Assembly: GCA_041661645.1 (NCBI GenBank) | Contig: JBAZUA010000002.1 | Span: forward strand, 19,670-83,669 | DNA length: 64,000 nucleotides | DNA from: Minisyncoccota bacterium | GTDB lineage: Bacteria; Patescibacteriota; Minisyncoccia; Phycocordibacterales; UBA6065 | Direction: 5' to 3' | Part shown: one piece after another, positions 1-64,000 of the stretch | How positions within the stretch are numbered: the first letter of the stretch is position 1 | Layout of the letters: each line of letters starts with the position of its first letter | Position numbers and translations under genes: made by a program | The notes under the pieces: model-generated | Told to the model about the DNA's origin: nothing | Database searches by the model: none | The model's input: only the letters and a program-made list of their open reading frames with translations

Positions 1-177
1 TCTTGTTTATTGGCATTGTGCTTGTCTATAACCCCTAGTCATTAATGTAAAAATGCGACTAGTATGTAGTCTCGTGGGGTTTAGATGAAGCCTTGTAGGA
101 AACAGCCTTAAAACCGGCAGAGAGTTAGTTATGTGGCTATTATATACCTAAATTAGGCTACTGTCAACGTTAATCGC

Positions 178-1209
178 TTAATTGAATATGAGCTCAATCG
201 CGCCCGTCGTGTATGAGGTCAGGTCGGTTGCCGTCTGGGTGAGACCGGTGTATCCGGCGCCCCCTCCGCCCCCTCCGCCTCCGCCTGAAGCGCTTGCCGA
301 TCCTGTAATCGCCGCCACGTTGCCTGAGGCGCCTCCGCCGTACCCCCCGCCTCCCCCCGCGCCGTTCGGCATGTTGCCCAGTCCGGGGAAGTAGAGTGTC
401 CCTCCCGCGCCTCCCGTCCCCCCGCCTCCGCCGTACCCACCTCCGTTGTTTCCGTTGTAAGCAGTGCTTTTCCTGATGCCGCCCACGCCGTCATGCCCCC
501 CAAAGCCCTTGTCGGAGACAGTGCTTCCTCCGTTTGCTCCGGCGATGCCGATACCCCCTCCGCTACCCCCAAAGGTGGCGACGGTCGTGGCGGCGCCACC
601 TCCTCCAACGGTCGCCCACACGTTGGCGACGCTCAGGTTGCTCACGTGGGAGCCCCCTCCTCCGATGCGTTGGGCGAGGGTTGTCACCGTGGTGCCTCCG
701 GATATGAACTTCATCAGTATCTGGTTGCCGGCCGTAACATTGAAGGTTGCCGTAGACATTCCGCCATTTCCTCCATAGCCGACCGACGCTCCTCCGTTGT
801 CACCGCCCTTTCCGCCCTTCAGCTGCACGGTCATCGTGGTTGCGCCCAGGGGGACCAGGATGGTCACCCCTCCGCCACCGGCCGCAACCGATCCGGCCGG
901 GGCTGACTGCCCGTTGACCCAGAGGATGGTCGCTATCGGCCCACAGGGCGCGAGCACGACGTTTGGGGCATTGTTTCTGAATAGGCTCCACTCGTTCGAG
1001 GTCTTGGTCGGCACGAAGATGTCCTTCGAGTTGTTGTTTATGACCTTCTTGCACACGCTGAACTCGTTGACGGTGAGGTTGCCTCCCGTCTTTGTCACCT
1101 GATATGACGTGGCGGCAAGGGCGATGCCCGATAATGCCAGTGCGGACAGGATGAGGACGAGAACGGGCGACGTCCTGACGAAAGCCCTTATCGTTTTTGC
1201 GTAGATCAT
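178..1209 (-). CDS. Glycine-rich secreted/membrane-anchored protein. It has an N-terminal signal-anchor followed by long GGxGG-type Gly-rich low-complexity tracts.
   Basis: ATG-started ORF of 343 aa. The N-terminal hydrophobic segment (VLVLILSALALSGIALA) is followed by a Cys-containing domain and then extended Gly/Ala/Thr/Ser-rich repeats. I recognise no catalytic motif. Confidence 0.5.
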   Translation of the reverse strand: MIYAKTIRAFVRTSPVLVLILSALALSGIALAATSYQVTKTGGNLTVNEFSVCKKVINNNSKDIFVPTKTSNEWSLFRNNAPNVVLAPCGPIATILWVNGQSAPAGSVAAGGGGVTILVPLGATTMTVQLKGGKGGDNGGASVGYGGNGGMSTATFNVTAGNQILMKFISGGTTVTTLAQRIGGGGSHVSNLSVANVWATVGGGGAATTVATFGGSGGGIGIAGANGGSTVSDKGFGGHDGVGGIRKSTAYNGNNGGGYGGGGGTGGAGGTLYFPGLGNMPNGAGGGGGYGGGASGNVAAITGSASASGGGGGGGGGAGYTGLTQTATDLTSYTTGAIELIFN

Positions 1210-1266
1210 AATGATTGTTGTGCTGGGATAATCATATCATCTCGTGGATCAAAACGGTCATGTCAG

Positions 1267-2241
1267 CTACTGGGTCGCGTATTTCACGAGCTCGCCTATT
1301 TGCAGGGCTATGAAGGCGAGATAGAAGACCAGGAGCACTCCGCCCTCGCGCCTTGTCAGCTTTGAGTCCGATCGGGCGAACAGGAAGAAGACGACGAGGC
1401 CGATGACGAGAAGGATGGTGGTCGAGGTGGTCTCGCCGGTGTTGAAGAGGAAGGCCCCGCTCGCGAAGGGCAGCATGCCGAATATGAAGGTGTTCACGGC
1501 CGATGATCCGATATAGTCGCCGAAGGCCACGTCGGAATGATTCTTGATGACGGACCTGATTGCCACCGTGAACTCGGGGATGTTGGTGCCAAGCGACAGG
1601 AGCAGGAGGCCGACCAGGGACGTCGGCGCGCCGAAGAGCAGGGCAAAGAAGACCGCCTGGTCGACGAGGACCTTTGAGGCGAAAAAGATCATCACGCCGC
1701 CGAGGAGTATGCGCCCGATGTCGGTGATGAGGGGGCGTTTGATGTCGAAAGGCCTCTTGACTGCCGCCGTGTCGGGTATGTCCTGCTTCTGGCGATAGAT
1801 CGAATAGACGAGGGTTATGTAGACGAGTATGGAGACGAGCCCGTCGACGCGCGTCACGTTGCCGTCGATGACGAGGAGCGCCGGCAGGGCGACGGTGGTG
1901 AGGGCGAGGAGCAGGTTCCGGCGCGACAGGGTATTTCGCAGCTCTATCTTGCCCGCGAGCACGGCGAGCAGGGGAACGATGAAGAGGAGCACGACGAATG
2001 ACCCGCCGATCAGGTTGCCGACGGACACCTCGGGCACGCCTTTGAGGGTTGCGTTGGTGGCGACCGAGAACTCGCTGATTGATGTGAGGAAGCCGAGAAG
2101 GAAGAACGCGGCGGTAAAGCCTGTTTTTTTAAAGCGTCGGGCGAGGTGGGTGACCGATTCGATGAGGACTCCCGCGAAGTACCAGACTATGCCGATGGAC
2201 GAGACGAAGAGGAATATGTTGACGAGGGTGGTGGAGCTCAT
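1267..2241 (-). CDS. Na+/Ca2+ exchanger (CaCA/YrbG family) membrane protein.
   Basis: Polytopic membrane ORF with two alpha-repeat-like signatures: GNLIGGSFVVLL after the first hairpin, and GTNIPEF...GDYIGSSAVNTF in the second half. These are typical of cation/Ca2+ exchangers. Confidence 0.6.
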   Translation of the reverse strand: MSSTTLVNIFLFVSSIGIVWYFAGVLIESVTHLARRFKKTGFTAAFFLLGFLTSISEFSVATNATLKGVPEVSVGNLIGGSFVVLLFIVPLLAVLAGKIELRNTLSRRNLLLALTTVALPALLVIDGNVTRVDGLVSILVYITLVYSIYRQKQDIPDTAAVKRPFDIKRPLITDIGRILLGGVMIFFASKVLVDQAVFFALLFGAPTSLVGLLLLSLGTNIPEFTVAIRSVIKNHSDVAFGDYIGSSAVNTFIFGMLPFASGAFLFNTGETTSTTILLVIGLVVFFLFARSDSKLTRREGGVLLVFYLAFIALQIGELVKYATQ

Positions 2242-2401
2242 GTGTTTTTTTGTTGGGTCAAGTATATCAAATAGCGTTTGATTAGGGCATATCTAAGCCT
2301 GGTTTGCCGCGTTTGAGTTTTCTCGGTGGGCGAGTTAGGATGTCCGGTAGGGTCCCGTTCTCGGTGCATATGGCATGCTACTGGGGACAGCCTCGTTAAA
2401 A

Positions 2402-2628
2402 ACGTGGTCCAGAGTCTATGAGTCGTGTCGGCGGGCGGCCTTGTCATGGGGCGTTAGGTTCCTTCACCATGTGGGGGATAGGTGCCCTCTGCCAAGGGGG
2501 TGTCAATTATCGGTCAGGGCTTGCATCGCCTCTCGGCGTTCTTGTTCTCTCTGGTCTGTGCAGCACAACCAAGAATCCCTGTACCTCAGCGCAATAGTCT
2601 CGTTGTCGGCATGTCTCTCTGGACCACG
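2402..2628 (+). ncRNA. Candidate retron msr/msd non-coding RNA, delimited by an a1/a2 inverted repeat pair upstream of the RT.
   Basis: acgtggtccagag at 2402-2414 is the exact reverse complement of ctctggaccacg at 2617-2628 on the same strand. This 12-bp a1/a2-like pair encloses about 200 nt of non-coding, structured sequence and ends about 75 nt before the RT start codon. A further hairpin (gcaagcg...cgcttgc) lies at 2640-2664. The whole 2242-2703 intergenic region has no credible ORF. Confidence 0.45.
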
Positions 2629-2703
2629 CTGACTTTCGGCAAGCGATCCCTCGGGACGCTTGCTTTTTCTTTTTCCAGGGCCTAATGTCAGGGAAATTGA
2701 TCT

Positions 2704-3612
2704 ATGAAAACAAATATCTCTGTTCCTGCTTTCAGGATGTTCAGGTTCCGGGATTTGAATCCCGTAAGCAAGCGAGTCAAGGTTCGTGTCATCGGCTCGC
2801 CAAACGAGGCCATGAGGGTCGTGCACAGGCATTTTATCGAGCATCTGCGAGACCTTGAGATAGACATGCCGAGCGCCACGGCCTGTCGTGAGGGGAGTTC
2901 CGCCGTGAAGAGCGTCATGAGGCACCTCAAGAGGGGACGGCGGTCCTTCAATAGGTATGTGGTGCTGCTCGACATCAGCTCGGCGTATCAGTCGGCGCGC
3001 ATCGACAGGATGTTGGACGCCCTCGCGAGCGTCAGTCCAGACATCGCGGCATCCAAGGATGAGACCAGGGAATTTCTTCTCGCCAACTTCTTCGATGAGG
3101 GTGGCGGGCTCGTCACGGGAGGCCCTGCTTCACCTGATCTGTTCAACATCTACTGCGAGGTTCACATTGATCGGACTCTGAGGGCGCTCTGTGCCGGGCA
3201 CGGCATCGTCTATACGAGATACCTCGATGACCTGATGTTCTCGTCTCGGACTCCCATCGGACACAGGAAGCGACAGTCCCTGCGTGCCGTCGTCGAGTCC
3301 GTCGGCTTCCGCATCAGCGACAGGAAGGCCGAGACCATCGACTTGCGCAAGGGTGCGGCCGTGGTGAACGGTGTCGGCCTAACGCTGGAAGGCAGGCTGT
3401 TCCTGCCCGGCCACATGTTGCGGAACATTCGGGGGCTTCTCCATGTTGGCCTTACTAAGGGCACAGTCAAGCCGTCGATTATTCACGGCAAGATGGGCTT
3501 GCTTGGCGGCATCATCCGGTTCAATGCAGGAAAGACGGAATCTGAGAAGCGCGTCATACAGATGTATCGAGAGTATCAGCGTCTGCAACGCGCAAGGCGA
3601 GCCGGCCAGTAG
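2704..3612 (+). CDS. Retron-type reverse transcriptase (RT domain only, 302 aa).
   Basis: RT motifs are read directly. Motif A-like is LLDISSAYQSARIDRM. The QGxxxSP motif appears as LVTGGPASPDLFNIY. The YxDD box appears as YTRYLDDLMFS, compared with retron Ec86 YTRYADDLTLS. A downstream VNGVGL segment corresponds to the retron VTG region. The size and the N-terminal NxxxH region fit retron RTs rather than group II intron or DGR RTs. Confidence 0.75.
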   Translation: MKTNISVPAFRMFRFRDLNPVSKRVKVRVIGSPNEAMRVVHRHFIEHLRDLEIDMPSATACREGSSAVKSVMRHLKRGRRSFNRYVVLLDISSAYQSARIDRMLDALASVSPDIAASKDETREFLLANFFDEGGGLVTGGPASPDLFNIYCEVHIDRTLRALCAGHGIVYTRYLDDLMFSSRTPIGHRKRQSLRAVVESVGFRISDRKAETIDLRKGAAVVNGVGLTLEGRLFLPGHMLRNIRGLLHVGLTKGTVKPSIIHGKMGLLGGIIRFNAGKTESEKRVIQMYREYQRLQRARRAGQ

Positions 3613-3628
3613 TTACTGGCCGGCTTTT
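3601..3628. terminator. Bidirectional intrinsic terminator between the convergent RT and ABC-F genes.
   Basis: GC-rich perfect hairpin gccggccagtagttactggccggc followed by a T-run. Confidence 0.6.
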
Positions 3629-5078
3629 ATTTATCCAAATCCAGGGTCTCGTCGACGCGGATTTTCGCCACGAACTCGGGCACGTGGGAGACGAGTATCA
3701 TTGCCCCCTGATAGTCGTGCAATGCCTGGGCGATGACGGGAAGGTGACGGAAGTTGATGTGGTTGGTCGGCTCGTCGAGTATGAGTAGCCCTGGCTTCTC
3801 GAGGACGAGGCGGGCGAAGGCCACGAGGCCCTTCTGTCCCTCTGACAGGCTACCGATCTTTGTGCCCATCATCTCGGGCGTGATGAGGAATCCCGCGGCC
3901 ACGGCGCGCATTGTCTCCTCGCTTTTCTTTTCAGTCACCTCGATGAGCGAGTCGTGCACGGTGTCGTTGAAGTCGAGGGTGGAGAAGTCTTGCCTGTAAT
4001 ATCCGACGCGGATGCCCGGGGTGATAATCGATCCCTCGGACGTGCCCTTGGCGATGGCCTCGAGCAGGGTGGACTTGCCGATGCCGTTCGGGCCCTTCAG
4101 TATGAGGTGCTTGTTGCGCTTGAGGACGAGATTCGTCTTGCGCTCGGTCGCCTTGTGGTCGCGTATGACCTTGTAGGAGACGATCTTGATGATCTCGCCG
4201 ACGAATTCCGGCTGAGAGGGGATGGTGAAGGCGCGTATGGTCTTATCCTCCTTGCGCACGTCCACCTTCTGTTCCTCGAGCTCCTCGGCCTTCTCTCGCA
4301 TCCTCTTTGCCACGAGTCGCATCTGGCCTCCCTTGTTGGCGAACATGTTGGCCTGGTCCTTGTTGTCCTGAATCTCCTTGGCGAGGCGGGCGTTCTTCAT
4401 GTTCTCGCGCTCGATTCGCTTCGAGATCTCGCCGACCACGTCAAAGTAGTTGCCGGCATATTGCTCGATCTTCTTGGTGAAGACGTCGAGGTAGAGGACG
4501 CCGTCAGTGAAGGAGTTGAGGAACTCGGCGTCGTGGGATATGACGACCACGGTCTTCTTGTAGTTCTTGAGAAAGTGGGTGAGGTGCTCGATGCCGGCAT
4601 GGTCGAGGTTGTTTGTCGGCTCGTCGAGGAGGAGCAGGTCGGGATTCTGTATGAGGGCCGAGGCGAGGAGCAGTCGTGCCTGCTGTCCGCCCGAGAACGA
4701 TCGCACGATGCGATCGTGGGGGGCCTTGAAGTTCACTGCCTCGAGCACGTCGTCGATGCGCGGGTCTATGTCGTATATCTTCTTGTCGAAGCACTTCTCG
4801 AAGAAGGCGCGGACGGTGAGGTCGAGGTCATCGCGGGGGATGACCTGTCGCGCGGTCGCCATGGTCATGCCCTGGGCGCGGTTTATGGTGCCCGACTCCG
4901 GCTTTGACTCGTCGGCGATGAGGCCGAAGAGGGTGGACTTGCCCGCGCCGTTCTGTCCCATGAGGGTCACCTTCATTCCGCGACGTACGGAAAAGCTCGT
5001 CTCGACGAGGATCGGCTTGTTGTGGCCGTATTCGAAGGAGACATTGTCGAAGCTGAGTATCGTGTCGTTTTTCGCCAT
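3627..5078 (-). CDS. ABC-F family ATPase with two ABC cassettes and no transmembrane domain. Probably a translation factor of the EttA/Uup/YbiT type.
   Basis: Two Walker A motifs (GQNGAGKST and GPNGIGKST), two signature motifs (LSGGQQARL and LSEGQKGLV) and two Walker B motifs (LLLLDEPTN and LLILDEPTN), separated by a charged linker. Confidence 0.8.
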   Translation of the reverse strand: MAKNDTILSFDNVSFEYGHNKPILVETSFSVRRGMKVTLMGQNGAGKSTLFGLIADESKPESGTINRAQGMTMATARQVIPRDDLDLTVRAFFEKCFDKKIYDIDPRIDDVLEAVNFKAPHDRIVRSFSGGQQARLLLASALIQNPDLLLLDEPTNNLDHAGIEHLTHFLKNYKKTVVVISHDAEFLNSFTDGVLYLDVFTKKIEQYAGNYFDVVGEISKRIERENMKNARLAKEIQDNKDQANMFANKGGQMRLVAKRMREKAEELEEQKVDVRKEDKTIRAFTIPSQPEFVGEIIKIVSYKVIRDHKATERKTNLVLKRNKHLILKGPNGIGKSTLLEAIAKGTSEGSIITPGIRVGYYRQDFSTLDFNDTVHDSLIEVTEKKSEETMRAVAAGFLITPEMMGTKIGSLSEGQKGLVAFARLVLEKPGLLILDEPTNHINFRHLPVIAQALHDYQGAMILVSHVPEFVAKIRVDETLDLDK

Positions 5079-5139
5079 GTCTAAAGAGATTACCCTAATA
5101 AAGGCATTAGGGCAAAGTTAGATAGGCGAGGGGCGATGA

Positions 5140-5291
5140 TTACGCTATCGGATTCTGCCCGCGGATGATCCTGACGAGGAACATTACGACGGCGATAACG
5201 AGGAGGATGTGGATGAATGATCCGATGGTGTAACCGGTCACTATTCCGAGAAGCCAGAGAACGAGAAGTATTATTGCAATTGTTGTAAGCA
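5140..5291 (-). CDS. Small membrane protein of the lmo0937 family type (about 50 aa).
   Basis: My own translation: MLTTIAIILLVLWLLGIVTGYTIGSFIHILLVIAVVMFLVRIIRGQNPIA. It is below the 60-aa cutoff of the supplied ORF track. It matches the typical lmo0937-family pattern (LLVLWLLG...HILLVIA...RG). Confidence 0.45.
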
Positions 5292-5314
5292 TGCACCCAT
5301 TGTACTCCTGTCGC

Positions 5315-5485
5315 CTACATCATGCGACTGAGCCTGTACCCGAGCCAGATGCCCGCAAAGCCGCCGACGGCCGCAAGGACGGTCGCCCACATCGAGAACG
5401 CACCGTCTCCCCAGATGGAGGGAAGGAATCCGCCGATGGCCGAGCCGATCGCCATGCATATGTATATGAGAGTCTTTCTGCTCAT
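5315..5485 (-). CDS. Small membrane protein, GlsB/YeaQ/YmgE-like (56 aa).
   Basis: My own translation: MSRKTLIYICMAIGSAIGGFLPSIWGDGAFSMWATVLAAVGGFAGIWLGYRLSRMM. The Gly-rich transmembrane helices are typical of the transglycosylase-associated (YeaQ) family. It is in a different frame from the GC-biased track ORFs that overlap it. Confidence 0.35.
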   Translation of the reverse strand: MSRKTLIYICMAIGSAIGGFLPSIWGDGAFSMWATVLAAVGGFAGIWLGYRLSRMM

Positions 5486-5556
5486 TGGCTTTTAGTATAG
5501 CAAATGCCGCGGTCAACATGAAAAAAAGGCGCTTCGCTCGCGCGGGCGCCCTCTGT

Positions 5557-5874
5557 CTATCTCAGTCCGCGGCACTCCCTGATGAGCCTGATGAGGTTGT
5601 GGACGTTCTCCGGAACGATTCGATCCGTGACGATGGTCCTGGGATAGTTGTGCGCTATATCGAGGCGCAGGCCGTCCTCGCTGCCGGGTCGGACGAAGTC
5701 CTTGATGAAATCCATGCCCCCTCGCGGTTTGATGTATCGGTAATAGGGGTCAGGGTACTCCGCCTCTATCACGATGGAATCATCGATTCTCGAGCTGCAA
5801 TACAGGGTCAGGTCCCGAAACGAGGCGAACCACGTCGGCGGGTTGACGAGCTGGTCACGTATGATGAGCGTCAT
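5557..5874 (-). CDS. Hypothetical protein (105 aa).
   Basis: ATG-started ORF with balanced composition. It overlaps the N-terminal part of the long plus-strand ORF 5485-6321, which has an R/A/V-rich composition typical of antisense GC-bias artefacts. Confidence 0.35.
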   Translation of the reverse strand: MTLIIRDQLVNPPTWFASFRDLTLYCSSRIDDSIVIEAEYPDPYYRYIKPRGGMDFIKDFVRPGSEDGLRLDIAHNYPRTIVTDRIVPENVHNLIRLIRECRGLR

Positions 5875-5991
5875 AGGTCCTTTGTTGAGGTTTCTGTTCG
5901 GTTTGAGTTGAATACTAGACCTCTTTCACCCCCAGTCAAGGGCCGTTTTTTGACAAAGCCCGCGAGCTTCTATACATTCAATAGCAGAACC

Positions 5992-6321
5992 ATGAAAACA
6001 TATGCACTGACAGTGATCTTGATTGCGATCTTCGTCGCGGCCATGTTGCCGCTTCTCGTCTCGAATTGGAAAAAGGGATCGGCTGCCCGCGCCCGTCAGA
6101 GACGACTCTCTTTCGTCAGGGACCAGATGTCCGTCATAGACAGGCTTATCTCCGAAGGCCGTCGCCAGCACGGCGACGACTGGATGAGTGGCCCACAGGG
6201 AAAGAACGTCGTCTTGGACAGATTCAGGCTTCATGAAGAGTATTGTGAGCTCGAGGGCCCCGACATCAGGGTTGAGGACCTTCGGATGAAGGAGCTCATG
6301 TCCTCGGCGGCGGGGCAGTGA
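5992..6321 (+). CDS. Hypothetical membrane-anchored protein (109 aa).
   Basis: An internal ATG in frame with track ORF 5485-6321 starts an N-terminal transmembrane helix (TYALTVILIAIFVAAMLPLLV). An intrinsic terminator follows immediately. Confidence 0.4.
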   Translation: MKTYALTVILIAIFVAAMLPLLVSNWKKGSAARARQRRLSFVRDQMSVIDRLISEGRRQHGDDWMSGPQGKNVVLDRFRLHEEYCELEGPDIRVEDLRMKELMSSAAGQ

Positions 6322-6337
6322 CGGCGAAAACACAAAG

Positions 6338-6360
6338 CGGCACGCGAGTGCCGTTTTTTT
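6338..6360 (+). terminator. Rho-independent terminator.
   Basis: Hairpin cggcac-gcga-gtgccg followed by a T7 run. Confidence 0.65.
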
Positions 6361-6386
6361 CTTGCCGCGCCCAATGTCTCATCCCG

Positions 6387-7007
6387 CTATTTTGATTCCC
6401 CCACGTACTTTTTCTCCTTCCTCGACAGGAACCAGACGACTCCGGCGATCGAGGCGATGCCTATTGCTATCATGCTCACGCGCCCGGTCCACTTCTCGAT
6501 CTGCAGGAAGGCGTCGCCGAAGAAGTATCCGACGAACAGGTAAAGCGGTGCCCAGAGGAAGGCGCTCGTCACGTTCCAGAAGAGGAAGGAGCGCAAGGGC
6601 ATCTTTGAAAGCCCTGCAACGAAAGGGGTGATAGGGCGTATGATGCCGACGAACCTGCCGATGAAGACGCTTTTGCTGCCGTACTTGGCGAAAAAGGCCT
6701 TGCCTTTGTCGAGATGGCTTGCCTTCAGGAGCCTGTTCTCGTTTTTGAAGAACCTTTCGCCCTTGGTGCCGAGATAGTAGCTCACGCCGTCGCCCAGTAT
6801 CGCGCCGATGGCCGCGAACCAGATGAGGTCGCCTATGTCGAGATACCCTTGCGACGAGAAGAACCCCGCAGAGACGACGACGAGGGCACCGGGCACGAAT
6901 GCCCCCACCAGGGCGAGGGATTCGAGGAACGATATGAGGAAGACGAACCAATAGCCGAACATGCCGAGATGCTCGAAGGTGGGGAGTAGGTGGGCGAGGC
7001 TGTTCAT
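6387..7007 (-). CDS. DedA/SNARE-associated (TVP38) family membrane protein.
   Basis: LESLALVGAFVPG...GDGVSYYLG and the downstream hydrophobic core match the DedA family. Confidence 0.7.
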   Translation of the reverse strand: MNSLAHLLPTFEHLGMFGYWFVFLISFLESLALVGAFVPGALVVVSAGFFSSQGYLDIGDLIWFAAIGAILGDGVSYYLGTKGERFFKNENRLLKASHLDKGKAFFAKYGSKSVFIGRFVGIIRPITPFVAGLSKMPLRSFLFWNVTSAFLWAPLYLFVGYFFGDAFLQIEKWTGRVSMIAIGIASIAGVVWFLSRKEKKYVGESK

Positions 7008-7071
7008 GAGATTACCAGTATAGCAGAAAGGCCCATCGCTGGGCCTGTGTCCGCCTTCGCGCCGGGAAGCG

Positions 7072-7182
7072 CTACTTCTTCTTTGCCTTTCGCGCGGTGA
7101 TCCGTGCGTGCTTTACAGCGAGGCGCTTTGCGGTCTTGTGAGATCGCGACTTCTTTCCCTTTGAATTTGCTCTTTTTGCCAT
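7072..7182 (-). CDS. Very small, highly basic protein (36 aa) of unknown identity. It is ribosomal-protein-like in composition only.
   Basis: My own translation: MAKRANSKGKKSRSHKTAKRLAVKHARITARKAKKK. It lies between the DedA gene and the CxxC-x17-CxxC gene on the same strand. I recognise no family. Confidence 0.25.
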   Translation of the reverse strand: MAKRANSKGKKSRSHKTAKRLAVKHARITARKAKKK

Positions 7183-7219
7183 GTGTATATCTTATAGCTC
7201 TTTCGCTCAGAAAGCAAAA

Positions 7220-7801
7220 TTATTTCTTCTTTGGAGCGGCCTTTTTTGCGGCAGGCTTCTCGGCTTTGGCGACCTTTTCTACCTTTGGGGCGGTGACGAT
7301 TTTCGTCTCAGCCTTTGTCGCCTCTGCTTTTGGCGCAACAACAGTCTTTGCCTCGGGCTTCGAGCCCTCGAGCATCTTGATGAGCTTCTCGAGCTTGTAG
7401 TTCACGCTGTCCATCTGGACCTTGAGGTCGTCGATGCGCTTGTCGCCGCCCATAGGGGCAGGGGACTTGAAGAAGGGCTTTGGGGTGAACGAGGCGTCTC
7501 GCTGTGGGCGTGACCCTGACTCTGCCGCACCCTCGCTTCGCGCGAAGCATTCCTTGCAGTAGACGGGCTTTCGGCCGTTTGGCTTGAAGGGAACCTCGCA
7601 TGACTTTCCGCAGTCTGCGCAGATCGCCTGATGGAGTTCCATTGGTCGTCCGCCGCCGAATCCGCCGCGATCGCCGCCGCCAAAGCTTGGTCGTCCTCCG
7701 AAGCTCTTGCGAGGGGAGAATCCGCCGCGGTCATTGCCCCTTCCTCCGCCGAAGCTCGGTCGTCCGCCCCCGAATGCGCCCTTGTTTTTGAAATCGTTCA
7801 T
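7220..7801 (-). CDS. CxxC-x17-CxxC zinc-ribbon protein with Gly/Arg-rich N-terminal and Lys/Ala-rich C-terminal tails.
   Basis: The ribbon reads CADCGKSCEVPFKPNGRKPVYCKECF. Low-complexity FGGGR repeats and a C-terminal AKKAAPKKK tail flank it. Confidence 0.6.
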   Translation of the reverse strand: MNDFKNKGAFGGGRPSFGGGRGNDRGGFSPRKSFGGRPSFGGGDRGGFGGGRPMELHQAICADCGKSCEVPFKPNGRKPVYCKECFARSEGAAESGSRPQRDASFTPKPFFKSPAPMGGDKRIDDLKVQMDSVNYKLEKLIKMLEGSKPEAKTVVAPKAEATKAETKIVTAPKVEKVAKAEKPAAKKAAPKKK

Positions 7802-7922
7802 ATGTTAGTTTTTAGTTGAGTCCAATTATATCATTTTCTTAAAATATAGTCAATGTATGGGGGCGGATTATGATGTATAATGGCTGGATAATTTAGAAGA
7901 AGTCATTCAATCAACACATATA

Positions 7923-8414
7923 ATGAAGAAAGTTTTCACGTTCTTGGCGGCGCTGGCGGTGATAGGAGGAGGCGTATGGTTCACGACGAAGGGCAATGAC
8001 GAGAGCTTCGTGGTCCCTGCGGATAGCTCGGCGACCTCAAGCCCTGAGACCTCGACCCCCGCATCGGCAACCTCGACGGTGACGAACGCTCCCGCGGACA
8101 AGCCAAAGGCGACCCTTGCCTATAAGGACGGCGTCTATACCGCCGTCGGCACCTACGGATCCCCTGCGGGCGCCGAGAGCATCTCAATCACCCTCACCAT
8201 CAAGGACGACGTCGTGACCTCAGCTTCCGCCGTCAATCAGGCCCGAGACGACAAGTCCGTTCGATATCAGGACAAGTTCATCTCCGGATTCAAGGCGGCC
8301 GTCATCGGACAGGGCGTTGACTCTCTCAAGCTCACCAAGGTCTCTGGCTCGTCGCTCACCCCCGCCGGCTTCAATGCGGCGCTCGAGGTCATAAAGGTTC
8401 AGGCCAAGGCCTAG
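7923..8414 (+). CDS. Secreted FMN-binding domain protein, a likely flavinylation substrate.
   Basis: Signal peptide, Ser/Thr-rich linker and a C-terminal FMN_bind-like segment (VSGSSLTPAGFNAALEVIK). Confidence 0.6.
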   Translation: MKKVFTFLAALAVIGGGVWFTTKGNDESFVVPADSSATSSPETSTPASATSTVTNAPADKPKATLAYKDGVYTAVGTYGSPAGAESISITLTIKDDVVTSASAVNQARDDKSVRYQDKFISGFKAAVIGQGVDSLKLTKVSGSSLTPAGFNAALEVIKVQAKA

Positions 8415-8418
8415 TCAC

Positions 8419-9309
8419 ATGTCGGCGTCCCTCTCGTTCAAGGCCATCGGGACGGCGTGGACGATAGACATCGTCGACGAACTTTCGGCGGACTCCCTTA
8501 GGGCTCTCGAGACGGCCGTCAGGGCGCGAGTCGAGAAGTTCGAGCAGGCGTATTCGAGATTCAGGAAGGATTCGATAGTGGCAGACATCGCGCGCTCCGC
8601 AGGGACGCGCGATTTGCCTGTCGATGCCGAGCCGATGATGAGACTGTATCGCGAGATGTACGACCTGACGCACGGGCTCATGACCCCTCTCATCGGCGTA
8701 ACCATCTCTGACGCGGGATATGACGCCTCGTACTCGCTCGTGCCGAAAAAGGAGATTCGAAAGCCAAGAGCCTGGGACGAGGTGATGGAATATCGTGCAC
8801 CGACCCTTGTCACCAAGGAGCCCGTCATGCTCGATTTCGGCGCCATAGGCAAGGGATACTGCATCGATATCGTGGCTGGCCTGTTGCGAGCGGCGGGGAT
8901 CAGGTCCTTCATCGTCGAGGCGGGAGGGGACATGGCGCATCAGGGAGGCGAGCCTATGAGGGTCGGCCTCGAGGATCCGACTGACCCCGACAAGATGGTC
9001 GGCATTGTGACCGTGGCGAACGCGAGTGTCTGTGGGTCGGCAGGGAACAGGAGGGCCTGGGACAAGTACCATCACGTGATGAACCCAAACACGGCGACAT
9101 CGCCTCGGCACATTCTCGCGCTGTGGACCGTCGCAGAGACCACGGCCCTTGCAGATGCCTTGGCCACGGCACTTTTCTTTGCCGATCCCGTCGCCCTACG
9201 CACCAAATTCTCGTTTGAATACGCACTACTCTATGCCGACCATACCGCCGAGGTGTCCACGGGATTTCCAGGCAAGTTGTTTGGCGACAAGGCGGGCAAA
9301 AAGGTTTAA
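8419..9309 (+). CDS. apbE: FAD:protein FMN transferase (ApbE family).
   Basis: The ApbE signature AIGKGYCIDIVAGLL and the overall length match the family. It lies immediately downstream of an FMN-binding protein gene. Confidence 0.8.
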   Translation: MSASLSFKAIGTAWTIDIVDELSADSLRALETAVRARVEKFEQAYSRFRKDSIVADIARSAGTRDLPVDAEPMMRLYREMYDLTHGLMTPLIGVTISDAGYDASYSLVPKKEIRKPRAWDEVMEYRAPTLVTKEPVMLDFGAIGKGYCIDIVAGLLRAAGIRSFIVEAGGDMAHQGGEPMRVGLEDPTDPDKMVGIVTVANASVCGSAGNRRAWDKYHHVMNPNTATSPRHILALWTVAETTALADALATALFFADPVALRTKFSFEYALLYADHTAEVSTGFPGKLFGDKAGKKV

Positions 9310-9321
9310 TATTGTACGCAC

Positions 9322-9699
9322 ATGAATACACTTCAAAACTACGCACCCACGATGCTTCGAGTCGGTCTCGGTGCGGTCTTTCTCTGGTTCGGATACGACC
9401 AGTTTGCCCATACCGTGAATTGGGTTGATTTCGTGCCTGACTATGTCATTAGTCTCTCCGGTATGTCGGCCCACACCCTTGTCCTTCTGAACGGCGCGCT
9501 CGAGCTCGTCGGTGGAACGGCCCTCATCCTCGGCTTCTACACCCGATTCTTCGCCTTCATCCTCGCATTGCATCTGGTCGAGATAACCGTGACTGTTGGC
9601 TATGGCGCCCTCGGCGTCCGCGACTTCGGCCTCACCGTCGCGACCTTCGCGTCATGGATGTTCGGCGGCGGCCCGCTCTCTCTCGATAAAAAGGGGTAA
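9322..9699 (+). CDS. DoxX family membrane protein.
   Basis: Four predicted transmembrane helices with a DoxX-like pattern (LRVGLGAVFLWFGYDQF...ALELVGGTALILG). Confidence 0.65.
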   Translation: MNTLQNYAPTMLRVGLGAVFLWFGYDQFAHTVNWVDFVPDYVISLSGMSAHTLVLLNGALELVGGTALILGFYTRFFAFILALHLVEITVTVGYGALGVRDFGLTVATFASWMFGGGPLSLDKKG

Positions 9700-9808
9700 T
9701 AAGGGAATGGCGCAAAGGAGACCGCCCGCAAGGGCGGCCTTTGACTTTTACCTGAAACTCCCTAATATCAAGGCCTGAACAGCAACAATCCAATCGGAGG
9801 AACACAAC

Positions 9809-10225
9809 ATGCTTGGTGGTATACCCGGATGGGATAAGTTTGATCTCGGAAAATATCTGGACCCAAGGGATCAGGACGATACCCTTGAAGGCTACTGGGA
9901 GTCGGGCGCGGTCAAGAACAAGGACGACGAGAGGTCGCTTCATATGTTCTTCAGCCCGAATCGCATACCGAAGGGCCTAACGAACAGCGAAGTGTCGATT
10001 GTCATCGCCCTGTTTCCGATACGCGAGAAGCAGATCGAAAGGGCGTCTGCCCAGCACAGGTCCTCAGAGCTTCCCGCCAGCTTCAGGCCGGCGGCGCTCA
10101 TCATCACTCGGGCGGAGTTCGCCGCAGGCATCGCCGAGTTCCTGGCGGGTTACGTCAGCTCGGAGGGGCCTGCGGTCATCGATATTGACGCGACCGCGCC
10201 GAAGCCGCCGTCGCTGACTGGGTAG
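9809..10225 (+). CDS. Hypothetical protein (138 aa).
   Basis: An ATG with a GGAGG Shine-Dalgarno sequence 6 nt upstream. I recognise no motif. Confidence 0.5.
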   Translation: MLGGIPGWDKFDLGKYLDPRDQDDTLEGYWESGAVKNKDDERSLHMFFSPNRIPKGLTNSEVSIVIALFPIREKQIERASAQHRSSELPASFRPAALIITRAEFAAGIAEFLAGYVSSEGPAVIDIDATAPKPPSLTG

Positions 10226-10235
10226 GCATGAAAGC

Positions 10236-10264
10236 AAAAGCCGCACACGGGTGCGGCTTTTTTA
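10236..10264. terminator. Bidirectional intrinsic terminator.
   Basis: Hairpin gccgcac-acgg-gtgcggc flanked by an A-run and a T-run. It sits between convergent genes. Confidence 0.7.
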
Positions 10265-10543
10265 TTGGTCGTCCATGCAGATGCCTCCCACGTCTCCGAA
10301 GGGAAGACGGGCCCCCGGCGCCGGCTCGCAGCGATATCCCGCGGCGCATTTCATGGCGTCCTTCTTGTTCCCGCCGCAGGCCTCGCCGGCATAGACGCCC
10401 TGATAGGTGATGATTCTCTCGACTAGTTTCGGCACCCAATAGGCCTGGCTGAACAGGAGCCCGATGCCGATGATGATGAGGGCAAACAGGACGAGCCTGA
10501 TGATCCTGATGAGTTTTGGGGCGGTCATGCCGTGCATGTTCAT
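10262..10543 (-). CDS. Membrane-anchored Cys-rich small protein, hypothetical.
   Basis: The track ORF starts at a TTG. The likely start is the internal ATG (MNMHGMTAPK...). One transmembrane helix is followed by a domain with 6 Cys (CGGNKKDAMKCAAGYRCE...GGICMDDQ). Confidence 0.4.
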   Translation of the reverse strand: MNMHGMTAPKLIRIIRLVLFALIIIGIGLLFSQAYWVPKLVERIITYQGVYAGEACGGNKKDAMKCAAGYRCEPAPGARLPFGDVGGICMDDQ

Positions 10544-10618
10544 GCAGACAGTATAGCAAAATAAAGAGGGGTGGAATAAAAAGGGGCGGGACCGCAAGGT
10601 CCCGCCCCTGAATGCCCG

Positions 10619-11425
10619 CTATTTGCTGGCATCGTAATCGTCCGCGAGCTGACTGATGAGCTTGCGCTCCTCGTCGGTGATTTGCCTGCACGTGAGATCG
10701 TTCTCGATCACCGTGCTCCTGATCCTCACGGGCGCGGTCATGCTGTTGAAGGCCCGTCCTGCGGCAAGGAGGTCGAGAAGCACTGTCTTCTCGCCGATCT
10801 TCACCATGTATTTCGGGAAGTCCGTGCGCGCCTTGTAGCCGAACCGCTCATAGACCCGGGCCGAGAGGCCGATATATCTTGCCGCGGCGACTTCCGCCTT
10901 GGCCCGGAGGTTGAAGAGGAACTTGCTCCGATCAAGGCTTCCGGCGTCGATCCATTCGATGACGCTTCCCTCGTCCTCGCGGTCCGTCATGACGATGACG
11001 TTCCCGCCCTTGTTCGCCGAGCGAATCAAGGTCGGGCCGCCGATGTCGGTCTTCTTGATGCATGAGGCGAACGTCGCCTCGGGCCTGGCCAGCTCCTCCT
11101 CCAGGGGATAGAACGTGACATAGAGGAGGTCGATGGTCTTCCATCCGAGTTCCTCGAGCTCCGTATACATCTCGGGAGTCGCCAGAAGCGCTCCGTGAAT
11201 CTGCGGTGCCAGGGTCACCACGCGGTGGTCGAGCACAGGCCCGTAGCCGGTGATCTCGGCGATGTCGGTGACGGCGATGCCGCGTTCGGACAGATACTTT
11301 GCCGTGCCGCCGGACGAGATTATGTCGAATCCGCGCTCGATGAGCTTGGCCGCGAATGTTTCCGATCCTGTCTTGTCGAAGAGGGACAATAAAGCCCGTT
11401 TGTCTGCGCTTTTCTTTGCACTCAT
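10619..11425 (-). CDS. Standalone IMP cyclohydrolase-like protein, homologous to the N-terminal MGS-like domain of PurH.
   Basis: KRALLSLFDKTGSETFAAKLIERGFDIISSGGTAKYL...DHRVVTLAPQIHGALLAT...DIGGPTLIRSANKGG aligns with the PurH IMPCH domain (RALLSVSDK...STGGTA...GRVKTLHPKVHGG...DIGGPTMVRSAAKN). No AICAR transformylase domain is attached. Confidence 0.65.
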   Translation of the reverse strand: MSAKKSADKRALLSLFDKTGSETFAAKLIERGFDIISSGGTAKYLSERGIAVTDIAEITGYGPVLDHRVVTLAPQIHGALLATPEMYTELEELGWKTIDLLYVTFYPLEEELARPEATFASCIKKTDIGGPTLIRSANKGGNVIVMTDREDEGSVIEWIDAGSLDRSKFLFNLRAKAEVAAARYIGLSARVYERFGYKARTDFPKYMVKIGEKTVLLDLLAAGRAFNSMTAPVRIRSTVIENDLTCRQITDEERKLISQLADDYDASK

Positions 11426-11581
11426 GGTTCGAATGATGTGGTTTGAGCGAGTCTCGTCGACGGGGTGTCGAAGATCTGTTGCTTTATCCAGATATTACTC
11501 GGGAGGGTGGTTGTGTCAAATGACATTCTTGCCTTTCTCGCTCGGCTATGTTTCACTGTCGTGGAAAGGAGGACCATAAAC

Positions 11582-11851
11582 ATGGCCTTTAGCGGATTAC
11601 ATTGTCCCCAGTGTAAGGGGAATCTGTTTGATGGCGCGGTGCAGTGTCACCGCTGTGACTTGCCCTTGGGCAAGAAGGAGATGAAGAAGGCTCTCGTCAA
11701 TGAGTTCATGCCCCTGTTTGAAAAGATGGGAACCTGGAGGCTTGTTCGTCTGCGGTTCTGGCTTTTCTTCAGCTTGAAGGGAGCCCTCGTGAGATCCTGG
11801 TGTCGTTCGGTCAGGACCTGTTTCCGTCGGCTGGTCATCGGGTCTATCTGA
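11582..11851 (+). CDS. Small zinc-ribbon protein, hypothetical.
   Basis: An internal ATG of track ORF 11465-11851 gives HCPQCKGN...CHRCD, which is CxxC...CxxC. A terminator-like hairpin and T-run follow at about 11862-11900. Confidence 0.3.
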   Translation: MAFSGLHCPQCKGNLFDGAVQCHRCDLPLGKKEMKKALVNEFMPLFEKMGTWRLVRLRFWLFFSLKGALVRSWCRSVRTCFRRLVIGSI

Positions 11852-11898
11852 CCTCGTCTGTAGGGCCCTTTCGCTTTTCGGAGCGAGGGGGTCCTTTT

Positions 11899-12549
11899 TT
11901 ATTTGACCAACATTTTATTAAACCCAAGCCCGATCAGTTTTCTATACGCCTCCATAACGTGAGAGGGAACCTCGATGGGCACCTGAAAGCCCCTTTCTGG
12001 ATAGACGAATATCTTTTGCACGTCGCTCACCATCGAGTTGATGCAGTCGCTCTTTGATATTCCCCCGGTCGGATATTGGTCGAACGAAAGCTCGATGGAT
12101 GCCGCTATCGACTCCACCTCTGGCCATTGTTTCTTGAGGGTGGCCGAAAGGCGCCTTTCCGTGTAGGGCTTTTGGATGGCGATGATTTTCTTTGCCTCTA
12201 TGCCGCGGTCCCTCAGGAGCTTTTTCGTGAAGATTATGTTGTCTCCCGTGTTCGCCGATTCTTTTTCTACGAGGATCTTTTCCGCCGGGACACCCATGGA
12301 GACGGCGATGTCCGCAAAGGTCTCTGCCTCCGATTTGCTCCATCCTTTTGTCTTGTGCCCGTATCCGCCGGTCATGACCATGAGAGGGGCGAAGCCTCCA
12401 AGGAACAGCTCGGCCCCTCTCTGCGCGGTGCGGATGTCGCGGCCGCCGAACACGACTATGCAGTCGGCTTTTTCCGGAGCCTGACTGAGGCGATGGTAGT
12501 CCCAAAGCGTCTGGGCCAGATCGTCGATGTTTTCGATGCTTGAATTCAT
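11899..12549 (-). CDS. DUF218/YdcF (ElyC/SanA-like) family protein.
   Basis: CIVVFGGRDIRTAQRGAELFLGGFAPLMVMTGGYG is the DUF218 core. The internal ATG (MNSSIENIDD) is preferred over the track start at 12684. That track start would overlap the divergent NUDIX gene. Confidence 0.55.
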   Translation of the reverse strand: MNSSIENIDDLAQTLWDYHRLSQAPEKADCIVVFGGRDIRTAQRGAELFLGGFAPLMVMTGGYGHKTKGWSKSEAETFADIAVSMGVPAEKILVEKESANTGDNIIFTKKLLRDRGIEAKKIIAIQKPYTERRLSATLKKQWPEVESIAASIELSFDQYPTGGISKSDCINSMVSDVQKIFVYPERGFQVPIEVPSHVMEAYRKLIGLGFNKMLVK

Positions 12550-12677
12550 GAATGGTGTAATGCCGTTTTGGCATGTTTTATTGTACCAGACATATCTTCT
12601 GGTTTGCCTGGTATCGTTATATAATCCCAGTATGAAATCGATTACTTCATCGAAAGACTTAGCTAAAAAACCGTAAT

Positions 12678-13145
12678 ATGGCAAAACAATGCGACCATAC
12701 GAGTGTCGGGGTATTTGTGCGGGACGGTGATAAATTGCTGCTCATAGAGCGGGCTCGACCGCCTTACGGCTTTGCCGTGCCGGCCGGCCATGTCGATGGC
12801 GACGCCACGTTCGAGATTGCGGCCGCGAGGGAACTCAAGGAGGAGGTCGGGCTTGATGCCGGTCCCATGAAACTCATCTTTGAGGGCAGGAAAAACAATC
12901 CCTGCAGGAGGGATGGCGGCACGTGGCACGAGTGGAGGCTTTATGACACCACCAGAGTCGGAGAGCTTAGGCGAAGCGAAGACGAGACGAAGCGGGCGAA
13001 TTGGTATGACAAAGACGAGATTAGGCTCTTGGCAGGAAAAACGGAGGCGCGTCTCGGGAGTAAGATATCAGATGAGGAATGGGATAAGAGTCCGGGACTT
13101 GAGCCGGTCATGTATGAATTTTTCAAGGAACTGAAGCTAATCTAA
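12678..13145 (+). CDS. NUDIX hydrolase.
   Basis: The Nudix box GHVDGDATFEIAAARELKEEVGL matches the GX5EX7REUXEEXGU consensus. Confidence 0.75.
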   Translation: MAKQCDHTSVGVFVRDGDKLLLIERARPPYGFAVPAGHVDGDATFEIAAARELKEEVGLDAGPMKLIFEGRKNNPCRRDGGTWHEWRLYDTTRVGELRRSEDETKRANWYDKDEIRLLAGKTEARLGSKISDEEWDKSPGLEPVMYEFFKELKLI

Positions 13146-13149
13146 CTCT

Positions 13150-13614
13150 ATGAAAATAACCCTGTGTGGCAGCATCGGATTTTACAAAGAAATGGAGTCT
13201 GCCCGGGACCAGCTCGCGGGGCTTGGGCACGAGGTGAAGATTCCCGAACTGGCCCTCGAGGTTCCCAGGGAATTCGGGGCAGGAAAGAAGGTGTATTTCG
13301 GCAAGTTCATCGAGGAGAACGGCGGCATTGACGCGTTTCCCGCTGGGCATGCCATATGGAATCTCAAAGAGGGGGCTATCAGGGATCACTATGAGAAGAT
13401 CGACTGGGCCGATGCCATCCTCGTCATCAATAACGAAAAGCGCGGAATCAGCGGGTATGTGGGAGGCAACACCCTCATCGAGATAGGCGTGGCTTTTTAC
13501 CTCAAAAAGAGGATTTTCATCCTGAATCAGGTATCTTCGGAGCTTTCCTACAAGCAGGAGGTCATGGGCATGAAGCCGACGTTTTTGGATGGCGATCTTT
13601 CGCTGATAAAATAG
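13150..13614 (+). CDS. Nucleoside 2-deoxyribosyltransferase-like Rossmann-fold protein.
   Basis: MKITLCGSIGFY...ADAILVINNEKRGISGYVGGNTLIEIGVAFYLKKRIFIL resembles the Nuc_deoxyrib_tr-like pattern (G.....E.G.A). It is paired with the upstream NUDIX gene by a 5-nt gap. Confidence 0.4.
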   Translation: MKITLCGSIGFYKEMESARDQLAGLGHEVKIPELALEVPREFGAGKKVYFGKFIEENGGIDAFPAGHAIWNLKEGAIRDHYEKIDWADAILVINNEKRGISGYVGGNTLIEIGVAFYLKKRIFILNQVSSELSYKQEVMGMKPTFLDGDLSLIK

Positions 13615-13717
13615 GCTGAGAAGGGGTTGAGGCCGATTTTCGGTTTTCTCGGATGGAGGTTCTCGAAAATAGGGATGTGCCTTTGCTTTGCGAGTTGGCG
13701 TTCTCGGGATAGAACCA
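13615..13717 (+). pseudogene. Degenerate 3' remnant of a large-serine-recombinase gene that ends in repeat A (ttggcgttctcgggatagaacca).
   Basis: Positions 13695-13717 are identical to 18717-18739, which are the last codons (LAFSG*) of the recombinase at 17406-18734. The about 80 nt upstream are weakly similar to that gene's 3' end. No intact ORF is present. Confidence 0.45.
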
Positions 13718-13764
13718 AACGGTGCTATAACCAGCAATGCTTCTATGACATTTAAAATCATACC

Positions 13765-13785
13765 AAATCGACCCGTCCTGAGCGA
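13765..13785 (+). repeat. att-like core repeat B, copy 1 (aaatcgacccgtcctgagcga).
   Basis: Identical 21-mer at 18787-18807. Degenerate copies occur at 19625-19643 (accgacctatcctaagcga), 14500-14516 and 36397-36413 (gacgggtcctgagcga). Copy 1 and the 18787 copy both lie about 50 nt downstream of repeat A. Confidence 0.55.
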
Positions 13786-13788
13786 TTG

Positions 13789-14169
13789 CTAGAAACAGAT
13801 CTGTACAAGTATTTCGGCAACACTGCCTAGAATCGCAATAACTAATGAGCTTATGGCAATATATTTTGCCCGATCACTACTTTTCTTAGCTTCTCTAAGT
13901 TCGATGTAGCTCACCAAAGTAGATGCACCTGAGCTTGTTACGAAATAAAGGTACTCACCATTACCAGTGTGATGTGTACCCAGGTGTGCGATTAGTGGCG
14001 GTTCTCCTTGGATTTCTCCCAGCATCATTCTTTTTATCCATATCCACTCATCTTCATTACTAGTGATAGCCTCCTTGAGTTCATTAATTTTGAATCCCAG
14101 GGAACCTCTGTCAAAAGCCCACTGAAGAGCACGAACATGGAGGGGTTCTTTTGAGTTATTTTTTGTCAC
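13789..14169 (-). CDS. Hypothetical protein with a C-terminal transmembrane helix (126 aa).
   Basis: The ORF has a GTG start in the track. It is adjacent to and co-oriented with 14178-14462. I recognise no motif. Confidence 0.35.
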   Translation of the reverse strand: MTKNNSKEPLHVRALQWAFDRGSLGFKINELKEAITSNEDEWIWIKRMMLGEIQGEPPLIAHLGTHHTGNGEYLYFVTSSGASTLVSYIELREAKKSSDRAKYIAISSLVIAILGSVAEILVQICF

Positions 14170-14177
14170 AAAACAAG

Positions 14178-14462
14178 TTATTCAAGAGTCTCTTCACAGA
14201 TGTATGGCTTTCCCTGGGACAAGTCACAGTTTTTGCCACACTCGTAGTCATAATCAGAGTCAGTTGGGTTGTGTTTCGAGACCTGTTCGCCAACCCAGCT
14301 TCTGCAGGCCTCTATTGAATCAAAGGTATATGAACTCTGAATATCATTTGAGAGATTGCTTGCGTCTGGATAATAAAAACCAACATACTCATCGCCCTTC
14401 AGTAAAGAGAATCCCGCCCAACCGACCAAGACTATTAATATCAGGGTTATTAAATCTTTCAT
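14178..14462 (-). CDS. Small secreted/membrane-anchored protein, hypothetical.
   Basis: ATG start with an N-terminal hydrophobic segment (LITLILIVLVGWAGF). It contains 4 Cys. Confidence 0.4.
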   Translation of the reverse strand: MKDLITLILIVLVGWAGFSLLKGDEYVGFYYPDASNLSNDIQSSYTFDSIEACRSWVGEQVSKHNPTDSDYDYECGKNCDLSQGKPYICEETLE

Positions 14463-14499
14463 GTTCCAATTGTATCACTTTCGACAACTCTGCTAAGGG

Positions 14500-14539
14500 G
14501 ACAGGTCCCGAGCGATATAAACTAAACTCAACTTGGTTG
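14500..14539 (+). repeat. 40-bp direct repeat matching the flank of tRNA-Gln. This is the distal boundary of the island.
   Basis: gacaggtcccgagcgatataaactaaactcaacttggttg differs at 2 of 40 positions from 36397-36436. The 36397-36436 copy includes the last 6 nt of the tRNA-Gln gene. The sequences diverge completely outside the 40 bp. Confidence 0.7.
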
Positions 14540-14543
14540 ACCC

Positions 14544-14563
14544 TCTGGGACGATGTTGGAACC
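14544..14563 (+). repeat. Direct repeat C, copy 1 (tctgggacgatgttggaacc).
   Basis: Identical 20-mer at 15666-15685. The pair brackets a 1.1-kb segment holding one gene and two hairpins. Confidence 0.5.
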
Positions 14564-14673
14564 TTTCTGCCTGAAAGCGGTAATTGACATATAGGAATAT
14601 GATGATATTGTACCGCCAGGCTAGAACCCTGAAAAAACTTCACACAAACCACACAAATACGGAGGATCATTCC

Positions 14674-15438
14674 ATGGAATACACTTCAAGTTGCGCTTTT
14701 GTAGCACAGGGCGATATCGTAGTCGGCATCTCGTTTGGATCAGAGCCCTGCAGCGAGCACGAAAATGGGCATGGTGGGCTAAGGGAGGCGTTCGGCATTC
14801 CCCAAGAGTTGACCCGGGAAGTCTGCGGGATCGATGCCCGAACGATTACCAGGAGCCATCCGAAACTTCGGCTGATCGAGGCAGGGAATGTCTCATACCT
14901 CCTGTGTCCGCCCAATGAGACGGTCTACAAGGACATCTCGAATGAGCACATCGACCACATGGTTGGCTTTCTTCCTGGAAAAGGAGTTTCCGGCGCGTGG
15001 GACGACAGCTCTTTCGCGATTCGAATCGCTGGCGAGCATGCCCCATTCCTGAGACGCCTGCACGAGGCTTTTGAGGCAAAGGACATCGTCATCTTCCAGT
15101 CCGGCAAGGGCTTTTGCATGCCAGGCCTCTATTTAATTCTGAGGTCTGCCATGCCGAAGGAAAGCATTGAGGGTTTCGCTTCCGCCGATACCTCGCGCCT
15201 GAACCTGGCCGACGCCGTGGACGCATCGGGAATCAAGGAGCGCCTCAAGGCGGCCGGGAAAAAGTATCTCGCGCTCTCGCCTCGGTGGAGAGATGAAGGG
15301 AATGGTCTCTTCCTTCTCTGGCTCAATCCCTGGCACCAGGATGACGATAACTGCGGCTGGTTCACGGTCAGCGACCTCGATGACTGGATTCTCGGAAAGG
15401 GCCGCATTCCCAAGATGAAAGTCTGCTCAACGAGCTAA
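14674..15438 (+). CDS. Hypothetical protein (254 aa).
   Basis: An internal ATG preceded by a GGAGGA Shine-Dalgarno sequence. The track ORF at 14584 starts further upstream. I recognise no motif. Repeat C flanks it. Confidence 0.5.
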   Translation: MEYTSSCAFVAQGDIVVGISFGSEPCSEHENGHGGLREAFGIPQELTREVCGIDARTITRSHPKLRLIEAGNVSYLLCPPNETVYKDISNEHIDHMVGFLPGKGVSGAWDDSSFAIRIAGEHAPFLRRLHEAFEAKDIVIFQSGKGFCMPGLYLILRSAMPKESIEGFASADTSRLNLADAVDASGIKERLKAAGKKYLALSPRWRDEGNGLFLLWLNPWHQDDDNCGWFTVSDLDDWILGKGRIPKMKVCSTS

Positions 15439-15445
15439 ACGTTCT

Positions 15446-15481
15446 CACACCCACAGGTTTCGACCTGTGGGTGTTTTTTTG
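15446..15481 (+). terminator. Rho-independent terminator.
   Basis: acacccacagg-tttcga-cctgtgggtgt followed by a T7 run. Confidence 0.7.
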
Positions 15482-15609
15482 CCACCCTTTCCATCGACCC
15501 TTACAGGGTCAGTACGGGTTTCCCATTTCTTCGGAATTGGAATTCCTCAGAAATATGGGAGAACCCTTTCGATTCCAAGACGCGGGTCCATTGGACCCGC
15601 TTCCGTGAG

Positions 15610-15659
15610 ACAAACAAAAGAAAGGCCCCGTCATGCGACGGGGCCTTTCTTTTGTTTGT
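15610..15659. repeat. Perfect 23-bp-arm palindrome (acaaacaaaagaaaggccccgtc-atgc-gacggggcctttcttttgtttgt).
   Basis: Read directly. It is unusually long for a terminator and ends 7 nt before repeat C copy 2. Confidence 0.6.
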
Positions 15660-15665
15660 TGGCCG

Positions 15666-15685
15666 TCTGGGACGATGTTGGAACC
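15666..15685 (+). repeat. Direct repeat C, copy 2.
   Basis: Identical to 14544-14563. Confidence 0.5.
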
Positions 15686-15888
15686 CTGATTACCAGATAC
15701 CCTCTAGACGCTAAAAACAGATAAACTATTGACTTATTTAGAATCGTATATCCGTCTGAAAAATCTAAGTTCTAAAATATGCCTTTATAGAGCCATATAA
15801 TGGTAAAGTACATAGACGATCGTAACTTTATCTTGATTTAGACGCTTAAAAGTGCTATTCTGTAGGTACTAATAATCATTTAAACACC

Positions 15889-16428
15889 ATGTCCACAAAG
15901 AAATTCCTCGATCTGTATGAGTTCATAGACCGAGCGGTCAGAAGCAGGAAGTACCCCGAAAGCACAGCGCAGGGGCTTAGGGCGGCCCTTAAACTTTTTG
16001 AAGCCGAGCTGAATGAAGATGAAACGGCTTCTCTGGATGTGTTCAGGCAGAACATTGAACAAATTTATCAGAGCGTTGCCACCAATAACGGTAAACAGTA
16101 TAGCGCAGGATCACTCGCCACCTATAAATCTCGAATAGTAAAGGTGCTCGGCGACTATGAGAAGTATGGCATCGATCCGACCAAGATGGCAAGTTGGTCT
16201 CCAAAACTCATAACTCGAAGCCCGAAGAAGCAGGAGGAAAAAGTTTCTTCGGGAGAGAGCTCTGATCCGCAAGATGATGTGCCGTCTGTATCAGCTCAGG
16301 TGGGTATGCATAAGATTGAACTCGCCCTCCGACCAGATAAGAAGTTCGTTATTATCATCCCTCGAGATATAACTGTCGATGAGGCGAAGATAGTAAAGTC
16401 GGTTCTTGATTCTTTGACGAAAGAGTAA
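15889..16428 (+). CDS. Hypothetical protein (179 aa).
   Basis: ATG start after an AT-rich promoter-like region. A 10-bp-stem hairpin follows at about 16447-16473. I recognise no motif. Confidence 0.45.
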   Translation: MSTKKFLDLYEFIDRAVRSRKYPESTAQGLRAALKLFEAELNEDETASLDVFRQNIEQIYQSVATNNGKQYSAGSLATYKSRIVKVLGDYEKYGIDPTKMASWSPKLITRSPKKQEEKVSSGESSDPQDDVPSVSAQVGMHKIELALRPDKKFVIIIPRDITVDEAKIVKSVLDSLTKE

Positions 16429-16914
16429 GTCTTTGAGCATAAAGAACTGCCGTCTAATTTCTTAGACGGCAGCCCTGGGTGCTCAATACACCCCTGCAGA
16501 TTATTCACGATGGAAAGCGAGTGAAGCCTCAACGTAAGGTCGCCTCGCATCCCATGACCTTTCGGCTAAACCAGTATAGCCAAAAGGCTAATTCAGTCAA
16601 AGTTTAATGTATTCATACACAGTTAGAATTGAAATGCACAGCAACGTATTTCTGAACTTCTCACTTCTTCACATCAAGATGGCGGGTGAGGGTTTCAGCA
16701 GAACGATCGTGGCGGATAATGCTGTTGAGTACCATCTTCCGAGGGCGACTTATGTCATCCGTGGGACCCATCTTTCTTTGTCTCAGGTCCTAGAGGCTGC
16801 AACACGCGCCTTGGCGGGCACAGGACAGACGGGTGAGGTGCTCGTCAGTCAGACAAGTACTTGGAGGTGGAGTGGTCTTGCTCCAGTTAAGCGGTAACTT
16901 AAACGAATAAAAAA

Positions 16915-16953
16915 CTCCGTCGTGGCCCCTGGAAGCCACGACGGAGTTTTTTT
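16915..16953. terminator. Bidirectional intrinsic terminator.
   Basis: ctccgtcgtggc-ccctggaa-gccacgacggag with a 5' A-run and a 3' T7 run. Confidence 0.7.
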
Positions 16954-16964
16954 GCTGCCTTGAT

Positions 16965-17297
16965 TTACTTAATCTGGTTTCTAAGTTTTGCACCATTAAC
17001 TATTTCACTAATTGCTCTGGCGATTTCTTCAACACGTGTCTCGATAAGTTGGTTTGAAAATCTTTTAGTTAAGATATCATCACCATCAGAGTAGTGGTCA
17101 CGTTTTAGATCTGCGAGGATTTGCTTTGAATCGATATAGTGCTGTATTCCATCAATCTCAATAAATAGTTTTGCATCTGGGATGTATAAATCAACATGCT
17201 TATGTCCATCCCAGTACTCTGTCTTGACCTCAACACCTCTTTTCCTTAGCGCCTCCGCCAGTGCAATAGTCTGTTTTGTTGGTACGATAATTGGCAT
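16965..17297 (-). CDS. DUF559-like endonuclease-fold protein (Vsr/MutH-like restriction-endonuclease-like fold).
   Basis: YWDGHKHVDLYIPDAKLFIEIDGIQHY fits the DUF559 core (D...EVDG..H). The gene is AT-rich. Confidence 0.5.
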   Translation of the reverse strand: MPIIVPTKQTIALAEALRKRGVEVKTEYWDGHKHVDLYIPDAKLFIEIDGIQHYIDSKQILADLKRDHYSDGDDILTKRFSNQLIETRVEEIARAISEIVNGAKLRNQIK

Positions 17298-17405
17298 GGG
17301 ATACTAATTTGTATGCTACACTATAGTATGTAGAACCATGGTTAGCAACTGGCTACACTTTCGGTGTGGCTATAAACAAGCAAATACTCGTCCACTTCGG
17401 AAAGC

Positions 17406-18734
17406 GTGTCGGCAAAGGCTGTCGGTAGGCCAGTGTTCAACGAGCTTGTGAAGATGATTGTCTTGGGAAAGGCCGATGCGATTCTCTGTTGGAAGCTCGA
17501 TAGACTTGCGAGGAACTTCATTGACGGAGGACTTGTGATCGATTCTCTACAAAGGTCTGTCATTAAAGAAATAAGAACCTACGAATCAATACATCTTCCA
17601 AGCGATAACGTCCTCATGCTTGCCGTTCAACTTGGAATGGCGAATCAGTACATCAGGGATTTGAGCGTGAACGTGAAGAGAGGGAATCGAGAGAAGCTTT
17701 CCCGTGGCGGTTGGCCGAATCACGCCCCGTTCGGGTACTTGAATAACAAAGCGGACAAAACCATCGTCATCGACCCAATTAGGGCAAAGTACGTCCTGCG
17801 TACCTACGAGCTGTATCTATCGGGTACTCATGGCCTGAGAGATATTGAGAAAATTCTTTACGAAGAAGGGTTGCGGTCTAAGTCAGGAAAGCGAGTGCTC
17901 ATAAACCAGATTCACAGGATTCTATCCAGTCCCTTCTACACGGGCCTCATGGTCAGGGACGGAAAGTATTACGAGGGAAAGCACGAGCCAATTATCTCCA
18001 AGGAGACTTTCGACCGAGCGCAGGACATCCTGAACGACAAGGCCCGCCCAAAATCCAAGACTCTCTTCTTTCCGCTTCGTGGCTTCCTCAGATGCGGGAA
18101 TTGCGGTTGCGCCCTCACGTCCTCGCTCAAGAAGGGTCATCACTATTATTACTGCACCAACGGCAAGAAAATCTGCACCGAGCACAAGACATATCTCAGG
18201 GAGGTTAAGCTTTATTCCGTTCTGTCAGAGATATTCGGACATCTCGATTTTACCGAGCGAAAGATAGAGCTCATGTATCAGTCGGCGAAGGAAAGAACGG
18301 GCATCGATAGCACGTATTCGGAAAGGATAATAGACGGTCTTCAAACGAGCCTAGAATCGCTCAAGCCGAAGGAATCTAGGATACTCGACACTTTCCTCGC
18401 AGAACAGATTTCAAAAGAGCTGTACGACCAGAAAAGCCTCGCAATGCAGAACGAGCGAATCGCCCTGACGAAGCAGTTGAAAGAGGCCCAGTCGAAACAA
18501 ACTGCCGTAGCTTTGGAACCCATCAAGGAAGTCTTTTTAACGGCCAGCAGAGCCAAGAAAGAGTTTTTGGATGGAGATGACGCCAAAAAACACACGATTC
18601 TCAAAAACCTACTTTGGAACCTTTCCATCAAAGACAAAAAGGTGGCTTCGTTGAAGCTTAAAGATGTGTTTGAGGTTATGAGGAAAGCACCGAAAACCGA
18701 CGATATTTCTACTCTGTTGGCGTTCTCGGGATAG
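17406..18734 (+). pseudogene. 5'-truncated large serine recombinase. The catalytic Ser region is missing. The recombinase domain, zinc ribbon and coiled-coil are retained.
   Basis: It aligns with the intact paralog at 32653-33924 from GRPVFNELV / QRPVFKQLL onward. An in-frame TAA lies 11 codons upstream, so the roughly 85 N-terminal residues including the YARxS nucleophile are absent. The track start is a GTG. The C-terminus runs into repeat A and repeat B. Confidence 0.6.
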
Positions 18735-18786
18735 AACCAGACTGTGCCAATCAGGGCAAGGTGGTTCGGTCGTCGGTCACTCCATC

Positions 18787-18807
18787 AAATCGACCCGTCC
18801 TGAGCGA
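18787..18807 (+). repeat. att-like core repeat B, copy 2.
   Basis: Identical to 13765-13785. It lies 52 nt after the recombinase stop codon. Confidence 0.55.
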
Positions 18808-18812
18808 CCTGT

Positions 18813-19205
18813 TTATAGCTTGGAAACTAGTTCTTTAAGTTTCGCCGACGATTCGCGGGCAAGGAACTCCTCCTTAGTAAGCCATTCGAACTGGTCATGT
18901 TCATAGCTTAGGACTACGTTCGTGGAAACTGCATAAGCTTTGTATCCTATGCCGATCCAATATTCCTTCTTCTTGTTATATGAGCCTATTGCGTCAACAA
19001 GCTGTAGATCTTTGACCTCGATACCGACCTCTTCTTGTATTTCTCTCAACATGCTCACTTTTAGGTCTTCGCCTTCCTCAACTTCTCCACCTGGGAGGTC
19101 CCATGTAAGAGGCCTGCTTGGATCAGTCGCCGAGCGGCGTATGGCCAAAATCTTTCCTTCCTTATTCAGGATCGCTGTCTTTTGAGAGGCGTTGATGTTG
19201 GTCAT
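18813..19205 (-). CDS. NUDIX hydrolase.
   Basis: Nudix box GGEVEEGEDLKVSMLREIQEEVGI. Confidence 0.75.
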   Translation of the reverse strand: MTNINASQKTAILNKEGKILAIRRSATDPSRPLTWDLPGGEVEEGEDLKVSMLREIQEEVGIEVKDLQLVDAIGSYNKKKEYWIGIGYKAYAVSTNVVLSYEHDQFEWLTKEEFLARESSAKLKELVSKL

Positions 19206-19218
19206 GCTGGAAATCAGA

Positions 19219-19608
19219 TTAAGCCTTCAAGCTACCATCAAGAAAAGCTTTCAAGCCGATAAGATCCTTTTTCCCGTGATCGTAGAAATAGGTATTGATT
19301 CCCGCAGATCGAGCACTCTCTACCGCCTCTATGCTGTGCTCAAAGTAAACGACATCATTCTTGCTCAACTTGAAATGGCCGAGCATCAGCTCGAAGTACT
19401 TTGGATCGGTCTTCATGGGATTGCGTCTGAGGGTGAAGACTTCAAATGGCACCTTGTTCAATCCGAACTGCTCGAATTTATCATCGGGTGCGTTTGTGAG
19501 GATTATCTTTGTGTTGGGATACGAATCGAGCAGTACGCGCATCTCCTCGAAGATTTTTCCCTGATCTGAAACAAAGCAATCTACCGCGTCTACTAATATG
19601 GTTTTCAT
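19219..19608 (-). CDS. HAD-superfamily hydrolase-like small protein.
   Basis: The C-terminal FEHSIEAVESARSAGI resembles the HAD-IA motif FEDSxxGxxAAxAAG. The N-terminal ILVDAVDCF is a degenerate motif I. Confidence 0.4.
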   Translation of the reverse strand: MKTILVDAVDCFVSDQGKIFEEMRVLLDSYPNTKIILTNAPDDKFEQFGLNKVPFEVFTLRRNPMKTDPKYFELMLGHFKLSKNDVVYFEHSIEAVESARSAGINTYFYDHGKKDLIGLKAFLDGSLKA

Positions 19609-19624
19609 TAATTCAGTATACCAA

Positions 19625-19643
19625 ACCGACCTATCCTAAGCGA
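19625..19643 (+). repeat. att-like core repeat B, degenerate copy (accgacctatcctaagcga).
   Basis: It shares 15 of 19 positions with copy 1 and the upstream ataccaaa context. With the 18787 copy it brackets the NUDIX+HAD pair. Confidence 0.4.
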
Positions 19644-19649
19644 TGATTT

Positions 19650-20006
19650 TTAGTATTCTCGCTTCTCAAAATTTATTTTTAGAGATACTAGAAAGTTTGT
19701 GAACCAAGAGCTGTAAAAGCAAAGATATGTAATCGCTATTAGATCGAATAGGTAGAAAAAGACCTTATGCTTAGCAGGAAAGGAAGTAATCTGAAACACC
19801 GCTGAAATTAAAAGTGTGATTATTGCTCCGGCCCATACCGCGAAAGAATCTCTGCTCTCCTTGCCTCTGGTCACGATGGCCGATTTCCCTCGGGTTAGGT
19901 CTATCCAGCCAGTGAATATCAAAGTTATCAAGATGACTGCCTGTAGGATTGTAAACCAGAGCTGATCACTGGTTAAAAGTCTTGCAATATAATATACGTT
20001 TTCCAT
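19650..20006 (-). CDS. Hypothetical membrane protein.
   Basis: The track ORF starts at a TTG (20057). An internal ATG gives a protein with about 4 transmembrane segments. The gene is AT-rich. Confidence 0.35.
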   Translation of the reverse strand: MENVYYIARLLTSDQLWFTILQAVILITLIFTGWIDLTRGKSAIVTRGKESRDSFAVWAGAIITLLISAVFQITSFPAKHKVFFYLFDLIAITYLCFYSSWFTNFLVSLKINFEKREY

Positions 20007-20075
20007 TTCTTCGGTTGGTTTATAAAAGTGACAATAGTGACACGCAAGCTTCTTCAATATTACACTCGACTGTCA

Positions 20076-20642
20076 CTAATTATAGACGCACAGCCCGTCG
20101 ATAATAGGGTTTATCACTGAATAGACTTGCCAGATGATGAGACTCGCGCCGAGGCCGTAGGTAACGAGGGCGAGCCATGAGTGCCTGCCCTGGTTCGCTT
20201 CCTTGAAGACATTCACGATTCCTTTACGTCTCCACTCCTCTTTGGCGTGCTCGTCGCCAAACAGCTCCCTGAACATTGAGCGCCCGAACTGGGCTATTAC
20301 ATACAGCCAGCCGATGCCTATGAGTGTCGTTACGGAATCATTCACCGTCCGTGCGGCCTCGGGCAGGTCGCAGTAGGATTGGCCGATGTAGATTATCAGG
20401 CTGAGGCCGACGCTGGCGGCGAGGAGGGATCGGAAGACGGCGTAGCCCGCCATGAACCAGAGAATTGAGAAGAACGTCCCGAAGACGATCAGGAACACCG
20501 TGGGCCCGATGGCCGTGAAAAACGGCGTCGCGATCATGAAGGTCGAGACGGCCGCAACACACAGGACGAATACGGAGAACGTCTTCAGATTCTTCTTGTT
20601 CGCCCTTATCTTTTCTGACAGTAGGTTTTTTATGAATTTCAT
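20076..20642 (-). CDS. Hypothetical polytopic membrane protein (188 aa).
   Basis: ATG start and several hydrophobic helices. I recognise no motif. Confidence 0.45.
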   Translation of the reverse strand: MKFIKNLLSEKIRANKKNLKTFSVFVLCVAAVSTFMIATPFFTAIGPTVFLIVFGTFFSILWFMAGYAVFRSLLAASVGLSLIIYIGQSYCDLPEAARTVNDSVTTLIGIGWLYVIAQFGRSMFRELFGDEHAKEEWRRKGIVNVFKEANQGRHSWLALVTYGLGASLIIWQVYSVINPIIDGLCVYN

Positions 20643-20646
20643 GGGT

Positions 20647-21957
20647 TTATCTTTTCTTTAGGCTCTTGCGACTGATCTTCTCCTCGGTTTCTTTCTTCTT
20701 CGCCTCCTCGCGGGCTTTAACCTCCTCTGGAGGCACGACGCGCAGGTGCTCCATTATTCCATATCCCTTAAGGTGCTCGCGCGGATCGACTAGCCTGTAC
20801 CACTTCTCGACGGTCGTCCAGTCCTTGCCGTCCTTCCTCTGCCTCACGGACTTCGATTCGACGAGATCCTTCGGCGGGAGGAAGCCTTTGTTGTCCTCCA
20901 GCAGGAAAAGCTCGACGTGGACGCCCTCGCCGTACTTGCTGACCGTTCTCGCCCTGATGATGCCGTCTCGGAGCCATTTCCTCAGCGTCTGGCCCTTGAC
21001 GTTGAAATAGTATTCCAGATCGAACTTGCTGTACCAGCTGCCCTTGTCGCTCGCGAGGGAGGCGGGTATCTCCCCGCCGTCGACGGCCTTCTGGCAGACG
21101 AGGCACTTGATGCCGTGTTCGTCGTACCAGTTGTCGCCCTCGGGGGTATGGTCGCCGCAGACGAAGCAGGTGTATCCCGCTCCCTCTAGATGGAAACCCT
21201 TCGGGTTCTGCCTGAGCCTCTCCGCGCGGGCATCCTCCTTCTTCTTGAATTCCTCTATGAACGCCGATGCCCGCTCCATGTTCCACTTCTCCTCCTGGAA
21301 CTTCCTGCCCTCCTCGTCGTTCATGCAGAAGCGGTCGCGGTCCCTGGAGAAGTTCTCGTCGATCTCTTCCTCCTTCCTTTGCGACCATTCGATCTCGTCT
21401 TTCTCCGCGTACCCGCACTTCGGGCAGGTGCGCGTCGTGAGAAGCCTCTTACCGTCGTCGTCAGTTTCGCTCTTGAGAGGGGCGTTGCAGTGCAGGCAGA
21501 GGCTCGGCTTTACCCTCCATTCTTCTCCGTCCGAAAAGAACGCTCGGCGTGGCACGCACTCGTTAGCGCAGTCGTACATGAACAGCACTCGGTCTGGCTT
21601 TCCCGACTCGGGCCACAGCTCCTTGAACGTGGGCTTCAGGCGGTTCCTGCACGCGAGGCATCGGATGTCCTCTGGCGCTCGGGCCGATTCGTACAGTTCG
21701 TCTCTCTCCTTGTCGGCGTCCATCCAGTCGCGGATTGTCTTCTCCTTGTTCAGGTACCTTTCTCCCATCTGGATGTGCAGGTACCAATCCAGAGCGACCC
21801 TCCTTATCCGAGCCGCCTCTTTCTTGTCGATTTTATCGTCTACAGGTAAGTCCGTGTCGTCTCTATCGAAAGACTGTTCTGTCTCACGGCACCGCTTGAC
21901 GGTGTGGCGGTCGTAGAGATCTATGTAGTGCTGCTTGGACTTTAAGTGCTTCTCCAT
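20647..21957 (-). CDS. Multi-zinc-ribbon protein, hypothetical (436 aa).
   Basis: At least three CxxC...CxxC pairs: CLACRN...CANEC, CLHCNA...CPKCGY and CFVCGD...CLVCQK. The N- and C-termini are charged. It is 4 nt from the next gene, so it is in an operon. Confidence 0.5.
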   Translation of the reverse strand: MEKHLKSKQHYIDLYDRHTVKRCRETEQSFDRDDTDLPVDDKIDKKEAARIRRVALDWYLHIQMGERYLNKEKTIRDWMDADKERDELYESARAPEDIRCLACRNRLKPTFKELWPESGKPDRVLFMYDCANECVPRRAFFSDGEEWRVKPSLCLHCNAPLKSETDDDGKRLLTTRTCPKCGYAEKDEIEWSQRKEEEIDENFSRDRDRFCMNDEEGRKFQEEKWNMERASAFIEEFKKKEDARAERLRQNPKGFHLEGAGYTCFVCGDHTPEGDNWYDEHGIKCLVCQKAVDGGEIPASLASDKGSWYSKFDLEYYFNVKGQTLRKWLRDGIIRARTVSKYGEGVHVELFLLEDNKGFLPPKDLVESKSVRQRKDGKDWTTVEKWYRLVDPREHLKGYGIMEHLRVVPPEEVKAREEAKKKETEEKISRKSLKKR

Positions 21958-21972
21958 GGTCTCTGAATTAAC

Positions 21973-22848
21973 CTAATCTTCCCATAGTTTGTCGCCATAA
22001 GGATCTACTATTTTACCATCGGGATTTCTGACCTCGAAATGCACGTGAGCAGCCGTTCCTCCCGTCTTCCACATTTCAAAGTTTCCGCTTTGTGCGATAA
22101 GTTGACCTTTTTCTACGCGGCAAGATTTATCCTGACTGTTTACAATCAAAGTTTCCAATTCATCGGTTAGTTTTGTGGAGTGCCTGAACCATGTAACAAA
22201 ACCGTTGTCATGTTTAATGTAAATCGAATGATCCTTTTCCCAGCAGGCGCCATATATCAAATCACTTCCTTGGATCGCTCGGTGCAGCTCTCCATCTGCG
22301 GGTGCAATAATAGGTGTCCCTGGAGAATAAGGAAAATCATATCCCGCGTGACCGTCATACTGCAAAGTGCATTTGCCCCCATCGGATCCCACCCCTACAT
22401 AGTTGATCTCCTTATTTGCAAAGAACTCACTCTGGTTTTCTTTTTGGTAACCACAGGGTTCTACAGGGCACTGTTTACCGAATCCGACCTCTCCATTGAA
22501 AGCTTTTACTCGCTGGTCTTTTGCAGGTTTACCCCAAAACTTCGTACTCTCTGGATCGATCGCCGTTCCTGAATGGTCAACAACAGCACTTATTCTTACT
22601 GTTCGCGAAGTAAGGGGCTTACCGTCAGTATGATTTCCTCTAATTGGGCAAATAAGGAAGCTGGTCTTTATCGGTTGAAGGACGGTTTCCTGTCTAATTT
22701 CTATGGGTACATCGACAATCATTTGCGTCTCCTTTGCTTCAGGATTTTTTGATAGAACAGGTTTGTTGATTACAAACGGCTTCGCACGCAATCCTTGCAG
22801 GAAAGCCATCAGGGAGTTGAGGATTTTTTGTAGATTGTTTGGTTGCAT
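21973..22848 (-). CDS. M23 (LytM-type) metallopeptidase domain protein with no signal peptide.
   Basis: HAGYDF (HxxxD) and GGTAAHVHFEV (HxH) motifs lie in the C-terminal half. An N-terminal domain of about 150 aa is of unknown function. Confidence 0.65.
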   Translation of the reverse strand: MQPNNLQKILNSLMAFLQGLRAKPFVINKPVLSKNPEAKETQMIVDVPIEIRQETVLQPIKTSFLICPIRGNHTDGKPLTSRTVRISAVVDHSGTAIDPESTKFWGKPAKDQRVKAFNGEVGFGKQCPVEPCGYQKENQSEFFANKEINYVGVGSDGGKCTLQYDGHAGYDFPYSPGTPIIAPADGELHRAIQGSDLIYGACWEKDHSIYIKHDNGFVTWFRHSTKLTDELETLIVNSQDKSCRVEKGQLIAQSGNFEMWKTGGTAAHVHFEVRNPDGKIVDPYGDKLWED

Positions 22849-22867
22849 GTGAAGCGGTGAGTTTATT

Positions 22868-24361
22868 TTATAGTGTTATGTCGTAAAGATGTTTCCAGAT
22901 GGCATACATGGCATAGGTATCCAGACCACAATAAGTTTTGAGATCCTTAATGATAGTCTGTTTCGACTCAGGAGAAATTAGGGACGACACCATGGTCCAC
23001 CAAGCATCCGCGGCCTGTCCACCCTCACGGATGTTAATATCACCATAACGCAAATCAGGCACAATCGCAGGAAGTACTTTTTTAATGGATGTCTTTCCAC
23101 GGAAATCCGGATGAATATAGTGCTGAGCGGTAAAAATCTCCTTCAGATCGTAGAGGGAATCATTAATCTTTCCGAACAGTTCTTTGTATTGAGGCAGTCG
23201 TAAGGCGATTTCGTCATTTACGCCCGCTTCGTATGACTTATGCCAGGCGATAAATGTACCGCCGGGAACAAAGTTCTCTTTAAGAATTCGTCCCACATGC
23301 TCCGAAGGGTCACTTAGGTCTTCGTGTAGAAATTCCACGTGCTCTGGTTTGCTCGTTGGACTCTTCAGAATATGCAGGGAAAATTGGAAAGGGATTCTCT
23401 TATAGGGGCTGAATCCATTAAATGCCGGAATCGCTGGACCATATGCTTCATAGTCAAAAAAATAAAGTGGGAAGCTCAACTTGCCTAAAATATCTTTTAT
23501 CGACCCTTTGTCAATTATTGGTTCCTGCCGCTCGTGAGCTAAAATCTGATTTCTCTGATTTTCTGAAAGTGCGAACTCCTCAGGAATATCCTTAAGATCA
23601 AAGATACCGCCTTCAATAAGAAGGTTGAGCTTTTTCTGACTTATATACGATATGTCGTGGACTGAATATTCAGGCACATGCGAATTGGAATACTGAAATG
23701 TCGCACAGTGCTTTTTCCTGCCGCGGTAGACACACTCGCAGCTACCCAAAGGTTCCTCTGCGCGGTTCAAATATTCACGGGCAGCCGCCATCTGCTTTTC
23801 AACACCATCAAGGACGGCTTTTACCTCTTCCGTCTTATCTTCAACAATAAAAAGCTTTGGGATGTCGAGGTCTCCCGAGCGGACGTACTCTTTGTTTAGG
23901 TGGACTATGTAATAGCTTCCGAGCGGAACTCCAACTCGCTTCAATACAGAGACTTGAAAAGCAACATCGTCGATATGGCTATGATCAGCGTCATGCTCCT
24001 TCACGGAGTTTCCTCCCTTAACTTCATACAGATCCCATACGCCAGTCACTTTGTTGAATGAAAGCATGTCGTTTCTCGCAATGAAGCCATCAACAATGAA
24101 GGTCGCCTGGAAAATCGTGGGCATCTTAGAATCCATTAGACGTACGGTTTCATGGCATGCGCCTTCACCGTTTGAAGACACTGCTATGCCACCGGGAAAT
24201 AAGTTGCGGGCACAGGATTCAACCTCGTTACCTTGCTGCATCAGATGTTTTTCAAAATCAGAGAGCTGAAATTTCTCAAGCAGAACGGGCTTGTGGAGCT
24301 TGAGCCACATATTCTTAGGGCAATAGAGATAATCGAGAAATATTGTTTTTGATATGCTCAT
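22868..24361 (-). CDS. DUF2779-like fusion of a RecB/Cas4-like PD-(D/E)xK nuclease and a DEDD 3'-5' exonuclease.
   Basis: The N-terminus FLDYLYCPKNMWLK and a Cys cluster (CECVYRGRKKHC) resemble Cas4/RecB-type nucleases. The C-terminal FFDYEAYG...GLDTYAMYAIWKHL fits DnaQ-like Exo motifs I and III. It lies 10 nt downstream of the SNF2 gene. Confidence 0.5.
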   Translation of the reverse strand: MSISKTIFLDYLYCPKNMWLKLHKPVLLEKFQLSDFEKHLMQQGNEVESCARNLFPGGIAVSSNGEGACHETVRLMDSKMPTIFQATFIVDGFIARNDMLSFNKVTGVWDLYEVKGGNSVKEHDADHSHIDDVAFQVSVLKRVGVPLGSYYIVHLNKEYVRSGDLDIPKLFIVEDKTEEVKAVLDGVEKQMAAAREYLNRAEEPLGSCECVYRGRKKHCATFQYSNSHVPEYSVHDISYISQKKLNLLIEGGIFDLKDIPEEFALSENQRNQILAHERQEPIIDKGSIKDILGKLSFPLYFFDYEAYGPAIPAFNGFSPYKRIPFQFSLHILKSPTSKPEHVEFLHEDLSDPSEHVGRILKENFVPGGTFIAWHKSYEAGVNDEIALRLPQYKELFGKINDSLYDLKEIFTAQHYIHPDFRGKTSIKKVLPAIVPDLRYGDINIREGGQAADAWWTMVSSLISPESKQTIIKDLKTYCGLDTYAMYAIWKHLYDITL

Positions 24362-24370
24362 AGGAGCGGG

Positions 24371-27300
24371 TTAATTTTCAAGCCACCCATTGTTTAGTCG
24401 CTGGCCTTTGGCGATTCGTCCGATAACTACTCCGTCCTTGATTGAATAAATAAATCCTGCGTGTCGAACTACTAGCCTTAGCATGGTCCTGATTTCCATG
24501 CAGATTGCCAAGTTGCTCCCATCGGGAGACATCTCTGCCGCTTCGATCTGACACTTTCCCTTACCCAAGATCTTTGACGCTGCTGTAATTGCAGAAGGCC
24601 ATATTTCGGATTTATCCGCTTTTCGGTTAGTTCCCTCAAGAAGCTTCACGAGTACTTCCAGGCGATTTTGTTCACCAGAGATGACGTATTCAAAATATAC
24701 AGAGACGCCTGTTAGGTGACAGGCCCTAAGATCATTCGGATGACACTTGCGCCCACTCCATGCACACGCCTTCGCTTCGGCAGGGGCGCAGAAATCACCA
24801 GTAACGGACCTCACCCCTTCTTCTTCGAGCATTCTAGCATCGGAAATACTGCTTGAGATAAAGAATTTCTTCAGTGCTTTCTTTCCAGATACGGCACTTT
24901 TCTCAAGGAGGTCAGGGAGCACCATCTTTCCCGATACCGTACAGCTTTCAAGCATTCCAGGCATTACAATCTTGCCAGTCACCTCACACTTTTCCGCCTC
25001 ACCTGGCAATAATGGCTTATTGGTCTCGGAGCAGAATGTAAACTCTTGCTTATGGCCTGATTTGCCCGATACGGCAGAGCGTAACTCCTCGTCAGTACGA
25101 TATTTCTTTCCTGAAACTTGGCTAACCGCCAATTCTGTCTTTAGAACATCCGTCAATGTAAACTGGCAACGTCCGAAGAATTCGGGTTCTGCCTGTTTGC
25201 CGCTCATGTCCGATTCTTTAAGAAGGGTGCTTACGATCATGTGTCCTGTGATGGCGGATTTTTTGACCTCATCTTCAAGCACTCGCTTACCACTTAAGTC
25301 GCAAGTAACCATATGATTAGAGAGAGCCAGTCTTCCACTGGTGTCTGACTTCGCAAGCAGGTGGTGTAATGCCTTGAGGCCGCTTATTTCGCACTTAGCC
25401 AGACAATCTTCAGGGACTGTTCTGCCGGTCTGGGAGCACTTTCCCATGATAGGCCCATCGACGATCTCATTTGCAGAAGGGATAATCGTAAGATTGCTTG
25501 TCTGGTTAGTATCAGAATCGATGCTGTATGAGACAGATACCTTCAACTTTCTTCGAGCCGCCCCTTCTAAGCCAACAAGGGAAAACTCAAGAGTGGGGGT
25601 AAAATCGCTCTCTATCTTTTTAATCTTTCGCTGATCATAGCCGGCGGAATTAATCTCGTCAGCCAATCTCTCCCTGTAGAATCTACAAAATTCCATTACT
25701 CCAGAATCAGAATTTGCCCTTTCAAGCAGATTCTTCACATTCACGCCGATCGACGAGGGTTCTTTTAACGGATTATTTATTGAATCAAAACCAAATCTCG
25801 TCTCGTCGCTAAAATGCTCGTTTGGAGAGCAGATCACCTCGATCAATCTTTCGTAGCTATCATGCGCAACAGTCACGCGCGCCCTCACGAGTGCGGAACC
25901 GCTAAAACAGCACGACGTGCTCTTCGTATCAAAACCTTTAAGCTGACCGCCAAATTTTTCAACCCAACTTTTAATCAATATGTCGGCCTGTTTGGACGAA
26001 TTCGTATCCGCATCCTTAACAAGGTGCAGTCCTTTGCCTGTTATTTTTCGTACCAGCCTTTCAAAAGAGGGCGTGCCAGGACCGTACAGTGTGCTAGTAA
26101 ATAGAGTTCCCGCACCTCCTGCATCCGTTTTATTTTCAAAACGGATCAACTCTCGCTTTCCGTCTAATTCCGATATATGAAGGTCAGAGGCTTTTTCGTG
26201 AGACAGCTTAGCACCTATGCTTTCGAGAGCCTTCAACGTGAAATCACGGGCCTCCATGGATTTAACGGAAGGTGGCAATTGCGGAACCTCGGGTCCCACA
26301 TCTCCTCTCATATCTCCGAGCAGTGAGTTTATATTTTTCTCTTCTTTCTCAAGCTGTACCTTGGCGTCTGATATGCTTTTAGCTGCCTTTCGAGTAGCTT
26401 CTTCGATGTCTTTACCGGCAAGAGAAGCCACCACAAGCTTTCTGATTTTTTCTTCGAAGCCATTCGTTCCGTCTTCCTCTTCATCGATTCCCGATGCTTC
26501 GAGCAACGCTTCAACATCACCAATAGCATGAGAGGCCATTTGTAGCTTCTCCATAAGGCGTCCAACGATATATTCCTCGAATGTCCCCTTGAGAACAATA
26601 TTAAAGATACAAACCTTTTCATGTTCTGAGGCAAGGCGTTGTATACGACCGATTCGCTGCTCTACGATCATTGGATTCCAAGGGAGATCGTAGTTTACAA
26701 GCACGTTCGCAGCCTGAAGGTTAACACCTTCGGAACCAGCTTCGGTAGAGATGATCGCGTGAATCTTTGGCGGTTTCGTTTTGAACTTGCTGATCGTATC
26801 CTGATTGCGGCCCGCTGAATCGCCGTTAATGACATCGCAGGTAACGCCTCGCTCTTCAAGAAAGGCTTGAATTGTCGTCTGGGTTTCTCGTCGGCAGGTA
26901 AAGATCACCATTCGCCAATCTTTTGGCTGTTCTGATTTGAGTTTGTCGACCAGTGCGCCCAAACCCTCTAGCTTTGACGTCACGAAACCGCGATCAACTA
27001 TCGCTTTAACCTGCTCGGCGAGTTCCTTAGGAACCGTTTCTTTTTTTGCCATAGCCTTTAGCTGTGCGGAAACGGCATGAGGGCTGCTTATGAGAGCCTG
27101 AAGTATAGAAATCTGGGCGAGACGGTTCAGTTTTTGAATTGACGCGCCAATGATCTTAATAAGCTCCTTTTCATGTTTGGTAGGTTCGACGGTATGGAGT
27201 TGAACCACTCGCTCTGGAAAGTGCAGATTGGCATCTGCACGTCTAACTCGAGACATATATCCGTAGACAATGGATCGGAACTCATCCTTCATCTCTGGGT

Positions 27301-28081
27301 TCAATTTGCGAGCCTGAGTGCGATCGTCATCGATAAACTTTCGACTGAATGCGCCTGCGTTTCCGAACGGATTTTCATGACCACGCGCCACGGTCAAAAG
27401 ATCTACCAATGAATAAAGATCCCACAGTCGATTTTGAATAGGGGTGGCCGTGAGCATGAGAACGTATTTGAAAACACGATCAGATAGAACTTTACGGAAT
27501 TTCTGGGCGACCTGGGGTGGTGGATCAACCCCGTAGAGGTTTCTGAGTTTATGAGCTTCGTCCAATATGAGCATGTCGAATCCGGCTTTCGAAAGATGGT
27601 CGAGATAGAGGCGTGCAGACTGGTATGTGGTGATCACGGCCCCGACTTCACCGGGCGGTTTTGCGTCCGCAAGGTCTTTTCCTGTCAGGATTACCGATGG
27701 AATCCCGAATTTAGTCTCTAGTTCCTCTTGCCACTGCTTGCCGAGGATCTTGGGACAAACTATCAGAATCTTTTCTAGGCGGCCGCGTGCGATCAATTCG
27801 CTTGCCACCAGACCTGCACTAATCGTCTTTCCAAGACCAACGTCGTCAGCCAAAAGGGTTACGGGAAGACGACGACAGAACGTGATGAGATTAGACACCT
27901 GATGGTTGTAGGGTTCAATTTTGTCCTTCCACCTGCTTGTTGATTTTAGATCCTCTCGTTTCTCAATAACAATAGGATCGATAAGATCCCATTCTAATGC
28001 GGCTCGATATAAATTGTATTGCTCTGGACTAGTAGAGTTCTCTAAGGGCTTGATTTGAATTGATGAAGTTGTTTTGTCCAT
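24371..28081 (-). CDS. SNF2-family (DEAH-box) helicase/translocase with a C-terminal array of short SGK-type repeats of about 650 aa (1236 aa in total).
   Basis: Walker A LADDVGLGKT, DEAHKLRN, TATPIQN, and helicase-C QRIGRIQR. The C-terminal half carries at least 12 tandem repeats of about 15 aa, of the type C/S-x-V/I-S/T-G-K-x-V/A-L/M-x3-L-x-K/E-S. Confidence 0.8.
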   Translation of the reverse strand: MDKTTSSIQIKPLENSTSPEQYNLYRAALEWDLIDPIVIEKREDLKSTSRWKDKIEPYNHQVSNLITFCRRLPVTLLADDVGLGKTISAGLVASELIARGRLEKILIVCPKILGKQWQEELETKFGIPSVILTGKDLADAKPPGEVGAVITTYQSARLYLDHLSKAGFDMLILDEAHKLRNLYGVDPPPQVAQKFRKVLSDRVFKYVLMLTATPIQNRLWDLYSLVDLLTVARGHENPFGNAGAFSRKFIDDDRTQARKLNPEMKDEFRSIVYGYMSRVRRADANLHFPERVVQLHTVEPTKHEKELIKIIGASIQKLNRLAQISILQALISSPHAVSAQLKAMAKKETVPKELAEQVKAIVDRGFVTSKLEGLGALVDKLKSEQPKDWRMVIFTCRRETQTTIQAFLEERGVTCDVINGDSAGRNQDTISKFKTKPPKIHAIISTEAGSEGVNLQAANVLVNYDLPWNPMIVEQRIGRIQRLASEHEKVCIFNIVLKGTFEEYIVGRLMEKLQMASHAIGDVEALLEASGIDEEEDGTNGFEEKIRKLVVASLAGKDIEEATRKAAKSISDAKVQLEKEEKNINSLLGDMRGDVGPEVPQLPPSVKSMEARDFTLKALESIGAKLSHEKASDLHISELDGKRELIRFENKTDAGGAGTLFTSTLYGPGTPSFERLVRKITGKGLHLVKDADTNSSKQADILIKSWVEKFGGQLKGFDTKSTSCCFSGSALVRARVTVAHDSYERLIEVICSPNEHFSDETRFGFDSINNPLKEPSSIGVNVKNLLERANSDSGVMEFCRFYRERLADEINSAGYDQRKIKKIESDFTPTLEFSLVGLEGAARRKLKVSVSYSIDSDTNQTSNLTIIPSANEIVDGPIMGKCSQTGRTVPEDCLAKCEISGLKALHHLLAKSDTSGRLALSNHMVTCDLSGKRVLEDEVKKSAITGHMIVSTLLKESDMSGKQAEPEFFGRCQFTLTDVLKTELAVSQVSGKKYRTDEELRSAVSGKSGHKQEFTFCSETNKPLLPGEAEKCEVTGKIVMPGMLESCTVSGKMVLPDLLEKSAVSGKKALKKFFISSSISDARMLEEEGVRSVTGDFCAPAEAKACAWSGRKCHPNDLRACHLTGVSVYFEYVISGEQNRLEVLVKLLEGTNRKADKSEIWPSAITAASKILGKGKCQIEAAEMSPDGSNLAICMEIRTMLRLVVRHAGFIYSIKDGVVIGRIAKGQRLNNGWLEN

Positions 28082-28397
28082 TTTCCGAGCAAGAATTCGT
28101 CAGAGGGGCTATTGGGGTACTTAAAATATAGCACTATATTCATTCTTTTTCTTCTGACGAAATTGCTGTATAATATTGTTAACACTAATTCCCTCGGCAG
28201 TACCAGGGGACCGAAAACCAGACAGGGCCGAGCACCCGACTTGGAGAAGCTGTTCAGAGACAGAAACATGCCGAGCGACAACCTCGCTAGGCGAAAGCTG
28301 ATCAGCGGAAAGCAGTACTTGAGCTGATGCGTCAAAATCTAGAAACCATTTCTGGATTTTTTGCCTGCCAGTTTATACAAGGTAACCACCTAAAAAT

Positions 28398-29711
28398 ATG
28401 AAGAAAAAAACAATGCTACATGCGGGTCTTTTCGAGCGCGACATAAAAATCGAGCTGGTGCCCGCGCGCCTCTTGAAGCCCGCCGCATACAACCCGCGAA
28501 AGTGGGATGATGCGGCCGCTACCCAGCTGACCAGGAGCATCAGGGAGTTCGGTCTCGTGGACCCCATCCTCGCGAACGGCTCTCCCGAAAGGAGGAACGT
28601 CGTCATCGGAGGGCATTTCCGCCTGAAGATCGCCAAGGATCTCGGGTACACGGAAGTTCCCGTGGTCTATCTGAATATTCCAGACGAGCGAAAGGAGAAA
28701 GAGCTGAACATCAGGCTAAACAAGAACACTGGCGATTGGGATTTCGACAAGCTCAAATCCTTCGACTTTGATTTTCTGGCAGATATCGGGTTCGATAAAA
28801 TTGAGCTATCGGATCTCTGGGACAAGGATTTGGAAACAGCGGATGACGAGTTCGATGTCGAAGGCGAGCTCAAGAAGATAAAAAAGCCCAAGACAAAGCT
28901 CGGCGACCTGATCATTCTCGGCAATCATAAGCTTGCGTGTGGCGATGCGACAGACCCCTCGGTTCTTATAAGGCTTTTCGGCAAGGAAAGGGCCTCGATG
29001 ATCTATTCCGACCCCGTATATAACATCAAGATCAATTACGGTGGCGGCATCAGTGGCAGGCAGAATTACGGCGGAAACGTAAACGATGACCGTTCGGAAT
29101 CAGAGTATAAGGAGTTTTTGAAGAAGAGCATGGTGAACGCCTTGTCGGTTACGAAGGAAAACGCCCATGTCTTTTACTGGTCGGACCAGAAGTATATCGG
29201 CCTCATTCAGGAACTCTACCGAGAGTTGAAGATCGAGAACAAGCGCGTCTGCCTGTGGATCAAGAACGCGCAAAACCCGACTCCGGGCGTCGCGTTCAAC
29301 AAGTGCTACGAACCGTGCACTTATGGCGTGAGGGGCAAACCGTACATATCGAAGAGCGTTCAAAATTTGAACGAGGTGATGAACAAGGAAATCACCACGG
29401 GAAACAATCTGCTCGCCGAGGCCTTGGATCATCTGGATCTGTGGATGGTGAAGCGACTGTCTGGAAAGGAATACGAGCACGCCACGTCGAAGCCTCCCGT
29501 GCTTCACCAGAAGGCCATTCGGCGTTGCACGAAATCGGGCGACATCATACTCGACAGCTTCTCCGGCTCGGCGAGCACGATGATCGCGGCAGAGCAGTTG
29601 AAAAGGAGGGTGTACGCGGTCGAGCTCGAACCAGCCTTCTGCGACCTCGCCATAAGGCGATACGAAAAGCTTACTGGCGTTAAGGCGAAGATCATCCATG
29701 AAGAAGCATAA
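28398..29711 (+). CDS. ParB-like nuclease domain fused to a beta-class N6A/N4C DNA methyltransferase.
   Basis: N-terminal ParB/Srx motif (VIGGHFRLKIAKDLG). Motif IV DPVYNI precedes motif I ILDSFSGSAST, which is the beta-class order. It lies immediately upstream of terminase genes, which is the usual phage arrangement. Confidence 0.75.
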   Translation: MKKKTMLHAGLFERDIKIELVPARLLKPAAYNPRKWDDAAATQLTRSIREFGLVDPILANGSPERRNVVIGGHFRLKIAKDLGYTEVPVVYLNIPDERKEKELNIRLNKNTGDWDFDKLKSFDFDFLADIGFDKIELSDLWDKDLETADDEFDVEGELKKIKKPKTKLGDLIILGNHKLACGDATDPSVLIRLFGKERASMIYSDPVYNIKINYGGGISGRQNYGGNVNDDRSESEYKEFLKKSMVNALSVTKENAHVFYWSDQKYIGLIQELYRELKIENKRVCLWIKNAQNPTPGVAFNKCYEPCTYGVRGKPYISKSVQNLNEVMNKEITTGNNLLAEALDHLDLWMVKRLSGKEYEHATSKPPVLHQKAIRRCTKSGDIILDSFSGSASTMIAAEQLKRRVYAVELEPAFCDLAIRRYEKLTGVKAKIIHEEA

Positions 29712-30090
29712 AATCAAAAACGGGTTCTTGGCGGAACTGAGGAGAATTCCCATTGTTCAGGTCGCCTGTGAAAGATCTGGAATATCGAGGAATAGCGTAT
29801 ATCGATGGAGGAACGAAGATGCCGTGTTCCAAAAGGAAATGGACAAGGCCTTGGAGGAGGGCGAGGCTCTGGTGAACGACATGAGCGAAAGCCAGTTGCT
29901 GACGATGATAAGAGAAAAGAACTGGTCTGCTGTCAGCTTTTGGTTGCGTCATCGAAACCCGAAGTTCCGTGAGCGCATAGAGATAGCGGGATCCGTAAAG
30001 ACGATTCAGGAGCTACCGCCCGATCAGAAAGAGATGGTCACCAATGCCCTTAAATTAGCAGATTTAGCCTTGAGAAAAAATGAACAATAA
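29698..30090 (+). CDS. Terminase small subunit-like HTH protein.
   Basis: N-terminal HTH (GISRNSVYRWRNEDAVFQKEM). It overlaps the start of the large terminase gene by 11 nt. Confidence 0.5.
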   Translation: MKKHKIKNGFLAELRRIPIVQVACERSGISRNSVYRWRNEDAVFQKEMDKALEEGEALVNDMSESQLLTMIREKNWSAVSFWLRHRNPKFRERIEIAGSVKTIQELPPDQKEMVTNALKLADLALRKNEQ

Positions 30091-31582
30091 CCTACTCGAC
30101 AAAGAAGCACTGAATTTAATCCTGACCAACCGAGGCGTCCGCCAGCAGGTGACATATCAGAGCCACCTGCTGTTCTTCCACGTTTTCTTTTCGCACTACG
30201 TGAAATACCCCATAGCGGAGTTCCAGAAGGAGATCTTCCGCATCACAGAGGACGCATCGAACACTTTGGCCTGTATTGTCTCGTTCAGGGGATCGAGCAA
30301 GTCCACCCTCGTCACCTTCTCCTACTCGCTCTGGGCGGTCCTCGGCGTGCAGCAGAAGAAGTTCGTGCTCATCGTATGCCAGACGCAGTCCCAGGCCCGT
30401 CAGCACATGGCAAACCTGAAACACGAGCTTGAGCAGAATGAGACGCTGAAGAGCGACCTCGGGCCGTTTCGAGAAGATATCGGTGTCGGCGAGTGGGCGA
30501 TGTCATCCTTGGTATTCAAGAACACGGGCGCGCGTATCATGGTGGCGTCGATGGACCAGAGCATCCGAGGGGCGAGGCACCGACAGTACCGCCCGGACCT
30601 CATAATCCTCGACGACATCGAGGACGTGAACTCGGTGAAGACGCACGAGGGGCGCTCCAGGGTGTCGGACTGGTTCTCGCGCGAGATCGTCCCGCTGGGA
30701 GACATCGGGACCAGGATCGTAATCGTCGGAAACCTCCTGCACGAGGACTCATTCGTGATGCAGTTGAAGCGCAAGATAGAGCGCAAGGAATTGTCAGGCG
30801 TCTACCGTTCGTTTCCCCTCATCGACAGCGACGGCGGATGCCTGTGGCCCGGGAAGTTCGATTGCGAGGAGAAGATCGAGCAGTTGCGCCAGAGCGTAGC
30901 GAACGAGAGCGCATGGCTCATGGAGTATCTGCTCCTGCCCGTGTCCGACGCATCGCGTGTCATACACCCCGAGTGGATCGCGTTCTACGATGAGATGCCC
31001 GAGAGGTGCGAGGAAAACGAGTATCGAGGGGCCTCCGTCGGGATAGACCTCGCGATATCGGAAAGGGATCGGGCGGACTGCACCGCCATGGTGACGGCCC
31101 ACGTCTTCGGCTACGGCAAGGACATGAGGATCTACATAGAGCCGAATCCCGTGAACGACCGCATGGACTTCTCTATATCCATCGACACGGCGAAGATGCT
31201 TTCCAAGGGGCACGCGCATAACAATCGCAACGCCCAGATATACGTCGAGAACAATGGGTACCTGGAGGTGTTCCCCGAGACGCTCCGTAGGGAGCCTGGA
31301 ATCCCCGTGGAGGGAATCCCGTCCCGTGGCGACAAGCGGACGAGGCTCGTCGTGACTGGCGTGCCCGTTAAGGCGGGACACGTGCTGTTCCCAAGAAGTG
31401 GGGCCGAGGAGCTTCTCATGCAACTGACGGGGTTCGGCTCCGAGAGGCACGATGACCTCGTGGACGCGTTCTCCATCGTCGTGGGAGAGGTCGTCAAACG
31501 GAATCGCCCTAGGCCCAATTTCGACATCACCTTCAGCGGCGTGATGCCGATTACCGCTGGTCTGAGGAATAAGATCTTCTAG
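30080..31582 (+). CDS. Phage terminase large subunit.
   Basis: ATPase motifs (FRGSSKST Walker A-like and DLIILDDIED Walker B). The C-terminal RNase-H-like nuclease carries acidic residues (GIDLAIS...DCTAMV...DDLVDAF). Confidence 0.75.
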   Translation: MNNNLLDKEALNLILTNRGVRQQVTYQSHLLFFHVFFSHYVKYPIAEFQKEIFRITEDASNTLACIVSFRGSSKSTLVTFSYSLWAVLGVQQKKFVLIVCQTQSQARQHMANLKHELEQNETLKSDLGPFREDIGVGEWAMSSLVFKNTGARIMVASMDQSIRGARHRQYRPDLIILDDIEDVNSVKTHEGRSRVSDWFSREIVPLGDIGTRIVIVGNLLHEDSFVMQLKRKIERKELSGVYRSFPLIDSDGGCLWPGKFDCEEKIEQLRQSVANESAWLMEYLLLPVSDASRVIHPEWIAFYDEMPERCEENEYRGASVGIDLAISERDRADCTAMVTAHVFGYGKDMRIYIEPNPVNDRMDFSISIDTAKMLSKGHAHNNRNAQIYVENNGYLEVFPETLRREPGIPVEGIPSRGDKRTRLVVTGVPVKAGHVLFPRSGAEELLMQLTGFGSERHDDLVDAFSIVVGEVVKRNRPRPNFDITFSGVMPITAGLRNKIF

Positions 31583-31584
31583 GC

Positions 31585-32289
31585 CTAGCTTAGTTGTATG
31601 TTTAGTTTAGCGTCTCCCAAATCCAACGGATTGGGAACTGACTTTACTATGTTCATGACAATGCCCCATATGTAAGGGTTGGATACGGGAAACTGCACGG
31701 CCTTGCTTCTGCCGTCCACGGTAATTTCGATGGCATCGGATAGAGTCTCAATGCCAAGGACCTTCTTGAGGGGGATGGTCCTGTTCTCCTTACTACCCAT
31801 GAAGACAATTTTCTTGTTGGTGACAAATACCTCGCCTCTATCAAGCGACGCCCATTCGAGAGAGCTCTTCGATGATCCGGCGTATCGCCCGACGCTCACG
31901 CCCTTCATAATTCTGACGCTTCCAAAGCCACCAGATGATTTTCTCACCGATCTGGTTTCCCTTAGCTCAACATTTTCCCTTAAAAACAGATGCTCGTCCT
32001 GATCAAGAAATATCGCGCCCTTTGTCTCGATGACGGGTAGTGAATTCGAGCTTCTGACCAGTTCCACGTATTTGTCGGCCTCTGCAACGAGAGATGACTT
32101 TCTCTCGGAGGCTTTTTTCTGCGAGCGTATGAGTGCGGCGAGAAGGAGCAGTGCGAAAGAAATGAAGAGGCTGTACTTGCCGATAATTATAAAAAGGACG
32201 ATGCTCACTCCGATCCACCACAGGAAGGGGTGTTTCTCCAGGCTTTTGCTTGCCCCATCTAATTTCTTCGAGTTTGTATTTGTGCTCAC
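31585..32289 (-). CDS. Membrane protein with a bacterial PH (bPH_2/YdbT-like) domain.
   Basis: N-terminal transmembrane hairpin. The C-terminal EVFVTNKKIVFMGSKENRTIPLKKVLGIE matches the bPH_2 pattern. Confidence 0.45.
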   Translation of the reverse strand: MSTNTNSKKLDGASKSLEKHPFLWWIGVSIVLFIIIGKYSLFISFALLLLAALIRSQKKASERKSSLVAEADKYVELVRSSNSLPVIETKGAIFLDQDEHLFLRENVELRETRSVRKSSGGFGSVRIMKGVSVGRYAGSSKSSLEWASLDRGEVFVTNKKIVFMGSKENRTIPLKKVLGIETLSDAIEITVDGRSKAVQFPVSNPYIWGIVMNIVKSVPNPLDLGDAKLNIQLS

Positions 32290-32386
32290 GTTATATATCT
32301 AAAGCTATTAATATCGTGGCGGGTAAATACAAAAAGCCCACCACTAGGTAGAGCCGAGGCTCATATCTCAAGTTTCCCTGAAATAG

Positions 32387-32429
32387 CACAAGACGTGACC
32401 CCTAATGATGGGTTCTTTATCGTCTTGTG
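32387..32429. repeat. Imperfect palindrome upstream of the intact serine recombinase, a candidate recombination site.
   Basis: cacaagacg...cgtcttgtg are 9-bp arms. They enclose gacccc...gggttc within a 260-bp AT-rich non-coding stretch. Confidence 0.25.
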
Positions 32430-32652
32430 ACTAACTGTATTCGTACCGTGCCGACACGTTGCCGTGTGGGGTTAGGTAACTATGTTGTATTTACTGAATA
32501 TTGATTCAGTGTGTTCATACTATCGCTAAAATAAGGCTTTGTTAAGGTAGTTGCCAACAAGCGGAGGCTTAGCAAAGCTATCTGTCTCTGGCATTAATGG
32601 ATGTATGGAAATACAAGCCACCGCCCTCATGGGCAAATCGACCTTGGCCCCG

Positions 32653-33924
32653 ATGGCGAAAGTAAGGTATTGCCTCTACGCCCGCAAGTCCACCGAGCAG
32701 GAGGAGAAGCAGATCCTGTCGATTGACTCGCAGATCAAGGAGATGCTCTCGCTCGCGCAACGTGAGGGTCTCGAAATTGTCGATACTCGAAAGGAGTCAC
32801 ATTCCGCCAAGGCCTCGGGACAACGGCCTGTATTCAAGCAGTTGTTGGAGGACGTTAGATCAGGGAAGTTCGACGGCATACTCGTCTGGCACCCAGACAG
32901 GCTCTCCAGAAACGCGGGAGACCTCGGCTCGGTCGTCGATCTCATGGACGAGAAGCTCCTCGTCGAGATCCGTACCTACGGGCAGAAGTTCTCGAACAAC
33001 CCGAACGACAAGTTCCTCCTGATGATCCTCTGTTCGCAGGCGAAGCTCGAGAACGACAACAAGAGCGTCAACGTGAAGCGGGGCCTCAGGGCGAGGTGCG
33101 AGATGGGTCTGTGGCCCGCGCAGGCACCAACGGGATACGTCAACAGCTCGAACGTCAGCGAAATCTGCGTGGTCCACGTCGACCCCGTAAAGGCACCGAT
33201 CATCAAGCAGGTGTTCGAGAGGGTCGCCTACGAGGGCTGGGGAGGCAAGAGGGCCTATCTCTGGCTCAGGGACGAGCTGAGGTTCACCGCGAAGAGCGGA
33301 AAGCCCCTGACGCTGAGCAACGTGTTCATGATCCTCCACAACCACTTCTACTACGGCATATTCGAGTACCCTAAGAACAGCGGGAAATGGTATCAGGGAA
33401 AGCACACGCCCATCATCTCGAAAGACCTCTTCGATCAGGTACAGAAGCAACTCCACTGCCAGAGGAAGGTGAGGGACACGAACAAGGAGTTCGCGTTCAC
33501 AAAACTGATGTCATGCGGGCTGTGCGGATCAGGCATAACCGCACAGGATAAGTACAAAAACCTCGCGGACGGCACGGTGAAGAAGTACATCTACTACGGG
33601 TGCACGAAGATTCGGGACAAGGACTGCGGGAACGGATATCTGGAGGAGGCCGAGCTTATAAGGCAATTACTCGAACTGATGGACGACGTAGACTTAGATC
33701 AGTCTGGTCTGAGGAAAAAGCTTCAATCTGAAATCGAGAGGCACAAGAAGTTCAGCGTCGGGATTCTCGGTGGGAAGAAGGAGGATTATTCAGCAAAGGA
33801 TATGGATATCAGAAATTATGCAAAGTATCTTTTGAGGGAGGGCAATCTTTTTGAGAAAAGAGATCTGTTGGTTTGCTTGAAAAGCAAGATAGTTCTTAAA
33901 GAAAAGAAAGTTGCCTTGGGATGA
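32653..33924 (+). CDS. Large serine recombinase (integrase/resolvase family), intact.
   Basis: Catalytic region VRYCLYARKSTEQEEKQ, the recombinase domain, a Cys4 zinc ribbon (CGLCGSG...YYGCTKIRDKDCG) and a coiled-coil. The track ORF begins at a TTG at 32551. The first ATG directly preceding the catalytic domain is about 32653. Confidence 0.8.
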   Translation: MAKVRYCLYARKSTEQEEKQILSIDSQIKEMLSLAQREGLEIVDTRKESHSAKASGQRPVFKQLLEDVRSGKFDGILVWHPDRLSRNAGDLGSVVDLMDEKLLVEIRTYGQKFSNNPNDKFLLMILCSQAKLENDNKSVNVKRGLRARCEMGLWPAQAPTGYVNSSNVSEICVVHVDPVKAPIIKQVFERVAYEGWGGKRAYLWLRDELRFTAKSGKPLTLSNVFMILHNHFYYGIFEYPKNSGKWYQGKHTPIISKDLFDQVQKQLHCQRKVRDTNKEFAFTKLMSCGLCGSGITAQDKYKNLADGTVKKYIYYGCTKIRDKDCGNGYLEEAELIRQLLELMDDVDLDQSGLRKKLQSEIERHKKFSVGILGGKKEDYSAKDMDIRNYAKYLLREGNLFEKRDLLVCLKSKIVLKEKKVALG

Positions 33925-33947
33925 TATAAGTTTATGGCCATTGCCGA

Positions 33948-34988
33948 TTATTTACGGCCAGATGATTCATAAAATGGATTATATAGAACCATGGTCATAG
34001 TACGCATCATTGCCCGTTGTGTAGCCTGTATGTAGGCAACAGCTTTACTAAATTCACCGTCTTTTATCATCGTCCGGATCTCTTTTCTAATATTCGCAAA
34101 CTCTTCAGACTCGAGAGTTCTCTCTAAACTCTGCAGTACTTCTCGTTCGGTTAAATCAGGCATACTCATTATGCCCTCTGTTAATGAATTGGCGTGGCTG
34201 TTCGCTAAACATATGGTTGAAAGTACTTCATAAGTATTGTTTGTAAAAATATCTTTAATTCTGTCAACCTGATCCTTCTCGAGAAACCCTCCGGCAGGAA
34301 AGCCGAATGCAAATTTATCAAATAAAGGGAGGGGGTGAAACGACATTGGGAAATTAACTACAAAGCCCATTGCTGTTAATCGCAGGGCTTTAAGTAGAAA
34401 ATCTAGCCCTACTTTTAAGCCAACCTCACTGAATTCGGTCACGTTGCTATTTCTTAATGCCGTATGAGTGTGCGTTGCTCCCTGGGTATGCATGAATCCC
34501 GATAACTCCTTGTATAGAGATTGAATTTCGATGTTCCATTGCAATTTATCATTGAGAGTTTTGAATTCAATATTTTTTGCAGGCAGTGCTTTTAACATTT
34601 CGCTAATTGTGGGCGTGTTGGCCTTTCCATCTAGCCAGTTTTTAAAATTATCCCTGTCCTCATTTACAAAATGATACAAAGCAAAAACCTGTAATTCTAT
34701 AAAACTCCTTATTGATCGGAAACTGTCCTTATAGAATCCTGTTAGAAGCAACAATATGCCTGAATTTATATCTTGCTCGGCCTCAAAGAATACATGGTGC
34801 CATGGATGGATTGTGGTAAATTCTTCACCTGTACCGCCAAATATTGGAATGGCGAATAGAAGTTCGTGAGACCCGTTTAGAGCTCTGCGTATGTCATCCG
34901 ATATTTCTTTATGTGCTTCGAGCCACGCAGCACTTCGATCAGCTGTTTTGCCGAGTGAGGCTGCCTGTTTGAAATAATTATCTAGCAT
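33948..34988 (-). CDS. Hypothetical protein (about 346 aa), AT-rich.
   Basis: The track start at 35057 is a TTG. The internal ATG (MLDNYFKQ) leaves a 28-nt gap to the upstream gene. I recognise no motif. Confidence 0.45.
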   Translation of the reverse strand: MLDNYFKQAASLGKTADRSAAWLEAHKEISDDIRRALNGSHELLFAIPIFGGTGEEFTTIHPWHHVFFEAEQDINSGILLLLTGFYKDSFRSIRSFIELQVFALYHFVNEDRDNFKNWLDGKANTPTISEMLKALPAKNIEFKTLNDKLQWNIEIQSLYKELSGFMHTQGATHTHTALRNSNVTEFSEVGLKVGLDFLLKALRLTAMGFVVNFPMSFHPLPLFDKFAFGFPAGGFLEKDQVDRIKDIFTNNTYEVLSTICLANSHANSLTEGIMSMPDLTEREVLQSLERTLESEEFANIRKEIRTMIKDGEFSKAVAYIQATQRAMMRTMTMVLYNPFYESSGRK

Positions 34989-35016
34989 TTCATTTATTGT
35001 CTTATTTGAAATAACC

Positions 35017-36207
35017 CTAAACTTTGATGTTGGGAAGGATTGATTCCGTAATATCAAAGGTCATGTCAATTTTTGATGAACCTGCGAGCGAAATTGATTC
35101 AGAGGCTAGTCTTAATAAGAACTTCAATGAAGCAATATCTGCCAAGACCTTAGCTTTGCTTGCTTCCCATATTGGATTTTGTGAGTTTGCGCCGCCGCTA
35201 TGCCGACCTGCTAAGGATAATGAATATTGAACCGTACGGGAAATAAAATCTTCTCTCGCTATATCTTCTTGAGATTTAATACTATTGCCAAACTGTGAAG
35301 CGGTATAGCCATCTGGAACTTGTAGTGACGAATAAGTGTTCTTCAGGGTTATTTTTTTACTAGAGTGATTTTTTATCAAAAAATGGACCGTGATTGTGAA
35401 GTTATCCATTACGCCATCATTAGTTCTTGAGCCGGGATTTAGTTCGAGTTTTTCAAATTCAATCGCAAGGCCCACAGAATCATCATTCTTGGTCGGTGTC
35501 TCTTTTAAAATTCCTCTCGTTGAGAGCACCTTTCTTCCATCTGCAAAAGTAATAGTAGTTTCAATTAGAGGAACTATTTCTGTAGGTTCCTGCCGACCAT
35601 CTTCTAATCTTATTGACCCGTTCTCTCTATCGACAATCACATGCGCTTTCTGGGTGTCGCCGTTTCTTCTACCCAAAATAAAGTGATGGTCATCGCCTTG
35701 TGTTCTTGATTCCAAAAACACATCATCTGTTTTAAATCTATTTTTAATTGTTTTACCGCGCTCGGTAGTATTCTGGTCACTTTTAAGTAACAGCCTCAGG
35801 CTCCTTTTTTCACGTAGTTCTAATTCTAACAGAGCTCGATTGTGGAGACTGGTTTTTATATCAGGATTGTCATTCCTGCGTACGATTTCCTCCAACTCTT
35901 CAAAAGTTCTTTTTGTTAAGTCAGTAAAGTCTTGTTGTTTATCTTTGGATAAAAATTTATCTATTCTATCTGGTGTTGATGAAAAGCCTTCGTGGTAAAT
36001 ATCACCACCTTCATTTTCAATTAAAAGAAATCCCTCGGATTTTAATTGATGTAAAAAACCTTTAATATGCTGAATTTCTTCTGGCTGAATATTGTTATGA
36101 TCGTGTGCGATCATAAGTTCGCAGACTCGGATTGTTTTTATGTACCCACCACTATGCGTCTTAAAGAAAGACATTATTTCGTTTTTTGATGGATATATGA
36201 GATTCAT
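35017..36207 (-). CDS. Hypothetical protein (396 aa), AT-rich, co-operonic with 33948-34988.
   Basis: ATG start. I recognise no motif. It is the first gene inside the island next to the tRNA-proximal att repeat. Confidence 0.5.
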   Translation of the reverse strand: MNLIYPSKNEIMSFFKTHSGGYIKTIRVCELMIAHDHNNIQPEEIQHIKGFLHQLKSEGFLLIENEGGDIYHEGFSSTPDRIDKFLSKDKQQDFTDLTKRTFEELEEIVRRNDNPDIKTSLHNRALLELELREKRSLRLLLKSDQNTTERGKTIKNRFKTDDVFLESRTQGDDHHFILGRRNGDTQKAHVIVDRENGSIRLEDGRQEPTEIVPLIETTITFADGRKVLSTRGILKETPTKNDDSVGLAIEFEKLELNPGSRTNDGVMDNFTITVHFLIKNHSSKKITLKNTYSSLQVPDGYTASQFGNSIKSQEDIAREDFISRTVQYSLSLAGRHSGGANSQNPIWEASKAKVLADIASLKFLLRLASESISLAGSSKIDMTFDITESILPNIKV

Positions 36208-36351
36208 AAATAGCGTCTAAAATTTGTTACCTACTTAAAATTCAAACGAATAAATGCTTGTCCTGAATCGCTGATTTTGAATGATGAGATGCAGGTATTG
36301 CGTACGGATAAACTAATCCTGAAAGGATTTAGTCAGCTTATCACTTTATAA

Positions 36352-36380
36352 GTAAAAGGCACCCTGATGGTGCCTTTTAC
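36352..36380. terminator. Hairpin between tRNA-Gln and the island, a terminator candidate.
   Basis: gtaaaaggcacc-ctga-tggtgccttttac. Confidence 0.4.
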
Positions 36381-36396
36381 TTATCTCTCAAAAGAC

Positions 36397-36436
36397 GACG
36401 GGTCCTGAGCGATATAAACTAAACTCAACTTGGTTG
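36397..36436 (+). repeat. 40-bp direct repeat, tRNA-proximal copy. It covers the tRNA-Gln 3' end (6 nt) plus 34 nt of downstream flank.
   Basis: gacgggtcctgagcgatataaactaaactcaacttggttg matches 14500-14539 at 38 of 40 positions. Confidence 0.7.
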
Positions 36437-36504
36437 CCAGACTTGGAATCGAACCAAAATTTTCGCTTTCAGAGAGCGACGTCCTACCGTTAGACGATCT
36501 GGCA
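36431..36504 (-). tRNA. tRNA-Gln (anticodon CUG), 74 nt with encoded CCA.
   Basis: Folded by hand from the reverse complement. The acceptor stem TGCCAGA/TCTGGCA gives U1:A72, as in bacterial tRNA-Gln. The D-arm is GTCT...GGAC. The anticodon stem is TCGCT/AGCGA with loop CTCTGAA, so the anticodon is CTG. The T-arm is TTTGG-TTCGATT-CCAAG. The discriminator is A and CCA follows. Confidence 0.8.
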
Positions 36505-36602
36505 ATATGTGACGTGCGAAGCGGCGATCCTGGGCCTCGCCGCTTGTCCAAAGAAAATAGCATAATCTGCCCAAAAAATAAAGGCTGGGTTAGAATGGTG
36601 GC

Positions 36603-37235
36603 ATGAGCAAAGAGAAGCTTGCCCTCGCCATAGAGATTGCCGTCGCGGTCATTTTCGTCGTCTGCGCATATCTCGTGTTCGGGAGGTCGCCAGACATCCG
36701 CAACTATCCTCCCAAGGCCGGGCCGATGGTGTTTCTCGGCGACAGCCTGGTTCGGGGAGTCGGGGCGAGTCCGGGCAATGACCTGCCGGTGCTTCTCTCG
36801 AGGGTCGTAGGGGAGAGTGTCGAGAACTTCGGCGTGTCGGGCGACACCTCCGCGATGGGGCTCGCGCGCCTTGATTCGGTCATTGCGCGCGAGCCGGCGG
36901 TCGCCCTCATCCTCCTCGGCGGGAATGACTATCTCCAGAAGGTGCCCGTCGATGAGACTTTCTCTAACCTGAAGTCCATCATCACCCGCCTGCAGGGGAG
37001 CGGCGCCGTGGTCATCGTCATCGGCATCCGCGGCGGGGCGCTTCGGGACAATTTCGAGGATCGCTTCGAGGCTCTCGTGGCAGAGACCGGTTCGGCATAC
37101 GTGCCCGATGCCCTGGGTGGGATCATCGGTGACGGCAGATACATGTCTGACGCCGTCCATCCCAACGACGCGGGATACTCGCGAATCGCGGAACGTATCG
37201 CGAGGGTTCTGAAGTCAGTCACTAAACGGCCATGA
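36603..37235 (+). CDS. SGNH/GDSL-family lipase/acylhydrolase, membrane-anchored.
   Basis: GDSL block FLGDSLVRG, GGNDY, and the catalytic DAVHPN (DxxH). Confidence 0.7.
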   Translation: MSKEKLALAIEIAVAVIFVVCAYLVFGRSPDIRNYPPKAGPMVFLGDSLVRGVGASPGNDLPVLLSRVVGESVENFGVSGDTSAMGLARLDSVIAREPAVALILLGGNDYLQKVPVDETFSNLKSIITRLQGSGAVVIVIGIRGGALRDNFEDRFEALVAETGSAYVPDALGGIIGDGRYMSDAVHPNDAGYSRIAERIARVLKSVTKRP

Positions 37236-37633
37236 ATAAAGCCAATCCCATAAGCAGGGAAGATTTCGAGAATCTGGTGGCCCAGGCCTTTGACCGTCTG
37301 CCCGAATGGGTGCGCCAGAAGGTACAGAACGTCGCCGTCATCGCCGAGGACGTGGTGGACGAGGAGACGATGCTCGATATGGGCCTGGAATCGAACATGG
37401 ACCTGCTCGGCCTCTATCGCGGCGTGCCCCTGACCGAGCGAAACTACGAGGCGGGCCTGGTTTTTCCCGACGTCATCTTTCTATACAAGCTTCCCATAGA
37501 GGAAGAGGCTGTCGAAAGCGACCTGTCGGTGCGTGACGTCGTCTACGAGACTCTTTGGCACGAGATCGCCCATCACTTCGGCCTCGACGAGGACGCGGTG
37601 CAGAAAAGGGAAGGGGAGGAGTTCAGGGTATAG
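37232..37633 (+). CDS. Zincin-like metallopeptidase family protein (DUF1025-like).
   Basis: C-terminal HExxH in LWHEIAHHFGL. The size and acidic N-terminus fit DUF1025. It overlaps the previous gene by 4 nt. Confidence 0.5.
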   Translation: MNKANPISREDFENLVAQAFDRLPEWVRQKVQNVAVIAEDVVDEETMLDMGLESNMDLLGLYRGVPLTERNYEAGLVFPDVIFLYKLPIEEEAVESDLSVRDVVYETLWHEIAHHFGLDEDAVQKREGEEFRV

Positions 37634-37634
37634 G

Positions 37635-37892
37635 CTATTCGTAGAGCTCGCTGTGCGTGCCTATCGCGACGAAAATGGTGATTCCACCATCGGTTCTGTA
37701 GATGGCTCGAATGTCTCCAGTCACGTTGATGCTCCTGTGATGTGACCACTCCGCGTGAAGTTCATGATTCTCGAGCGTCGGGTCAAAGGGATTCTTCGAG
37801 AACGCGTCGAATCTCTTTATGAAAGCCATCTGGACCTTTTTGTCCATCCTCGAATACCGCTTGATGAAGCTTTTGTGCAGTATGGACGGCAT
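37635..37892 (-). CDS. Type II toxin, RelE/ParE (YafQ-like) family.
   Basis: The 85-aa protein ends with GDIRAIYRTDGGITIFVAIGTHSELY, which is the RelE/ParE C-terminal signature. Confidence 0.6.
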   Translation of the reverse strand: MPSILHKSFIKRYSRMDKKVQMAFIKRFDAFSKNPFDPTLENHELHAEWSHHRSINVTGDIRAIYRTDGGITIFVAIGTHSELYE

Positions 37893-37901
37893 GTGCTGTT
37901 T

Positions 37902-38180
37902 CTAGGCTATTTTCCTCAAGTACGCGTCCATATCCTTCGCGTTCGCGAAGACGGGTGATAGGTTTTTGCCTGCCTTTATGTCCTTCTCTGCGCGGCGCAG
38001 GAGGGCGGCGGTCTTCTTGTTAGGGACGAGAGGCTCTCGGAAGGTTATCTGACGTTCGTCGATGAACTGACGCAGGTAGTTGTTCACCACGGTGCTCATG
38101 GAGAGTCCGAGATTCGTCGCCACGTCACGCGCGGTGTCCTTGAGCGTCTTCTCGATCTTTATGTTCAAAACGGTTTTCAT
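37902..38180 (-). CDS. Antitoxin, RelB/DinJ-like ribbon-helix-helix protein.
   Basis: It lies directly upstream of the RelE-like toxin on the same strand. LNIKIEKTLKDTARDVATNLGLSMSTVVNNYLRQ fits a DinJ N-terminus. The internal ATG is preferred over the track start. Confidence 0.5.
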   Translation of the reverse strand: MKTVLNIKIEKTLKDTARDVATNLGLSMSTVVNNYLRQFIDERQITFREPLVPNKKTAALLRRAEKDIKAGKNLSPVFANAKDMDAYLRKIA

Positions 38181-38390
38181 ATAACCAAAGTATATACAAC
38201 GGTTAATGTTTGTCAAACATATCCTTTCCTTGTTTTTTATCTATAAACATGGTGATATATGGAGCAGAAAAGTCCGCCTCAACTTTGCTCGTATTCATCC
38301 AGCATCGACCCCACGCCAGAACCGCGGGGCCTTGCGGGGCACAGACGCCCTATGAATACGCCATTGAGGCATTGAAAGGAAACCAGATAG

Positions 38391-39134
38391 ATGAAAAGAA
38401 ACAAAAGTGATCCGTGGCGGGATTCGTTCAAACCTAAAAATCGCCTTGCCGACGTGCGCCAGGTCATGGGCCCTCGGGCCGAAGAGCTGATCGCATTGTA
38501 TAATCAGACGCACAAAAGCGTCGACTCCGCCCTCGAGGATATGGATCGGGCCGAGACCTTCCTCCATTCGCGGGGCATCCGCCTGTATCGTCTCTTTGAC
38601 GATCTGAGTCCCGCGCTCGTGATGCTCATGATGGCTATTCTCATCGCCGACCTGTTTGGCGATGGCTCGGAGGGCTGGGCTGTTCTCTGGACGGGGTATC
38701 CGTTCGTATTAATGTTCTGTGGCTTTGCCTGGCTTTTATACAGGCTCCACATCAGCGTCAACAAGCGCATTGAAGATGCCGACTACACGTTCAATTGCTG
38801 CGACCTAACCATCCGGCGGTTGGTCAACGCTTTGTGGATCATGAGCGGATGCGAGCATTTCGCCGGCAACGATTCGATTCGGGACGATTTCGCCTCGAAC
38901 ATGAGGAAGATCTGCCTGGACATCGTCGAGATTCAGAACGTGACTCCTATCACGTGGCTGAACGGCAAGAGGGTTCGCCCGAAGGCCGAGATGGATCTGC
39001 GGGGCACGATGAACACCCTCGTCTCTGGTGGTGAATTCTTCGGTCTGACGGACGGAAATCTGAGGCCATACTTCAAACAGGCCCAGAGGGATTGGAGGAA
39101 CCTCGCGCACATTAACGCCGTGAGGACCGAGTAG
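38391..39134 (+). CDS. Hypothetical membrane protein (247 aa).
   Basis: ATG start and two central transmembrane helices. I recognise no motif. Confidence 0.45.
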   Translation: MKRNKSDPWRDSFKPKNRLADVRQVMGPRAEELIALYNQTHKSVDSALEDMDRAETFLHSRGIRLYRLFDDLSPALVMLMMAILIADLFGDGSEGWAVLWTGYPFVLMFCGFAWLLYRLHISVNKRIEDADYTFNCCDLTIRRLVNALWIMSGCEHFAGNDSIRDDFASNMRKICLDIVEIQNVTPITWLNGKRVRPKAEMDLRGTMNTLVSGGEFFGLTDGNLRPYFKQAQRDWRNLAHINAVRTE

Positions 39135-39261
39135 GAAATCTGACCTCAAATTGTTCGTTCTTTAAGATTGCGAGCCCGCCGATTCCATCGGCGGGCTTTT
39201 TGTTTCCTTGTATGGGCTTTATGCCGCGTTCCAAACATGCCCATGATACAATCACCCTTAC

Positions 39262-40971
39262 ATGACCCAGGCCCAGGCACTCGAAATACTCAAGACGGGG
39301 AGGAACGTCTTCGTCACCGGCCCGGCCGGATCGGGAAAGACGCATCTCCTCAACTCGTACATAAAATACCTGCGCGACAACCTGATCGACACGGGCATCA
39401 CCGCCTCGACGGGAATCGCGGCCACCCACATGGGCGGCATGACCATACACTCGTGGGCGGGCATCGGCATCGCCGCGTCGCTCACCCAGCACGACCTCGA
39501 GGGCATGTTCGAGAAGTCCTATCTCTCCAGGCGCTTCGAGAAGGTGAAGGTGCTCATCATCGACGAGGTGTCCATGCTTCATCACTTCCGCTTTGACCTG
39601 GTGAACAAGGTCCTCCAGAACATGAAGGGGAACGTGAGGCCCTTTGGCGGGGTGCAGGTCGTCTTGTGCGGCGACTTCTTCCAGCTGCCGCCCGTGTCGC
39701 GTCCCGGCGAGCCCGAATCGCTCTTCATATACAAGTCAGACTCGTGGGCCGAGGCCAAGTTCACGGTCTGCTATCTCTCCGAGCAGTTCCGCCAGAAGGA
39801 CGATGACGACGTGCTTTCCATATTGAACGAGATACGTCGTGGCGACGTCACCGACACCGCCCGTGAGTATCTGCAATCGCGCTTCAACGCCAAGATTGAT
39901 TTGGCCGTCGAGCCGACGCGCCTCTTTACCCATAATGCCGACGTGGACACGCTCAATCAGAAGGAACTCGAGAAGCTCAAGAGCGATGAGGAGGTGGAGT
40001 ATTTCATGGAGACCCATGGGCGCGAGGCGCTCGCCGAAACTCTGAAAAAGTCGTGCCTCGCGCCCGAGATGCTCCGTCTCAAGGTCGGTGCCCGCGTCAT
40101 GTGCGTCAAGAACAACTTCGAGGAGGGCTATGTGAACGGGACTTTGGGCATCGTCATATCGTGCAAGGAGAATCAGGATCCCTCCATTCGCACGGCCACG
40201 GGGAAGGTCATAAAGATAGAGAGGGCGAGCTGGAAGATCGAGGAGGACGGCAAGGTGAAGGCCGAAATTCTTCAGTACCCCCTGCGTCTCGCCTGGGCCA
40301 TCACCGTGCACAAGAGTCAGGGCATGTCCCTCGACGCCGTCGAGGTGGATCTCTCAAAATCCTTTGCCCCTGGCATGGGATATGTGGCGCTCTCCCGCGT
40401 TCGTTCGCTCGACGGCCTCACCATACTCGGCATGAACGAGACGGCTTTGCAGGTGCACGGCGAGGTGCTCGAGTTCGACGCCGACCTGCAGCAGCTTTCT
40501 GACGAGGCGCAGTCTGATCTGGAAGAGATGACGGCGGCGGCACTCAAGGACGCGCACGATTTATTTCTAAAGGGAGCGCGTCCCGCCCCAAAGGAGCACA
40601 AGCCTTCGACCTTCGAGGAAACCCTCGCTCTGATCGAGGAGAAGAAGGGCCTTGGCGAAATGTCCGCTGAGCGCGGCGTTACAGGCGAGACCATAGTCGC
40701 CCATATCGAGAAGCTCATCGAGGAGGGCATCTGTCCCGACATCAAATATCTCAAAAAGGAAATAAGCCTAGCCCATTGGAAGAAGATAGAAAAGGCCTTC
40801 GAGGAGGAGCTTGCCAAGATGGAGTCCGCGGGGCAGGTGAGCGAGGACGGTTTACCTCTTTCGCCGATACTCTTGTCTCCAATAAAGAGCCGGGCGGGGG
40901 CAAGCGTCTCGTTCCTCAGCATAAGGCTGGCCCGCGTTATCTTGGGATACTATTTGGCTCCCAAGGCCTAG
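39262..40971 (+). CDS. PIF1/RecD-like SF1 DNA helicase with a C-terminal HTH domain.
   Basis: Walker A GPAGSGKTHLL, Walker B LIIDEVSM, CGDFFQLPPV, and the SF1B motifs VHKSQGMSLD and ALSRVRSLDGL. Confidence 0.8.
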   Translation: MTQAQALEILKTGRNVFVTGPAGSGKTHLLNSYIKYLRDNLIDTGITASTGIAATHMGGMTIHSWAGIGIAASLTQHDLEGMFEKSYLSRRFEKVKVLIIDEVSMLHHFRFDLVNKVLQNMKGNVRPFGGVQVVLCGDFFQLPPVSRPGEPESLFIYKSDSWAEAKFTVCYLSEQFRQKDDDDVLSILNEIRRGDVTDTAREYLQSRFNAKIDLAVEPTRLFTHNADVDTLNQKELEKLKSDEEVEYFMETHGREALAETLKKSCLAPEMLRLKVGARVMCVKNNFEEGYVNGTLGIVISCKENQDPSIRTATGKVIKIERASWKIEEDGKVKAEILQYPLRLAWAITVHKSQGMSLDAVEVDLSKSFAPGMGYVALSRVRSLDGLTILGMNETALQVHGEVLEFDADLQQLSDEAQSDLEEMTAAALKDAHDLFLKGARPAPKEHKPSTFEETLALIEEKKGLGEMSAERGVTGETIVAHIEKLIEEGICPDIKYLKKEISLAHWKKIEKAFEEELAKMESAGQVSEDGLPLSPILLSPIKSRAGASVSFLSIRLARVILGYYLAPKA

Positions 40972-40996
40972 CATTGACTTTCAGGTGAGGGGGAGT

Positions 40997-41512
40997 ATGG
41001 TGACGACAGTGTCCTTCGCCATTCCGGTGCAGGACAACGTTCATCACATGGTCTCACAAAAGGTAAGGGATGAGTTTGGGTTGATAAAGACTGAGTTTTA
41101 TATGTTTCTTTCCGGCAAATACCCCCGCTCCGTCACGCTCTCAGACAAAAGGTTTCCCGAGAGGCAGCCTTCCGAAGAGCTAATTGGGCCCGCGACCGAT
41201 CACCTCAGAATTCTCGCGGATCTCGTCAATCGCACCATGCTCCTTCGTAAGCAGATGCCTCTCAGAAAGATGGAGTTGCCGATCGGTTATGAGTATGAAT
41301 ACAGGATGACCTCTCACATGCTCGACGTCCTGCATCCTCTCGCTCAGCTCCTGATGCGTAACTGTTCAGTGGGGGTTCACGTACCCGAGTCAGGCATTTT
41401 CGAGGCCCGCTTCGCCCTGCGGAGGGGTTGGCAGATTGTCTTTGCTCGGGGCATTAACAGCGATGCGGCGGTCTTTGATATGTTGGGCAGGAAGGATAGG
41501 TTTTCACGCTGA
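40997..41512 (+). CDS. Hypothetical protein, paralogous to 41654-42157.
   Basis: It shares a RRGWQIVFARG / RRGWQVVYSNRG block with the next gene. A hairpin with a T-run terminator follows at about 41524-41552. The track start is a GTG and the internal ATG is used here. Confidence 0.4.
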   Translation: MVTTVSFAIPVQDNVHHMVSQKVRDEFGLIKTEFYMFLSGKYPRSVTLSDKRFPERQPSEELIGPATDHLRILADLVNRTMLLRKQMPLRKMELPIGYEYEYRMTSHMLDVLHPLAQLLMRNCSVGVHVPESGIFEARFALRRGWQIVFARGINSDAAVFDMLGRKDRFSR

Positions 41513-41653
41513 TAGGTTTGGAGGGGGGCCACGAGACCCCTCTTTTTCTTGCCTGAAATGCCGCGTTGACTTTCACACAAGATTACGTAGAGTGTCTTCA
41601 GAGTTTAGGCCATTCCGGCTTGGACAAGGCAAACCCCGTTCTTACTCACTTAT

Positions 41654-42157
41654 ATGGCCACAAGTTTTTGGTCAGAAATCGGCTTCATCCTCGCGACGCG
41701 GAATCCCCGTGACGCATCGGATTGCATGCTCGAGATACTCGATCCCTCCAAGGATCATTTCGTCGGCATCTGCGGTCCCCGGATCAGGGTGCTCTGCGGT
41801 CAGGTCAGTGCGCTCAATCAGGAGCTGAAGGATTGCTTCGATGCGATCCCGAGCGGCGAGGTCGACATGGAGTCTCTCCCTTGGCGCAAGGCGTGCGGGC
41901 ACGCCTTCATCACCCAGAAGAAGATCGAGGCCATCAAGGCAATCATCCACATCGCCCTTCACGAGGATTTTCCCGAGCTTCTCGCCATGAACTTCGTCGG
42001 TGTCCGTCGAGGGTGGCAGGTCGTCTACTCCAACAGGGGGAAGGACATCCTGCGGGGTCCTGATCATACCGACATTGCGAGCTGTCTCTTCTACAAGGAG
42101 CTCGTCGCGGCGGACAAGTCCGCCCAGCGTCACCAGCAACAGCTCTCGGGCCGATGA
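41654..42157 (+). CDS. Hypothetical protein, paralog of 40997-41512.
   Basis: ATG start. It shares C-terminal motifs with the preceding gene. Confidence 0.4.
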   Translation: MATSFWSEIGFILATRNPRDASDCMLEILDPSKDHFVGICGPRIRVLCGQVSALNQELKDCFDAIPSGEVDMESLPWRKACGHAFITQKKIEAIKAIIHIALHEDFPELLAMNFVGVRRGWQVVYSNRGKDILRGPDHTDIASCLFYKELVAADKSAQRHQQQLSGR

Positions 42158-42217
42158 TGGGCGCATTCAAGGCCGCACTACGGGGTGCGGCTTTTTTCTT
42201 GCCCATGTTCGTCGTGC

Positions 42218-42631
42218 CTAGAGCTTGGTCTTGGTGATCCGATGCGAGTCCTTGCTGTGGAATCGACCATAGGGGGTCTTAAAGAAGTATCCGTAGGTGT
42301 CCGAGTCGTCCAGGTGAAGGTCTATGGAATGCTCCTTGCAGTATTCGGCCTTGGTCTTGTCCCAGAGATAGGGGTCGAGATGGGGGTCGCCCTTCTCGTC
42401 CCACCTGAGCGCCGTACCTGCCTTGATGTGATGGTCGGTTATGGAGAAGAGGTGGGTGAAAGATATGCCAAGCTCCCGTATCCGCGCCATCTCTGCCTCA
42501 GACTTCGCTCCCGTTATGATGTGTACTTCATGTCCGTTGTCCACGAGGAGCTTGGTGAGGGTCTTGAAGAAATCGGGCCTGGTGTCCACGACCCCGTGAA
42601 GGTCGAGGCCTATTTTGATGCGCTGATTCAT
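42218..42631 (-). CDS. HAD-superfamily hydrolase-like protein, a possible nucleotidase.
   Basis: The N-terminal IGLDLHGVVD is HAD-motif-I-like. A small alpha/beta protein of 137 aa. Confidence 0.35.
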   Translation of the reverse strand: MNQRIKIGLDLHGVVDTRPDFFKTLTKLLVDNGHEVHIITGAKSEAEMARIRELGISFTHLFSITDHHIKAGTALRWDEKGDPHLDPYLWDKTKAEYCKEHSIDLHLDDSDTYGYFFKTPYGRFHSKDSHRITKTKL

Positions 42632-42730
42632 TGATGTTTGCTTTGTTGTGTGTATTTCAAAAGCATACCATGCTCTTGACTTTTTGTGTATTTATTGTAG
42701 CTTTTATTACGAAACACCATCTATAAAACC

Positions 42731-43894
42731 ATGATCATTGTATACGCATTGCAAGAAGCACCAAAAAGTTACGGCAAGTCCATATTTCTTGCCGGTCCGA
42801 CGCCGCGGGACAAGGATGTTCCTTCGTGGCGCCCTGAAGCCATCAGGCTCCTCGAGGAGCTTGGTTTTGACGGCGTGGTCTTTGTTCCCGAGGCTGGAGA
42901 CAGCACGTGGAAGCGGGATTATACCGATCAGGTCGAATGGGAAGAGAAGTATCTCAACTCTGCTGACATCACCCTGTTCTGGGTCCCTCGCGAGATGCAG
43001 ACGATGCCCGCCCTCACCACTAACGTGGAATGGGGGATGTGGTATGACAGCGGAAAGGCGGTTCTCGGTCATCCTGAGGGCGCCCAACATGTCCGGTATC
43101 TCTCGTATTACGGTCAAAAGGAGGCGGCCCCTTGTGAGACCGACCTCAGGGAGGCTCTTCGTCGGGCGGTTGAAATTATCGGCGACGGCGCCGTGCGCAC
43201 GGGTAGCGAGACCTTGGTCCCGCTCATTCTGTGGAAGACGGCCTCGTTTCAGGGTTGGTATCGTCGGACTGTTTCCGATGCCGGCAATCGACTCGACGGC
43301 TTTCGCGTCAAGGTCATTTGTCGGGCGGGTCCCCAGAAGAAGTTTGTCTTTCTCTGGGTGGCGCACGTCAACATCTGGGTCGAGGCAGAGGGTCGGAACA
43401 AGTCGAACGAGATCATACTCGCCCGTCCCGACATCTGCTCACTTGTCCTCTTTCGGCGGGGCGTCACGCTCCTTGATACCGAGGTTGTCTTGGTTCGCGA
43501 GTTCCGCAGCACCGTCAACAATTCAAAGGGATTCGTTCTCGAGTTGCCCGGAGGCTCATCGTGGAAGTCGGGCCAAGAGCCGAGCGTCGTCATGTGCGAC
43601 GAGTGCAGGGAGGAGACGGGCATCGAGATTTCACCCGAGCGCGCCCATATCGTCGGGGACCGCCAGCTTCTCGCCACGTTCTCGGTTCACCGGGCGCTTG
43701 TCGGGGCCGTCGAGCTCACCGAGGCCGAGATGAGAGATGCTCGGTTGAGGGTCGGAAGCGTTCGTGCCGAAAGTCATGAGACTGGCGAGCGGGTCTACCT
43801 TGAGGTTAAGACCATCAGGGACCTTCTCGGCATCAGCGGGCAGCAGATGGACTGGTCGAATCTCGGGATGATTATGGCGGCCATTCAGGGTTGA
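42731..43894 (+). CDS. Fusion protein of an N-terminal nucleoside 2-deoxyribosyltransferase-like domain and a C-terminal NUDIX hydrolase.
   Basis: N-terminal SIFLAGPTPRD...ADITLFWVP...NVEWGMW is an Ndt-like Rossmann pattern. The C-terminal Nudix box is GGSSWKSGQEPSVVMCDECREETGIEI. Confidence 0.55.
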   Translation: MIIVYALQEAPKSYGKSIFLAGPTPRDKDVPSWRPEAIRLLEELGFDGVVFVPEAGDSTWKRDYTDQVEWEEKYLNSADITLFWVPREMQTMPALTTNVEWGMWYDSGKAVLGHPEGAQHVRYLSYYGQKEAAPCETDLREALRRAVEIIGDGAVRTGSETLVPLILWKTASFQGWYRRTVSDAGNRLDGFRVKVICRAGPQKKFVFLWVAHVNIWVEAEGRNKSNEIILARPDICSLVLFRRGVTLLDTEVVLVREFRSTVNNSKGFVLELPGGSSWKSGQEPSVVMCDECREETGIEISPERAHIVGDRQLLATFSVHRALVGAVELTEAEMRDARLRVGSVRAESHETGERVYLEVKTIRDLLGISGQQMDWSNLGMIMAAIQG

Positions 43895-43912
43895 GTTGTC
43901 TAGTGGGTTAGG

Positions 43913-43942
43913 TCGGCGCGCAGCTTGCTGCGCGCCTTTTTT
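43913..43942 (+). terminator. Rho-independent terminator.
   Basis: ggcgcgcagc-ttgc-tgcgcgcc followed by a T6 run. Confidence 0.65.
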
Positions 43943-43961
43943 ATTCCCGAAACACAAAAGA

Positions 43962-43990
43962 AAAGGCGGGCACCGTAGTGCCCGCCGATG
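43962..43990 (-). terminator. Rho-independent terminator for the minus-strand NAD operon.
   Basis: On the minus strand, ggcgggcac-tacg-gtgcccgcc followed by a T-run. Confidence 0.6.
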
Positions 43991-44012
43991 ACGCGAATCC
44001 GATTCGCATCAA

Positions 44013-45266
44013 TCAATATACCGTCTTCACCCGCGACTTGTTCTCGTATCCGAAGACCTGCTTATATCGGCGAATTTCCTCCTCCGGCCCCATGGCCTTG
44101 GCGAGGTTGTTCGACAATTTCACGAGTCCGCGACCGTTCGCGATCACAGCCTTGGTCACCATCGAGACCGGGTCGACACCTAGGTCGTTGGTCAGGTTGG
44201 TTCCCCAGCCATGGCTCATGATGAGCCTTTCCCGATTCATGTCGGTGAGCTCGAGCATCTTGCGCAGGTCCAGGCCGTCGCTCGGGATTCCGAGCTTAGA
44301 CCGCGGGTCTATGCCGTGATTCTCGTAGAGGGCGATCCACTGCTCGCATTCCTTGCGAGGATCGCCCGAGTCCTGCCTGAAGCCCTTGTAGCGCTTCAGG
44401 TTCTTCTCGGAGATGGTCTTCATCATGAAGGGCGACCCGAAGGTGTCCGGCAGGATGATGGCCAACGCCTCGCCGTAATCGTCCCACCACATGTCCAAGA
44501 ACCTGTGGGGCGATTCGCGGAGCTCCTCGTCGCCGTTCGTAAGCCCGGCCATGACCATCTGGATCTCGTGGGCATTGGTGCCCATGGGGAGAAGCCCGTA
44601 TTTCATGGCGAGGAGAGTGTTCGACGTCCCGCGGAACTGTCCCGAGGGAAGCTCTTCCGCCAGCACGCCGACCACATAGTCGTGCCATGCCACGCTGAAG
44701 GCCCGTCGCGTCCCGAAGTCGGAGAAGCTGATCTCGCTGTTTTGACGCAGGATCTCAATCTTCCGTTCGAGGCGTTTCTGGCCCTCGGCATAGAGCGCAT
44801 CGCGCTGGAACCTCGTGAGATTTTCCAGATGCGCCCGATAGAGGAGCTCGTTCATGATCTTGAGGGAGGGAATCTCCCAATACGTGCTTGCCCTCCACGG
44901 ACCCGGAAACCGAAGCGATATGTTATCGCCGCGATATTTGAGCTCGTAGGGCGGCAGGGAGACACCCTTGAGGAACTGCAGATACGGCTCGCCAAACATG
45001 CGCTCGCCGTATTCGTTGGTCCCTCGCAGGTAATGGAGCTCGCTGTTGTTGAAGCGGAGCGCCATCGCATGATCAAGCTCCCGTCGCAGGTCGCTTTCGG
45101 AGATGTGTCGTGCCAAGGGAGTGCCTGTCCTGTTCATGAACTCGAACGTTACCTCGGTGTCGGGGTAATGGTTGAAGATAAACTGGCCCATCGGGAACTT
45201 GTAGAAGTCCGTGTCGAGGAGCGAGTCTACGATGAAGCTGCCTTCGCTTGCAAGCGGAGTTTTCAT
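44013..45266 (-). CDS. pncB: Nicotinate phosphoribosyltransferase.
   Basis: The N-terminal SLLDTDFYKFPMGQ is the NAPRTase signature and the length is about 418 aa. The internal ATG (MKTPLAS) is chosen as the start. Confidence 0.8.
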   Translation of the reverse strand: MKTPLASEGSFIVDSLLDTDFYKFPMGQFIFNHYPDTEVTFEFMNRTGTPLARHISESDLRRELDHAMALRFNNSELHYLRGTNEYGERMFGEPYLQFLKGVSLPPYELKYRGDNISLRFPGPWRASTYWEIPSLKIMNELLYRAHLENLTRFQRDALYAEGQKRLERKIEILRQNSEISFSDFGTRRAFSVAWHDYVVGVLAEELPSGQFRGTSNTLLAMKYGLLPMGTNAHEIQMVMAGLTNGDEELRESPHRFLDMWWDDYGEALAIILPDTFGSPFMMKTISEKNLKRYKGFRQDSGDPRKECEQWIALYENHGIDPRSKLGIPSDGLDLRKMLELTDMNRERLIMSHGWGTNLTNDLGVDPVSMVTKAVIANGRGLVKLSNNLAKAMGPEEEIRRYKQVFGYENKSRVKTVY

Positions 45267-45375
45267 GTGGATATTTGATGTGTGTAGGTGCTGGAGTGTG
45301 ATGACGCTGATGGCGTCGTCGTTAGAGGGGATTCGTTCCCTATTTAACACTTTATTCTAGGAAAGTCAATTAGTT

Positions 45376-45972
45376 CTATCGATACAGCTTCTTGTCGAGG
45401 ATGAACCTCGCCACGGAAGGAAAAACGTGTTTGGAAAGTTCGTCCCCGTCATGGGCGATCTTGCGCACCATGGTGCTTGAAAGGCTTATGTCGCCGGCCA
45501 TCGGCAGGATGAGGTGATTCTTGGGAAGGAGGCATTCGGAGAGGGGTTTCGAACCAGGCCTTTCGATGAAGATGAATCGGGCGGAGTCAAACAGTTCCTG
45601 TCCGCGCACCCATTTGGAGGCTATGTCGGGTATGACGTCCGAACCGCAGACAAAATGAAAGTCGCAGTCGGGATAGAGCGCCTCGAGCTCCTGCCTCGTC
45701 TCAAAGGTGCTCGACAGGCCCTGCTTGCGGGCCTCGTGATCGAATGCCCGCATGGGTTTATGCATTGCGGCGCGATCATCCTCGATCATGAGCCTCACCA
45801 TCTCCAGACGGTCATCGCCGGACACCGACATGGCCTTGTCCCAGCGATTGGCCGACGGCATCACCCACACCTCGTCTATGCCATCGAGCCGGCTGAGCGC
45901 ACGCGCGACCTCGCCGTGCCCGCGATGGGGAGGGTTGAATGCGCCGCCGAATATGGCTATCTGCTTTCTCAC
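45376..45972 (-). CDS. nadD: Nicotinate-nucleotide adenylyltransferase.
   Basis: IAIFGGAFNPPHRGH is the (H/T)xGH nucleotidyltransferase motif of NadD. GTG start. Confidence 0.8.
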   Translation of the reverse strand: MRKQIAIFGGAFNPPHRGHGEVARALSRLDGIDEVWVMPSANRWDKAMSVSGDDRLEMVRLMIEDDRAAMHKPMRAFDHEARKQGLSSTFETRQELEALYPDCDFHFVCGSDVIPDIASKWVRGQELFDSARFIFIERPGSKPLSECLLPKNHLILPMAGDISLSSTMVRKIAHDGDELSKHVFPSVARFILDKKLYR

Positions 45973-45983
45973 GTTCGTGCCGA

Positions 45984-47954
45984 TTATTCGAGCTCCTTGA
46001 TCCAGAGATTGACCTCGGCGTCAGACGGCATTCTCCAGTCTCCGCGAGGGGAGAGTGCCACTGATCCGACTTTCGGTCCATCGGGCATGACTGACCTCTT
46101 CCACTGATTCCTGAAGAAGCGGTTGATGAATGTCCTGAGCCATTTCTTTATCTCGTTCTCGCTATAGTCCTTTCCGAAGGCCTGCGCGGCGAGGAAGGCT
46201 ATCTTTCGGGGATTGGTCGCCCAGCGCACGAAGTGATAGAGGAAGAAGTCATGGAGCTCGTAGGGGCCGATGATGTCCTCGGTCTTCTGCGATATCTTCG
46301 AGCCGGTTTTCTTGAGCTCGGGGGAAACAGGCGTGTCGAGCACGTCGCGAAGGGTGTCGGCGAAGGCCTTGTTCTTCTCGCTCTCGACTACGTGTTCCAC
46401 GACGTGGCGCACGAGGGTCTTGGGGACGCCCGCGTTCACGTTGTAATGGGAGAGATGGTCTCCGCTGAAGGTGCACCAACCAAGGGCAATCTCCGACAGG
46501 TCTCCGGTGCCGAGCACCATGCCGCCGAGCTGATTGGCCTTGTTCATGAGTATCATGGTTCGATAGCGGGCCTGCACGTTCTCGTAGGTGATGTCCTGGG
46601 TCTCGCCGTCATGGGCGATGTCCTTGAACTGCTGGGTCGAGCCTGGCGCGATCGAGATTTCCTCGAGCGATATTCCCGCCGCCTCGGCCAGCTTGTACGC
46701 GTTCGATTTGGTTCGGTCGGTGGTTCCGAATCCTGGCATGGTGAAGGCTCGGATGTCCTTGAGGGGAAGCCCGAGCTTCTCGAAGGTTCTCATGGCGACG
46801 AGTAGGGCGAGGGTGGAGTCGAGCCCTCCTGACAGGCCGAGTACGATCTTGTCGATGCCCGAATACTCGATGCGCTTTGCCAGTCCGGCGACCTGTATGC
46901 TGAAGATCTCTTCGGTCACCCGTCGCTTGGTTTCGGCGCTTGATGACAGGAAAGGCGACCTCGACATGTTCCTTCTCAGATTGCCGTCCTTGAGGCCCAT
47001 GGTGATGTTGGTCTCTATGGTGCGATACTCGCGGCATCCGAGCTCCTGATTGCTCTCGCCGAAGCTCGTGGTCTTGATGCGGTCGAGGACGCAGTTCTCG
47101 ATGTCTATCTCTGACACGATGATCTCGCTCTCCCTGTTGAATCTCTTGGTCTCGGAGAGCATCATGCCGTTCTCGGCTATCATCGCATGTCCGCCGAACA
47201 CGACGTCGGTTGTCGACTCGTGCACGCCCGAAGAAGCATAGACGTACCCCGACACGGTGCGTGCCGACTGGTTTGCCACGAGGCTCCTGCGATATTCGGC
47301 CTTGCCGACGAGCTCGTTCGAGGCCGAGAGGTTGGCGACAATGGTCGCTCCCGCCACGGTGTGGAACGAGCTTGGGGGAAGCGGGGTCCAGAGATCCTCG
47401 CAGATCTCGAGGGCCAGGACGCACTGGGCGTTTTCCCTTGAGCGGAAGAGGAGGTCGGTTCCCACGGGCACGGTCTCGCCGAAGAGCTCGATCTCGCGCG
47501 AGGTGAGGTCCCTCGACGAAGAGAACCATCGCTCCTCGTAGAATTCCTTGTAGCCGGGAATGCTTGTTTTTGGCACGAGGCCGAGAATCTTGCCGCCGCT
47601 TATGACCGCGCCGACATTGAATATCATGGTGTCGATGATGAGGGGCAGGCCGACCACTATCGTCGCAGGAATCTGCGCGGAGCCGTCTCGTATAGACTTG
47701 AGGGCGACGAGTGCCTTGTCGAGGAGCAGGCGCTGATGGAAAAGGTCACCGATGCTGTATCCGGTTATGCAGAGCTCGGGGAATACGATGATCGCCGAGC
47801 CTTCCCGGGCAGCCTTTTTGGAGAGGGCGAGTATCTCCCTGGCGTTCCACTCGGTGTCGGCCACCTTGAGCTTGGGCACGACCGCCGCCACGCGGACGAA
47901 TCCGTGCCTGTCTGCTGTCTGTGCGGTCTTTGTTCTCTGTGCTGGCTTTTTCAT
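45984..47954 (-). CDS. nadE: Glutamine-dependent NAD+ synthetase (CN-hydrolase domain plus NAD synthetase domain).
   Basis: N-terminal nitrilase-like domain. The C-terminal PP-loop is VLGLSGGLDSTLALLVA. Confidence 0.85.
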   Translation of the reverse strand: MKKPAQRTKTAQTADRHGFVRVAAVVPKLKVADTEWNAREILALSKKAAREGSAIIVFPELCITGYSIGDLFHQRLLLDKALVALKSIRDGSAQIPATIVVGLPLIIDTMIFNVGAVISGGKILGLVPKTSIPGYKEFYEERWFSSSRDLTSREIELFGETVPVGTDLLFRSRENAQCVLALEICEDLWTPLPPSSFHTVAGATIVANLSASNELVGKAEYRRSLVANQSARTVSGYVYASSGVHESTTDVVFGGHAMIAENGMMLSETKRFNRESEIIVSEIDIENCVLDRIKTTSFGESNQELGCREYRTIETNITMGLKDGNLRRNMSRSPFLSSSAETKRRVTEEIFSIQVAGLAKRIEYSGIDKIVLGLSGGLDSTLALLVAMRTFEKLGLPLKDIRAFTMPGFGTTDRTKSNAYKLAEAAGISLEEISIAPGSTQQFKDIAHDGETQDITYENVQARYRTMILMNKANQLGGMVLGTGDLSEIALGWCTFSGDHLSHYNVNAGVPKTLVRHVVEHVVESEKNKAFADTLRDVLDTPVSPELKKTGSKISQKTEDIIGPYELHDFFLYHFVRWATNPRKIAFLAAQAFGKDYSENEIKKWLRTFINRFFRNQWKRSVMPDGPKVGSVALSPRGDWRMPSDAEVNLWIKELE

Positions 47955-47960
47955 ATTGGT

Positions 47961-48623
47961 TTAGAAGAATTTTTTTAATTGGGACGGCTTTCGGGAGGTG
48001 AACCTGTGCAGTCTCGCGGGCCTCTGCCGTCCGCCCTTCGAGAATGAGTCTGTCTCCTCGACGAGCCCGAGCTCCATGAACTTCTTCCTGAAATTTCTCT
48101 TGTCGAGCGTCCTGCCGAGTATGCTCTCGTAGGTCTTTTGGAGTTCGGTGAGAGTGAAGAGCTTGGGGAGGAGGGAATAGGTGACGTTGGTGTACTCGAC
48201 TTTCGACTGGAGCCTCTCGATGGCATAGCTGACTATCTTGTTATGGTCGAAGGCGAGCTTGGGGAGGGAGAAGGCGGACATCAGCCGGGGCCTCTGGGTG
48301 TGCTCGGTTTCCCTGATGGTCATCTCTCCCGGGGGAACGAGGGCGAAATAGGTCACCGAGAATATGGGCCCTCGCGGGTCCCTTGATGGGTCGTCGAAGG
48401 TATAGAGCTGTTCGAGGTAGGCGCCATCGACGCCTGCCTTGTCCCGCAGTATGCGCAGGGCGGCGTCCTTGCTTGTCTCGCCCGCGAGGAGGAAGCCTCC
48501 CGGCAGGGCGGGGGAGTTGGCGAACGGCTCTCGGGCGCGCTGTATGATGAGCGTCTTGAGCGTACCGTCCTCGATGGTGAAGATCACCACGTCGACTGTT
48601 ATTGTTGGGTCCAGGAATTTCAT
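47961..48623 (-). CDS. nrtR: NrtR-type Nudix-related transcriptional regulator (Nudix domain plus C-terminal winged helix).
   Basis: Nudix-like N-terminus (PGGFLLAGETSKDAALRILRDKAG) and a C-terminal wHTH. It lies directly upstream of pncB-nadD-nadE on the same strand. Confidence 0.7.
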   Translation of the reverse strand: MKFLDPTITVDVVIFTIEDGTLKTLIIQRAREPFANSPALPGGFLLAGETSKDAALRILRDKAGVDGAYLEQLYTFDDPSRDPRGPIFSVTYFALVPPGEMTIRETEHTQRPRLMSAFSLPKLAFDHNKIVSYAIERLQSKVEYTNVTYSLLPKLFTLTELQKTYESILGRTLDKRNFRKKFMELGLVEETDSFSKGGRQRPARLHRFTSRKPSQLKKFF

Positions 48624-48686
48624 GTTCTTATATATTGTAAACTTGACACTAAATATGCCTTCCTGTAGTATCTGGGGCAGGAGTCT

Positions 48687-48707
48687 TTAGTGTTTTTAGT
48701 ACACTAA
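48687..48707. promoter_or_regulatory. Candidate operator palindrome upstream of nrtR (ttagtgt-N7-acactaa).
   Basis: 7-bp inverted arms read directly. It lies about 65 nt upstream of the nrtR start. Confidence 0.25.
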
Positions 48708-48895
48708 GGATAGTACCAGAGACCCCAGGGTGAATGCAAGCGGCATACCTTGACTTTTTGAGAAAAAATGTTAGTTTCTGGAACGAAAGTTCCTTGACAA
48801 ATAGCTAGTGTAATTTGTTTGTCAAAGAGAGTTTTCTGCCTTAGAGAAACAGACAACCAACAGAACAACAATATAACGAAAGGATAGACCAACTT

Positions 48896-49792
48896 ATGAG
48901 CCCATTCACACTGGCTCGGGGCACTGTCATTGGCAGGGCCCACCTTCAGCCCCTTGGCTGGAGGAACAATCAGGACGCGCTCTGCGTCATCAACCTGCTG
49001 GAGCCGAGCGGTATCGCAATCGCGGTCATCGCCGACGGCTGCAGCAGCGGCGCGGAGAAGGGCAAGGTCTCTCACAACGAGGTGGGCGCCAAAATCGCCT
49101 CATCCATCGTCGCGCAGAGCATCCTTCGCCACCTTCCTCGATACCTTCAACGGGTCGATCAGGGCGGCGATTCGCTGACGTTTCCCTACTGGGAGGACGT
49201 CAGACAGGATGCGCTTTCGCACATTCGGGTGATCGCATCGGCCATGGACGCGAGTCTGCCGAGGGTGGTCATGGATTACTTCCTCTTCACCCTCATCGGA
49301 TTCGTGGTCACGCCTCATGGCGCGTTCGTGTTCTCGATCGGCGACGGCGTCTACTGCCTCAACGGGCAGGTGACAAGGCTGGAGCCGGCCGAGGGAAACA
49401 AGCCCGCATACGTGGGGTATGGACTCCTGCGCTCTGATCAGCACGACTCTGACCCTGAAGCCTGCAAGTTCAAGGTCCCTGTCGCCGTCCTGACCGAGAG
49501 CGTCGAATCGATCCTGGTGGGCACCGACGGTCTGGGCGATTTCGTCCATGCCGCCGAGGCCCGTCTGCCGGGAAAGAAAGACATCGTGGGGCCCTTGTCC
49601 CAATTCTGGGAACAGGACCACTACTTCACCAATCCCGATCAGGTTCGCCGGACTCTGGCGTTGGTAAACAACGCCAGTTCCGTGCCCGATTGGGGTCAGC
49701 GCGTCATGCAACACGAACCGGGACTCCTGTCCGACGACGTGACCCTCGCGGTCATTCGTCGGTCGAAGCCTAAAACCAAAGGAATCACATGA
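48896..49792 (+). CDS. PP2C-family protein Ser/Thr phosphatase-like protein.
   Basis: GRAHLQPLGWRNNQDALCV and AVIADGCSSGAEKG are PP2C motifs 1 and 2 (aspartate-containing). Confidence 0.6.
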   Translation: MSPFTLARGTVIGRAHLQPLGWRNNQDALCVINLLEPSGIAIAVIADGCSSGAEKGKVSHNEVGAKIASSIVAQSILRHLPRYLQRVDQGGDSLTFPYWEDVRQDALSHIRVIASAMDASLPRVVMDYFLFTLIGFVVTPHGAFVFSIGDGVYCLNGQVTRLEPAEGNKPAYVGYGLLRSDQHDSDPEACKFKVPVAVLTESVESILVGTDGLGDFVHAAEARLPGKKDIVGPLSQFWEQDHYFTNPDQVRRTLALVNNASSVPDWGQRVMQHEPGLLSDDVTLAVIRRSKPKTKGIT

Positions 49793-51681
49793 AAGAGGTA
49801 TTTATGGACGGCGGCCGCATCCTGCTCTCCGGGCTCAAGTCCGTGGGCAAGGGCGGCGAGGCCGAGATCTATCTCCATCAGGGCATGGCTCTCAAGGTCT
49901 TCAAGGAGTCGGACCATCCCGACTATGACGGGCTCCCGCACGAGCAGCACGGTGCTGTGGCGCGGATCAGGGTCCATCAGAAAAAGCTCCCGATGTTTCC
50001 GAAAGGGCTGCCGCCTCAGGTGGTGGTTCCGAGGAAGCTCCTCACCGACAGGTCGGGGAACAACATCGTGGGCTATGCCATGGACATGGTGGGCGGTGCC
50101 GATCGCTTGGTTCAGCTGAGCGAACCCGGCTTCCACAATGCCGGCCTGAGCAACGGGACGGTGAGCGAGTTGTTCTCCAAGATGCACGACGTCGTAAGCG
50201 GTATCCATTCCGCCAAGGTCGTCATCGGGGACTTCAACGACCTCAACGTGATGGTTCGCGGCGGCGAGATCTTCATGATCGACGCCGACTCGTTCCAGTT
50301 CGGGAGTTTCCTCACGGGAACCTTCACCGTCAGATTCGTCGACCCAACCCTCTGCGATCCGCAGGGGAAGTCGCCGATGCTCATCAAGCCTCACGGCGAG
50401 GCATCGGACTGGTTTGCCTTCTCGGTGCTCCTGATGCAATCGCTCCTCTGTGTGGGTCCCTACGGCGGTATCTACCGCCCCAAGGACGCCACCAAGCGGG
50501 TGCCACATGAGACGCGGTCGCTTCGCCGAATCTCGGTCTTCCGGGATGAGGTGAAGTATCCGCTGCCGGCGATTCCCTACGGGGTCTTGTCGGACGATTT
50601 GCTGCACCACTTCCACAGGGTGTTCGAGCGAGACGAGCGAGGGGCTTTCCCTCCGAAGCTCATTCGGGCGCTCAGTTGGAGAAGATGCGGCAAGTGTTCG
50701 ATCGAGCATGCGCGTCACGCCTGCCCGATCTGCGAGCCAAACGTTCCCGCGCCTGCGTCGGTAAAGGAGTCAACCATGATCAAGGGCAAGTTAAGCATCA
50801 CTCAGATGTTCCGTCGGCCTGGCGCCATCATCGTGTGCGCCGCGGCCCAAAACGGGACGCTTCAGTGGGTCTATCACGAGAACGGGGAATACCTTCGGGA
50901 GGACGGCTCGGTCATCATCAGATCGAGCCTTGACCCCCATCTCCGCTTTCGCATTCAGGGGAAGGTCACTCTTGTGGCCCAGGGACAGAAGGTGACGGCG
51001 TTCGAGGCGGGGAAACCCGTCGAGTCTGCCGTCGTCGACACGTTCCTGAATCTTCCCGTCATGGACGCCAACGAGCTTCATCGCTTCTGGCTTTCGGGCG
51101 GAAGGCTCCTTCGCGGCGGCGGCGTCGCTCCCGAGCATATCGGGGAGGTGCTTGCCGACCAGTCGTTCTTCTGGGTCGGGCCCAAGTTCGGGTTCGGCTT
51201 CTACCGGGCGGGTCGCCTGGTGATTGGCTTCGTCTTTGACTGCGCGGGTCGCGCCCTAAACGACTCGGTCAAGCTTCCCCCGATGAGGGGTCAGCTGATC
51301 GACTCGACCTGCTTCTTCTCGAAGGACCTTTGCTGGTTCCTCTGGAGTGAGCAGGAGGCGGGCAAACGCATCAATCACTGCGCGGTCATAGGTGCCCAGG
51401 GCACGATGATGGCGCACGAGTCCGCCCCGGAAGGAGCGGACGACGAGAAAGCGTGGCTCGCCACGCTGCGCAGCAAGTGCGCGGCCGGAATGTTCCTCCT
51501 GTCAGCCACCGAAGACGGACTTGTCCGCATCGGCGTCGAGCAGGGGACCATACGGGTCATCGAAAAGTTTCCCGACACGGAACCCTTCATCTCCCCCGGA
51601 CATCATCTGTTCGCGGGGAAGGAGGGACTGTTTGTCGTTCAAGGTCAGAAAATCACTCTCATGAAGCTTAACCGCTCGTGA
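49789..51681 (+). CDS. Protein-kinase-like protein (atypical Ser/Thr kinase fold) with a large C-terminal domain.
   Basis: A VAIK-like lysine (ALKVF). A catalytic-loop-like IGDFNDLNVMV and a DFG-like IDADSF. It overlaps the PP2C gene by 4 nt. Confidence 0.55.
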   Translation: MKEVFMDGGRILLSGLKSVGKGGEAEIYLHQGMALKVFKESDHPDYDGLPHEQHGAVARIRVHQKKLPMFPKGLPPQVVVPRKLLTDRSGNNIVGYAMDMVGGADRLVQLSEPGFHNAGLSNGTVSELFSKMHDVVSGIHSAKVVIGDFNDLNVMVRGGEIFMIDADSFQFGSFLTGTFTVRFVDPTLCDPQGKSPMLIKPHGEASDWFAFSVLLMQSLLCVGPYGGIYRPKDATKRVPHETRSLRRISVFRDEVKYPLPAIPYGVLSDDLLHHFHRVFERDERGAFPPKLIRALSWRRCGKCSIEHARHACPICEPNVPAPASVKESTMIKGKLSITQMFRRPGAIIVCAAAQNGTLQWVYHENGEYLREDGSVIIRSSLDPHLRFRIQGKVTLVAQGQKVTAFEAGKPVESAVVDTFLNLPVMDANELHRFWLSGGRLLRGGGVAPEHIGEVLADQSFFWVGPKFGFGFYRAGRLVIGFVFDCAGRALNDSVKLPPMRGQLIDSTCFFSKDLCWFLWSEQEAGKRINHCAVIGAQGTMMAHESAPEGADDEKAWLATLRSKCAAGMFLLSATEDGLVRIGVEQGTIRVIEKFPDTEPFISPGHHLFAGKEGLFVVQGQKITLMKLNRS

Positions 51682-51712
51682 ACAAACAAAAACAGCACGG
51701 AGAAATCAACAC

Positions 51713-52774
51713 ATGCAAGCTACAATCAGCAATCCTGCCAAGCAACTGCCCGTTCCCGGGCACTTCGATCCCAAAAAGGTCGGTCAAGATCCCTGGCGCG
51801 TCGACTATAACAGTCTCGCGCCGGCCGCTCGTGACTGGGCCAAGAAACACGGCATCAAGCCGTCCGCAACCGACAAGACCCGCATCGCGCTCATGATCAT
51901 CGACGCGCAGAACACGTTCTGCCTGCAGGGCTTCGAGCTCTTTGTGGGCGGTCGTTCCGGAACCGGCGCAATTGACGACAATCGTCGTTTCTGCGAGTTC
52001 GTCTATCACAACCTCGGCGTCATCAGCACCATCGCCTGCACGCTTGATACCCATCAGGCGCAGCAGATCTTCCACGAGACGTTTTGGATCAACGCCAAGG
52101 GCGAGCATCCCAATGCCGCCCTCTGCCCGACCATCTCGCTCGAGGATATCAAGAACGGCGTCTGGAAGGTGAACCCTTCCATCGCGCCCGCCATCGGCAA
52201 CAGCTATCCCGCACTGCAGGCTCACGCGCTTCATTACGCGGGCGAGCTCAGCAAGGCGGGGAAGTTCGCGCTGACGGTCTGGCCCTATCACGCCATGATC
52301 GGCGGCATCGGCCATGCGCTGGTGTCCTCGGTGGAAGAGGCCGTCTTCTTCCATAGCGTCGCGAGAACCTCGAAGACCATATTCGAGATCAAGGGTGGCA
52401 ATGCCGTGACGGAGAACTTCTCGATCCTGCGCCCCGAGGTCCTCACCGGCCCCGGCGGAGTTCCGATCGCCCAGAAGAACTCGCGCTTCCTCAAGGTCCT
52501 CCTGGACCACGACATCGTGATCATTGCCGGCCAGGCCAAGAGCCATTGCGTGGCTTGGACGATCGAAGACCTCCTCACCGAGATCAACGCCGTCGACCCC
52601 ACGCTCGCCAGGAAGGTGTATCTCCTCGAGGACTGCACCTCCCCCGTCGTCATTCCCGGCGTCGTGGACTTCACCGATTCGGCCAACGCCGCCTTCGACA
52701 AGTTCCGCGCTGCCGGCATGCACGTCGTTCGTTCGACTGATCCCATCGAGAGCTGGCCGGACGTCAGCCTCTAA
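51713..52774 (+). CDS. Isochorismatase/nicotinamidase-family cysteine hydrolase (large 353-aa form).
   Basis: ALMIIDAQNTFC (D...N.F) and the catalytic Cys in AGQAKSHCVAWT. Confidence 0.6.
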   Translation: MQATISNPAKQLPVPGHFDPKKVGQDPWRVDYNSLAPAARDWAKKHGIKPSATDKTRIALMIIDAQNTFCLQGFELFVGGRSGTGAIDDNRRFCEFVYHNLGVISTIACTLDTHQAQQIFHETFWINAKGEHPNAALCPTISLEDIKNGVWKVNPSIAPAIGNSYPALQAHALHYAGELSKAGKFALTVWPYHAMIGGIGHALVSSVEEAVFFHSVARTSKTIFEIKGGNAVTENFSILRPEVLTGPGGVPIAQKNSRFLKVLLDHDIVIIAGQAKSHCVAWTIEDLLTEINAVDPTLARKVYLLEDCTSPVVIPGVVDFTDSANAAFDKFRAAGMHVVRSTDPIESWPDVSL

Positions 52775-52816
52775 ACAACACAACACCACCTCAGAAAACA
52801 CAGGAAACCATCCATC

Positions 52817-53611
52817 ATGGCATCACCATCAAGTCAGAGCGCGGACGCCAAGAGCCTTCTCTTGGCGTCTCAGAACGAGGGAAACCTCTCGAAAACCTCC
52901 GCACACATCCTGGTTGTCGATGACATCGCCAACCGGATCAATGCGGGTTTGGGCAATCCGGCAATCAACGTGGCTGCGAGCGAGGTCACCCTCGTCAACA
53001 CCCTCATCGACGACTCGGGTTCCATTCGCATGGTCGCCGGCAACTGCGAGGCGGTTCGAACGGGTCATAACCTGATCCTCGAATCGCTTGGCGGCGCCAA
53101 GGCCAACGAAGGGATGCAGGCCATGTGCATGTATCTCAACGGAACCCAGCTCTATGATTACCGCCCGCTGTCGGGCGCGATCAAGATGGAGCCGTCTAAC
53201 TACGACCCCGACGGCGGCACGCCCCTCTATGACCAGTCGGTCGTATTCTTGGGCACCGTGCTCGCCAAGCTCCAGGAGTTCACGAACATCGGCGTCCCGG
53301 CCAAGTCGATCAGCCTGATCGTCACGGACGGCGCGGACCAGCACTCGCGCAAGCACAGTGCCTCTGACGTCGCTTCGCTCGTGGACGACCTGCTCCGTCA
53401 GGAAAACCACATCGTTGCCTTCATGGGTATCAGTGACGGCAGGACGGACTTCCGTGGCATCGCCCGCGACATGGGCATCCGCGACGAGTGGATTCTCACC
53501 CCGGGCAACACCCAGAGCGAGATCCGCAAGGCGTTCGGCCTGTTCAGCCAGTCGGCGGTCAAGGCGAGCCAGGCCGGCAACTTCAGCGGCGTGGGCGGCT
53601 TTGGCGGCTGA
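52817..53611 (+). CDS. von Willebrand factor A (TerY-like) domain protein.
   Basis: MIDAS motif LIDDSGSIR, with T and D positions downstream (LIVTDGADQ). Confidence 0.6.
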   Translation: MASPSSQSADAKSLLLASQNEGNLSKTSAHILVVDDIANRINAGLGNPAINVAASEVTLVNTLIDDSGSIRMVAGNCEAVRTGHNLILESLGGAKANEGMQAMCMYLNGTQLYDYRPLSGAIKMEPSNYDPDGGTPLYDQSVVFLGTVLAKLQEFTNIGVPAKSISLIVTDGADQHSRKHSASDVASLVDDLLRQENHIVAFMGISDGRTDFRGIARDMGIRDEWILTPGNTQSEIRKAFGLFSQSAVKASQAGNFSGVGGFGG

Positions 53612-53765
53612 TTCATTAGCTATATTGTCAGCATGTAGAGGTCAGATTGTTCTTTAGTCAGTCGTAGCGAGGGGCGGGTCCACAGGACCCGCCCCTTTTT
53701 CTTACCCAAAACTCTCGACCGGGACCTCCTTGTGCCTGGATTGCGCTCGGTGCTAAAATGGTGGC

Positions 53766-54146
53766 ATGGACATGGAACTCTCAAAAAAGAACATCGGAAC
53801 AGGCGTGGCGCTTTTCTCCCTCGTCATCGCCTTCATCGACCCTCTGCTCGGACTGTTCTTCCTCCTGCTTGCCGCGTTCGTCTTCCTCTACTGGCATCGA
53901 CACGAGGAGCGCGGCAATCTCGGCCACTTCGCCGAGGTGCATTCGGCACAGAAGCTCGAGAATCTCGGTCGCGTCCTCGAATACGCCCGCTCGGCAAAGG
54001 GCGAGGTCGCTAATGACGACGTCGAGAGGCTTCTCGGTGTCTCAAACTCAACCGCCGAGCGATATCTGAACGATCTCGAGAAGCGCGGGCACTTGGTCCA
54101 GGTCGGTACGACGGGCAGGGGAGTGACGTACCGATTGGCGGAATAG
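53766..54146 (+). CDS. Membrane protein with a C-terminal winged-helix DNA-binding domain.
   Basis: An N-terminal transmembrane pair. The C-terminal ERYLNDLEKRGHLVQVGTTGRGVTYRL is wHTH-like. Confidence 0.4.
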   Translation: MDMELSKKNIGTGVALFSLVIAFIDPLLGLFFLLLAAFVFLYWHRHEERGNLGHFAEVHSAQKLENLGRVLEYARSAKGEVANDDVERLLGVSNSTAERYLNDLEKRGHLVQVGTTGRGVTYRLAE

Positions 54147-54161
54147 CCCCTATTTCAATAC

Positions 54162-54986
54162 ATGGAAAAGATACATGAGGGCTCAATCGAGGCGATCGCC
54201 AACTACCAGGGCAATGATTCGCTTCTTTTATTCGAGCGCGTGAGCAATCCGGTCATACGGGAGCAGATAATAGGCCTCTTGATCGAGGGCGAGCGATCGA
54301 GAGACGGCTCACCTGTCGAGGTATTGGAGGAAGAAAGCCCCGGCGTTTTCAAGAAAGACGAAGCCGGCGAGATCGTCGTGAAGACGATCCCGTACAGAGC
54401 CCGCTCTCGGGAGGAGATTGAGTCGGATTTGGATGAGGCCATTCAGAGGGAGGTTTCCGTCACCAACATATCTTTTAACGATGACCCGAATATGCAATCC
54501 TCGAGTTCCGAGATTGAGATGAGGGCGCTCGCCCCATGGAACGGCAAGCCGTTCAACGAGAAGCAGATGAGCAACATCGAAGCCCATGAAAAGGGTCACA
54601 ATCTGAGGCCGTATCGCGCGGATTTCTTCAAGACGCATTTCCAGGGTGCGTTTTCATTTGATGACAAGGTGATCACCGATCGGGACATCGAGATGTATCG
54701 AAAGGTGCTGAATGAGGACGAGAGGAACGAGCCTGACGAGAAGATAAGGGAGATCATCCTCGACTATCTCTTTTATCCCATGGAGATTGCCGAGAGGATG
54801 TCCCAGCTCAAGAATTATTTCGGCATGTCTGCTGACGACACCTTCACTCGGGAGCATTTGCACTATGCCGTAGAGCATTATGTGGCCGACACGGGCGTTG
54901 ATAACGGTATGGGCATGTTCTTTCGGGCGATAAAGCCCGAGACGGAGGACGAGTTCATAAGGCTCATCAATTGTTCGGGCATATAG
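54162..54986 (+). CDS. Hypothetical protein (274 aa).
   Basis: ATG start. It contains an HEKGH (HExxH-like) pentapeptide. I cannot assign a family. Confidence 0.4.
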   Translation: MEKIHEGSIEAIANYQGNDSLLLFERVSNPVIREQIIGLLIEGERSRDGSPVEVLEEESPGVFKKDEAGEIVVKTIPYRARSREEIESDLDEAIQREVSVTNISFNDDPNMQSSSSEIEMRALAPWNGKPFNEKQMSNIEAHEKGHNLRPYRADFFKTHFQGAFSFDDKVITDRDIEMYRKVLNEDERNEPDEKIREIILDYLFYPMEIAERMSQLKNYFGMSADDTFTREHLHYAVEHYVADTGVDNGMGMFFRAIKPETEDEFIRLINCSGI

Positions 54987-55042
54987 GGCGGACGGTCTTC
55001 TTTTGACATTCAATCAAAAATTTGTTATAGTTATGTGCATAC

Positions 55043-56764
55043 ATGACTAATGAAAACTCTCAGTCGGCCGGCGCCGCGCCTCTCTCTTTCGATACTCTCG
55101 GCATAAGCCCGCGCATACTGGACGTCCTCCATCGCAACAAGTTCACCGTCCCGACGCCCATTCAGCACAAGGTGATTCCTTTCGGCGTGCAGGGCAAGGA
55201 CATCATCGGCATCGCCCAGACGGGAACCGGCAAGACCTTGGCCTTCGGCATCCCCATGATCGAGCGATTGCTCGCCAATCGAAATGCCCGCGGCCTCGTC
55301 GTCCTGCCGACTCGCGAGCTTGCCATTCAGGTCGAGGAGACCATACACCGCATCGGCTCGACCCTGGGCATCAGCTCGGTTGTCCTCATCGGCGGCGAGT
55401 CCGTCACCAAACAGATGCGCCTCCTCAAGCTTAATCCGACCGTCATGATCGCCACCCCGGGGCGACTGCTCGACCACGTCAAGCAGGGCAATGCCCGCCT
55501 CGACAATGTGTCCATCGTCGTTCTCGACGAGGCTGACCATATGTTCGATATCGGCTTTGCCCCTCAGGTACGCGACATCATGAGGCGCGTCTCCAAGGTT
55601 CGCCAGACCCTTCTGTTCTCGGCCACCATGCCCGCCGAGATCGCGACCCTCGCCATGGAGCACATGAAGCTGCCCTTGCGCATCGAGACCGCCGTTCAGG
55701 GAACCTCGGCCACCAATGTCGAGCAGGAGATCATCGTCGTCAACCGACATGCCAAGTTCCCGCTGCTCTCGAGCCTTCTCGCCAAAGAGGACCGAACCCT
55801 TCCCGTCATCGTCTTCTCCCGCACCAAGCACGGAGCCAAGGATATCGCCCTCGGCCTCAGGAACCTCGGCATAACGGCCGTCGAGATTCACGGAAACAGG
55901 TCCCTGGGCCAGCGCAAGGAAGCCCTCGAGGGATTCAAGCAGCACAGGTATCAGGTGCTCGTGGCGACCGACATCGCGGCCCGCGGCATCGACGTTAAAG
56001 ATATTGGGCTCGTCGTGAACTACGACCTTCCCGAGCAGACCGAGGATTACGTCCACCGCATTGGACGAACTGGTCGCGCGGGCAAGTCGGGTAGGGCGGT
56101 GTCGTTCGCCACTCCCGATCAGAAGTTTGATATCGTCGCCATCGAGCGACTCATTAAGAGGCCTATTGCCACGACTCATCACAAGGGCGCGGCTTTGCCC
56201 GCGACTGCGGTTGGCGCGCCGATAGGTGGCGGACGTCAGGGTGGCGCCGTCGGCGGTTACGGCCCTCGCAAGTTCGACAGGCGAGCACCTGTGGGTGCTT
56301 TCAAGGTTCACACCAATCAGCCCTTCAAGGGCGGCGCTCCCAAGGGATATGTTCCACGGTCTGCCGCGGCACGACCAGTGGGCGCACATGCATGGCAGAG
56401 GCCTGCGGCAACGGGTGGACGACCTTCATACGGTCCTTCTCGCGGCGCGTCTACATCATACGGCCCAAAGCGCGCCTTCAATTCGGGACGACCTTCGTTC
56501 GGCTCAAGGCCGACTTCGGGTGGAGCTCGTCCGGCTTTCGGCGTGGCACGACCTGTATCGGCTCCAAAGCCTTTCCGTACCGACCCTTCCTTCGTCGCCG
56601 GCTTCAAGGGCGGATATCAGGGAAGCAATCCTCGCCCGGCGGGCAGCGATTTCAAGGCGGCACGAACGGGCGGGGCATCTCGCCCAAGCGGCCCATACAA
56701 GGGAAATGGCCCACGAACCGGCGGCGCGCCTCGCCCGGGTGGATCTTTCAGGAAGAGTCGATAG
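55043..56764 (+). CDS. DEAD-box RNA helicase with a Gly/Arg/Pro-rich C-terminal tail.
   Basis: Q-motif, AQTGTGKT, DEAD, SAT, and HRIGRTGRAG. The C-terminal tail of about 190 aa is low-complexity. Confidence 0.85.
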   Translation: MTNENSQSAGAAPLSFDTLGISPRILDVLHRNKFTVPTPIQHKVIPFGVQGKDIIGIAQTGTGKTLAFGIPMIERLLANRNARGLVVLPTRELAIQVEETIHRIGSTLGISSVVLIGGESVTKQMRLLKLNPTVMIATPGRLLDHVKQGNARLDNVSIVVLDEADHMFDIGFAPQVRDIMRRVSKVRQTLLFSATMPAEIATLAMEHMKLPLRIETAVQGTSATNVEQEIIVVNRHAKFPLLSSLLAKEDRTLPVIVFSRTKHGAKDIALGLRNLGITAVEIHGNRSLGQRKEALEGFKQHRYQVLVATDIAARGIDVKDIGLVVNYDLPEQTEDYVHRIGRTGRAGKSGRAVSFATPDQKFDIVAIERLIKRPIATTHHKGAALPATAVGAPIGGGRQGGAVGGYGPRKFDRRAPVGAFKVHTNQPFKGGAPKGYVPRSAAARPVGAHAWQRPAATGGRPSYGPSRGASTSYGPKRAFNSGRPSFGSRPTSGGARPAFGVARPVSAPKPFRTDPSFVAGFKGGYQGSNPRPAGSDFKAARTGGASRPSGPYKGNGPRTGGAPRPGGSFRKSR

Positions 56765-56785
56765 TTTTATATTCAAAGACAAAAC

Positions 56786-56817
56786 GAAAAACACCTCAAT
56801 CGATTGAGGTGTTTTTC
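56786..56817 (+). terminator. Rho-independent terminator.
   Basis: acacctcaat-cg-attgaggtgt followed by a T-run. The same 10-bp stem occurs at 63833. Confidence 0.65.
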
Positions 56818-56933
56818 GTGGCTCACCATAAGGCTATTTTTGTATGTCTTGGACTAAATAAAATAAAGATAAAGAAAAAATAAAATTTTGTGCTAGAGTT
56901 TGCCATAGAAGATTCTCAAGGAATTCTAAAGAA

Positions 56934-57380
56934 ATGATAAGGAAACGCATAAAAACCCCTGTCGCCACTTCGGTCGCCGTATCAAACGTGATGAAGGCGA
57001 ACAAGTCTACGAATACTAAGCCCGAGCTTCTTATGCGTAGGCATCTATCATTGATCTCGGTTCGGGGGTATCGACTGCATTGGAAGAAGGCTCCGGGTAA
57101 GCCAGACATTGCGTTTCCAGGGCGAAAAATAGCTGTTGTCGTAAATGGTTGTTTCTGGCATGGATGCAGAAAATGTGGGGCGAAGATGCCCAAGACAAAT
57201 AAGGCATTCTGGTCTCAAAAAATTCTAGGCAATCGTAGGAGGGACGAAAGGAATCTGAAAACTTTGAGAGGACTAGGTTGGAAGGTCTTCGTTGTCTGGG
57301 AGCATGATTTAAAGAAGGGCAAAGGGGTTGCGGTCGCTAATCAAATCAGGGTGTTTGTTGATAAATTTGCAGCAAAATGA
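56934..57380 (+). CDS. vsr: Very-short-patch-repair (Vsr) endonuclease.
   Basis: TKPELLMRRHL...GYRLHWKKAPGKPDIAFPGRKIAVVVNGCFWHGC...NKAFWSQKILGNRRRDE...GWKVFVVWEHDL matches Vsr along its whole length. Confidence 0.8.
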   Translation: MIRKRIKTPVATSVAVSNVMKANKSTNTKPELLMRRHLSLISVRGYRLHWKKAPGKPDIAFPGRKIAVVVNGCFWHGCRKCGAKMPKTNKAFWSQKILGNRRRDERNLKTLRGLGWKVFVVWEHDLKKGKGVAVANQIRVFVDKFAAK

Positions 57381-58333
57381 AAAAGATAAACAGAAATGCT
57401 TTCAATGAAAAATTGATCCATAGGTACCTCTTTGAGCGATATTATTTTGCTCCGAAAGATATACGTAACAAACTTCTCCCTGCTGAATATCATAAGGATT
57501 CAATCAATTTGATTGCCCCGGAAGATTCTGGGGAAAAGGAGGGTTATCGTGCAGATCTAACGATCTTTTTCAAAGATAAAGAACAAGGTGTCCCTGTCGA
57601 AGTTAAATGGTTTGGAAAGGGTCTCACTAAACAAAATCAGATAGACTATCTTTTAAAGCATAATGGCTTCATTGTTTCTTTTGGGGATGTCGAGGAGGGT
57701 TTGCCTGTTAAACATATCGTCATAGACCCGAACGATTTTTTGGAGTGGACTCAGTTTAATATTTCGAAATTAACTAGGGAGTCACTGATCTATCAAGCCG
57801 GGATAAAAACTCTTGGTTCTAGTCAGCACTGGGTTGTATTTTTAAGGGGGACGTCTCATGAAAATTTCTTTAAAATGTTGAGACATTCAAAGAGGTCACC
57901 TTTTTGGGCATATAAACAAAATGAGCACGCGCTTAGAAACATATTGAATATTCAGCAGGGAGATAGTGTCTTGTTTATCTTGGGCTATGCCAGCGAGGGG
58001 ATGGGTATGAGTAATAATCCAAATCTCAAGTTACAGATTCGAGCCTGGTATGAGGTTATAGTTAAAGATCCCTATTACATGATATTGAAAGGGGATAAAG
58101 GTACTTTCTTTGAATCGGGTGATATTCCTGTAAATAAGAGGAGGTGGCCTCATTTTGTCGATTTTGAGATCAGGGACTCATTTGAGTGGCCTTCACGGGT
58201 TGAATTTGGGAAGCGTGGCGAATACGCAAGTGCTTTTGCTGAGTCCGTTAATTATGGTTCGGGAGCTCCCGCACCACTTTTGCGAGCTCAGTACGAACAT
58301 CTGGCTGATTCTCTCAGGAAAATTTCTAAATAA
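57377..58333 (+). CDS. Putative modification-dependent nuclease: an N-terminal PD-(D/E)xK-like core plus a C-terminal EVE/PUA-like domain.
   Basis: YRADLTIFFKDKEQGVPVEVKW is the D...E-x-K arrangement. The C-terminal HWVVFLRG...FWAYKQNEHALRNI...GDSVLFILG resembles an EVE/ASCH PUA-like fold. The gene is AT-rich and overlaps vsr by 4 nt. Confidence 0.35.
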   Translation: MKKINRNAFNEKLIHRYLFERYYFAPKDIRNKLLPAEYHKDSINLIAPEDSGEKEGYRADLTIFFKDKEQGVPVEVKWFGKGLTKQNQIDYLLKHNGFIVSFGDVEEGLPVKHIVIDPNDFLEWTQFNISKLTRESLIYQAGIKTLGSSQHWVVFLRGTSHENFFKMLRHSKRSPFWAYKQNEHALRNILNIQQGDSVLFILGYASEGMGMSNNPNLKLQIRAWYEVIVKDPYYMILKGDKGTFFESGDIPVNKRRWPHFVDFEIRDSFEWPSRVEFGKRGEYASAFAESVNYGSGAPAPLLRAQYEHLADSLRKISK

Positions 58334-58337
58334 AAAT

Positions 58338-59033
58338 ATGAAAGAAATTTTTTCACATGCAGAGATGTCGGTGAGAGAAGGTTTCCCGATTCAAAAGGGT
58401 ATGAATTTTCGTCCCAGAGAAAAGGGATACTCGATTTTCTTGATGTCCGTGAGGGAGGATAGTCCCTATAACGATAATTTTGATGAGGACCTACAGGTAT
58501 TGATTTATGAAGGTGAAGATATAACCCGGGCAGAACAAGACCATCCAAAGGAATTTGATCAGCCCTTATTTACCAAGTTAGGGGGGCTCACAAGTAACGG
58601 TAAGTTTTTTCAGGCTGCGGAGGCTTATAAATTTAAGAGAAAAAATGTCCCGGAAATTATAAAGGTCTACGAAAAGATAAACACCAATATTTGGGCAGAC
58701 AAGGGCTTGTTTAGTCTTGTTGATGCTCGTTTCGAATACAGTGAGGATGAAAAAAGGAAGGTCTTTAAATTTGTTCTTAAGCTGCAATCTGTAGAAGATG
58801 CAAAAACTCTTCAAGAAAAAGAACAGTTTGAATTTTCTCGTCGTATTCCAACGGATGTAAAGAGATTGGTGTGGAAACGTGATGGGGGTAAATGTGTTAC
58901 CTGCGGTGCCAATTCAGATCTCCATTTCGATCACGTCATACCCTTTTCGAAAGGTGGCAGTAGCAATGACTCTAAAAATGTTCAGATTTTGTGTTCTCGA
59001 CACAACTTAGAAAAATCAGCTCGTATTCAGTAG
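58338..59033 (+). CDS. HNH endonuclease with an N-terminal domain of about 170 aa that may be SRA-like (not confirmed).
   Basis: C-terminal HNH: GGKCVTCGANSDLHFDHVIPFSKGGSSNDSKNVQILCSRHNLEKS. In the N-terminus, GFPIQKGMNFRPREKGY...SPYNDNFDEDLQVLIYEGED is loosely SRA-like. This architecture is known in SRA-HNH type IV enzymes. Confidence 0.55.
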   Translation: MKEIFSHAEMSVREGFPIQKGMNFRPREKGYSIFLMSVREDSPYNDNFDEDLQVLIYEGEDITRAEQDHPKEFDQPLFTKLGGLTSNGKFFQAAEAYKFKRKNVPEIIKVYEKINTNIWADKGLFSLVDARFEYSEDEKRKVFKFVLKLQSVEDAKTLQEKEQFEFSRRIPTDVKRLVWKRDGGKCVTCGANSDLHFDHVIPFSKGGSSNDSKNVQILCSRHNLEKSARIQ

Positions 59034-59049
59034 GCCCTTCTCATTTTAA

Positions 59050-59289
59050 ATGTACCACCTCTACATCCTCCTCTGTTCCGACGACACCCTCTACACCGGC
59101 ATCACGACCGATCTCGCGCGTCGCGTGGAGGAGCATAACTCGTCCTCCCTCGGGGCCAAGTACACACGGGGAAGGCGGCCGGTGAGGCTCGTCTATTCGA
59201 AGGTCTTTCCCGACAGGTCATCCGCCTCGGTCGAGGAGGCGCGGGTCAAGAGGCTCTCTAGGGATGAAAAGCGTGCCCTGGTCCTTTAG
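59050..59289 (+). CDS. GIY-YIG nuclease-superfamily small protein (YhbQ/UPF0213-like).
   Basis: YHLYILLCSDDTLYTGITTDLARRVEEHN is the GIY-YIG core. Confidence 0.7.
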   Translation: MYHLYILLCSDDTLYTGITTDLARRVEEHNSSSLGAKYTRGRRPVRLVYSKVFPDRSSASVEEARVKRLSRDEKRALVL

Positions 59290-59677
59290 GATCGTGCGCA
59301 GGAGGGTGCGCCGCGCTCTGAGGCGTTCATCGCGCGCGGCGCATGCAAAGTACCTCGAGCACAAGGAGGCCGCCCGAGCCCTCGTCCACGCCCGCCTCGC
59401 TCACTTCAATCAGTTCTACGGATTCACCTATGGATCGGTCGCCATCCGCGACCAGAGAAGCCGCTGGGGAAGCTGCTCGTCCGCGGGCAATCTCAACTTC
59501 AACTATCGCATCGCCCTGTTGCCGCCGCATCTCTCCGACTACGTCATCGTCCACGAGCTCTGCCACAGGGGAGAGTTCAACCACTCGCAGAGGTTCTGGG
59601 ACCTGGTGGCGAGGGTGATGCCGGACTATCTGGCTTTACGTGCCGAATTGAAGGCCATCCGGCTTTCCTCAATCTGA
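59264..59677 (+). CDS. YgjP/DUF45 (SprT-like) zinc metallohydrolase family protein.
   Basis: WGSCSSAGNLNFNYRIALLPPHLSDYVIVHELCH, with HExxH in VHELCH. The track start overlaps the GIY-YIG gene by 26 nt and the true start is uncertain. Confidence 0.55.
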   Translation: MKSVPWSFRIVRRRVRRALRRSSRAAHAKYLEHKEAARALVHARLAHFNQFYGFTYGSVAIRDQRSRWGSCSSAGNLNFNYRIALLPPHLSDYVIVHELCHRGEFNHSQRFWDLVARVMPDYLALRAELKAIRLSSI

Positions 59678-59794
59678 TTGGTCCCCCTTCGATCGCTTCC
59701 TGTCTTTAGATTGCCTTTTTTCGGAATCTGCCTAGTATTGAAACCAGCACAGATCATCGTCAGACAACAATCAATATTCAAGGAGACACTCGAT

Positions 59795-60661
59795 ATGGAA
59801 GCGTACACATTCGGCCGGTTAAACGGCCATTCGACAGGCATCATCATGAAGGAGCTGGTCCGCAGGGCCATCACCATCATCAGGAATCAGCGTCAGTCGT
59901 TCGAAGCTACCGTCAAGCAGGGGTATGACGGGAACATGAACGACGTGTTCACCTCGGCTGACAATGCCGCTCAGGAGATATACATCAAGTCCCTCAGGGA
60001 GTGCTTTCCTGACATCGGCATCATCGCCGAGGAGGAATCTCTCTCGATTACCGCCACGGAGGGCGTCTCGGCATACTTCACCGTCGATCCGCTCGACGGC
60101 ACCAAGGCCTTCATCAGGCGTCAGTCGAGCGGCGTCGGCAGCATGATTGCCCTCGTTTTTGAGGGGAAGGTCATCGCGGCCTTCATCGGAGACACCAACA
60201 CGCAGGAGATCTATGGGTTTCGCCCTGGGTCGAAGAGCGTGCGGCGCATCACCGAGTTCAACAACTCGGAACGGCTCACCTCGGGAAAGCGGGCGCCGCT
60301 TATCGAGCAATACGTCATCCTTCGGGACCGCGAAAGCGCCTACTCGGCACAGTCGCGCAAGTTAATCGACAGCTGTTTCAAGAACGTTGCCATCGACGGT
60401 GGCAGCATCGGCACTTGGTTCGCCAGGCTCTGGAAGAGGGAGGTCGCGGCCGCCCTCTTGCCCCCGTCATGGGAGACGCCGTGGGATTCGGCGCCGACCG
60501 TCGGCATATCGCTCACCCTCGGCTATGTCTTCCTGAGGCCGTCCCCGGATGGCTGGGAGGAATACGACCCCATCGTCAGTCCCGAGAAATACAAAAGGAC
60601 TCACGAGACCCTTGTCATTCATCGCGATGACCTGGCCGGGTTCCACATGCGGGCTGCTTGA
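59795..60661 (+). CDS. Inositol monophosphatase/CysQ family (FIG-superfamily) phosphatase.
   Basis: The internal ATG has an AGGAGA Shine-Dalgarno sequence. Motifs IAEEES and FTVDPLDGTKAF (DPxDGT). Confidence 0.7.
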   Translation: MEAYTFGRLNGHSTGIIMKELVRRAITIIRNQRQSFEATVKQGYDGNMNDVFTSADNAAQEIYIKSLRECFPDIGIIAEEESLSITATEGVSAYFTVDPLDGTKAFIRRQSSGVGSMIALVFEGKVIAAFIGDTNTQEIYGFRPGSKSVRRITEFNNSERLTSGKRAPLIEQYVILRDRESAYSAQSRKLIDSCFKNVAIDGGSIGTWFARLWKREVAAALLPPSWETPWDSAPTVGISLTLGYVFLRPSPDGWEEYDPIVSPEKYKRTHETLVIHRDDLAGFHMRAA

Positions 60662-60761
60662 TCGTTCAAGATTGCAGGGGATTATGCGGGCCGCTGTACC
60701 TTCAAGGTGCGGCGGCCTTTTGTTTTCCTCCACATGCGGCGCGCTGGTGTATACTGGACAT

Positions 60762-61166
60762 ATGAAAAAAGGATACATTTCAAACATCGAGAATCTGACG
60801 GTCGGGAACGGTGATTTCAGGCGCGTGCTGTACACGGGACAGTTCTCCCAGCTCGTGCTCATGAGCCTCCTGCCCAGCGAGGAGATCGGCAACGAGATGC
60901 ACACCGTCGACCAATTCTTCCGCTTCGAGAGGGGGCAGGGAAAGGTGATCCTGAACAACAGCGAGGAGCATCTCGTCGCCGACGGCTCGGCCGTGATCGT
61001 GCCCGCGGGAACCTGGCATAACATCATCAACACCTCGACGACGGACAGCCTCAAGCTCTACACTTTATATTGCCCTCCGCATCATCGCGATGGCGTCGTC
61101 CACGTGACCAAGGCAGAGGGCGAAACGGACAAGACCGACGAGTTTCAGGGGGTGACGACGGAGTAG
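60762..61166 (+). CDS. Cupin-domain protein.
   Basis: The internal ATG gives a 134-aa protein. GQGKVILNN...AVIVPAGTWHNIIN is a cupin two-motif pattern. Confidence 0.55.
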   Translation: MKKGYISNIENLTVGNGDFRRVLYTGQFSQLVLMSLLPSEEIGNEMHTVDQFFRFERGQGKVILNNSEEHLVADGSAVIVPAGTWHNIINTSTTDSLKLYTLYCPPHHRDGVVHVTKAEGETDKTDEFQGVTTE

Positions 61167-61350
61167 CTTGCACGAGTCTTTTCTTCTGTGTATTATACGA
61201 ATGTGCCTGTGGGCGAAAGCCCCGTTCAGCCAACAAATTCTGTAAGCTGAAGGCAGGCATAATAAAAAACATCACCGAAAGGTGGTGTTTTTCGTTCCTA
61301 AAATACGTTTTTTATAATTCCTTTAGCACCTCTGTGATATATTTCCCGGC

Positions 61351-61950
61351 ATGAAAAATAATGAGATCAAAAAACTCAAGGCGGGAATATTCATAGATGG
61401 CTCTAATTTGCTCTGGTCCATGAAGTCAAAGAACTTTAAGGGCGAAAAGACCAATTACGACATCTGTTTCGAGAAGTTGTTCGCGTTTCTGCACGAGACG
61501 TATTCGCCTGTCTTTTGTAATTACTATGTGTGCGAGGATAAGGGTGCTGTTTCGGAGCCTTATCTGACGAGAGCCCGCTCCCAAGGGAAATTCTTCGATA
61601 AGTTGGGTACTTTCGGATATAGCGTCATAAGGAAAAATCTTAAACATGTAGGCGATGTAACAAAGTGTGATACAGATGTGGAAATCGTGATGGACATGCA
61701 TCGTCGAGAAAAAGATATTGATTTAATTGTGCTGTTTTCGGGAGATTCTGATTTCAGATCGGCGCTCCAACATTTTCATTCCCAAGGGAAGTTTATTCAC
61801 GTGTATAGCTTTGCGAATTTTTTGTCATGGGAGCTCAGAGAGTTTACAAGCAATAGCCTGAATTGCGGATACACTCTTTTGGGTGAAATGAGGGGTAGAA
61901 TTGAGAGGGTGAGGGTAATTCCCGGAACCGTTGACATCGGAAAAGTCTGA
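61351..61950 (+). CDS. NYN/LabA-like PIN-fold nuclease domain protein.
   Basis: GIFIDGSNL at the N-terminus and a later acidic cluster (DTDVEIVMD...LFSGDSDF). Confidence 0.6.
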   Translation: MKNNEIKKLKAGIFIDGSNLLWSMKSKNFKGEKTNYDICFEKLFAFLHETYSPVFCNYYVCEDKGAVSEPYLTRARSQGKFFDKLGTFGYSVIRKNLKHVGDVTKCDTDVEIVMDMHRREKDIDLIVLFSGDSDFRSALQHFHSQGKFIHVYSFANFLSWELREFTSNSLNCGYTLLGEMRGRIERVRVIPGTVDIGKV

Positions 61951-62122
61951 GTCTATACTTGAGGTATTAGATTTAACCGCCCTCCAGAAATGGAGGGCGG
62001 TCTGCTTTTATAGAGTTATCCCCAACAGGGAATCCCTCACCCCTTGCAGGTGAACACTAGTTCACCTATACTATCTACATACAGATTTCGACCGAAATTT
62101 AAACGATATAAACGCAAAACAT

Positions 62123-62332
62123 ATGAGCAAAACGACTTTGGCCAAGACGATAAAAAAGGAGCTGGTGGCACTCAACTGGAACATCGACATGAAGATCATC
62201 AGGGGTGTTTCATACAAGCAGGACGCCCGACGACACAAGTTCCTCATCGCTCAGCTCCAGTATCTCACCCGCGCCAACAGCACGAGCTGGCTCCAGAGGA
62301 CCGCGGGCATGGTAACTTCCTTCATGCTCTAG
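62123..62332 (+). CDS. Small hypothetical protein (69 aa).
   Basis: An ATG ORF in the intergenic region before lexA. It has no motif and low support. Confidence 0.2.
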   Translation: MSKTTLAKTIKKELVALNWNIDMKIIRGVSYKQDARRHKFLIAQLQYLTRANSTSWLQRTAGMVTSFML

Positions 62333-62360
62333 GATATAATGGGCAGGACGCTTTATATCC
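62332..62360. promoter_or_regulatory. Palindrome overlapping a TATAAT box upstream of lexA, a candidate operator.
   Basis: ggatataa-N14-ttatatcc has 8-bp inverted arms. A TATAAT lies within the left arm. Confidence 0.25.
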
Positions 62361-62365
62361 ACTCA

Positions 62366-62932
62366 ATGTTCACGGAATACAAAAACAAGATCACGGGGTT
62401 CTATGCCAAGAACAAGCGCATGCCCGGTTACAAGGAGATCATGGATCTCACGGGCTTCAAGTCCAAGAACGCCGTCTACAAACTCATCAACAAGCTCGTC
62501 GAAACGGGCGTTGTGACCAAGGACGAGCAGGGAAGGCTCTCACCGACCCGCCTCATGGACGAGGTGCCGCTCCTTGGTCTCGTCGAGGCGGGTTTCCCGA
62601 CCCTCACCGAACAGCACGAGCTCGATACCCTCAACATAAACACCTATCTCGTCGAGGACAAGGAGAACTCGTATGTGCTCGAGGTGAAGGGTGATTCCAT
62701 GATCGAAGAGGGCATCAGGGAGGGTGATCTCGTCGTCGCCGAGAAGAACAATAATGCCAAGGTCGGTGACATCGTCATTGCCGAGGTGGATGGGGGCTGG
62801 ACCATGAAGTTCTTCCGCAAGAAGGGCAATCAGGTCTACCTCGAGCCGGCCAATAAAAACTACAAGCCAATCTACCCCGAATACGACCTCAAGATCGTCG
62901 CCGTGGTTAAGGGCGTTATCCGTAAATACTAA
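62366..62932 (+). CDS. lexA: LexA repressor.
   Basis: N-terminal wHTH (GYKEIMDLTGFKSKNAVYKLINKLVETGVV). The C-terminal S24 peptidase carries the GDSM Ser and a Lys dyad (EVKGDSMIEEGI...AVVKG). The internal ATG is preferred over the track start. Confidence 0.75.
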   Translation: MFTEYKNKITGFYAKNKRMPGYKEIMDLTGFKSKNAVYKLINKLVETGVVTKDEQGRLSPTRLMDEVPLLGLVEAGFPTLTEQHELDTLNINTYLVEDKENSYVLEVKGDSMIEEGIREGDLVVAEKNNNAKVGDIVIAEVDGGWTMKFFRKKGNQVYLEPANKNYKPIYPEYDLKIVAVVKGVIRKY

Positions 62933-62933
62933 T

Positions 62934-63272
62934 ATGCAGAAATTCATTAAAAGCTTCATCTGGGCGGCAAAGGGCCTCAAGTCAGTATGGGTTGAGGAGT
63001 TCAACTTCAGGATCGAGATACTGATTGGCACTCTCGCCGTCATCGCTGCCTTCATGCGCGACTTCAGTCCGGGACAATGGGTCTTTTTGGTACTCACCAT
63101 CGCCCTTGTTCTCATGGGCGAGATAGTCAACACCGTCATCGAAGACATCTGTAACAAGATTCAGCCCGAGCATGATGCTGTCATTGGCAGAATCAAGGAC
63201 ATGATGGCCGGATATGTGCTCGTCTCGTCCGTCGCCGCTGTCATCGTCGGCCTCTTCCTTTTCCTCGCCTAA
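62934..63272 (+). CDS. dgkA: Diacylglycerol kinase / undecaprenol kinase (DgkA family).
   Basis: Three transmembrane helices and the EIVNTVIED signature. Confidence 0.75.
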   Translation: MQKFIKSFIWAAKGLKSVWVEEFNFRIEILIGTLAVIAAFMRDFSPGQWVFLVLTIALVLMGEIVNTVIEDICNKIQPEHDAVIGRIKDMMAGYVLVSSVAAVIVGLFLFLA

Positions 63273-63281
63273 TTTTCATAT

Positions 63282-63797
63282 ATGTCAGGAGCATCAAAAA
63301 TTGTGCGTGTGAACGACTTGATGCAGAAAGGCTATTCATATGAATTGTCCGCGCCCCCGGGCGCGGATTTCGATCCCGACTTCAGGCCGGACCTCACTCC
63401 CGCCGAATGCCTCGAGCTTGGCGTCTTTGGCGGCAGGTACATGACTGATTGCGTGGGTGAGTTTCCTGCGAGCTGGTTTGCCAAGGCAAAGCTATCGCAC
63501 ATAAAACATGACCCGAAGCTAAACTTTTTCGGCGTGAATGCCTCACAGTCCCTGGGCGAGTGGCTGCGCAAGGGCTGGATATACAGGGACGACCCACGCG
63601 GCTGGTTTCAGTGGTATTGCAGGTATTATATGGGCCGCAGGATTCAGGGCGAGGATAAGCGGCAGATAAAAAGGTGGAAGGCCATGCGAAGGCATGTGGC
63701 ACAGGTCGCCCACAGTTGCCGCCCGGGGGATTTCTTCTGCCACAGGAAACAGCGCCAGGCCCTCCTCCATTGGGCGTATGACAGCAGGAAGCTATAA
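63282..63797 (+). CDS. Hypothetical Cys/Trp-rich protein (171 aa).
   Basis: ATG start with a terminator after it. I recognise no family. Confidence 0.45.
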   Translation: MSGASKIVRVNDLMQKGYSYELSAPPGADFDPDFRPDLTPAECLELGVFGGRYMTDCVGEFPASWFAKAKLSHIKHDPKLNFFGVNASQSLGEWLRKGWIYRDDPRGWFQWYCRYYMGRRIQGEDKRQIKRWKAMRRHVAQVAHSCRPGDFFCHRKQRQALLHWAYDSRKL

Positions 63798-63828
63798 ATA
63801 GACAAATATAAGTAAATAGAGGGCCATG

Positions 63829-63860
63829 AAAAACACCTCAATGAATTGAGGTGTTTTTTG
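63829..63860. terminator. Bidirectional intrinsic terminator.
   Basis: acacctcaat-gaa-ttgaggtgt flanked by an A-run and a T-run. Confidence 0.65.
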
Positions 63861-63861
63861 T

Positions 63862-64000
63862 TTATTTTGAGGAGGGCTTTTTCGTCGGCTTAGCTGACTT
63901 CGCCGCCTTGGCAATCTTGGCACCGGCTGCCTTGGCCGCATCGGTTCCCGCGACCCATCCCGTGGTCCAGCAGAGCTGGAGGCTGTATCCGCCCGATGGC
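63862..64000 (-). CDS. C-terminal fragment of a gene continuing beyond the window. It has a Lys/Ala-rich tail.
   Basis: The reverse-strand frame ends ...AKIAKAAKSAKPTKKPSSK*. It is partial. Confidence 0.3.
   Translation of the reverse strand, partial: PSGGYSLQLCWTTGWVAGTDAAKAAGAKIAKAAKSAKPTKKPSSK

Follow-up and report, generated by a model that had tools for sequence, protein, structure and literature searches.

We observed that the window (the whole 64-kb stretch of DNA analysed, from a Candidatus Paceibacterota MAG of the candidate phyla radiation, CPR) carries two unrelated gene sets that both draw on three enzyme classes: NUDIX, Ndt-like and HAD-like. NUDIX enzymes cut pyrophosphate bonds, Ndt-like enzymes act on the base-sugar bond by cutting or exchanging it, and HAD-like enzymes cut phosphoesters. 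The first-pass annotation had placed six such ORFs at three loci, and every one of them was found:

12678-13145, plus strand: A1, a MutT-like NUDIX hydrolase of 155 aa with the Nudix box RELKEEVGL (PF00293, E=7.9e-19)
13150-13614, plus strand: A2, an Ndt-superfamily protein of 154 aa, after a 4-nt gap from A1
18813-19205, minus strand: B1, a MutT-like NUDIX hydrolase of 130 aa with the Nudix box REIQEEVGI (PF00293, E=2.4e-18)
19219-19608, minus strand: B2, a cap-less HAD-IA-like protein of 129 aa (TIGR01509, HAD_2), with a 13-nt gap to B1
42218-42631, minus strand: C1, 137 aa, whose motifs follow a HAD-like pattern (DxHGV ... T ... K ... DD) and which matched no curated family
42731-43894, plus strand: C2, a 387-aa Ndt2-NUDIX fusion (PF15891; predicted structure and Foldseek)

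The three NUDIX and two Ndt-like assignments held, while the two HAD-like calls were weak. B2 was marginal (TIGR01509 at 28.8 bits against a cut-off of 29.4; HAD_2 at E=0.002), and its N-terminal motif, VDAVDCF, is non-canonical. The canonical DxDx(T/V) motif is missing from both B2 and C1, so neither need be a phosphatase. We consider it reasonably likely that locus 3 recycles NAD breakdown products and that loci 1 and 2 serve in nucleotide clean-up or salvage, with substrates and reaction steps that we infer. The two functions that had been offered as alternatives are thus divided, NAD/ADP-ribose salvage suiting locus 3 and house-cleaning suiting loci 1 and 2.

The original proposal was that one Ndt-NUDIX-HAD module, mobile or duplicated, recurs at three places with the same job at each. 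The three classes do recur, B1-B2 is flanked by repeat cores, and arrays such as that in L088 (A2-paralogue, A1, A2, HAD) indicate that the classes travel together. However, the loci are not copies of one another. In pairwise BLASTP, the likeness among the NUDIX domains was confined to the Nudix box (28-33% over ~53 aa), and neither the A2/C2 nor the B2/C1 comparison gave anything significant. The NUDIX subfamilies are unlike (A1 and B1 are MutT-like, C2 is of the ADPRase type), the Ndt domains of A2 and C2 belong to different families, and the genomic partners of the two are wholly different. Two of the three places are, in addition, a single locus split by an insertion. The single-module proposal is thus largely refuted and very unlikely. 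Of the two observations that were to speak against a functional link, unrelated subfamilies and an absence of conserved linkage, we found only the first, as conserved linkage exists despite the unrelated subfamilies.

The insertion was evident from the repeats around it. Places 1 and 2, which had been treated as separate, form one convergent cluster (NUDIX>Ndt-like> <NUDIX<HAD-like) that is interrupted by a repeat-bounded insertion of 5,022 bp. The direct repeats 13694-13725/18716-18747 match at 30 of 32 positions and 13764-13785/18786-18807 at 22 of 22; both pairs are spaced by an identical 5,022 nt and occur nowhere else in the window. The 32-nt block is a duplicate of the 3' end of the recombinase gene. 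The features of this region are as follows:

13694-13785, unstranded: composite direct repeat bounding the insertion, left copy (32-nt block and 22-nt core)
13786-18715, unstranded: body of the insertion between A2 and B1, from repeat spacing, composition and Pfam
16965-17297, minus strand: DUF559 gene inside the insertion (Pfam)
17406-18734, plus strand: large serine recombinase, truncated (Resolvase profile matched only from position 43)
18716-18807, unstranded: right copy of the composite direct repeat bounding the insertion
19622-19643, unstranded: third, degenerate match to the 22-nt repeat core (18/22), just past B2

The body is of low GC (0.40-0.50), and its cargo consists of hypothetical genes, the DUF559 gene and the serine recombinase. 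The latter is missing ~40-60 residues at its N-terminus, among them the catalytic-serine region, and stop codons lie just upstream; judged from its sequence, it is probably inactive. A search for a contig with the unoccupied site found none. The repeats and their spacing show that A1 > A2 > < B1 < B2 is one ancestral convergent cluster, into which an element inserted between A2 and B1. The repeat core reported beyond B2 was confirmed as the degenerate third copy, but B1-B2 is not a mobile cassette as had been suggested: the element adjoins the pair rather than containing it, and a search of viral contigs found no close relatives of B1 or B2.

We further examined the family of A2 in related genomes. 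A2 is ~80% identical among many Patescibacteria, where it is a single-copy chromosomal gene beside housekeeping genes. Its invariant motifs are CGS and GGNTLxE (with E111), it has a poorly predicted insert of ~35 residues at positions 30-67, and it reached no family threshold in Pfam. In 32 of 74 related loci a NUDIX gene on the same strand directly adjoins a member of the A2 family, with either gene order; A1 orthologues are found directly beside A2 in related loci, and at one locus (L134) A2 and A1 are fused in frame. Other recurrent neighbours were YjjX/NTPase_I-T (5 loci), Maf (4), HIT (3) and inorganic pyrophosphatase (2), and in some genomes Maf or YjjX genes replace the NUDIX gene beside A2. 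The closest solved structures to A1 were an 8-oxo-dGTPase domain and NUDX1, and those to B1 were the MutT-related protein 3grn (E=7e-14) and NudG. L088 has the order A2-paralogue, A1, A2, B2-like (the B2 homologue, E=2e-46, directly following A1-A2) and L141 has the order A2, NUDIX, B1-like.

Could such clustering arise by chance? CPR genomes hold many small NUDIX and HAD genes, some of which would lie adjacent without functional coupling, and three catalytic Nudix boxes do occur within this 64-kb window. Nevertheless, by chance a NUDIX gene would be the immediate neighbour of A2 in only an estimated few percent of loci, against the 32 of 74 observed. Both Ndt-NUDIX pairs have fusions, the C1 domain has Rosetta-stone fusions, and an operator motif is enriched around the NAD genes (below). 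Chance is extremely improbable as a general explanation and already refuted for A1-A2, C2 and C1; for B1-B2 alone it is possible. The adjacency of A1 and A2 and the fusion in C2 are linkage beyond chance, and the functional link that had been argued from pairing and fusion was upheld.

DNPH1/Rcl and the CMP N-glycosidases MilB and BcmB form the nucleotide-hydrolysing branch of the nucleoside 2-deoxyribosyltransferase superfamily; A2 differs from these in its insert and in reaching no Pfam threshold. In set 1, a MutT-type NUDIX enzyme would turn non-canonical or surplus (d)NTPs into (d)NMPs, from which A2 would strip the base to leave (deoxy)ribose 5-phosphate, like DNPH1, MilB and BcmB. B1 and B2 would act as additional hydrolases in the clean-up. 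A1 and B1 are MutT-like, in line with the house-cleaning NTP pyrophosphatases (MutT-type NUDIX, Maf, YjjX), but to our knowledge the classical bacterial house-cleaning set has no counterpart of an Ndt-like constant partner such as A2.

The third locus has the layout C1 <> C2, followed by pncB-nadD-nadE-nrtR on the opposite strand. C1 had been described as followed by C2; the two genes instead lie on opposite strands and diverge from a 99-nt gap. The neighbouring features are:

44013-45350, minus strand: pncB, nicotinate phosphoribosyltransferase (PF17767, PF04095), convergent with C2
45376-45972, minus strand: nadD-like nucleotidyltransferase (PF01467)
45984-47954, minus strand: nadE, glutamine-dependent NAD synthetase (PF00795, PF02540)
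47961-48623, minus strand: nrtR, NUDIX-related regulator of NAD metabolism (PF00293, PF21906, PF19368), the first gene of the operon and the fourth NUDIX domain in the window
48632-48652, unstranded: candidate NrtR operator 2, upstream of nrtR, with 2 mismatches
48687-48707, unstranded: candidate NrtR operator 1, upstream of nrtR, with perfect palindrome arms, TTAGTGTTTTTAGTACACTAA

The predicted NrtR box is TAGTGT-N9-ACACTA. It was matched 38 times in 80 related loci, mostly upstream of NAD genes, compared with 3.2 +/- 1.7 times in shuffles.

C2 itself has two halves. Residues 1-~150 form an Ndt2-like domain (PF15891 Nuc_deoxyri_tr2 at residues 16-116, E=3.9e-15) with an invariant E100 in TTNxEWG and a match to 4mcj. 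The NUDIX match was below threshold by sequence (E=0.05); in the predicted structure (pLDDT 89.8), ~200 columns align with ADP-ribose/NDP-sugar pyrophosphatases (Foldseek E~1e-10), and residues ~170-387 form the complete NUDIX fold of that type, with E291, E294, E295 and G297 invariant and a Nudix box lacking the conserved Arg. The fusion is a conserved family, with >2,000 full-length homologues at ~50% identity, and it gave 576 hits in genomes and 213 in viral contigs.

NAD genes lie within 5 kb of the C2 family at 23 of 80 genome loci (20 labelled CPR, and 3 in low-GC bins otherwise labelled), and at these 23 the fusion lies inside nadE-nrtR-pncA-pncB-nadD clusters. In CPR NAD operons its place is often just before pncA-pncB, as in L026 (NadE>NrtR>rSAM>C2>PncA>PncB>NadA>NadD) and L034 (NadE>NrtR>ARH>C2>PncA>PncB). 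An ADP-ribosylglycohydrolase is present in 5 of these clusters and adjoins C2 in 3. Predicted NrtR operators lie 19-34 nt upstream of C2 in L024, L032 and L039; in this window no NrtR box was found before C2, which is convergent with pncB and outside the operon. These results show that in many CPR genomes the C2 family sits inside an NAD salvage operon under NrtR control, as judged by predicted operators. Only about half of the CPR C2 loci are linked to NAD genes, and none of the 28 loci from Myxococcota, Actinomycetota and cyanobacteria had NAD neighbours.

C2 would accordingly dismantle NAD breakdown products: its NUDIX half would produce mononucleotides from ADP-ribose (or NAD), and its Ndt half would free nicotinamide from NMN (or NAD), supplying PncA, PncB, NadD and NadE, with ribose 5-phosphate passing to Prs. 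Alternatively, the family may act in deoxynucleotide metabolism, the Ndt half as a deoxyribosyltransferase or dNMP N-glycosidase and the NUDIX half as a dNTP/dNDP pyrophosphatase, its position in CPR NAD operons being secondary. PF15891 and 4mcj are annotated as deoxyribosyltransferase-like, and the NAD context is absent outside CPR. The gene most often found directly beside C2 in viral contigs encodes a dNMP kinase (12 loci, median 26 nt away), which fits deoxynucleotide metabolism as well as NAD, and thymidylate synthase and dCMP deaminase lie nearby. We nevertheless hold this alternative to be unlikely, since structurally the NUDIX half belongs with the NDP-sugar/ADPRase class and not with the MutT class, C2 lies between nrtR and pncA-pncB with predicted operators directly upstream, and NrtR (11 loci) and microbial PARG (7 loci) are among the neighbours of its relatives even in viral contigs.

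Among the closest known systems are the ADP-ribose pyrophosphatases and NDP-sugar hydrolases (E. coli NudF/ADPRase and YffH/NudK, human NUDT5). Residues ~170-387 of C2 have the complete fold of these enzymes, N-terminal beta domain included (target TM 0.6-0.72, identity 13-16%), with invariant REUXEE glutamates; C2 differs in its Nudix-box Arg, which is not conserved, and in its fusion to Ndt2. Its N-terminal half falls in PF15891 and not in PF05014 as compared with DNPH1, MilB and BcmB, and neither DNPH1 nor MilB carries a NUDIX fusion. The Ndt fold has structural relatives in CD38/ADP-ribosyl cyclase and the TIR NADases, which act on the nicotinamide-ribose bond by cleavage or exchange; the C2 N-terminal half and A2 have no sequence relationship to them, and by analogy the resemblance may serve as a lead to substrates, not as evidence of membership. 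NadM-Nudix and NrtR are precedents for the recruitment of ADPRase-like NUDIX domains into NAD metabolism, with ADP-ribose as a common currency of the NrtR regulon (PMC2330246). C2 likewise has an ADPRase-like NUDIX domain, probably recruited into NAD metabolism, with genes in the predicted NrtR regulon, but its partner is an Ndt-like glycosidase/transferase rather than an adenylyltransferase or winged-helix domain. A reading of the main text of the 2008 regulon reconstruction found no mention of a deoxyribosyltransferase-like gene, and from that text C2 could not be matched to the uncharacterised nrtX or nrtY (PMC2330246).

We also evaluated whether these proteins might be conflict enzymes, that is, phage or mobile-element cargo that destroys NAD-derived or nucleotide immune signals or depletes NAD, rather than housekeeping salvage enzymes. 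B1 matches the PADLOC candidate PDC-S07 (E=1.7e-17); A2, C1 and C2 match no defence-system model. That C2 shares operons under NrtR with NAD biosynthesis genes on CPR chromosomes, that A2 has a conserved chromosomal setting and that no close viral relatives of B1 or B2 were found all make this quite unlikely.

The probable role of C1 is that of a phosphatase whose substrate is an NAD-related nucleotide. Its family has 1,059 cluster representatives, and D10, H12, K94, D108 and D109 are invariant in the alignment. Elsewhere the C1 domain occurs in fusions with NadD-like, NUDIX+NrtR_WHD and Macro+NADAR domains, and a homologue lies within the NAD cluster in L164 and L007; another, at 68% identity, was found away from NAD genes. 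C1 also matches phrog_13623, and at 16 of 79 viral-contig loci its domain lies right next to a NUDIX gene.

The window belongs to a Candidatus Paceibacterota (CPR/Patescibacteria) MAG. All six open reading frames named in the first-pass annotation were found at the coordinates it gave:

12678-13145, plus strand: A1, NUDIX gene
13150-13614, plus strand: A2, Ndt-like gene (Ndt, nucleoside 2-deoxyribosyltransferase)
18813-19205, minus strand: B1, NUDIX gene
19219-19608, minus strand: B2, HAD-like gene
42218-42631, minus strand: C1, HAD-like gene
42731-43894, plus strand: C2, Ndt2+NUDIX fusion gene

C1 and C2, which had been placed in tandem, are in fact divergent. Among the domain calls, NUDIX was unambiguous for A1 and B1, and the Ndt2+NUDIX architecture held for C2, but the HAD calls for B2 and C1 were the weakest.

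The annotation had viewed these genes as one module recurring in three places, and had argued for a functional link from the repeated pairing and the fusion. In pairwise BLASTP and in profile-against-profile comparison with hhalign, similarity between A2 and the Ndt2 domain of C2, and between B2 and C1, was undetectable, and the Nudix box was the sole likeness among the NUDIX domains of A1, B1 and C2. These comparisons speak strongly against paralogous copies of one module. The copies fall in unrelated subfamilies, but their linkage in other genomes is conserved. We conclude that there are two functionally distinct gene sets for nucleotide-cutting enzymes, each with genuine conserved linkage: A1, A2, B1 and B2 (set 1), and C1 with C2 (set 2). 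The earlier observation was partly confirmed, and its interpretation partly supported.

The first two places appear from the sequence to be one locus, split by an insertion between A2 and B1. Two repeat blocks, both absent from the rest of the window, recur at the same spacing of 5,022 nt: 13694-13725 matches 18716-18747 (30/32 identical), and 13764-13785 matches 18786-18807 (22/22 identical). The segment between the repeats is low in GC:

5,022-bp segment within 13694-18807: large serine recombinase, DUF559 endonuclease-like gene, five hypothetical genes

With this segment taken out, ~180 nt would separate A1 and A2 (plus strand) from B1 and B2 (minus strand), and the four genes would form a convergent cluster. 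The recombinase is without the catalytic-serine region. The 3' end of its gene is part of the repeat and is duplicated in the left repeat copy, which suggests that the segment may be a decayed or tandemly integrated element. An empty-site contig without the 5-kb insertion was sought and not found; the two other contigs with B1 both have the recombinase too. The annotation had reported repeat cores on both sides of B1-B2, and a degenerate third core does lie just past B2. A scan of the related loci did not find the repeat cores there. We also observed a tRNA-Gln(CTG) gene (36431-36504, minus strand) where the low-GC mosaic region (~22-36 kb) has its far end; it could mark a limit of the larger island named in the annotation.

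Both A1 and B1 carry the Nudix box GX5EX7REUXEEXGU (as RELKEEVGL and REIQEEVGI), and among solved structures MutT-type enzymes are closest to both. A2 scored 16.3 bits against PF05014, below the curated cut-off of 28.8. Its family, which has no Pfam domain, is ~80% identical among many Patescibacteria, and its profile gave no significant match to PDB sequences. E111 of A2 is invariant in 30 sequences and, on the basis of motifs, is a candidate equivalent of the NDT nucleophile. B2 scored 28.8 bits against TIGR01509 (just under the cut-off of 29.4). Its motif I, VDAVDCF, departs from the HAD pattern DxDx(T/V), keeping the candidate nucleophile Asp and missing Asp+2.

The link between A1 and A2 is real. 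A NUDIX gene was the direct same-strand neighbour of the A2 family in 32 of 74 metagenomic loci, usually an A1 orthologue, which could stand on either side; in nine loci the neighbour was a NUDIX gene of a second type. In one locus (L134) A2 and A1 are fused in frame, and in another (L141) the order is A2, NUDIX, B1-type NUDIX. A tight same-strand array at L088:185-1940 holds a distant 129-aa A2 paralogue, an A1-type NUDIX, A2 and a B2-type HAD; the paralogue reveals a second, divergent Ndt-like family in Paceibacterota. Where the A2 family lacked a NUDIX neighbour, the adjacent gene was often a house-cleaning enzyme (YjjX/NTPase_I-T, Maf, HIT or inorganic pyrophosphatase). The neighbours of the A2 family fit a putative gene set for nucleotide clean-up or salvage: an NTP pyrophosphatase would yield an NMP, and the Ndt-like protein would then take the base off.

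Using PADLOC, we found that B1 matched the phage-defence candidate PDC-S07 (E=1.7e-17), and A1 did so weakly. The B1 match may be generic MutT-like similarity only, and the PADLOC models gave nothing besides this generic NUDIX candidate. In viral contigs, B1 and B2 had only distant Nudix-box or partial matches.

We further examined C2. Residues 16-116 match PF15891 (Nuc_deoxyri_tr2; E=3.9e-15, 56.5 bits, cut-off 30). The flavodoxin-like Ndt fold of the nucleoside 2-deoxyribosyltransferase superfamily was also observed. E100 (in TTNxEWG) is invariant in 35 sequences and aligns with a Glu of 4mcj; going by motifs, it is a candidate counterpart of the NDT nucleophile. The C-terminal NUDIX part was sub-threshold by sequence. 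A confident structural model (pLDDT 89.8) aligned in Foldseek with E. coli ADPRase, YffH/NudK, Klebsiella ADPRase and human NUDT5 (E~1e-10, 200-220 columns, target TM 0.6-0.72), and the family profile matched ADPRases, NUDT5 and NudK. Because of these matches, residues ~170-387 are assigned a complete ADP-ribose/NDP-sugar pyrophosphatase fold, with the two parts found in NudF, YffH and NUDT5, an N-terminal beta domain and a Nudix domain. In the Nudix box (DECREETGI) Glu and Gly are invariant in the family and the Arg position is variable; glutamates E291, E294 and E295 are invariant in the 35-sequence alignment.

The C2 fusion represents a large conserved family (>2,000 proteins at ~50% identity, almost all of full length; 576 confirmed genome hits), found in many Patescibacteria lineages as well as in Myxococcota, Actinomycetota and cyanobacteria. 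No description of it was found in the literature, and the 2008 paper on the NrtR regulon does not use 'deoxyribosyl' in its main text.

In the window, 119 nt separate C2 from pncB-nadD-nadE-nrtR, so that it clusters with genes of the NrtR regulon (NrtR being the ADP-ribose-responsive regulator of NAD genes). NAD genes lay within 5 kb of C2 in 23 of the best 80 loci (of the 576 hits), usually in one co-directional cluster; 20 of these were CPR-labelled and three were low-GC bins with other labels. Prs and ADP-ribosylglycohydrolase recur in these clusters.

Gene order in NAD clusters with C2 (arrowheads, direction)
L026: NadK< NadE> NrtR> rSAM> C2> PncA> PncB> NadA> NadD>
L034: NadE> NrtR> ARH> C2> PncA> PncB>
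L038, L064: NadE> NrtR> rSAM> PncA> PncB> C2> NadA> NadD>

A 297-aa radical-SAM protein stands on the same strand beside C2 in eight loci (L003, L021, L025, L026, L038, L050, L053, L064), often within the NAD cluster (for example, L050:181-1074).

No NAD context was found in 28 non-CPR C2 loci, and the neighbours of C2 relatives in Streptomyces, Actinomadura, Glycomyces and Enhygromyxa included no NAD genes and had no common context. C2 is therefore not equated with nrtX or nrtY, as far as the 2008 NrtR paper's main text describes them. NARP3, which consists of PnuC and NadR, is unrelated. In a single case, Actinomadura scrupuli (L065:9335-11755), the genes that come after the C2 relative are a bacterial nitric oxide synthase oxygenase and an amidinotransferase/DDAH-like gene.

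Upstream of nrtR in the window lies the palindrome TTAGTGT-N7-ACACTAA (48687-48707), and another copy lies at 48632-48652. The palindrome occurred 38 times in C2 loci against 3.2 +/- 1.7 in shuffles (~12-fold), in many CPR loci (L004-L082) and mostly upstream of NAD genes (nadE, nrtR, pncA, pncB) and of C2 itself. Three loci (L024, L032, L039) have it 19-34 nt ahead of C2, and in two others (L007, L011) it precedes an nrtR-C2 operon. In the window C2 and pncB are convergent, and a scan found no NrtR box upstream of C2 there. We propose wTAGTGT-N7-ACACTAw, a predicted motif, as a candidate NrtR operator of Patescibacteria.

We favour a role for locus 3 in recycling NAD breakdown products, which the frequent order C2, PncA, PncB and the ADP-ribose-sensing regulator fit. 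ADP-ribose or NAD would be hydrolysed by the ADPRase half of C2. The Ndt half would act on NMN or NAD, freeing nicotinamide for PncA and PncB, and ribose 5-phosphate would pass to Prs. Alternatively, the substrate of the glycosidase could be AMP, or the Ndt half could carry out NADase or base-exchange chemistry of the kind known from CD38 (PMC11903787).

C2 also had 213 relatives in viral contigs (IMG/VR), often of 100-600 kb. The viral loci L251-L330 hold full-length relatives, except that L323-L329 (seven hits) and L330 have the Ndt2 half alone. The neighbours were dNMP kinase (12 loci), NrtR (11), TROVE/Ro60 (-vWA) (10) and microbial PARG (7). The dNMP-kinase context in phages suggests an alternative role of C2 in deoxynucleotide metabolism.

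C1 had 85 viral-contig relatives. Of 79 such loci, 16 had a NUDIX gene close by (median distance 20 nt), 15 had a NUDIX gene of a second type and 24 had a canonical small HAD. These C1 and C2 contexts indicate that the pairing of NUDIX genes with HAD-like and Ndt-like genes is found more widely than in the window.

C1 itself has DLHGV in place of HAD motif I, DxDx(T/V). The family keeps the candidate nucleophile Asp and has an invariant His at the Asp+2 general-acid position (DxHGV; D10 and H12 invariant in 36 sequences), together with the conserved pattern T40 ... K94 ... D108 D109. From these motifs, C1 and B2 may have altered chemistry. C1 gave no match to curated families or, as a profile against PDB sequences, to solved structures, and a fused homologue matched PF12710 weakly (E=0.004). 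Elsewhere the domain is found in fusions with NadD-like nucleotidyltransferases, with NUDIX+NrtR_WHD (the make-up of NrtR) and with Macro+NADAR. A homologue 70% identical to C1 lies between prs and nadD (L164), and the NAD cluster of L007 includes another; a further homologue (68% identical) lies away from NAD genes. Judged by these fusions and neighbours, C1 appears tied to NAD.

CPR bacteria are missing most nucleotide and cofactor biosynthesis and depend on salvaged parts. Because they live by salvage, NAD recycling is central to their biology. A joint reading, which we hold only tentatively and consider rather improbable as a whole, would make C2 a bifunctional recycler of NAD breakdown products whose Ndt2 domain is an NMN nucleosidase. 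Ndt2 and the ADPRase would close a cycle from NMN through nicotinamide and nicotinate to NAD in CPR bacteria, with the fused ADPRase taking away the NrtR effector ADP-ribose. In large phages the enzyme would serve to manipulate NAD pools, and the C1 family (DxH invariant) would be one more NAD-nucleotide phosphatase that has gone unrecognised. The gene for NMN nucleosidase (NMN glycohydrolase, EC 3.2.2.14) was 'not yet identified' in 2005 (PMC1249556); if Ndt2 does free nicotinamide from NMN, a gene would be assigned to an activity long without one. What the C2 family does is relevant outside CPR too, since its members also occur in Myxococcota and Actinomycetota and on many large phage contigs. 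Three uncharacterised families (the Ndt2-ADPRase fusion, the DxH HAD-like proteins and the A2 Ndt-like proteins) are hereby put into specific putative pathways, with NMN, NAD, ADP-ribose and non-canonical (d)NMPs as testable substrates.

Upstream of the C1/C2 locus we also observed a YafQ-like toxin/RelB-like antitoxin pair (~37635-38216) and a Pif1-family helicase that carries an HTH_40 domain at its C terminus (39262-40971), their coordinates being converted from gene calls on a contig identical to the window (L001).

Follow-up and report, generated by a model that had tools for sequence, protein, structure and literature searches.

A probable accretion array of tRNA-end-targeting serine integrases beside a tRNA-Gln gene of a Candidatus Paceibacterota genome

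The closest described counterparts of the locus analyzed here are the tRNA accretion arrays of islands, ICEs and IMEs (Islander/TIGER; the ICE-IME tandem at tRNA-Lys in Streptococcus agalactiae) (PMC7192596, PMC5704250). As in our locus, unrelated units are stacked 3' of one intact tRNA, with the oldest decayed, joints recur in direct orientation and cargo is variable. The known arrays, however, involve tyrosine integrases and are bounded by direct repeats of tRNA fragments, whereas we found only large serine recombinases, a shared core of ca. 4 to 7 nt at the CCA tip, and some units with a mimic of the tRNA end in place of a genuine fragment. This is of interest since targeting of tRNA genes was not previously known for serine integrases, their use of t(m)RNA genes having been stated as unreported and needing proof (PMC7192596). 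The Tycheposons of Prochlorococcus are also similar, as small to mid-size elements with replication genes and cargo that form arrays beside tRNA genes in the flexible islands of streamlined genomes, but their host phylum is different, 910 of 937 elements have tyrosine recombinases and their att is a classical partial-tRNA repeat (bioRxiv 10.1101/2020.12.28.424599).

Phage large serine integrases (Bxb1, phiC31, A118, TP901-1) share with our system the Resolvase, Recombinase and zinc ribbon domains, an attP beside int and a short common core. They target protein-coding genes or intergenic sites, in contrast to the tRNA gene end proposed as the target here, where moreover the integrase ORF ends in target-derived sequence and the vehicle is typically not a phage but an element of 4.4 to 7 kb encoding a rolling-circle Rep. 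In the A118-type model, the outer motif is displaced by ca. 5 bp between element-side and target-side half-sites, an offset also seen here. Finally, short cargo genes, mostly in a single orientation, with a conserved repeat (here the B-core, see below) a few bases past the stop recall integron cassette arrays, but here there is no IntI tyrosine recombinase, only five repeat copies are present, and the B-core lacks any imperfect palindrome or fold of the attC type (z of ca. 0 on most strand folds).

The window, the whole 64,000-nt stretch analyzed, belongs to a genome of Candidatus Paceibacterota, a tiny-genome bacterium of the CPR. It includes a low-GC mosaic of ca. 23 kb, of which the interval studied is a part, with a GC content per segment between 13.7 and 36.4 kb of 0.42, 0.54, 0.46, 0.46, 0.48, 0.52 and 0.38, versus 0.56 to 0.58 in the flanks. 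The right edge of this island abuts the 3' end of an intact tRNA-Gln(CTG) gene (36431 to 36504, minus strand; detected by ARAGORN; Rfam, 61.3 bits), the anchor of the array. We consider it probable (roughly 0.68) that tRNA-end-targeting serine integrases built an accretion array at the 3' tip of this gene, with the interval as its older part. We found neither an excision product nor an empty site or strain polymorphism, and other assemblies of the same population had an identical order. Within the mosaic, a phage-like block (19650 to 33924; M23 peptidase, DUF2779, SNF2 helicase, ParB-methylase, small and large terminase by domain matches) also encodes an intact second large serine recombinase, LSR2 (32551 to 33924), and has a syntenic counterpart in relative L029 and in IMG/VR contigs L135 to L140. 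It is followed by two minus-strand genes without known function and a bidirectional terminator (33925 to 36390; GC of 0.38), which may be a further unit.

The first recombinase of the mosaic belongs to a CPR-wide family with at least 247 relatives (loci) in GTDB genomes, from which 80 loci, overwhelmingly from CPR MAGs, were kept; LSR2 is only 35 to 38% identical to this tRNA-targeting family. In 67 of the 80, recombinase homology ends no more than 25 nt from the 3' end of an antisense (minus-strand) tRNA gene, and in three more at 159 to 172 nt from it; in 5 of the 10 tRNA-less loci the sequence ends less than 60 nt past the gene. The association is family-wide and involves thirteen tRNA types, and the recombinase ORFs frequently extend into the antisense tRNA. 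In complete relatives, the order is P' half-site, cargo, rolling-circle Rep (PF23343), integrase of ca. 500 residues (497 to 507 aa in full-length members) and tRNA. The P' (element-side) half-site is recognized by the motif CTGGGACGATGTTGGAAC, found at 79 sites in 55 of the 80 loci on the recombinase strand versus 3 on the opposite strand. Its nearest copy lies at a median of 5.36 kb upstream, and the 5 to 9 nt before the motif are the local tRNA tip. The window has two perfect copies, at 14545 and 15667, within what had been described before as 40-bp repeats; neither the tRNA-Gln gene nor the family-wide character of this motif, which together define the system, had been noticed in the original prediction.

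Every similarity breakpoint in the array is located at a TTGG (13695, 14533, 15659, 18717 and 36430), the reverse complement of the tRNA CCA plus one base. Thus, 14488 to 14539 and 36385 to 36436 are alike through TTGGTTG and diverge beyond, and the similarity between the sequences at 13694 and 18716 starts at GTTGG. In the syntenic relative L144, the tRNA is 96% identical to that of the window, and the DNA to the left of TTGG is unrelated. These breakpoints, and the analogy with characterized serine integrases, suggest a crossover within or next to TTGG. The left-arm motif GYTCCAA falls on conserved codons (A/T-P-K), and the dyad symmetry seen there may therefore be an artifact of coding.

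The small element E1 (15659 to 18720) illustrates this joint anatomy. Its left end (attL; 15659 to 15684, plus strand) is TTGG (15659 to 15662) and a P' half-site, CCGT followed by CTGGGACGATGTTGGAAC. The cargo (15889 to 17297) comprises phrog_2602 and phrog_8894 proteins on the plus strand and a DUF559 endonuclease-like gene on the minus strand, the latter with homologs in the elements of L013, L019, L027, L032 and L049. As originally proposed, the 23-mer at 18717 belongs to a 5'-truncated recombinase gene (17376 to 18734, or from 17406; plus strand), which has in-frame stops upstream and ends in LAFSG*. Pfam domains were Resolvase (profile positions 43 to 144 only), Recombinase and Zn_ribbon_recom. 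Homology to the 80 relatives begins at 17395 to 17400, ca. 60 N-terminal residues including the catalytic serine are missing, and the Rep gene expected upstream is absent. E1 is decayed. Its attL is 3.07 kb upstream of the recombinase stop versus the family median of 5.36 kb, and the size of the deletion can be estimated from relatives at 1.5 to 2.4 kb. Judged by its sequence, the recombinase is dead.

The A 23-mer turned out to be part of a 32-nt repeat (13694 to 13725 and 18716 to 18747, plus strand; 30/32 identity), the A-box, in which TTGG (13695 to 13698 and 18717 to 18720) is followed by a tRNA-T-arm-like attB-type half-site, CGTTCTCGGGATAGAACC. The second copy, the attR of E1, holds the last six codons of the recombinase (LAFSG) and its stop, and 67 of the 80 relatives have a tRNA 3' end at this position. 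The codons AFSG* are part of the tRNA-like half-site, as relatives' ORFs run into the antisense tRNA. The 23-mer at 13695 had been taken for a surviving recombinase stub; instead, it is the shared joint, TTGG plus half-site, where relatives carry the tRNA. A profile of the last 70 residues of the family, run against the six-frame window, matched only 17376 to 18731 (E value of 7e-31) and nothing at 13615 to 13710 even at an E value of ≤100. The sequence directly to the left (13630 to 13693, plus strand) is a truncated copy of a conserved structured noncoding element, the tail of the unit left of this joint (J0), and aligns with 15493 to 15600 of the window and with L109, L013, L060 and L021 (alignment A1), reaching 90% between 963 to 993 of L109 and 13644 to 13674. 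A recombinase coding origin of 13630 to 13693 was ruled out by this alignment and by the lack of any match to the C-terminal profile.

Half-site geometry was compared at five loci and in the window pairs tRNA-Gln/14537-14562 and A-box/15663-15684. The tRNA form is TTGCTG, 5 nt and CTTGGACTCGAACC, versus TTGCTG, 5 nt and CTGGTACGAAGTTGGAACC in P'; the inner motif is in register, while in P' the outer GAACC is displaced outward by 5 nt. The A-box has the T-arm spacing, 5 nt shorter than that of P'. Its likeness to the window's own tRNA-Gln is modest (position-blind P of 0.002 to 0.02), with 12/15 matches between its CTCGGGATAGAACCA and the tRNA-Gln stretch CTTGGAATCGAACCA. Identity among the A-boxes of the window, L107 and L109 was 26 to 29/31, and the A 22-mer had no match in IMG/VR.

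The second repeat, the B-core, is an exact 22-mer, CAAATCGACCCGTCCTGAGCGA, at 13764 to 13785 and 18786 to 18807, with a degenerate copy at 19622 to 19643, flanked by two minus-strand genes (18/22; three of the four differences are G to A or C to T), which confirms the recurrence noted earlier at 13765, 18787 and 19625. We found a fourth copy at 36391 to 36412 (17/22) and a fifth, weaker one at 14494 to 14515. With up to three mismatches, the B 17-mer had five matches in the window versus 0.18 expected, and none of 100 shuffles reached five; a minus-strand match, at 18123 within the recombinase gene, is probably fortuitous. The A repeats and the B-core copies, both real on alignment, have the same spacing (5,022 nt), so that both modules have a 38-nt spacer (13726 to 13763 and 18748 to 18785), although the two spacers are unrelated in sequence (12/38 identity). 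The first is 23 to 29/38 identical to those of L107 and L109. TTGG, A-box, 38 nt and a terminal B-core make up a sharply bounded 91-nt module, beyond which the cargo differs among the two window instances, L107 and L109, and which reads as a unit end. A diverged form, TTGG/CTGG-CCGACTCGAG(A/C)TAGA(G/A)CC ... GACGG(T/C)ACT(T/C)GAGC, was present in L144 and L029, in the syntenic L029 directly after an intact recombinase; the L144 unit with this A-box-like end had no recognizable right-hand B-core.

Unit C_a begins with such a module, its B-core (a left-type terminal repeat) lying 3 nt past the stop of the minus-strand gene 13789-14169. Its two small minus-strand cargo genes (13789 to 14462; 126 and 94 aa; GC of 0.42) had no family match. 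The right end (14494 to 14536, plus strand; alignment A2) consists of the B-core-like GGGGACAGGTCCCGAGCGA, the 17-nt TATAAACTAAACTCAAC and TTGG (14533 to 14536), and is part of a 63-nt repeat with 36385 to 36447 (81% identity). The latter contains the right-type B-core AAAGACGACGGGTCCTGAGCGA, TATAAACTAAACTCAAC and TTGG (36391 to 36433, with TTGG at 36430 to 36433), which places this B-core variant 17 nt from the adjoining tRNA-Gln; the same type of right arm was found beside tRNA-Gln(UUG) in L107 and an 18-nt tRNA 3' fragment in L109. Unit C_b follows with its P' half-site, TTGACCCT then CTGGGACGATGTTGGAAC (14537 to 14562), and a 254-aa gene (14674 to 15438), all on the plus strand; the protein had no family match. 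Its tail (15493 to 15655, plus strand) is a structured conserved element and terminator hairpin (fold z of -4.7 and -5.6), with homologs in L013, L021, L109, L141 and L144 and only terminator-like, subthreshold matches in Rfam. After E1, the second module ends in a B-core 5 nt past the stop of a minus-strand NUDIX hydrolase gene (18813 to 19205), which forms, with a weakly HAD-like gene, the cargo at 18813 to 19608 (minus strand).

Across four instances that come from at least three assemblies, all six pairs of B-cores match at 22/22 positions, with flanks at background identity, and the B-core is under strong constraint. The possibility that both motifs are generic dispersed repeats, or ordinary expression signals such as terminators and promoters unrelated to recombination, is very remote. 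B-cores do lie 3 to 6 nt past the stops of minus-strand genes, and a TATACT-like -10 box can be read next to some copies, but all window copies are within the island or at its edge. Of 42 metagenomic matches to the B 18-mer, only those in L107 and L109 were related, both with the whole A-box/spacer/B-core module, and the eight IMG/VR matches to the 17-mer were all in unrelated contexts; matches outside the two related arrays are chance. There was no hairpin or RNA-structure signal either (z of ca. 0 for three of the four strand folds and of -1.8 for the other) and no Rfam family. The repeats are real, nonrandom and lineage specific.

In its strict form, the original prediction took the B-core as the att core of a serine recombinase, with one int-att integration per B-core and the 23-mer at 13695 as the last remnant of an int gene. 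Direct B-core repeats do flank variable cargo (13764/14494, 18786/19622/36391 and, in L107, 565/1066), the 22-mer is perfectly conserved with similarity ending sharply after GCGA, GAC..GTCCTGAGCGA is common to left and right copies, which differ in the two or three bases following GAC, and 2.5 kb separate the intact LSR2 from the copy at 36391. Nevertheless, we regard this reading as unlikely. Breakpoints are at the TTGGs, not at the B-core, which sits 38 nt inside one unit end and 17 nt inside the other; in the 67 relatives with an adjacent tRNA, the joint coincides with the integrase stop/tRNA tip rather than lying 50 nt further on, and neither the 80 family loci nor six viral contigs with LSR2 contained a B-core-like sequence. 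Furthermore, there is no recombinase coding signal left of 13694 but a different conserved element, the middle copy at 19622 has a constant left-type flank that simple tandem insertion at the B-core would not predict, and the A-box-bearing unit of L144 has no right-hand copy. Our best guess is that the B-core is a putative protein-binding terminal site of a second unit class, possibly a second attachment site.

It is quite unlikely that this is a classical tRNA island, with A-boxes as displaced, decaying tRNA-Gln 3' fragments (crossover in the T-loop), the B-core-like sequence plus 17 nt as the old trailer, and a long imperfect direct repeat (trailer and tRNA 3' part) as att. Without E1 and C_b, 14494 to 14536 followed by 18721 to 18747 would parallel 36391 to 36463 (trailer, TTGG, tRNA 3' part); exact 17-to-22-nt copies of tRNA ends up to the T-loop flank elements or 150-to-170-nt units in L013, L034, L059, L090, L022, L058 and L060; and four further assemblies (L107, L109 and, diverged, L141 and L144) also have the 17-nt trailer to the left of TTGG. 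However, four A-boxes share one derived sequence (ca. 20/29 to tRNA-Gln by eye, with one gap), while the tRNA 3' part differs at just one base among the window, L107 and L144 (A2), and independent decay would not converge so. The A-box "acceptor" is 4 nt instead of 8 nt and the A-box is matched in register by its own P' class (15663 to 15684, L109 and L144), which argues for a used site rather than a relic. No island ORF scanned had a tyrosine integrase domain.

The accretion model would account for the array as follows. At least four or five integrative units would be stacked head to tail at the tRNA-Gln(CTG) 3' tip by large serine integrases of the CPR-wide family. The attB would be the tRNA gene end (trailer, tip and acceptor/T-arm), the attP would straddle the integrase stop codon, and strand exchange would take place within or beside TTGG, which would keep the tRNA intact and leave joints of left arm, TTGG and right arm with no long duplication. 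Right arms are of two kinds, the element-side P' half-site CTGGGACGATGTTGGAAC or a tRNA-like attB-type half-site, either a real tRNA or an A-box (CGTTCTCGGGATAGAACC). The A-box would belong to the second unit class, with the 91-nt module as the left end and, in the window and L107, a B-core variant, 17 nt and TTGG as the right end. By carrying a tRNA-end mimic, such units would provide fresh landing sites, and elements would therefore pile up. E1 would have landed in an A-box site before its Rep gene and the 5' part of the integrase gene were deleted. Serial capture at one site followed by deletion, as first proposed, thus stands as regards the hotspot, the differing units joined head to tail and the one decayed recombinase (N terminus and Rep deleted), but not as regards the roles given to the motifs. 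The assignment of integrases to units and the order of events are what we infer. Strict attP x attB rules alone do not account for a tRNA-like-right-arm unit between an integrase stop and the tRNA, which would need composite circles, resident decoy sites or a second enzyme. Arrays of two to six P' sites and fused joints (integrase C terminus, tip and P') were also found in L018, L019, L022 (816) and L073 (6315), which shows tandem stacking to be typical of the family.

The large serine recombinase gene that ends in LAFSG* (17376, or 17406, to 18734) is a pseudogene of its family that lacks the catalytic N-terminus. Its PF00239 match is limited to profile positions 43 to 144, with no resolvase domain carrying the nucleophilic serine, and in-frame stops lie upstream; homology to its relatives, which are 497 to 507 aa long, starts at 17395 to 17400. 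The Recombinase and zinc-ribbon domains are both present (PF07508 at 4.8e-16 and PF13408 at 4.7e-07). The truncated protein has at least 247 relatives in species-representative genomes, and we kept 80 loci for analysis, overwhelmingly from CPR/Patescibacteria MAGs, to which it shows 40 to 70% identity. In 67 of these 80 loci, the 3' end of a tRNA gene on the opposite strand was found within 25 nt of the end of the recombinase homology. The tRNA lies 159 to 172 nt away in three more, behind a small inserted unit, and half of the 10 loci without a tRNA simply end at that point. Altogether 13 tRNA types are used (Gln in 24 cases, Ser in 22, Ile in 7, and others). Complete elements span ca. 4.4 to 7 kb, with variable cargo followed by a rolling-circle Rep (PF23343), the integrase of ca. 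500 aa and the tRNA; the cargo includes an MFS transporter, NYN, an AbiEii-like ATPase, Fic, a methylase and DUF559. The window opens onto a widespread CPR serine integrase family that targets tRNA tips and onto the mosaic arrays built by it, which is more interesting than a decayed prophage.

Many ORFs of the family continue into the antisense tRNA (...DSNQD..LQR..SYH*), and therefore the C-terminal tail of the protein is dictated by the target. Such read-through of an antisense tRNA-Gln was seen in loci L014, L016, L017, L019, L021 and others, extending ca. 60 nt past the end of the homology; the integrase of L027 likewise targets a tRNA-Gln. We also observed units of 150 to 170 nt between the integrase stop and the tRNA in loci L022 (11311-11501), L058 (11311-11500 and 5826-5942) and L060 (7909-8095), flanked by exact copies of 19 to 22 nt of the tRNA 3' end, from the tip to the T-loop; a second copy of the unit sits at the opposite end of the element in L058 and L060.

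Genes for tRNAs are the classic landing sites of tyrosine integrases. In the literature searched, tRNA targeting is ascribed to tyrosine integrases only (PMC7192596, PMC5704250), and the use of tRNA genes by serine integrases is considered unreported and unproven (PMC7192596). Elements of this sort in CPR bacteria were not described in any paper that our literature search returned. The consistent association of one family with tRNA ends, across at least 247 loci and 13 tRNA types and with an attachment-site anatomy that can be read from sequence, offers a testable answer to the apparent avoidance of tRNAs by serine integrases.

The element-side half-site (P') always follows 5 to 9 nt that are identical to the local tRNA tip, and arrays of two to six copies are common. 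The 18-mer CTGGGACGATGTTGGAAC, found at 14545 and 15667 within what had been described as 40-bp repeats, has 79 matches with up to four mismatches on the recombinase strand, spread over 55 of the 80 loci, and only three on the opposite strand, with the nearest copy at a median of 5.36 kb upstream of the recombinase stop. When P' is compared with the tRNA arm, the inner CTKGKA is in the same register and the outer GAACC lies 5 nt further out. A shift of 5 nt in the outer motif is the geometry that separates attP from attB half-sites in characterised serine integrases. Serine-integrase attP and attB sites are ca. 40 to 56 bp long, with a short common core and an outer motif ca. 5 bp further out in the element-side half-sites, a pattern that the sites here share as judged from sequence comparison. 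In two loci (L022 at 816 and L073 at 6315), the integrase C-terminus is fused directly to a tip and a P' motif, as a joint between two stacked elements should look.

In the window, the repeats noticed in the original prediction were recovered. The 22-mer CAAATCGACCCGTCCTGAGCGA, hereafter B-core, is exact at 13764-13785 and 18786-18807, degenerate at 19622-19643 (18/22) and 36391-36412 (17/22), and weaker at 14497-14515 (GGGGACAGGTCCCGAGCGA). Its 17-mer core had five window matches with up to three mismatches versus 0.18 expected, a number reached by no shuffle. A second repeat of 32 nt, which includes the 23-mer of the recombinase stop, is found at 13694-13725 and 18716-18747 (30/32 identity) and corresponds to a half-site adjoining TTGG that resembles a tRNA T-arm (A-box). 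Both the A copies and the B copies are 5022 nt apart, and therefore each A-box is followed by a 38-nt spacer and a B-core, with the two window spacers unrelated (12/38 identity). In addition, the 63 nt at 36385-36447, which run from a B-core variant through 17 nt and TTGG into the start of the tRNA, have a second copy at 14488-14550 (81% identity). A REP- or MITE-like dispersed repeat, with many copies at unrelated loci, was not what we found; the motif copies in the window are confined to the island and matches in the collection beyond related arrays are at chance level.

Every similarity breakpoint falls on TTGG, the reverse complement of the encoded CCA plus one base. Along the forward strand, we read a structured-element tail, TTGG and A-box at 13695 (joint J0); a B-core-like sequence plus 17 nt, TTGG and TTGACCCT with P' at 14533 (J1); a terminator tail, TTGG and CCGT with P' at 15659 (J2); the truncated integrase, TTGG and A-box at 18717 (J3); and a B-core variant plus 17 nt, TTGG and tRNA-Gln at 36430 (J5). 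J1 and J5 are alike as far as TTGGTTG, J0 and J3 are alike from GTTGG on, and the window shares with the syntenic relative L144 the tRNA and nothing to the left of TTGG. Contrary to the original proposal, the B-core is not the joint; the breakpoints are at TTGG instead. Taking CC versus GG as the crossover dinucleotide (left copies GACCCGTC, right copies GACGGGTC) would imply inverted polarity and was rejected, the flanks being repeated in direct orientation.

The A-box CGTTCTCGGGATAGAACC has T-arm spacing, and its stretch CTCGGGATAGAACCA matches CTTGGAATCGAACCA at 12 of 15 positions. Relative to the A-box, P' appears to keep the inner register, with GAACC again 5 nt further out, and the P' of J2 matches the A-box in register, with four bases from TTGG to CTSGG in both. 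Together with the reading of the joints, this register therefore makes 15659-18720 a small element (E1) with J2 as attL and J3 as attR. E1 landed in an A-box site rather than in the tRNA itself and has since lost its Rep gene and ca. 60 integrase codons. The idea of serial capture followed by decay holds.

The 23-mer at 13695 had been taken for the surviving stub of another recombinase. A profile of the last 70 residues of the family, built from 79 sequences, matched 17376-18731 (E 7e-31) and gave no match in 13615-13710 even at E values up to 100; a resemblance by eye between the peptide NRDVPLLC to the left of 13694 and the family KNxDFxxLC was discarded on this result. The AFSG* codons lie to the right of TTGG, within a target-type half-site, and therefore this 23-mer is a second copy of the landing site and not a gene relic. 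The preceding 13630-13693 aligns with a conserved structured element that forms the tail of other units, at 15493-15625 in the window and in loci L013 (1717-1900), L060 (7931-8070), L109 (865-1030), L141 (4695-4860) and L144 (5216-5380 and 5905-6080); another copy is in L021 (16676-16762). The element is ca. 130 nt long (fold z of -4.7 and -5.6), the copy at 13630-13693 being truncated, and adjoins att joints, usually with the last 14 to 22 nt of the local tRNA ahead of it and a terminator and TTGG behind it. It had no credible Rfam match and could be a noncoding RNA, a rolling-circle replication origin or a miniature mobile unit.

A metagenome scan for the motif gave 42 matches, 40 of them chance and the other two in the related contigs L107 and L109, both of which hold the whole module of A-box, spacer and B-core. 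Among all pairs of the four instances, identity was 26 to 29 of 31 in the A-box, 10 to 29 of 38 in the spacer and 22 of 22 in the B-core, with flanks at background. The left neighbors vary (integrase, terminator tail or gene start), as does the right-hand cargo, which marks the module as the conserved left terminus of units of a second class, which bear a mimic of the tRNA end. In L107, the unit runs A-box, 38 nt, B-core, one gene, GGCGGGTCCTGAGCGA, 17 nt, TTGG and tRNA-Gln(UUG). Locus L029, which shares synteny with the window across M23, ParB-methylase, terminases and the intact second recombinase (LSR2), has a diverged module after an intact family integrase, and the array of L144 also opens with one. 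The B-core is set in by 38 nt from the left end of a unit and, in some units, by 17 nt from the opposite end, and it lies 3 to 6 nt past the stop codon of minus-strand cargo; the pairs as reconstructed read ...CAAATCGACCC/GTCCTGAGCGATATAAAC... and ...AAAGACGACGG/GTCCTGAGCGACCTGTTT... It showed no fold and no Rfam match; its perfect conservation implies a function. The ca. 91-nt module was considered as a tRNA pseudogene, possibly with a long variable arm; ARAGORN and Rfam found nothing, there is no 5' acceptor strand and it folds no better than shuffles. The B-core as a mirrored half-site, compared with the reverse-complemented P' and the integrase C-terminal arm, was also discarded; the short resemblances (ACCAAA.CGAC, ATCG..TCC.GAG) do not lie at the right distance from any TTGG.

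LSR2 (32551-33924) is a large serine recombinase with an uninterrupted ORF and all three domains (PF00239 at 2.4e-23 over profile positions 3 to 143, PF07508 and PF13408), matching the integrase phrog_95 at 1.6e-67. Six relatives of LSR2 in IMG/VR share the ParB-methylase/terminase module with the window, and a search in them for the attP of this phage-like block found no A-box and no B-core. The stop region of LSR2 (33909-33924) reads GTTGCC-TTGG-GATGA, with GC falling from 0.52 to 0.38 right after. This could be a second joint, for which we found no supporting repeat, and 33925-36429, with two unknown genes before the tRNA, may be another inserted unit. A noncoding stretch of ca. 100 nt upstream of LSR2 (32324-32436) has 75 to 78% identity to stretches in loci L015, L019 and L025, where it lies 1.3 to 1.8 kb upstream of the start of recombinase homology (4.6 kb in L057).

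The whole interval sits in a low-GC mosaic (segments of 0.38 to 0.54 versus 0.56 to 0.58 in the flanks) that ends at an intact tRNA-Gln(CTG) on the reverse strand (36431-36504). L144 has the gene order ApbE-DoxX, tRNA-Gln and GDSL-Zincin, with a different array of 4.4 kb between DoxX and a 96%-identical tRNA-Gln, indicating that the place is a variable hotspot. Exact-protein look-ups revealed no excision product, and those of flanking genes gave only the same gene order, with no strain variants lacking a unit. Unlike Islander-type tRNA islands, which need a tyrosine integrase, the island had no Phage_integrase match in its 26 ORFs (Pfam), nor in the subset scanned against PHROGs. Islands of this type pair an intact tRNA with a displaced copy of its 3' part at the opposite end. 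Here, the tRNA-Gln is intact, the exact repeat is only TTGGTTG and the A-box resembles the tRNA in diverged form, with 12 of 15 matches in the T-arm stretch. An integron, with IntI, attI and folded attC, also differs, as the window lacks a tyrosine recombinase and the modules a significant fold. The array is accretion at tRNA genes, a known kind of system, in a variant form.

As a mechanism, integrase dimers would pair the attP of a circular element (integrase C-terminal arm, TTGG/tip and P') with a target in which trailer, tip and a tRNA-type arm follow one another. Strand exchange would occur at or beside TTGG, leaving the tRNA untouched and keeping the tRNA-type arm next to the integrase. 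Units carrying an A-box would add more targets, so that elements would accrete and then decay. The data show the joints, the link between the family and tRNA ends, the motif statistics and the decay of E1; from these we infer the crossover position, the assignment of enzymes to units and the sequence in which they arrived and decayed. The proposal is weakest where A-box units lie between integrase and tRNA, as strict attP x attB rules account for this only with added assumptions, namely, composite circles, decoy sites already in residence or an LSR2 that acts on sites of its own. A two-layer CPR system, in which tRNA-tip serine integrases coexist with integrase-less or phage-like A-box/B-core units as portable landing pads in an integron-like cassette platform, seems to us rather unlikely. 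If true, integrase elements would stack on these units without touching the tRNA, and cargo genes would be exchanged between B-cores, with serine recombinases running the platform. Should they be confirmed, the landing pads that mimic a tRNA and the invariant B-core would both be mechanistically new. The family identifies how flexible islands get built in reduced CPR genomes, whose mobile-element biology is poorly known, and its many natural pairs of serine integrase and att site, with an attB (tRNA ends) conserved across organisms, are of interest for genome engineering.

Around the tRNA, L107 (1096-1169) and the window (36431-36504) share the 40-nt trailer and the 3' 30 nt of the tRNA (ca. 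97% identical), and the tRNA-Gln bodies on that shared part differ in the anticodon arm (UUG in L107, CUG in the window). In L141 (8697-9971) and L144 (7072-8346), tRNA-Gln and the gene for the GDSL esterase are separated by a CitMHS transporter gene, which the window lacks at 36505-36602. Just past the flank on the tRNA side there is a YafQ/RelB-like toxin-antitoxin pair (37635-38216). In the Logan assembly of SRR18595301, contigs end at ca. 14688 and ca. 36470, on either side of the island; repeats or a heterogeneous population at the hotspot could account for this. Two more low-GC patches (0.40 to 0.45) were found at 57000-59000 and 61000-62000, along with near-identical hairpin terminators (GAAAAACACCTCAAT...ATTGAGGTGTTTTT) at 56786, 61262 and 63828, and these may represent other islands.

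Follow-up and report, generated by a model that had tools for sequence, protein, structure and literature searches.

Features of the tRNA-Gln Locus

The analysed window is a 64,000-nt stretch of a metagenome-assembled genome of Patescibacteria (Paceibacterota). Two 40-mers, at 14500-14539 and 36397-36436, are identical at 38 of 40 positions, as described in an earlier note on this DNA, with mismatches at positions 4 and 10. The exact inner 30-mer has only two copies in the window, and shuffled sequences (n = 100) give an expectation of 0 matches. The right 40-mer indeed overlaps the last 6 nt (CAACCA) of tRNA-Gln(CUG) and continues for 34 nt into the 3' flank. The gene content reported between the repeats was likewise recovered (serine recombinases, terminase genes, a ParB-methyltransferase and AT-rich genes), and a tyrosine recombinase domain was absent from every ORF tested. 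GC content is 0.37-0.58 inside the region versus about 0.57 outside; low GC extends to about 13.7 kb, left of the left 40-mer, which corrects the previous description. On the tRNA strand, the tRNA is followed by unit 4, unit 3, a hairpin-Y block with a 284-aa gene up to X' (unit 2 or host DNA), unit 1 and host DNA (Table 1).

Table 1. Features of the tRNA-Gln(CUG) locus, ordered from the tRNA outwards.
Feature	Position	Strand	Remarks
tRNA-Gln(CUG)	36431-36504	minus	intact; ARAGORN; Rfam 61.3 bits
J1	36432		tRNA/TR_R
Unit 4	36432->18716		TR_R...Z_B, about 17.7 kb, with intact LSR1
TR_R	36402-36432	minus	31-nt conserved element-side arm CAAGTTGAGTTTAGTTTATATCGCTCAGGAC; core of right 40-mer
Terminator hairpin	36348-36384		near TR_R
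Two AT-rich cargo genes	33948-36207	minus	369 and 396 aa; GC 0.37-0.39
LSR1	32551-33924	plus	ORF; intact large serine recombinase; reads towards tRNA
LOOT-like RNA	32349-32478	minus	antisense, just upstream of LSR1
Methyltransferase-terminase module	28398-31582	plus	ParB-N6/N4 methyltransferase, small and large terminase
TerL	30080-31582		
TerS	29698-30090		
ParB-MTase	28398-29711		
Unit 4 cargo block	18813-28335	minus	
Z_B	18716-18807	minus	92-nt element; terminates unit 4
J2	18716		Z3'/3' end of truncated recombinase gene
Unit 3	15693-18734	plus	element remnant with second recombinase family, ~3 kb
Truncated LSR	17406-18734		N-terminally truncated
DUF559	16965-17297		unit 3
ORFs of unit 3	16607-16897; 15889-16428		
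X	15658-15685	minus	27-nt motif GGTTCCAACATCGTCCCAGACGGCCAAC; distal arm, ends unit 3
J3	15658		X/hairpin
Hairpin h1 + Y	15487-15659	minus	h1 15610-15659; Y 15487-15603
284-aa ORF	14584-15438	plus	GC 0.545; terminator at 15440-15480
X'	14536-14563	minus	second X-arm copy, 25/27; joined directly to left 40-mer
J4	14536		X'/TR
Unit 1	14535->13694		TR_L...Z_A, about 0.84 kb, GC 0.415; two AT-rich genes, no recombinase
TR_L	14505-14535	minus	core of left 40-mer; start of unit 1
Unit 1 cargo	13789-14462	minus	94-aa and 126-aa genes; GC 0.415
Z_A	13694-13785	minus	second Z element; terminates unit 1
J5	13694		Z3'/TCGCAAAGC..., then host-like genes
Host-like genes	13150-13614		154-aa ORF at this position; NUDIX beyond it

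LSR1 combines Resolvase, Recombinase and Zn-ribbon domains with the catalytic-serine motif YARKSTEQE, and its public gene call has 439 aa (P0001, 100% identical). The best NCBIfam model was CcrB (E 1e-39), and since the 136 bits lie far under the cut-off of 900, LSR1 is not a Ccr orthologue. The AT-rich genes between TR_R and LSR1 gave no match in Pfam, PHROG, NCBIfam, PADLOC or PDB; they occupy a variable slot that carries unrelated cargo in loci L032, L105, L107 and L116. The LOOT-like RNA scored 41.7 bits, under the gathering score of 46.4, and the equivalent position in L099, L102, L103 and L104 holds LOOT-like RNAs of 57.9-78.3 bits. The ParB-MTase/TerS/TerL module is conserved beside LSR1-family genes (L099-L104), and no phage structural genes besides TerS/TerL are present in unit 4. 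Its remaining cargo encodes a 97-aa ORF, an SNF2 helicase (1236 aa, BrxH/DrmD-like), a DUF2779/Cas4-like nuclease, an M23 peptidase, a 436-aa zinc-ribbon protein, two membrane proteins, and HAD-like and NUDIX proteins.

About 60 residues, among them the catalytic serine, are missing from the N-terminus of the truncated recombinase of unit 3 (full-length homologues have ~502 aa). In unit 1, the 94-aa protein has a homologue (71%) in L043, 570 nt downstream of tRNA-Gln.

Conserved Arms and Junctions

At each of the five junctions, the break follows (G/C)CAAC immediately. At J1 the 3' end of the tRNA (...GGTTCGATTCCAAGTCTGGCAAC) constitutes the host-side half-site (B), and TR, once joined to it, completes the encoded CCA. 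Loci without TR or a close TR-like arm after tRNA-Gln mostly have no encoded CCA, with a few exceptions (e.g., L009, L036 and L050). Dyad symmetry at the junctions was not above that of shuffled controls; most characterised serine-integrase sites show some.

TR adjoins tRNA-Gln in at least eight other genomes (L003, L010/L107, L015, L030/L105, L053, L056 and L059), directly after the tRNA and with 26-31 of 31 positions conserved (for the pairs, in L010 and L030). Such conservation, together with a 5-bp hairpin (GAGCG...CGCTC) that is possible in some TRs, would suit a host-encoded, constrained 3' trailer of tRNA-Gln serving as processing signal or terminator, with the left copy as a relic of a tRNA-Gln duplication. 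We regard this as highly unlikely: TR is missing in several of the closest relatives, the hairpin is lost in the window, L003 and L107, and copies lie away from any tRNA (the left copy in the window, L025 and the distal copy in L107), the left copy being preceded by X' without a tRNA remnant. Moreover, GC falls downstream wherever TR is present and host GC is high. In support of the stack described below, conservation of TR ends sharply at about nt 31, beyond which the genes differ among loci.

L051, L017 and L007, which are among the closest relatives judged by flanking genes, lack TR and have the hairpin and Y directly after tRNA-Gln (blastn, 78.8% over 160 nt, 78.6% over 117 nt and 76.6%, respectively). 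Y was mapped in nine loci and is widespread beside tRNA-Gln; in L054 it is followed by 16S rRNA. Since hairpin and Y directly follow tRNA-Gln in relatives, they mark the pre-insertion neighbour of the tRNA, and their position in the window therefore delimits the block inserted relative to L017, L007 and L051 as 15.69-36.43 kb. The comparison with relatives that the earlier note had proposed thus yielded a tRNA/hairpin-Y arrangement in these three, but no same-strain empty site: the same-strain contigs are all 100% identical and occupied, and neither a circular form nor a free attP was found.

The earlier note had taken the 40-mers for attL and attR of a single 21.9-kb island. A direct repeat matching at 38 of 40 positions, one copy of which touches a tRNA 3' end, is what a lost or unrecognised tyrosine-type integrase duplicating a 40-bp att core would leave, and another genome (L042) has a 22-nt copy of the tRNA-Gln 3' end 6 kb downstream, so classical tRNA-end repeats do occur at this locus. 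For the window, this explanation is largely refuted and retains only a very slim probability, the least of those we considered. None of the ORFs tested has a tyrosine recombinase domain, the tRNA share of the repeat is only 6 nt, and the core of the 40-mer is the tRNA-proximal arm TR, which travels with orthologous serine recombinases. The distal copy does not border on host DNA; it opens another TR...Z unit of only 0.84 kb, AT-rich and, like unit 4, closed by Z. The native downstream sequence of the tRNA, placed by L017, L007 and L051, sits inside the supposed island. Because the window holds two TR...Z units, the 40-mers are not the attL/attR pair of one island; they appear instead to be the P' arms of units 4 and 1, i.e., the same end of two separate units.

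Two features that had seemed odd lose their strangeness. The repeat consists mostly of tRNA flank because this flank belongs to the element, with CAAC as its point of attachment to the tRNA. Nor is a tyrosine integrase needed, since convergent serine recombinases lie behind tRNA-Gln in at least nine other loci: genes downstream of tRNA-Gln(CUG or UUG) in L028, L032, L105, L107, L110, L111, L115 and L116, and a remnant in L060. The proposals that the tRNA-Gln 3' end is a site-specific integration hotspot and that the DNA between the 40-mers is mobile in nature were both supported.

Linkage of Arms and Recombinases in Related Loci

The LSR1 orthologues P0003 (86% identical) and P0004 (79%) both reside in TR-bearing elements, L105 and L107, which share the layout tRNA/TR, cargo, convergent recombinase, methylase gene, small ORF in the TerS position and Z. 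In the window, L105 and L107 alike, orthologous recombinases go with the core of the 40-mer at the tRNA-proximal end and Z at the distal end (Z3' at 3985->3963 in L105 and 318->296 in L107). A second TR follows Z3' directly in L107, ~20.5 kb from the first; the two TRs of this locus reproduce in another species the repeat pattern first noticed in the window. Cargo between TR and Z amounts to 0 kb in L053, 0.7 kb in L015, 0.9 kb in L059 and 2.6 kb in L025, against 0.75 and 17.6 kb in the window. The fused TR-Z arm of L053 recurs in L030/L105, where cargo, a recombinase and, at 10.7 kb, another Z3' lie distal to it. In LSR1-related IMG/VR contigs, TR, X or Z were not recognisable.

Z_A and Z_B are 74% identical overall, with 23/23 matches in Z3' and 22/23 in the 5' motif. 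Z3', the last 23 nt of Z (GGTTCTATCCCGAGAACGCCAAC), matches the tRNA-Gln 3' end at 16 of 23 positions, in register. X terminates recombinase elements at tRNA-Gln in L111-L113, where they are of the same family as the truncated recombinase, in L116/L117 and in L060, where it follows a remnant of the 3' end of that recombinase. From its GGTTC block to CAAC there are 28 nt, versus 23 nt in the tRNA, and such a 5-nt extra distance is shown by attP versus attB spacing of serine integrases (PMC3783163).

These observations bear on a further alternative, in which a composite 20.7-kb element (36432->15658) inserted in a single step by recombination of attP X/TR with attB tRNA/hairpin-Y. Z_B and the truncated recombinase would then be internal features, and the left 40-mer with X' (14505-14563) the unrecombined attP of a related fragment beyond Y. 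Its set of four sites is complete, with attB-like tRNA/hairpin-Y in L017, L007 and L051, attL tRNA/TR, attR X/h1 and attP-like X'/TR_L, and X has the attP-type spacing (PMC3783163). In addition, the LSR1-family element of L116 (68% identical) extends from a TR-like arm beside tRNA-Gln(UUG) to X, where GC content changes stepwise (0.40 within the element and 0.47 past X, with 0.495 on the side of the tRNA). However, the two closest LSR1 orthologues end in Z3', and no X turned up in the 14.7 and 20.8 kb covered. In L110, which has a homologue of the truncated recombinase (76%), tRNA-Gln(UUG) is followed by a sequence closely similar to the right half of J2 (~27/29, counted by eye). This half represents the other recombinase family's P' arm, and J2 is therefore a junction between two elements. 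An intact chromosomal attP also requires an extra, unspecified arrival route. We thus consider single-step insertion unlikely, albeit the strongest of the alternatives.

Comparison With Known Systems

The staphylococcal SCC/SCCmec elements (CcrAB/CcrC) offer a close parallel: insertion by large serine recombinases is directed to the end (3') of a conserved gene (rlmH/orfX), which is not destroyed, a short sequence is repeated at every junction, several elements may lie in tandem and the stack may include recombinase-less 'pseudo' elements. Here, in contrast, the target is a tRNA gene rather than rlmH, the host belongs to Patescibacteria, and what recurs at the junctions is an element arm of 31 nt, whereas in SCC it is the 15-18-nt integration site sequence.

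To our knowledge, characterised serine integrases target protein-coding genes and not tRNA ends, and our literature search surfaced no counter-example. Temperate phages with serine integrases (A118/LI, phiC31, Bxb1 and SPbeta) share the three-domain recombinase, an integrase gene beside attP, hybrid junctions without true target duplication and the attP-type outer-motif spacing seen in X relative to the tRNA end (PMC3783163). They differ in that our locus has only TerS/TerL and no capsid, portal, tail or lysis genes, and in that its sites lack dyad symmetry and the far half of the target is unconserved. Tyrosine-type (P4/lambda-type) tRNA islands resemble the locus in that they too sit at a tRNA 3' end, have low GC, carry cargo and defence-like genes, show a direct repeat in contact with the tRNA and may lie in tandem at a single tRNA. 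Here, however, a tyrosine integrase is absent, the repeat does not duplicate the 3' part of the tRNA and the crossover would lie at the very tRNA end, not in the anticodon or T loop. By gene content alone, phage satellites and phage-inducible chromosomal islands are similar (10-20 kb, integrase, TerS-like gene(s), methylase, no virion genes), although we identified neither a helper phage nor a packaging site nor genes for capsid remodelling here.

A Putative Tandem Stack Behind tRNA-Gln

We favour, with some confidence, the reading of 13694-36436 as a tandem stack in a paceibacterotal genome, for each unit of which a large serine recombinase would have used the tRNA-Gln(CUG) 3' end, or a mimic of it, as insertion site. 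A circular element would carry an attP with Z3' or X, resembling the T-loop and acceptor end of the tRNA, as P arm and TR as P' arm, and strand exchange by the recombinase would take place at a dinucleotide within the shared CAAC, a tetranucleotide that comprises the acceptor-stem end, the discriminator and the initial C of CCA. Exchange at this point would leave the tRNA intact, gaining its encoded CCA from TR. The far-side sequence (B') differs in every case, so that a new element could enter an occupied site and push older units outward, where they would decay to recombinase-less cassettes. The junction sequences, how well they are conserved and their link with orthologous recombinases elsewhere are direct observations; from these we infer that LSR1 may catalyse this reaction, and the exact crossover position, the order of insertion and any excision or present mobility are likewise putative.

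An unconserved far-side half-site is unusual for serine integrases and speaks against the stack, as do the absence of dyad symmetry above shuffled controls, the negative search for a circular form, free attP or same-strain empty site, and the IMG/VR contigs without recognisable TR, X or Z. Furthermore, Z3' has attB-type rather than attP-type spacing and may therefore be a tRNA mimic used as target instead of a P arm. The 284-aa ORF may belong to the host or be carried as cargo by a unit that terminates in X'; other loci showed no homologue of it close to Y. The Y-bearing unit 2, with its gene of host-like GC (0.545), probably derives from the host, so that accretion strictly at the tRNA leaves X'/TR_L beyond Y unexplained.

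In conclusion, at least three or four mobile units were most likely inserted successively by serine recombinases behind tRNA-Gln, which would represent not a new mechanism but a known process in a little-studied group.

Repeats at tRNA-Gln(CUG)

The two 40-mers that the earlier note took as the ends of one island are 38/40 identical, as it had described, and their inner 30 nt match exactly; this 30-mer occurs twice in the window versus not once in 100 shuffles. The right copy does overlap the tRNA 3' end and, given the position and strand of the tRNA gene (see table), it consists of the last 6 nt of the tRNA (CAACCA) and 34 nt of flanking sequence. The exact 30-mer had no match in the GTDB species genomes or in IMG/VR, and a single match in the JGI metagenomes (L003; numbers preceded by L denote comparison loci from other genomes or contigs). 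Its 31-nt surrounding core, TR (CAAGTTGAGTTTAGTTTATATCGCTCAGGAC), lies directly 3' of a tRNA-Gln ending in ...GGCA(A/G)C in L003, L010, L015, L030, L053, L056, and L059, with 26-31 of 31 positions identical, a sharp end of conservation after about 31 nt and unrelated genes beyond. Where the host GC content is high, it falls past the tRNA (0.62 to 0.48 in L010, 0.59 to 0.43 in L053). An encoded CCA is mostly missing at loci without TR, indicating that the CCA of the window tRNA gene was completed by the junction with TR. Copies of TR away from any tRNA were found in L025 and, as the distal copy, in L107.

We read the 40-mers as the same end, the element arm TR, of two different units (units 4 and 1). 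On this reading it is understandable that the repeat is mostly "flank", that a tyrosine integrase is absent and that a serine recombinase seems to have made a 40-bp duplication, of which it left only the appearance. The general idea of an integration hotspot at tRNA-Gln was borne out, while the proposed island boundaries and the meaning given to the repeat were not: the distal 40-mer is followed by an AT-rich unit running from TR to the distal element Z, and the second TR of L107 begins something new.

The motif CGACNNGTCCTGAGCGA was found in five copies on one strand (13769-13785, 14499-14515, 18791-18807, 19627-19643, and 36396-36412; 0.23 expected). It makes up the outer edge of TR as well as the 5' edge of Z, and each TR...Z unit is accordingly flanked by short direct repeats of it. 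The 19627 copy, which is degenerate, coincides with no known boundary.

Features of the window at tRNA-Gln(CUG); junctions are read on the tRNA strand and a slash marks the break
Feature	Position	Description
tRNA-Gln(CUG)	36431-36504 (-)	
Right 40-mer	36397-36436	contains TR_R
Left 40-mer	14500-14539	contains TR_L
Z_A	13694-13785	92-nt distal element; last 23 nt = Z3'
Z_B	18716-18807	second copy of Z
X	15658-15685	27-nt distal arm
X'	14536-14563	second copy of X
LSR1	32551-33924	intact large serine recombinase
Truncated recombinase	17406-18734	second family; domains as in LSR1, from resolvase profile position 43
ParB-methyltransferase, TerS, TerL	28398-31582	
SNF2 helicase		with DUF2779/Cas4-like nuclease; among island genes
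Two AT-rich genes		unassigned function; adjoining tRNA
J1		tRNA ...TCTGGCAAC/CAAGTTGAG...; right side TR_R
J2		Z_B ...GAACGCCAAC/AGAGTAGAAATATCG...; right side 3' end of truncated recombinase gene
J3		X ...GACGGCCAAC/AAACAAAAGAAAGG...; right side hairpin, then Y
J4		X' ...GAGGGTCAAC/CAAGTTGAG...; right side TR_L
J5		Z_A ...GAACGCCAAC/TCGCAAAGC...; right side host-like genes
Unit 4 (probable)	36432->18716	carries intact LSR1
Unit 3 (probable)	18715->15658	decayed element, second recombinase family
Unit 2 or host DNA		hairpin-Y block and 284-aa gene, ending in X'
Unit 1 (probable)	14535->13694	0.84-kb cassette, two AT-rich genes, TR and Z ends like unit 4, no recombinase

Gene content and base composition

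Domain searches agreed with the gene content read from the sequence beforehand (serine recombinases, terminases, a ParB-MTase, and AT-rich cargo). LSR1 is a three-domain large serine recombinase (PF00239, 2.4e-23; PF07508, 2.1e-13; PF13408, 1.8e-7), in which inspection of the translation identified YARKSTEQE as the catalytic-serine motif (R-x-S-T/S). The catalytic serine is missing from the truncated recombinase, and no upstream frame brings a YARKSTEQE-type motif back. The absence of a tyrosine integrase was likewise confirmed, as none of the 48 ORFs between 10.6 and 37.6 kb encodes a PF00589-type recombinase (Pfam; subsets also PHROGs and NCBIfam). The GC content is about 0.57 on either side of the region and mostly 0.37-0.53 within it, and the low-GC stretch reaches about 13.7 kb, that is, past the left 40-mer on its left.

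The 396-, 369-, and 284-aa proteins were rejected as cryptic recombinases because they had no match in Pfam, PHROG, NCBIfam, PADLOC, or PDB sequences and because sister elements carry unrelated cargo in the same slot; the 396-aa gene had no public record by exact-protein look-up. A 212-aa ORF (13123-13761) was dropped as a gene because public data annotate a 154-aa ORF on the opposite strand instead. Immediately to the right of the tRNA, a YafQ/RelB-type toxin-antitoxin pair (37635-38216) separates the Zincin gene from the Pif1 helicase gene; it is missing from the syntenic stretch of L051. Further away, two palindromic terminator hairpins (56786-56819 and 63828-63861) are near-identical (91%), and the GC content between them drops to 0.40-0.45 at 57-59 and 61-62 kb; this stretch may be another foreign segment.

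Native neighbor of the tRNA in related genomes

A 40-nt pattern from the tRNA body matched 59 genomes of the GTDB set, all Patescibacteria (labeled Taylorbacteria, Paceibacterota, Nomurabacteria, or similar), and the truncated recombinase is 100% identical to an NCBI protein named from a Candidatus Paceibacterota MAG. Three metagenomes yielded same-strain contigs, each 100% identical to the window and each occupied by the insert; no empty site of the strain was found among the contigs retrieved via the flanking genes and the truncated recombinase by exact-protein look-ups. Independently made assemblies of the strain break at about 15498-15512, inside the palindrome of the element Y, at 14688, and at 36470, inside the tRNA common to many co-occurring relatives.

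In L017 and L007 (Pif1 helicase 70-75% identical) a long hairpin directly adjoins the tRNA and Y comes next; in L051 (Pif1 83% identical; Zincin and GDSL genes syntenic) the order behind the tRNA is hairpin, 143-aa gene, X, second hairpin, and Y. The hairpin-Y block of the window is found at 15487-15659, where 15603->15487 aligns with L017 at 78.6% (L007, 76.6%) and 15692->15535 with L051 at 78.8%, the tRNA-adjoining hairpin of L051 matching 15672->15614 at 80%. As this block is the native sequence downstream of the tRNA, the inserted DNA relative to these three loci spans 15.69-36.43 kb and not the 14.5-36.4 kb of the earlier note.

Y (15487-15603 in the window) and the long hairpin lie behind tRNA-Gln(CUG) in many Patescibacteria, Y being at +30 to +77 nt from the tRNA in L007, L017, L019, L024, L034, L035, L049, L054, and L061. 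Within Y are a long palindrome and the tRNA T-loop/stem in inverted orientation (TTCGATTCCAAG); in L054 a 16S rRNA fragment lies 3' of Y. Searches for tRNA-like genes or known RNAs in Z, X, and Y by ARAGORN and Rfam returned nothing. In L042, 22 nt at 7138-7159, about 6 kb downstream of the tRNA, repeat the 3' end of tRNA-Gln (95%); this looks like the classical tRNA-end direct repeat of another element type at the same hotspot.

Sister elements and recombinase families

The LSR1 family comprises at least 8000 proteins at E <= 1e-60, the few named ones being labeled Paceibacterota, Minisyncoccia, or Patescibacteria. Its nearest relatives on long contigs are P0003 (86%; L105) and P0004 (79%; L106/L107, on the contig of L010), whose elements share one layout. 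Starting at the tRNA, TR is succeeded by a slot of variable cargo (3.4 kb in L105; in L107 9.5 kb of copper and metal-resistance genes), a tRNA-facing recombinase, a methylase gene, a small ORF, which in L105 and L107 occupies the position of TerS, further cargo, and Z. Z3' (GGTTCTATCCCGAGAACGCCAAC), the terminal 23 nt of Z, agrees with the 3' end of tRNA-Gln in register at 16/23 positions. In L107, a second TR begins right at the end of Z3'; it lies about 20.5 kb from the first TR and shares 28/31 positions with it. The pattern of repeats some 21 kb apart thus recurs in another species. Across seven loci, TR...Z pairs enclose 0 to 17.6 kb of cargo.

Regarding the second family, L110 contains a full-length homolog (76%) of the truncated recombinase at tRNA-Gln(UUG), and the right half of J2 resembles the sequence 3' of that tRNA (about 27/29 by eye). 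X ends second-family elements at tRNA-Gln in L111-L113 and follows a remnant of the 3' end of a second-family recombinase gene in L060; it also ends an LSR1-family element in L116/L117, where the GC content rises from 0.40 inside to 0.47 beyond X. At least nine other loci have a convergent recombinase gene of one or the other family behind tRNA-Gln(CUG or UUG). Six IMG/VR contigs with LSR1 relatives showed nothing above noise for TR, X, and Z, and 34 IMG/VR matches to a 19-mer of X were dismissed as chance, being one conserved coding region of unrelated GC-rich phages in which the match stops after 20 nt.

In L110 (1818-1889) and L111 (11449-11520), second-family ORFs extend across the complementary strand of the tRNA-Gln gene, and in the window Z3' supplies the last six codons of the truncated recombinase (18716-18734). 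In L099 (IMG/VR), a Pif1 helicase gene (3674-4936) lies 60 nt after an LSR1 relative, its product being 50% identical to the window Pif1 (39262-40971); in the window and four relatives, Pif1 is a few kb away on the other side of tRNA-Gln.

A LOOT-like RNA (Rfam RF03000) at 32349-32478 (-) scored 41.7 bits (E 6.8e-5), below the gathering score of 46.4, while the homologous position in related elements on four IMG/VR contigs (L102 2076-2195, L099 2016-2132, L103 1847-1969, and L104 5644-5778) scored 57.9-78.3 bits. Relative to the LSR1-family recombinase genes, the RNA is antisense and 100-250 nt upstream, and this orphan RNA motif thereby gains a consistent genomic partner.

Junctions and the probable stack of units

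All five junctions break after CAAC and have only (G/C)CAAC in common, pointing to hybrid attL/attR-type junctions without a long target duplication, and their left and right halves occur in differing pairings in the window, L105, L107, L110, L111, and L116. The region 13694-36436 is probably a stack of units. The predicted excision circle of unit 4 alone would read ...GGTTCTATCCCGAGAACGCCAAC/CAAGTTGAGTTTAG... and leave the repaired site tRNA ...GTCTGGCAAC/AGAGTAGAAATATCG, and that of units 4 and 3 together would read ...GTTCCAACATCGTCCCAGACGGCCAAC/CAAGTTGAG... and leave tRNA ...GGCAAC/AAACAAAAGAAAGGCCCC.

J4, where X' meets TR_L, can be read in several ways. It is possibly a hybrid junction made by accretion, in which case the segment with Y would have to be an element; against this, Y is widespread and is followed by 16S rRNA in L054, and it looks like host DNA. 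Other possibilities are an unrecombined attP of an L116-type element, or a TR...Z cassette inserted into X', with X' serving as a tRNA mimic. The end of the LSR1 element itself may be Z_B, on the model of L105 and L107, or X, on that of L116. A single 20.7-kb element accompanied by a stray attP, instead of a stack, would agree with the LSR1-family element that ends at X in L116; since LSR1-type elements end at Z in L105 and L107, we consider it rather doubtful and prefer the stack.

Proposed attachment sites

Judged from sequence, LSR1 is the predicted recombinase of the proposed TR, Z3', and X sites. Given the shared CAAC, the dinucleotide that is exchanged would fall within the final base of the acceptor stem, the discriminator, and the first C of CCA, and the tRNA would survive insertion because the exchange is confined to its end. 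Serine integrase sites have their outer motif, that of the zinc-ribbon domain, 5 bp more distant from the center in attP than in attB (PMC3783163); the spacing of X fits this rule, since its GGTTC block is 28 nt from CAAC versus 23 nt in the tRNA. Against a textbook serine-integrase site count the attB-type spacing of Z3' (23 nt), the absence of dyad symmetry at the junctions (the best inverted matches reached 9-11 of 22 in each arm, the level of shuffled controls, 10.6-11.2), and the half-site on the far side of the tRNA, which is different in every case. If real, this variable far half-site would explain both the re-use of occupied sites and the formation of stacks. The tRNA-adjoining arm of L115, right after tRNA-Gln(UUG) at 12517, contains TTTAGTATC. 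An identical zinc-ribbon-domain motif is reported for the LI integrase of Listeria (PMC3783163), which may be coincidence.

Taken jointly, two large serine recombinase families in Patescibacteria might recognize essentially the tRNA-side half-site only (T-loop and acceptor end of tRNA-Gln, or the mimics Z3' and X) and therefore integrate repeatedly at an occupied site, giving integron-like stacks, with recombinase-less one- or two-gene TR...Z cassettes mobilized in trans and LOOT RNA as an antisense regulator of the recombinase gene. As a whole, we regard this combination as unlikely.

Comparison with known systems and implications

The closest analogy is the staphylococcal SCC composite island. 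There, too, a serine recombinase inserts elements at the 3' end of a single conserved gene, the junctions carry repeated sequences, and the elements stack in tandem, with pseudo-elements that lack a recombinase among them. However, CcrB, the best NCBIfam model for LSR1, scored 136.5 bits versus a cut-off of 900, and the target is tRNA-Gln instead of the rlmH 3' end; the LSR1 element is therefore not an SCC member. Unlike a complete temperate prophage, the region has only TerS and TerL matching head-and-packaging PHROGs, and virion structural or lysis genes were found neither among the 10 ORFs without clear Pfam assignment (PHROGs) nor among the other ORFs (Pfam). Since TerS and TerL are the only phage-like genes, the region is not a complete prophage. 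A tRNA island of a tyrosine integrase was also rejected: no PF00589-type gene was found in the 48 ORFs, the repeat holds only 6 tRNA nt and is not made of the tRNA 3' part, and behind the distal repeat lies the AT-rich TR...Z unit and not host DNA. A literature search of partial coverage returned no account of CPR bacteria carrying serine-recombinase elements at tRNA-Gln.

In conclusion, tRNA-Gln is an integration hotspot, and the process is a known one, the elements being a variant of serine-recombinase integration; the main value of the finding is that it revises how the repeats and island boundaries are read. The mobile elements of Patescibacteria (CPR) are poorly described, and because these genomes are small, a stack of 23 kb makes up a considerable part of the variable genome. 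The analysis supplies concrete candidates for the attachment arms (TR, Z3', and X) and for a target, the tRNA-Gln 3' end, which may interest collectors of serine integrases that naturally target tRNAs. Should the far half-site truly be dispensable, a rule of serine-integrase site recognition would be relaxed.
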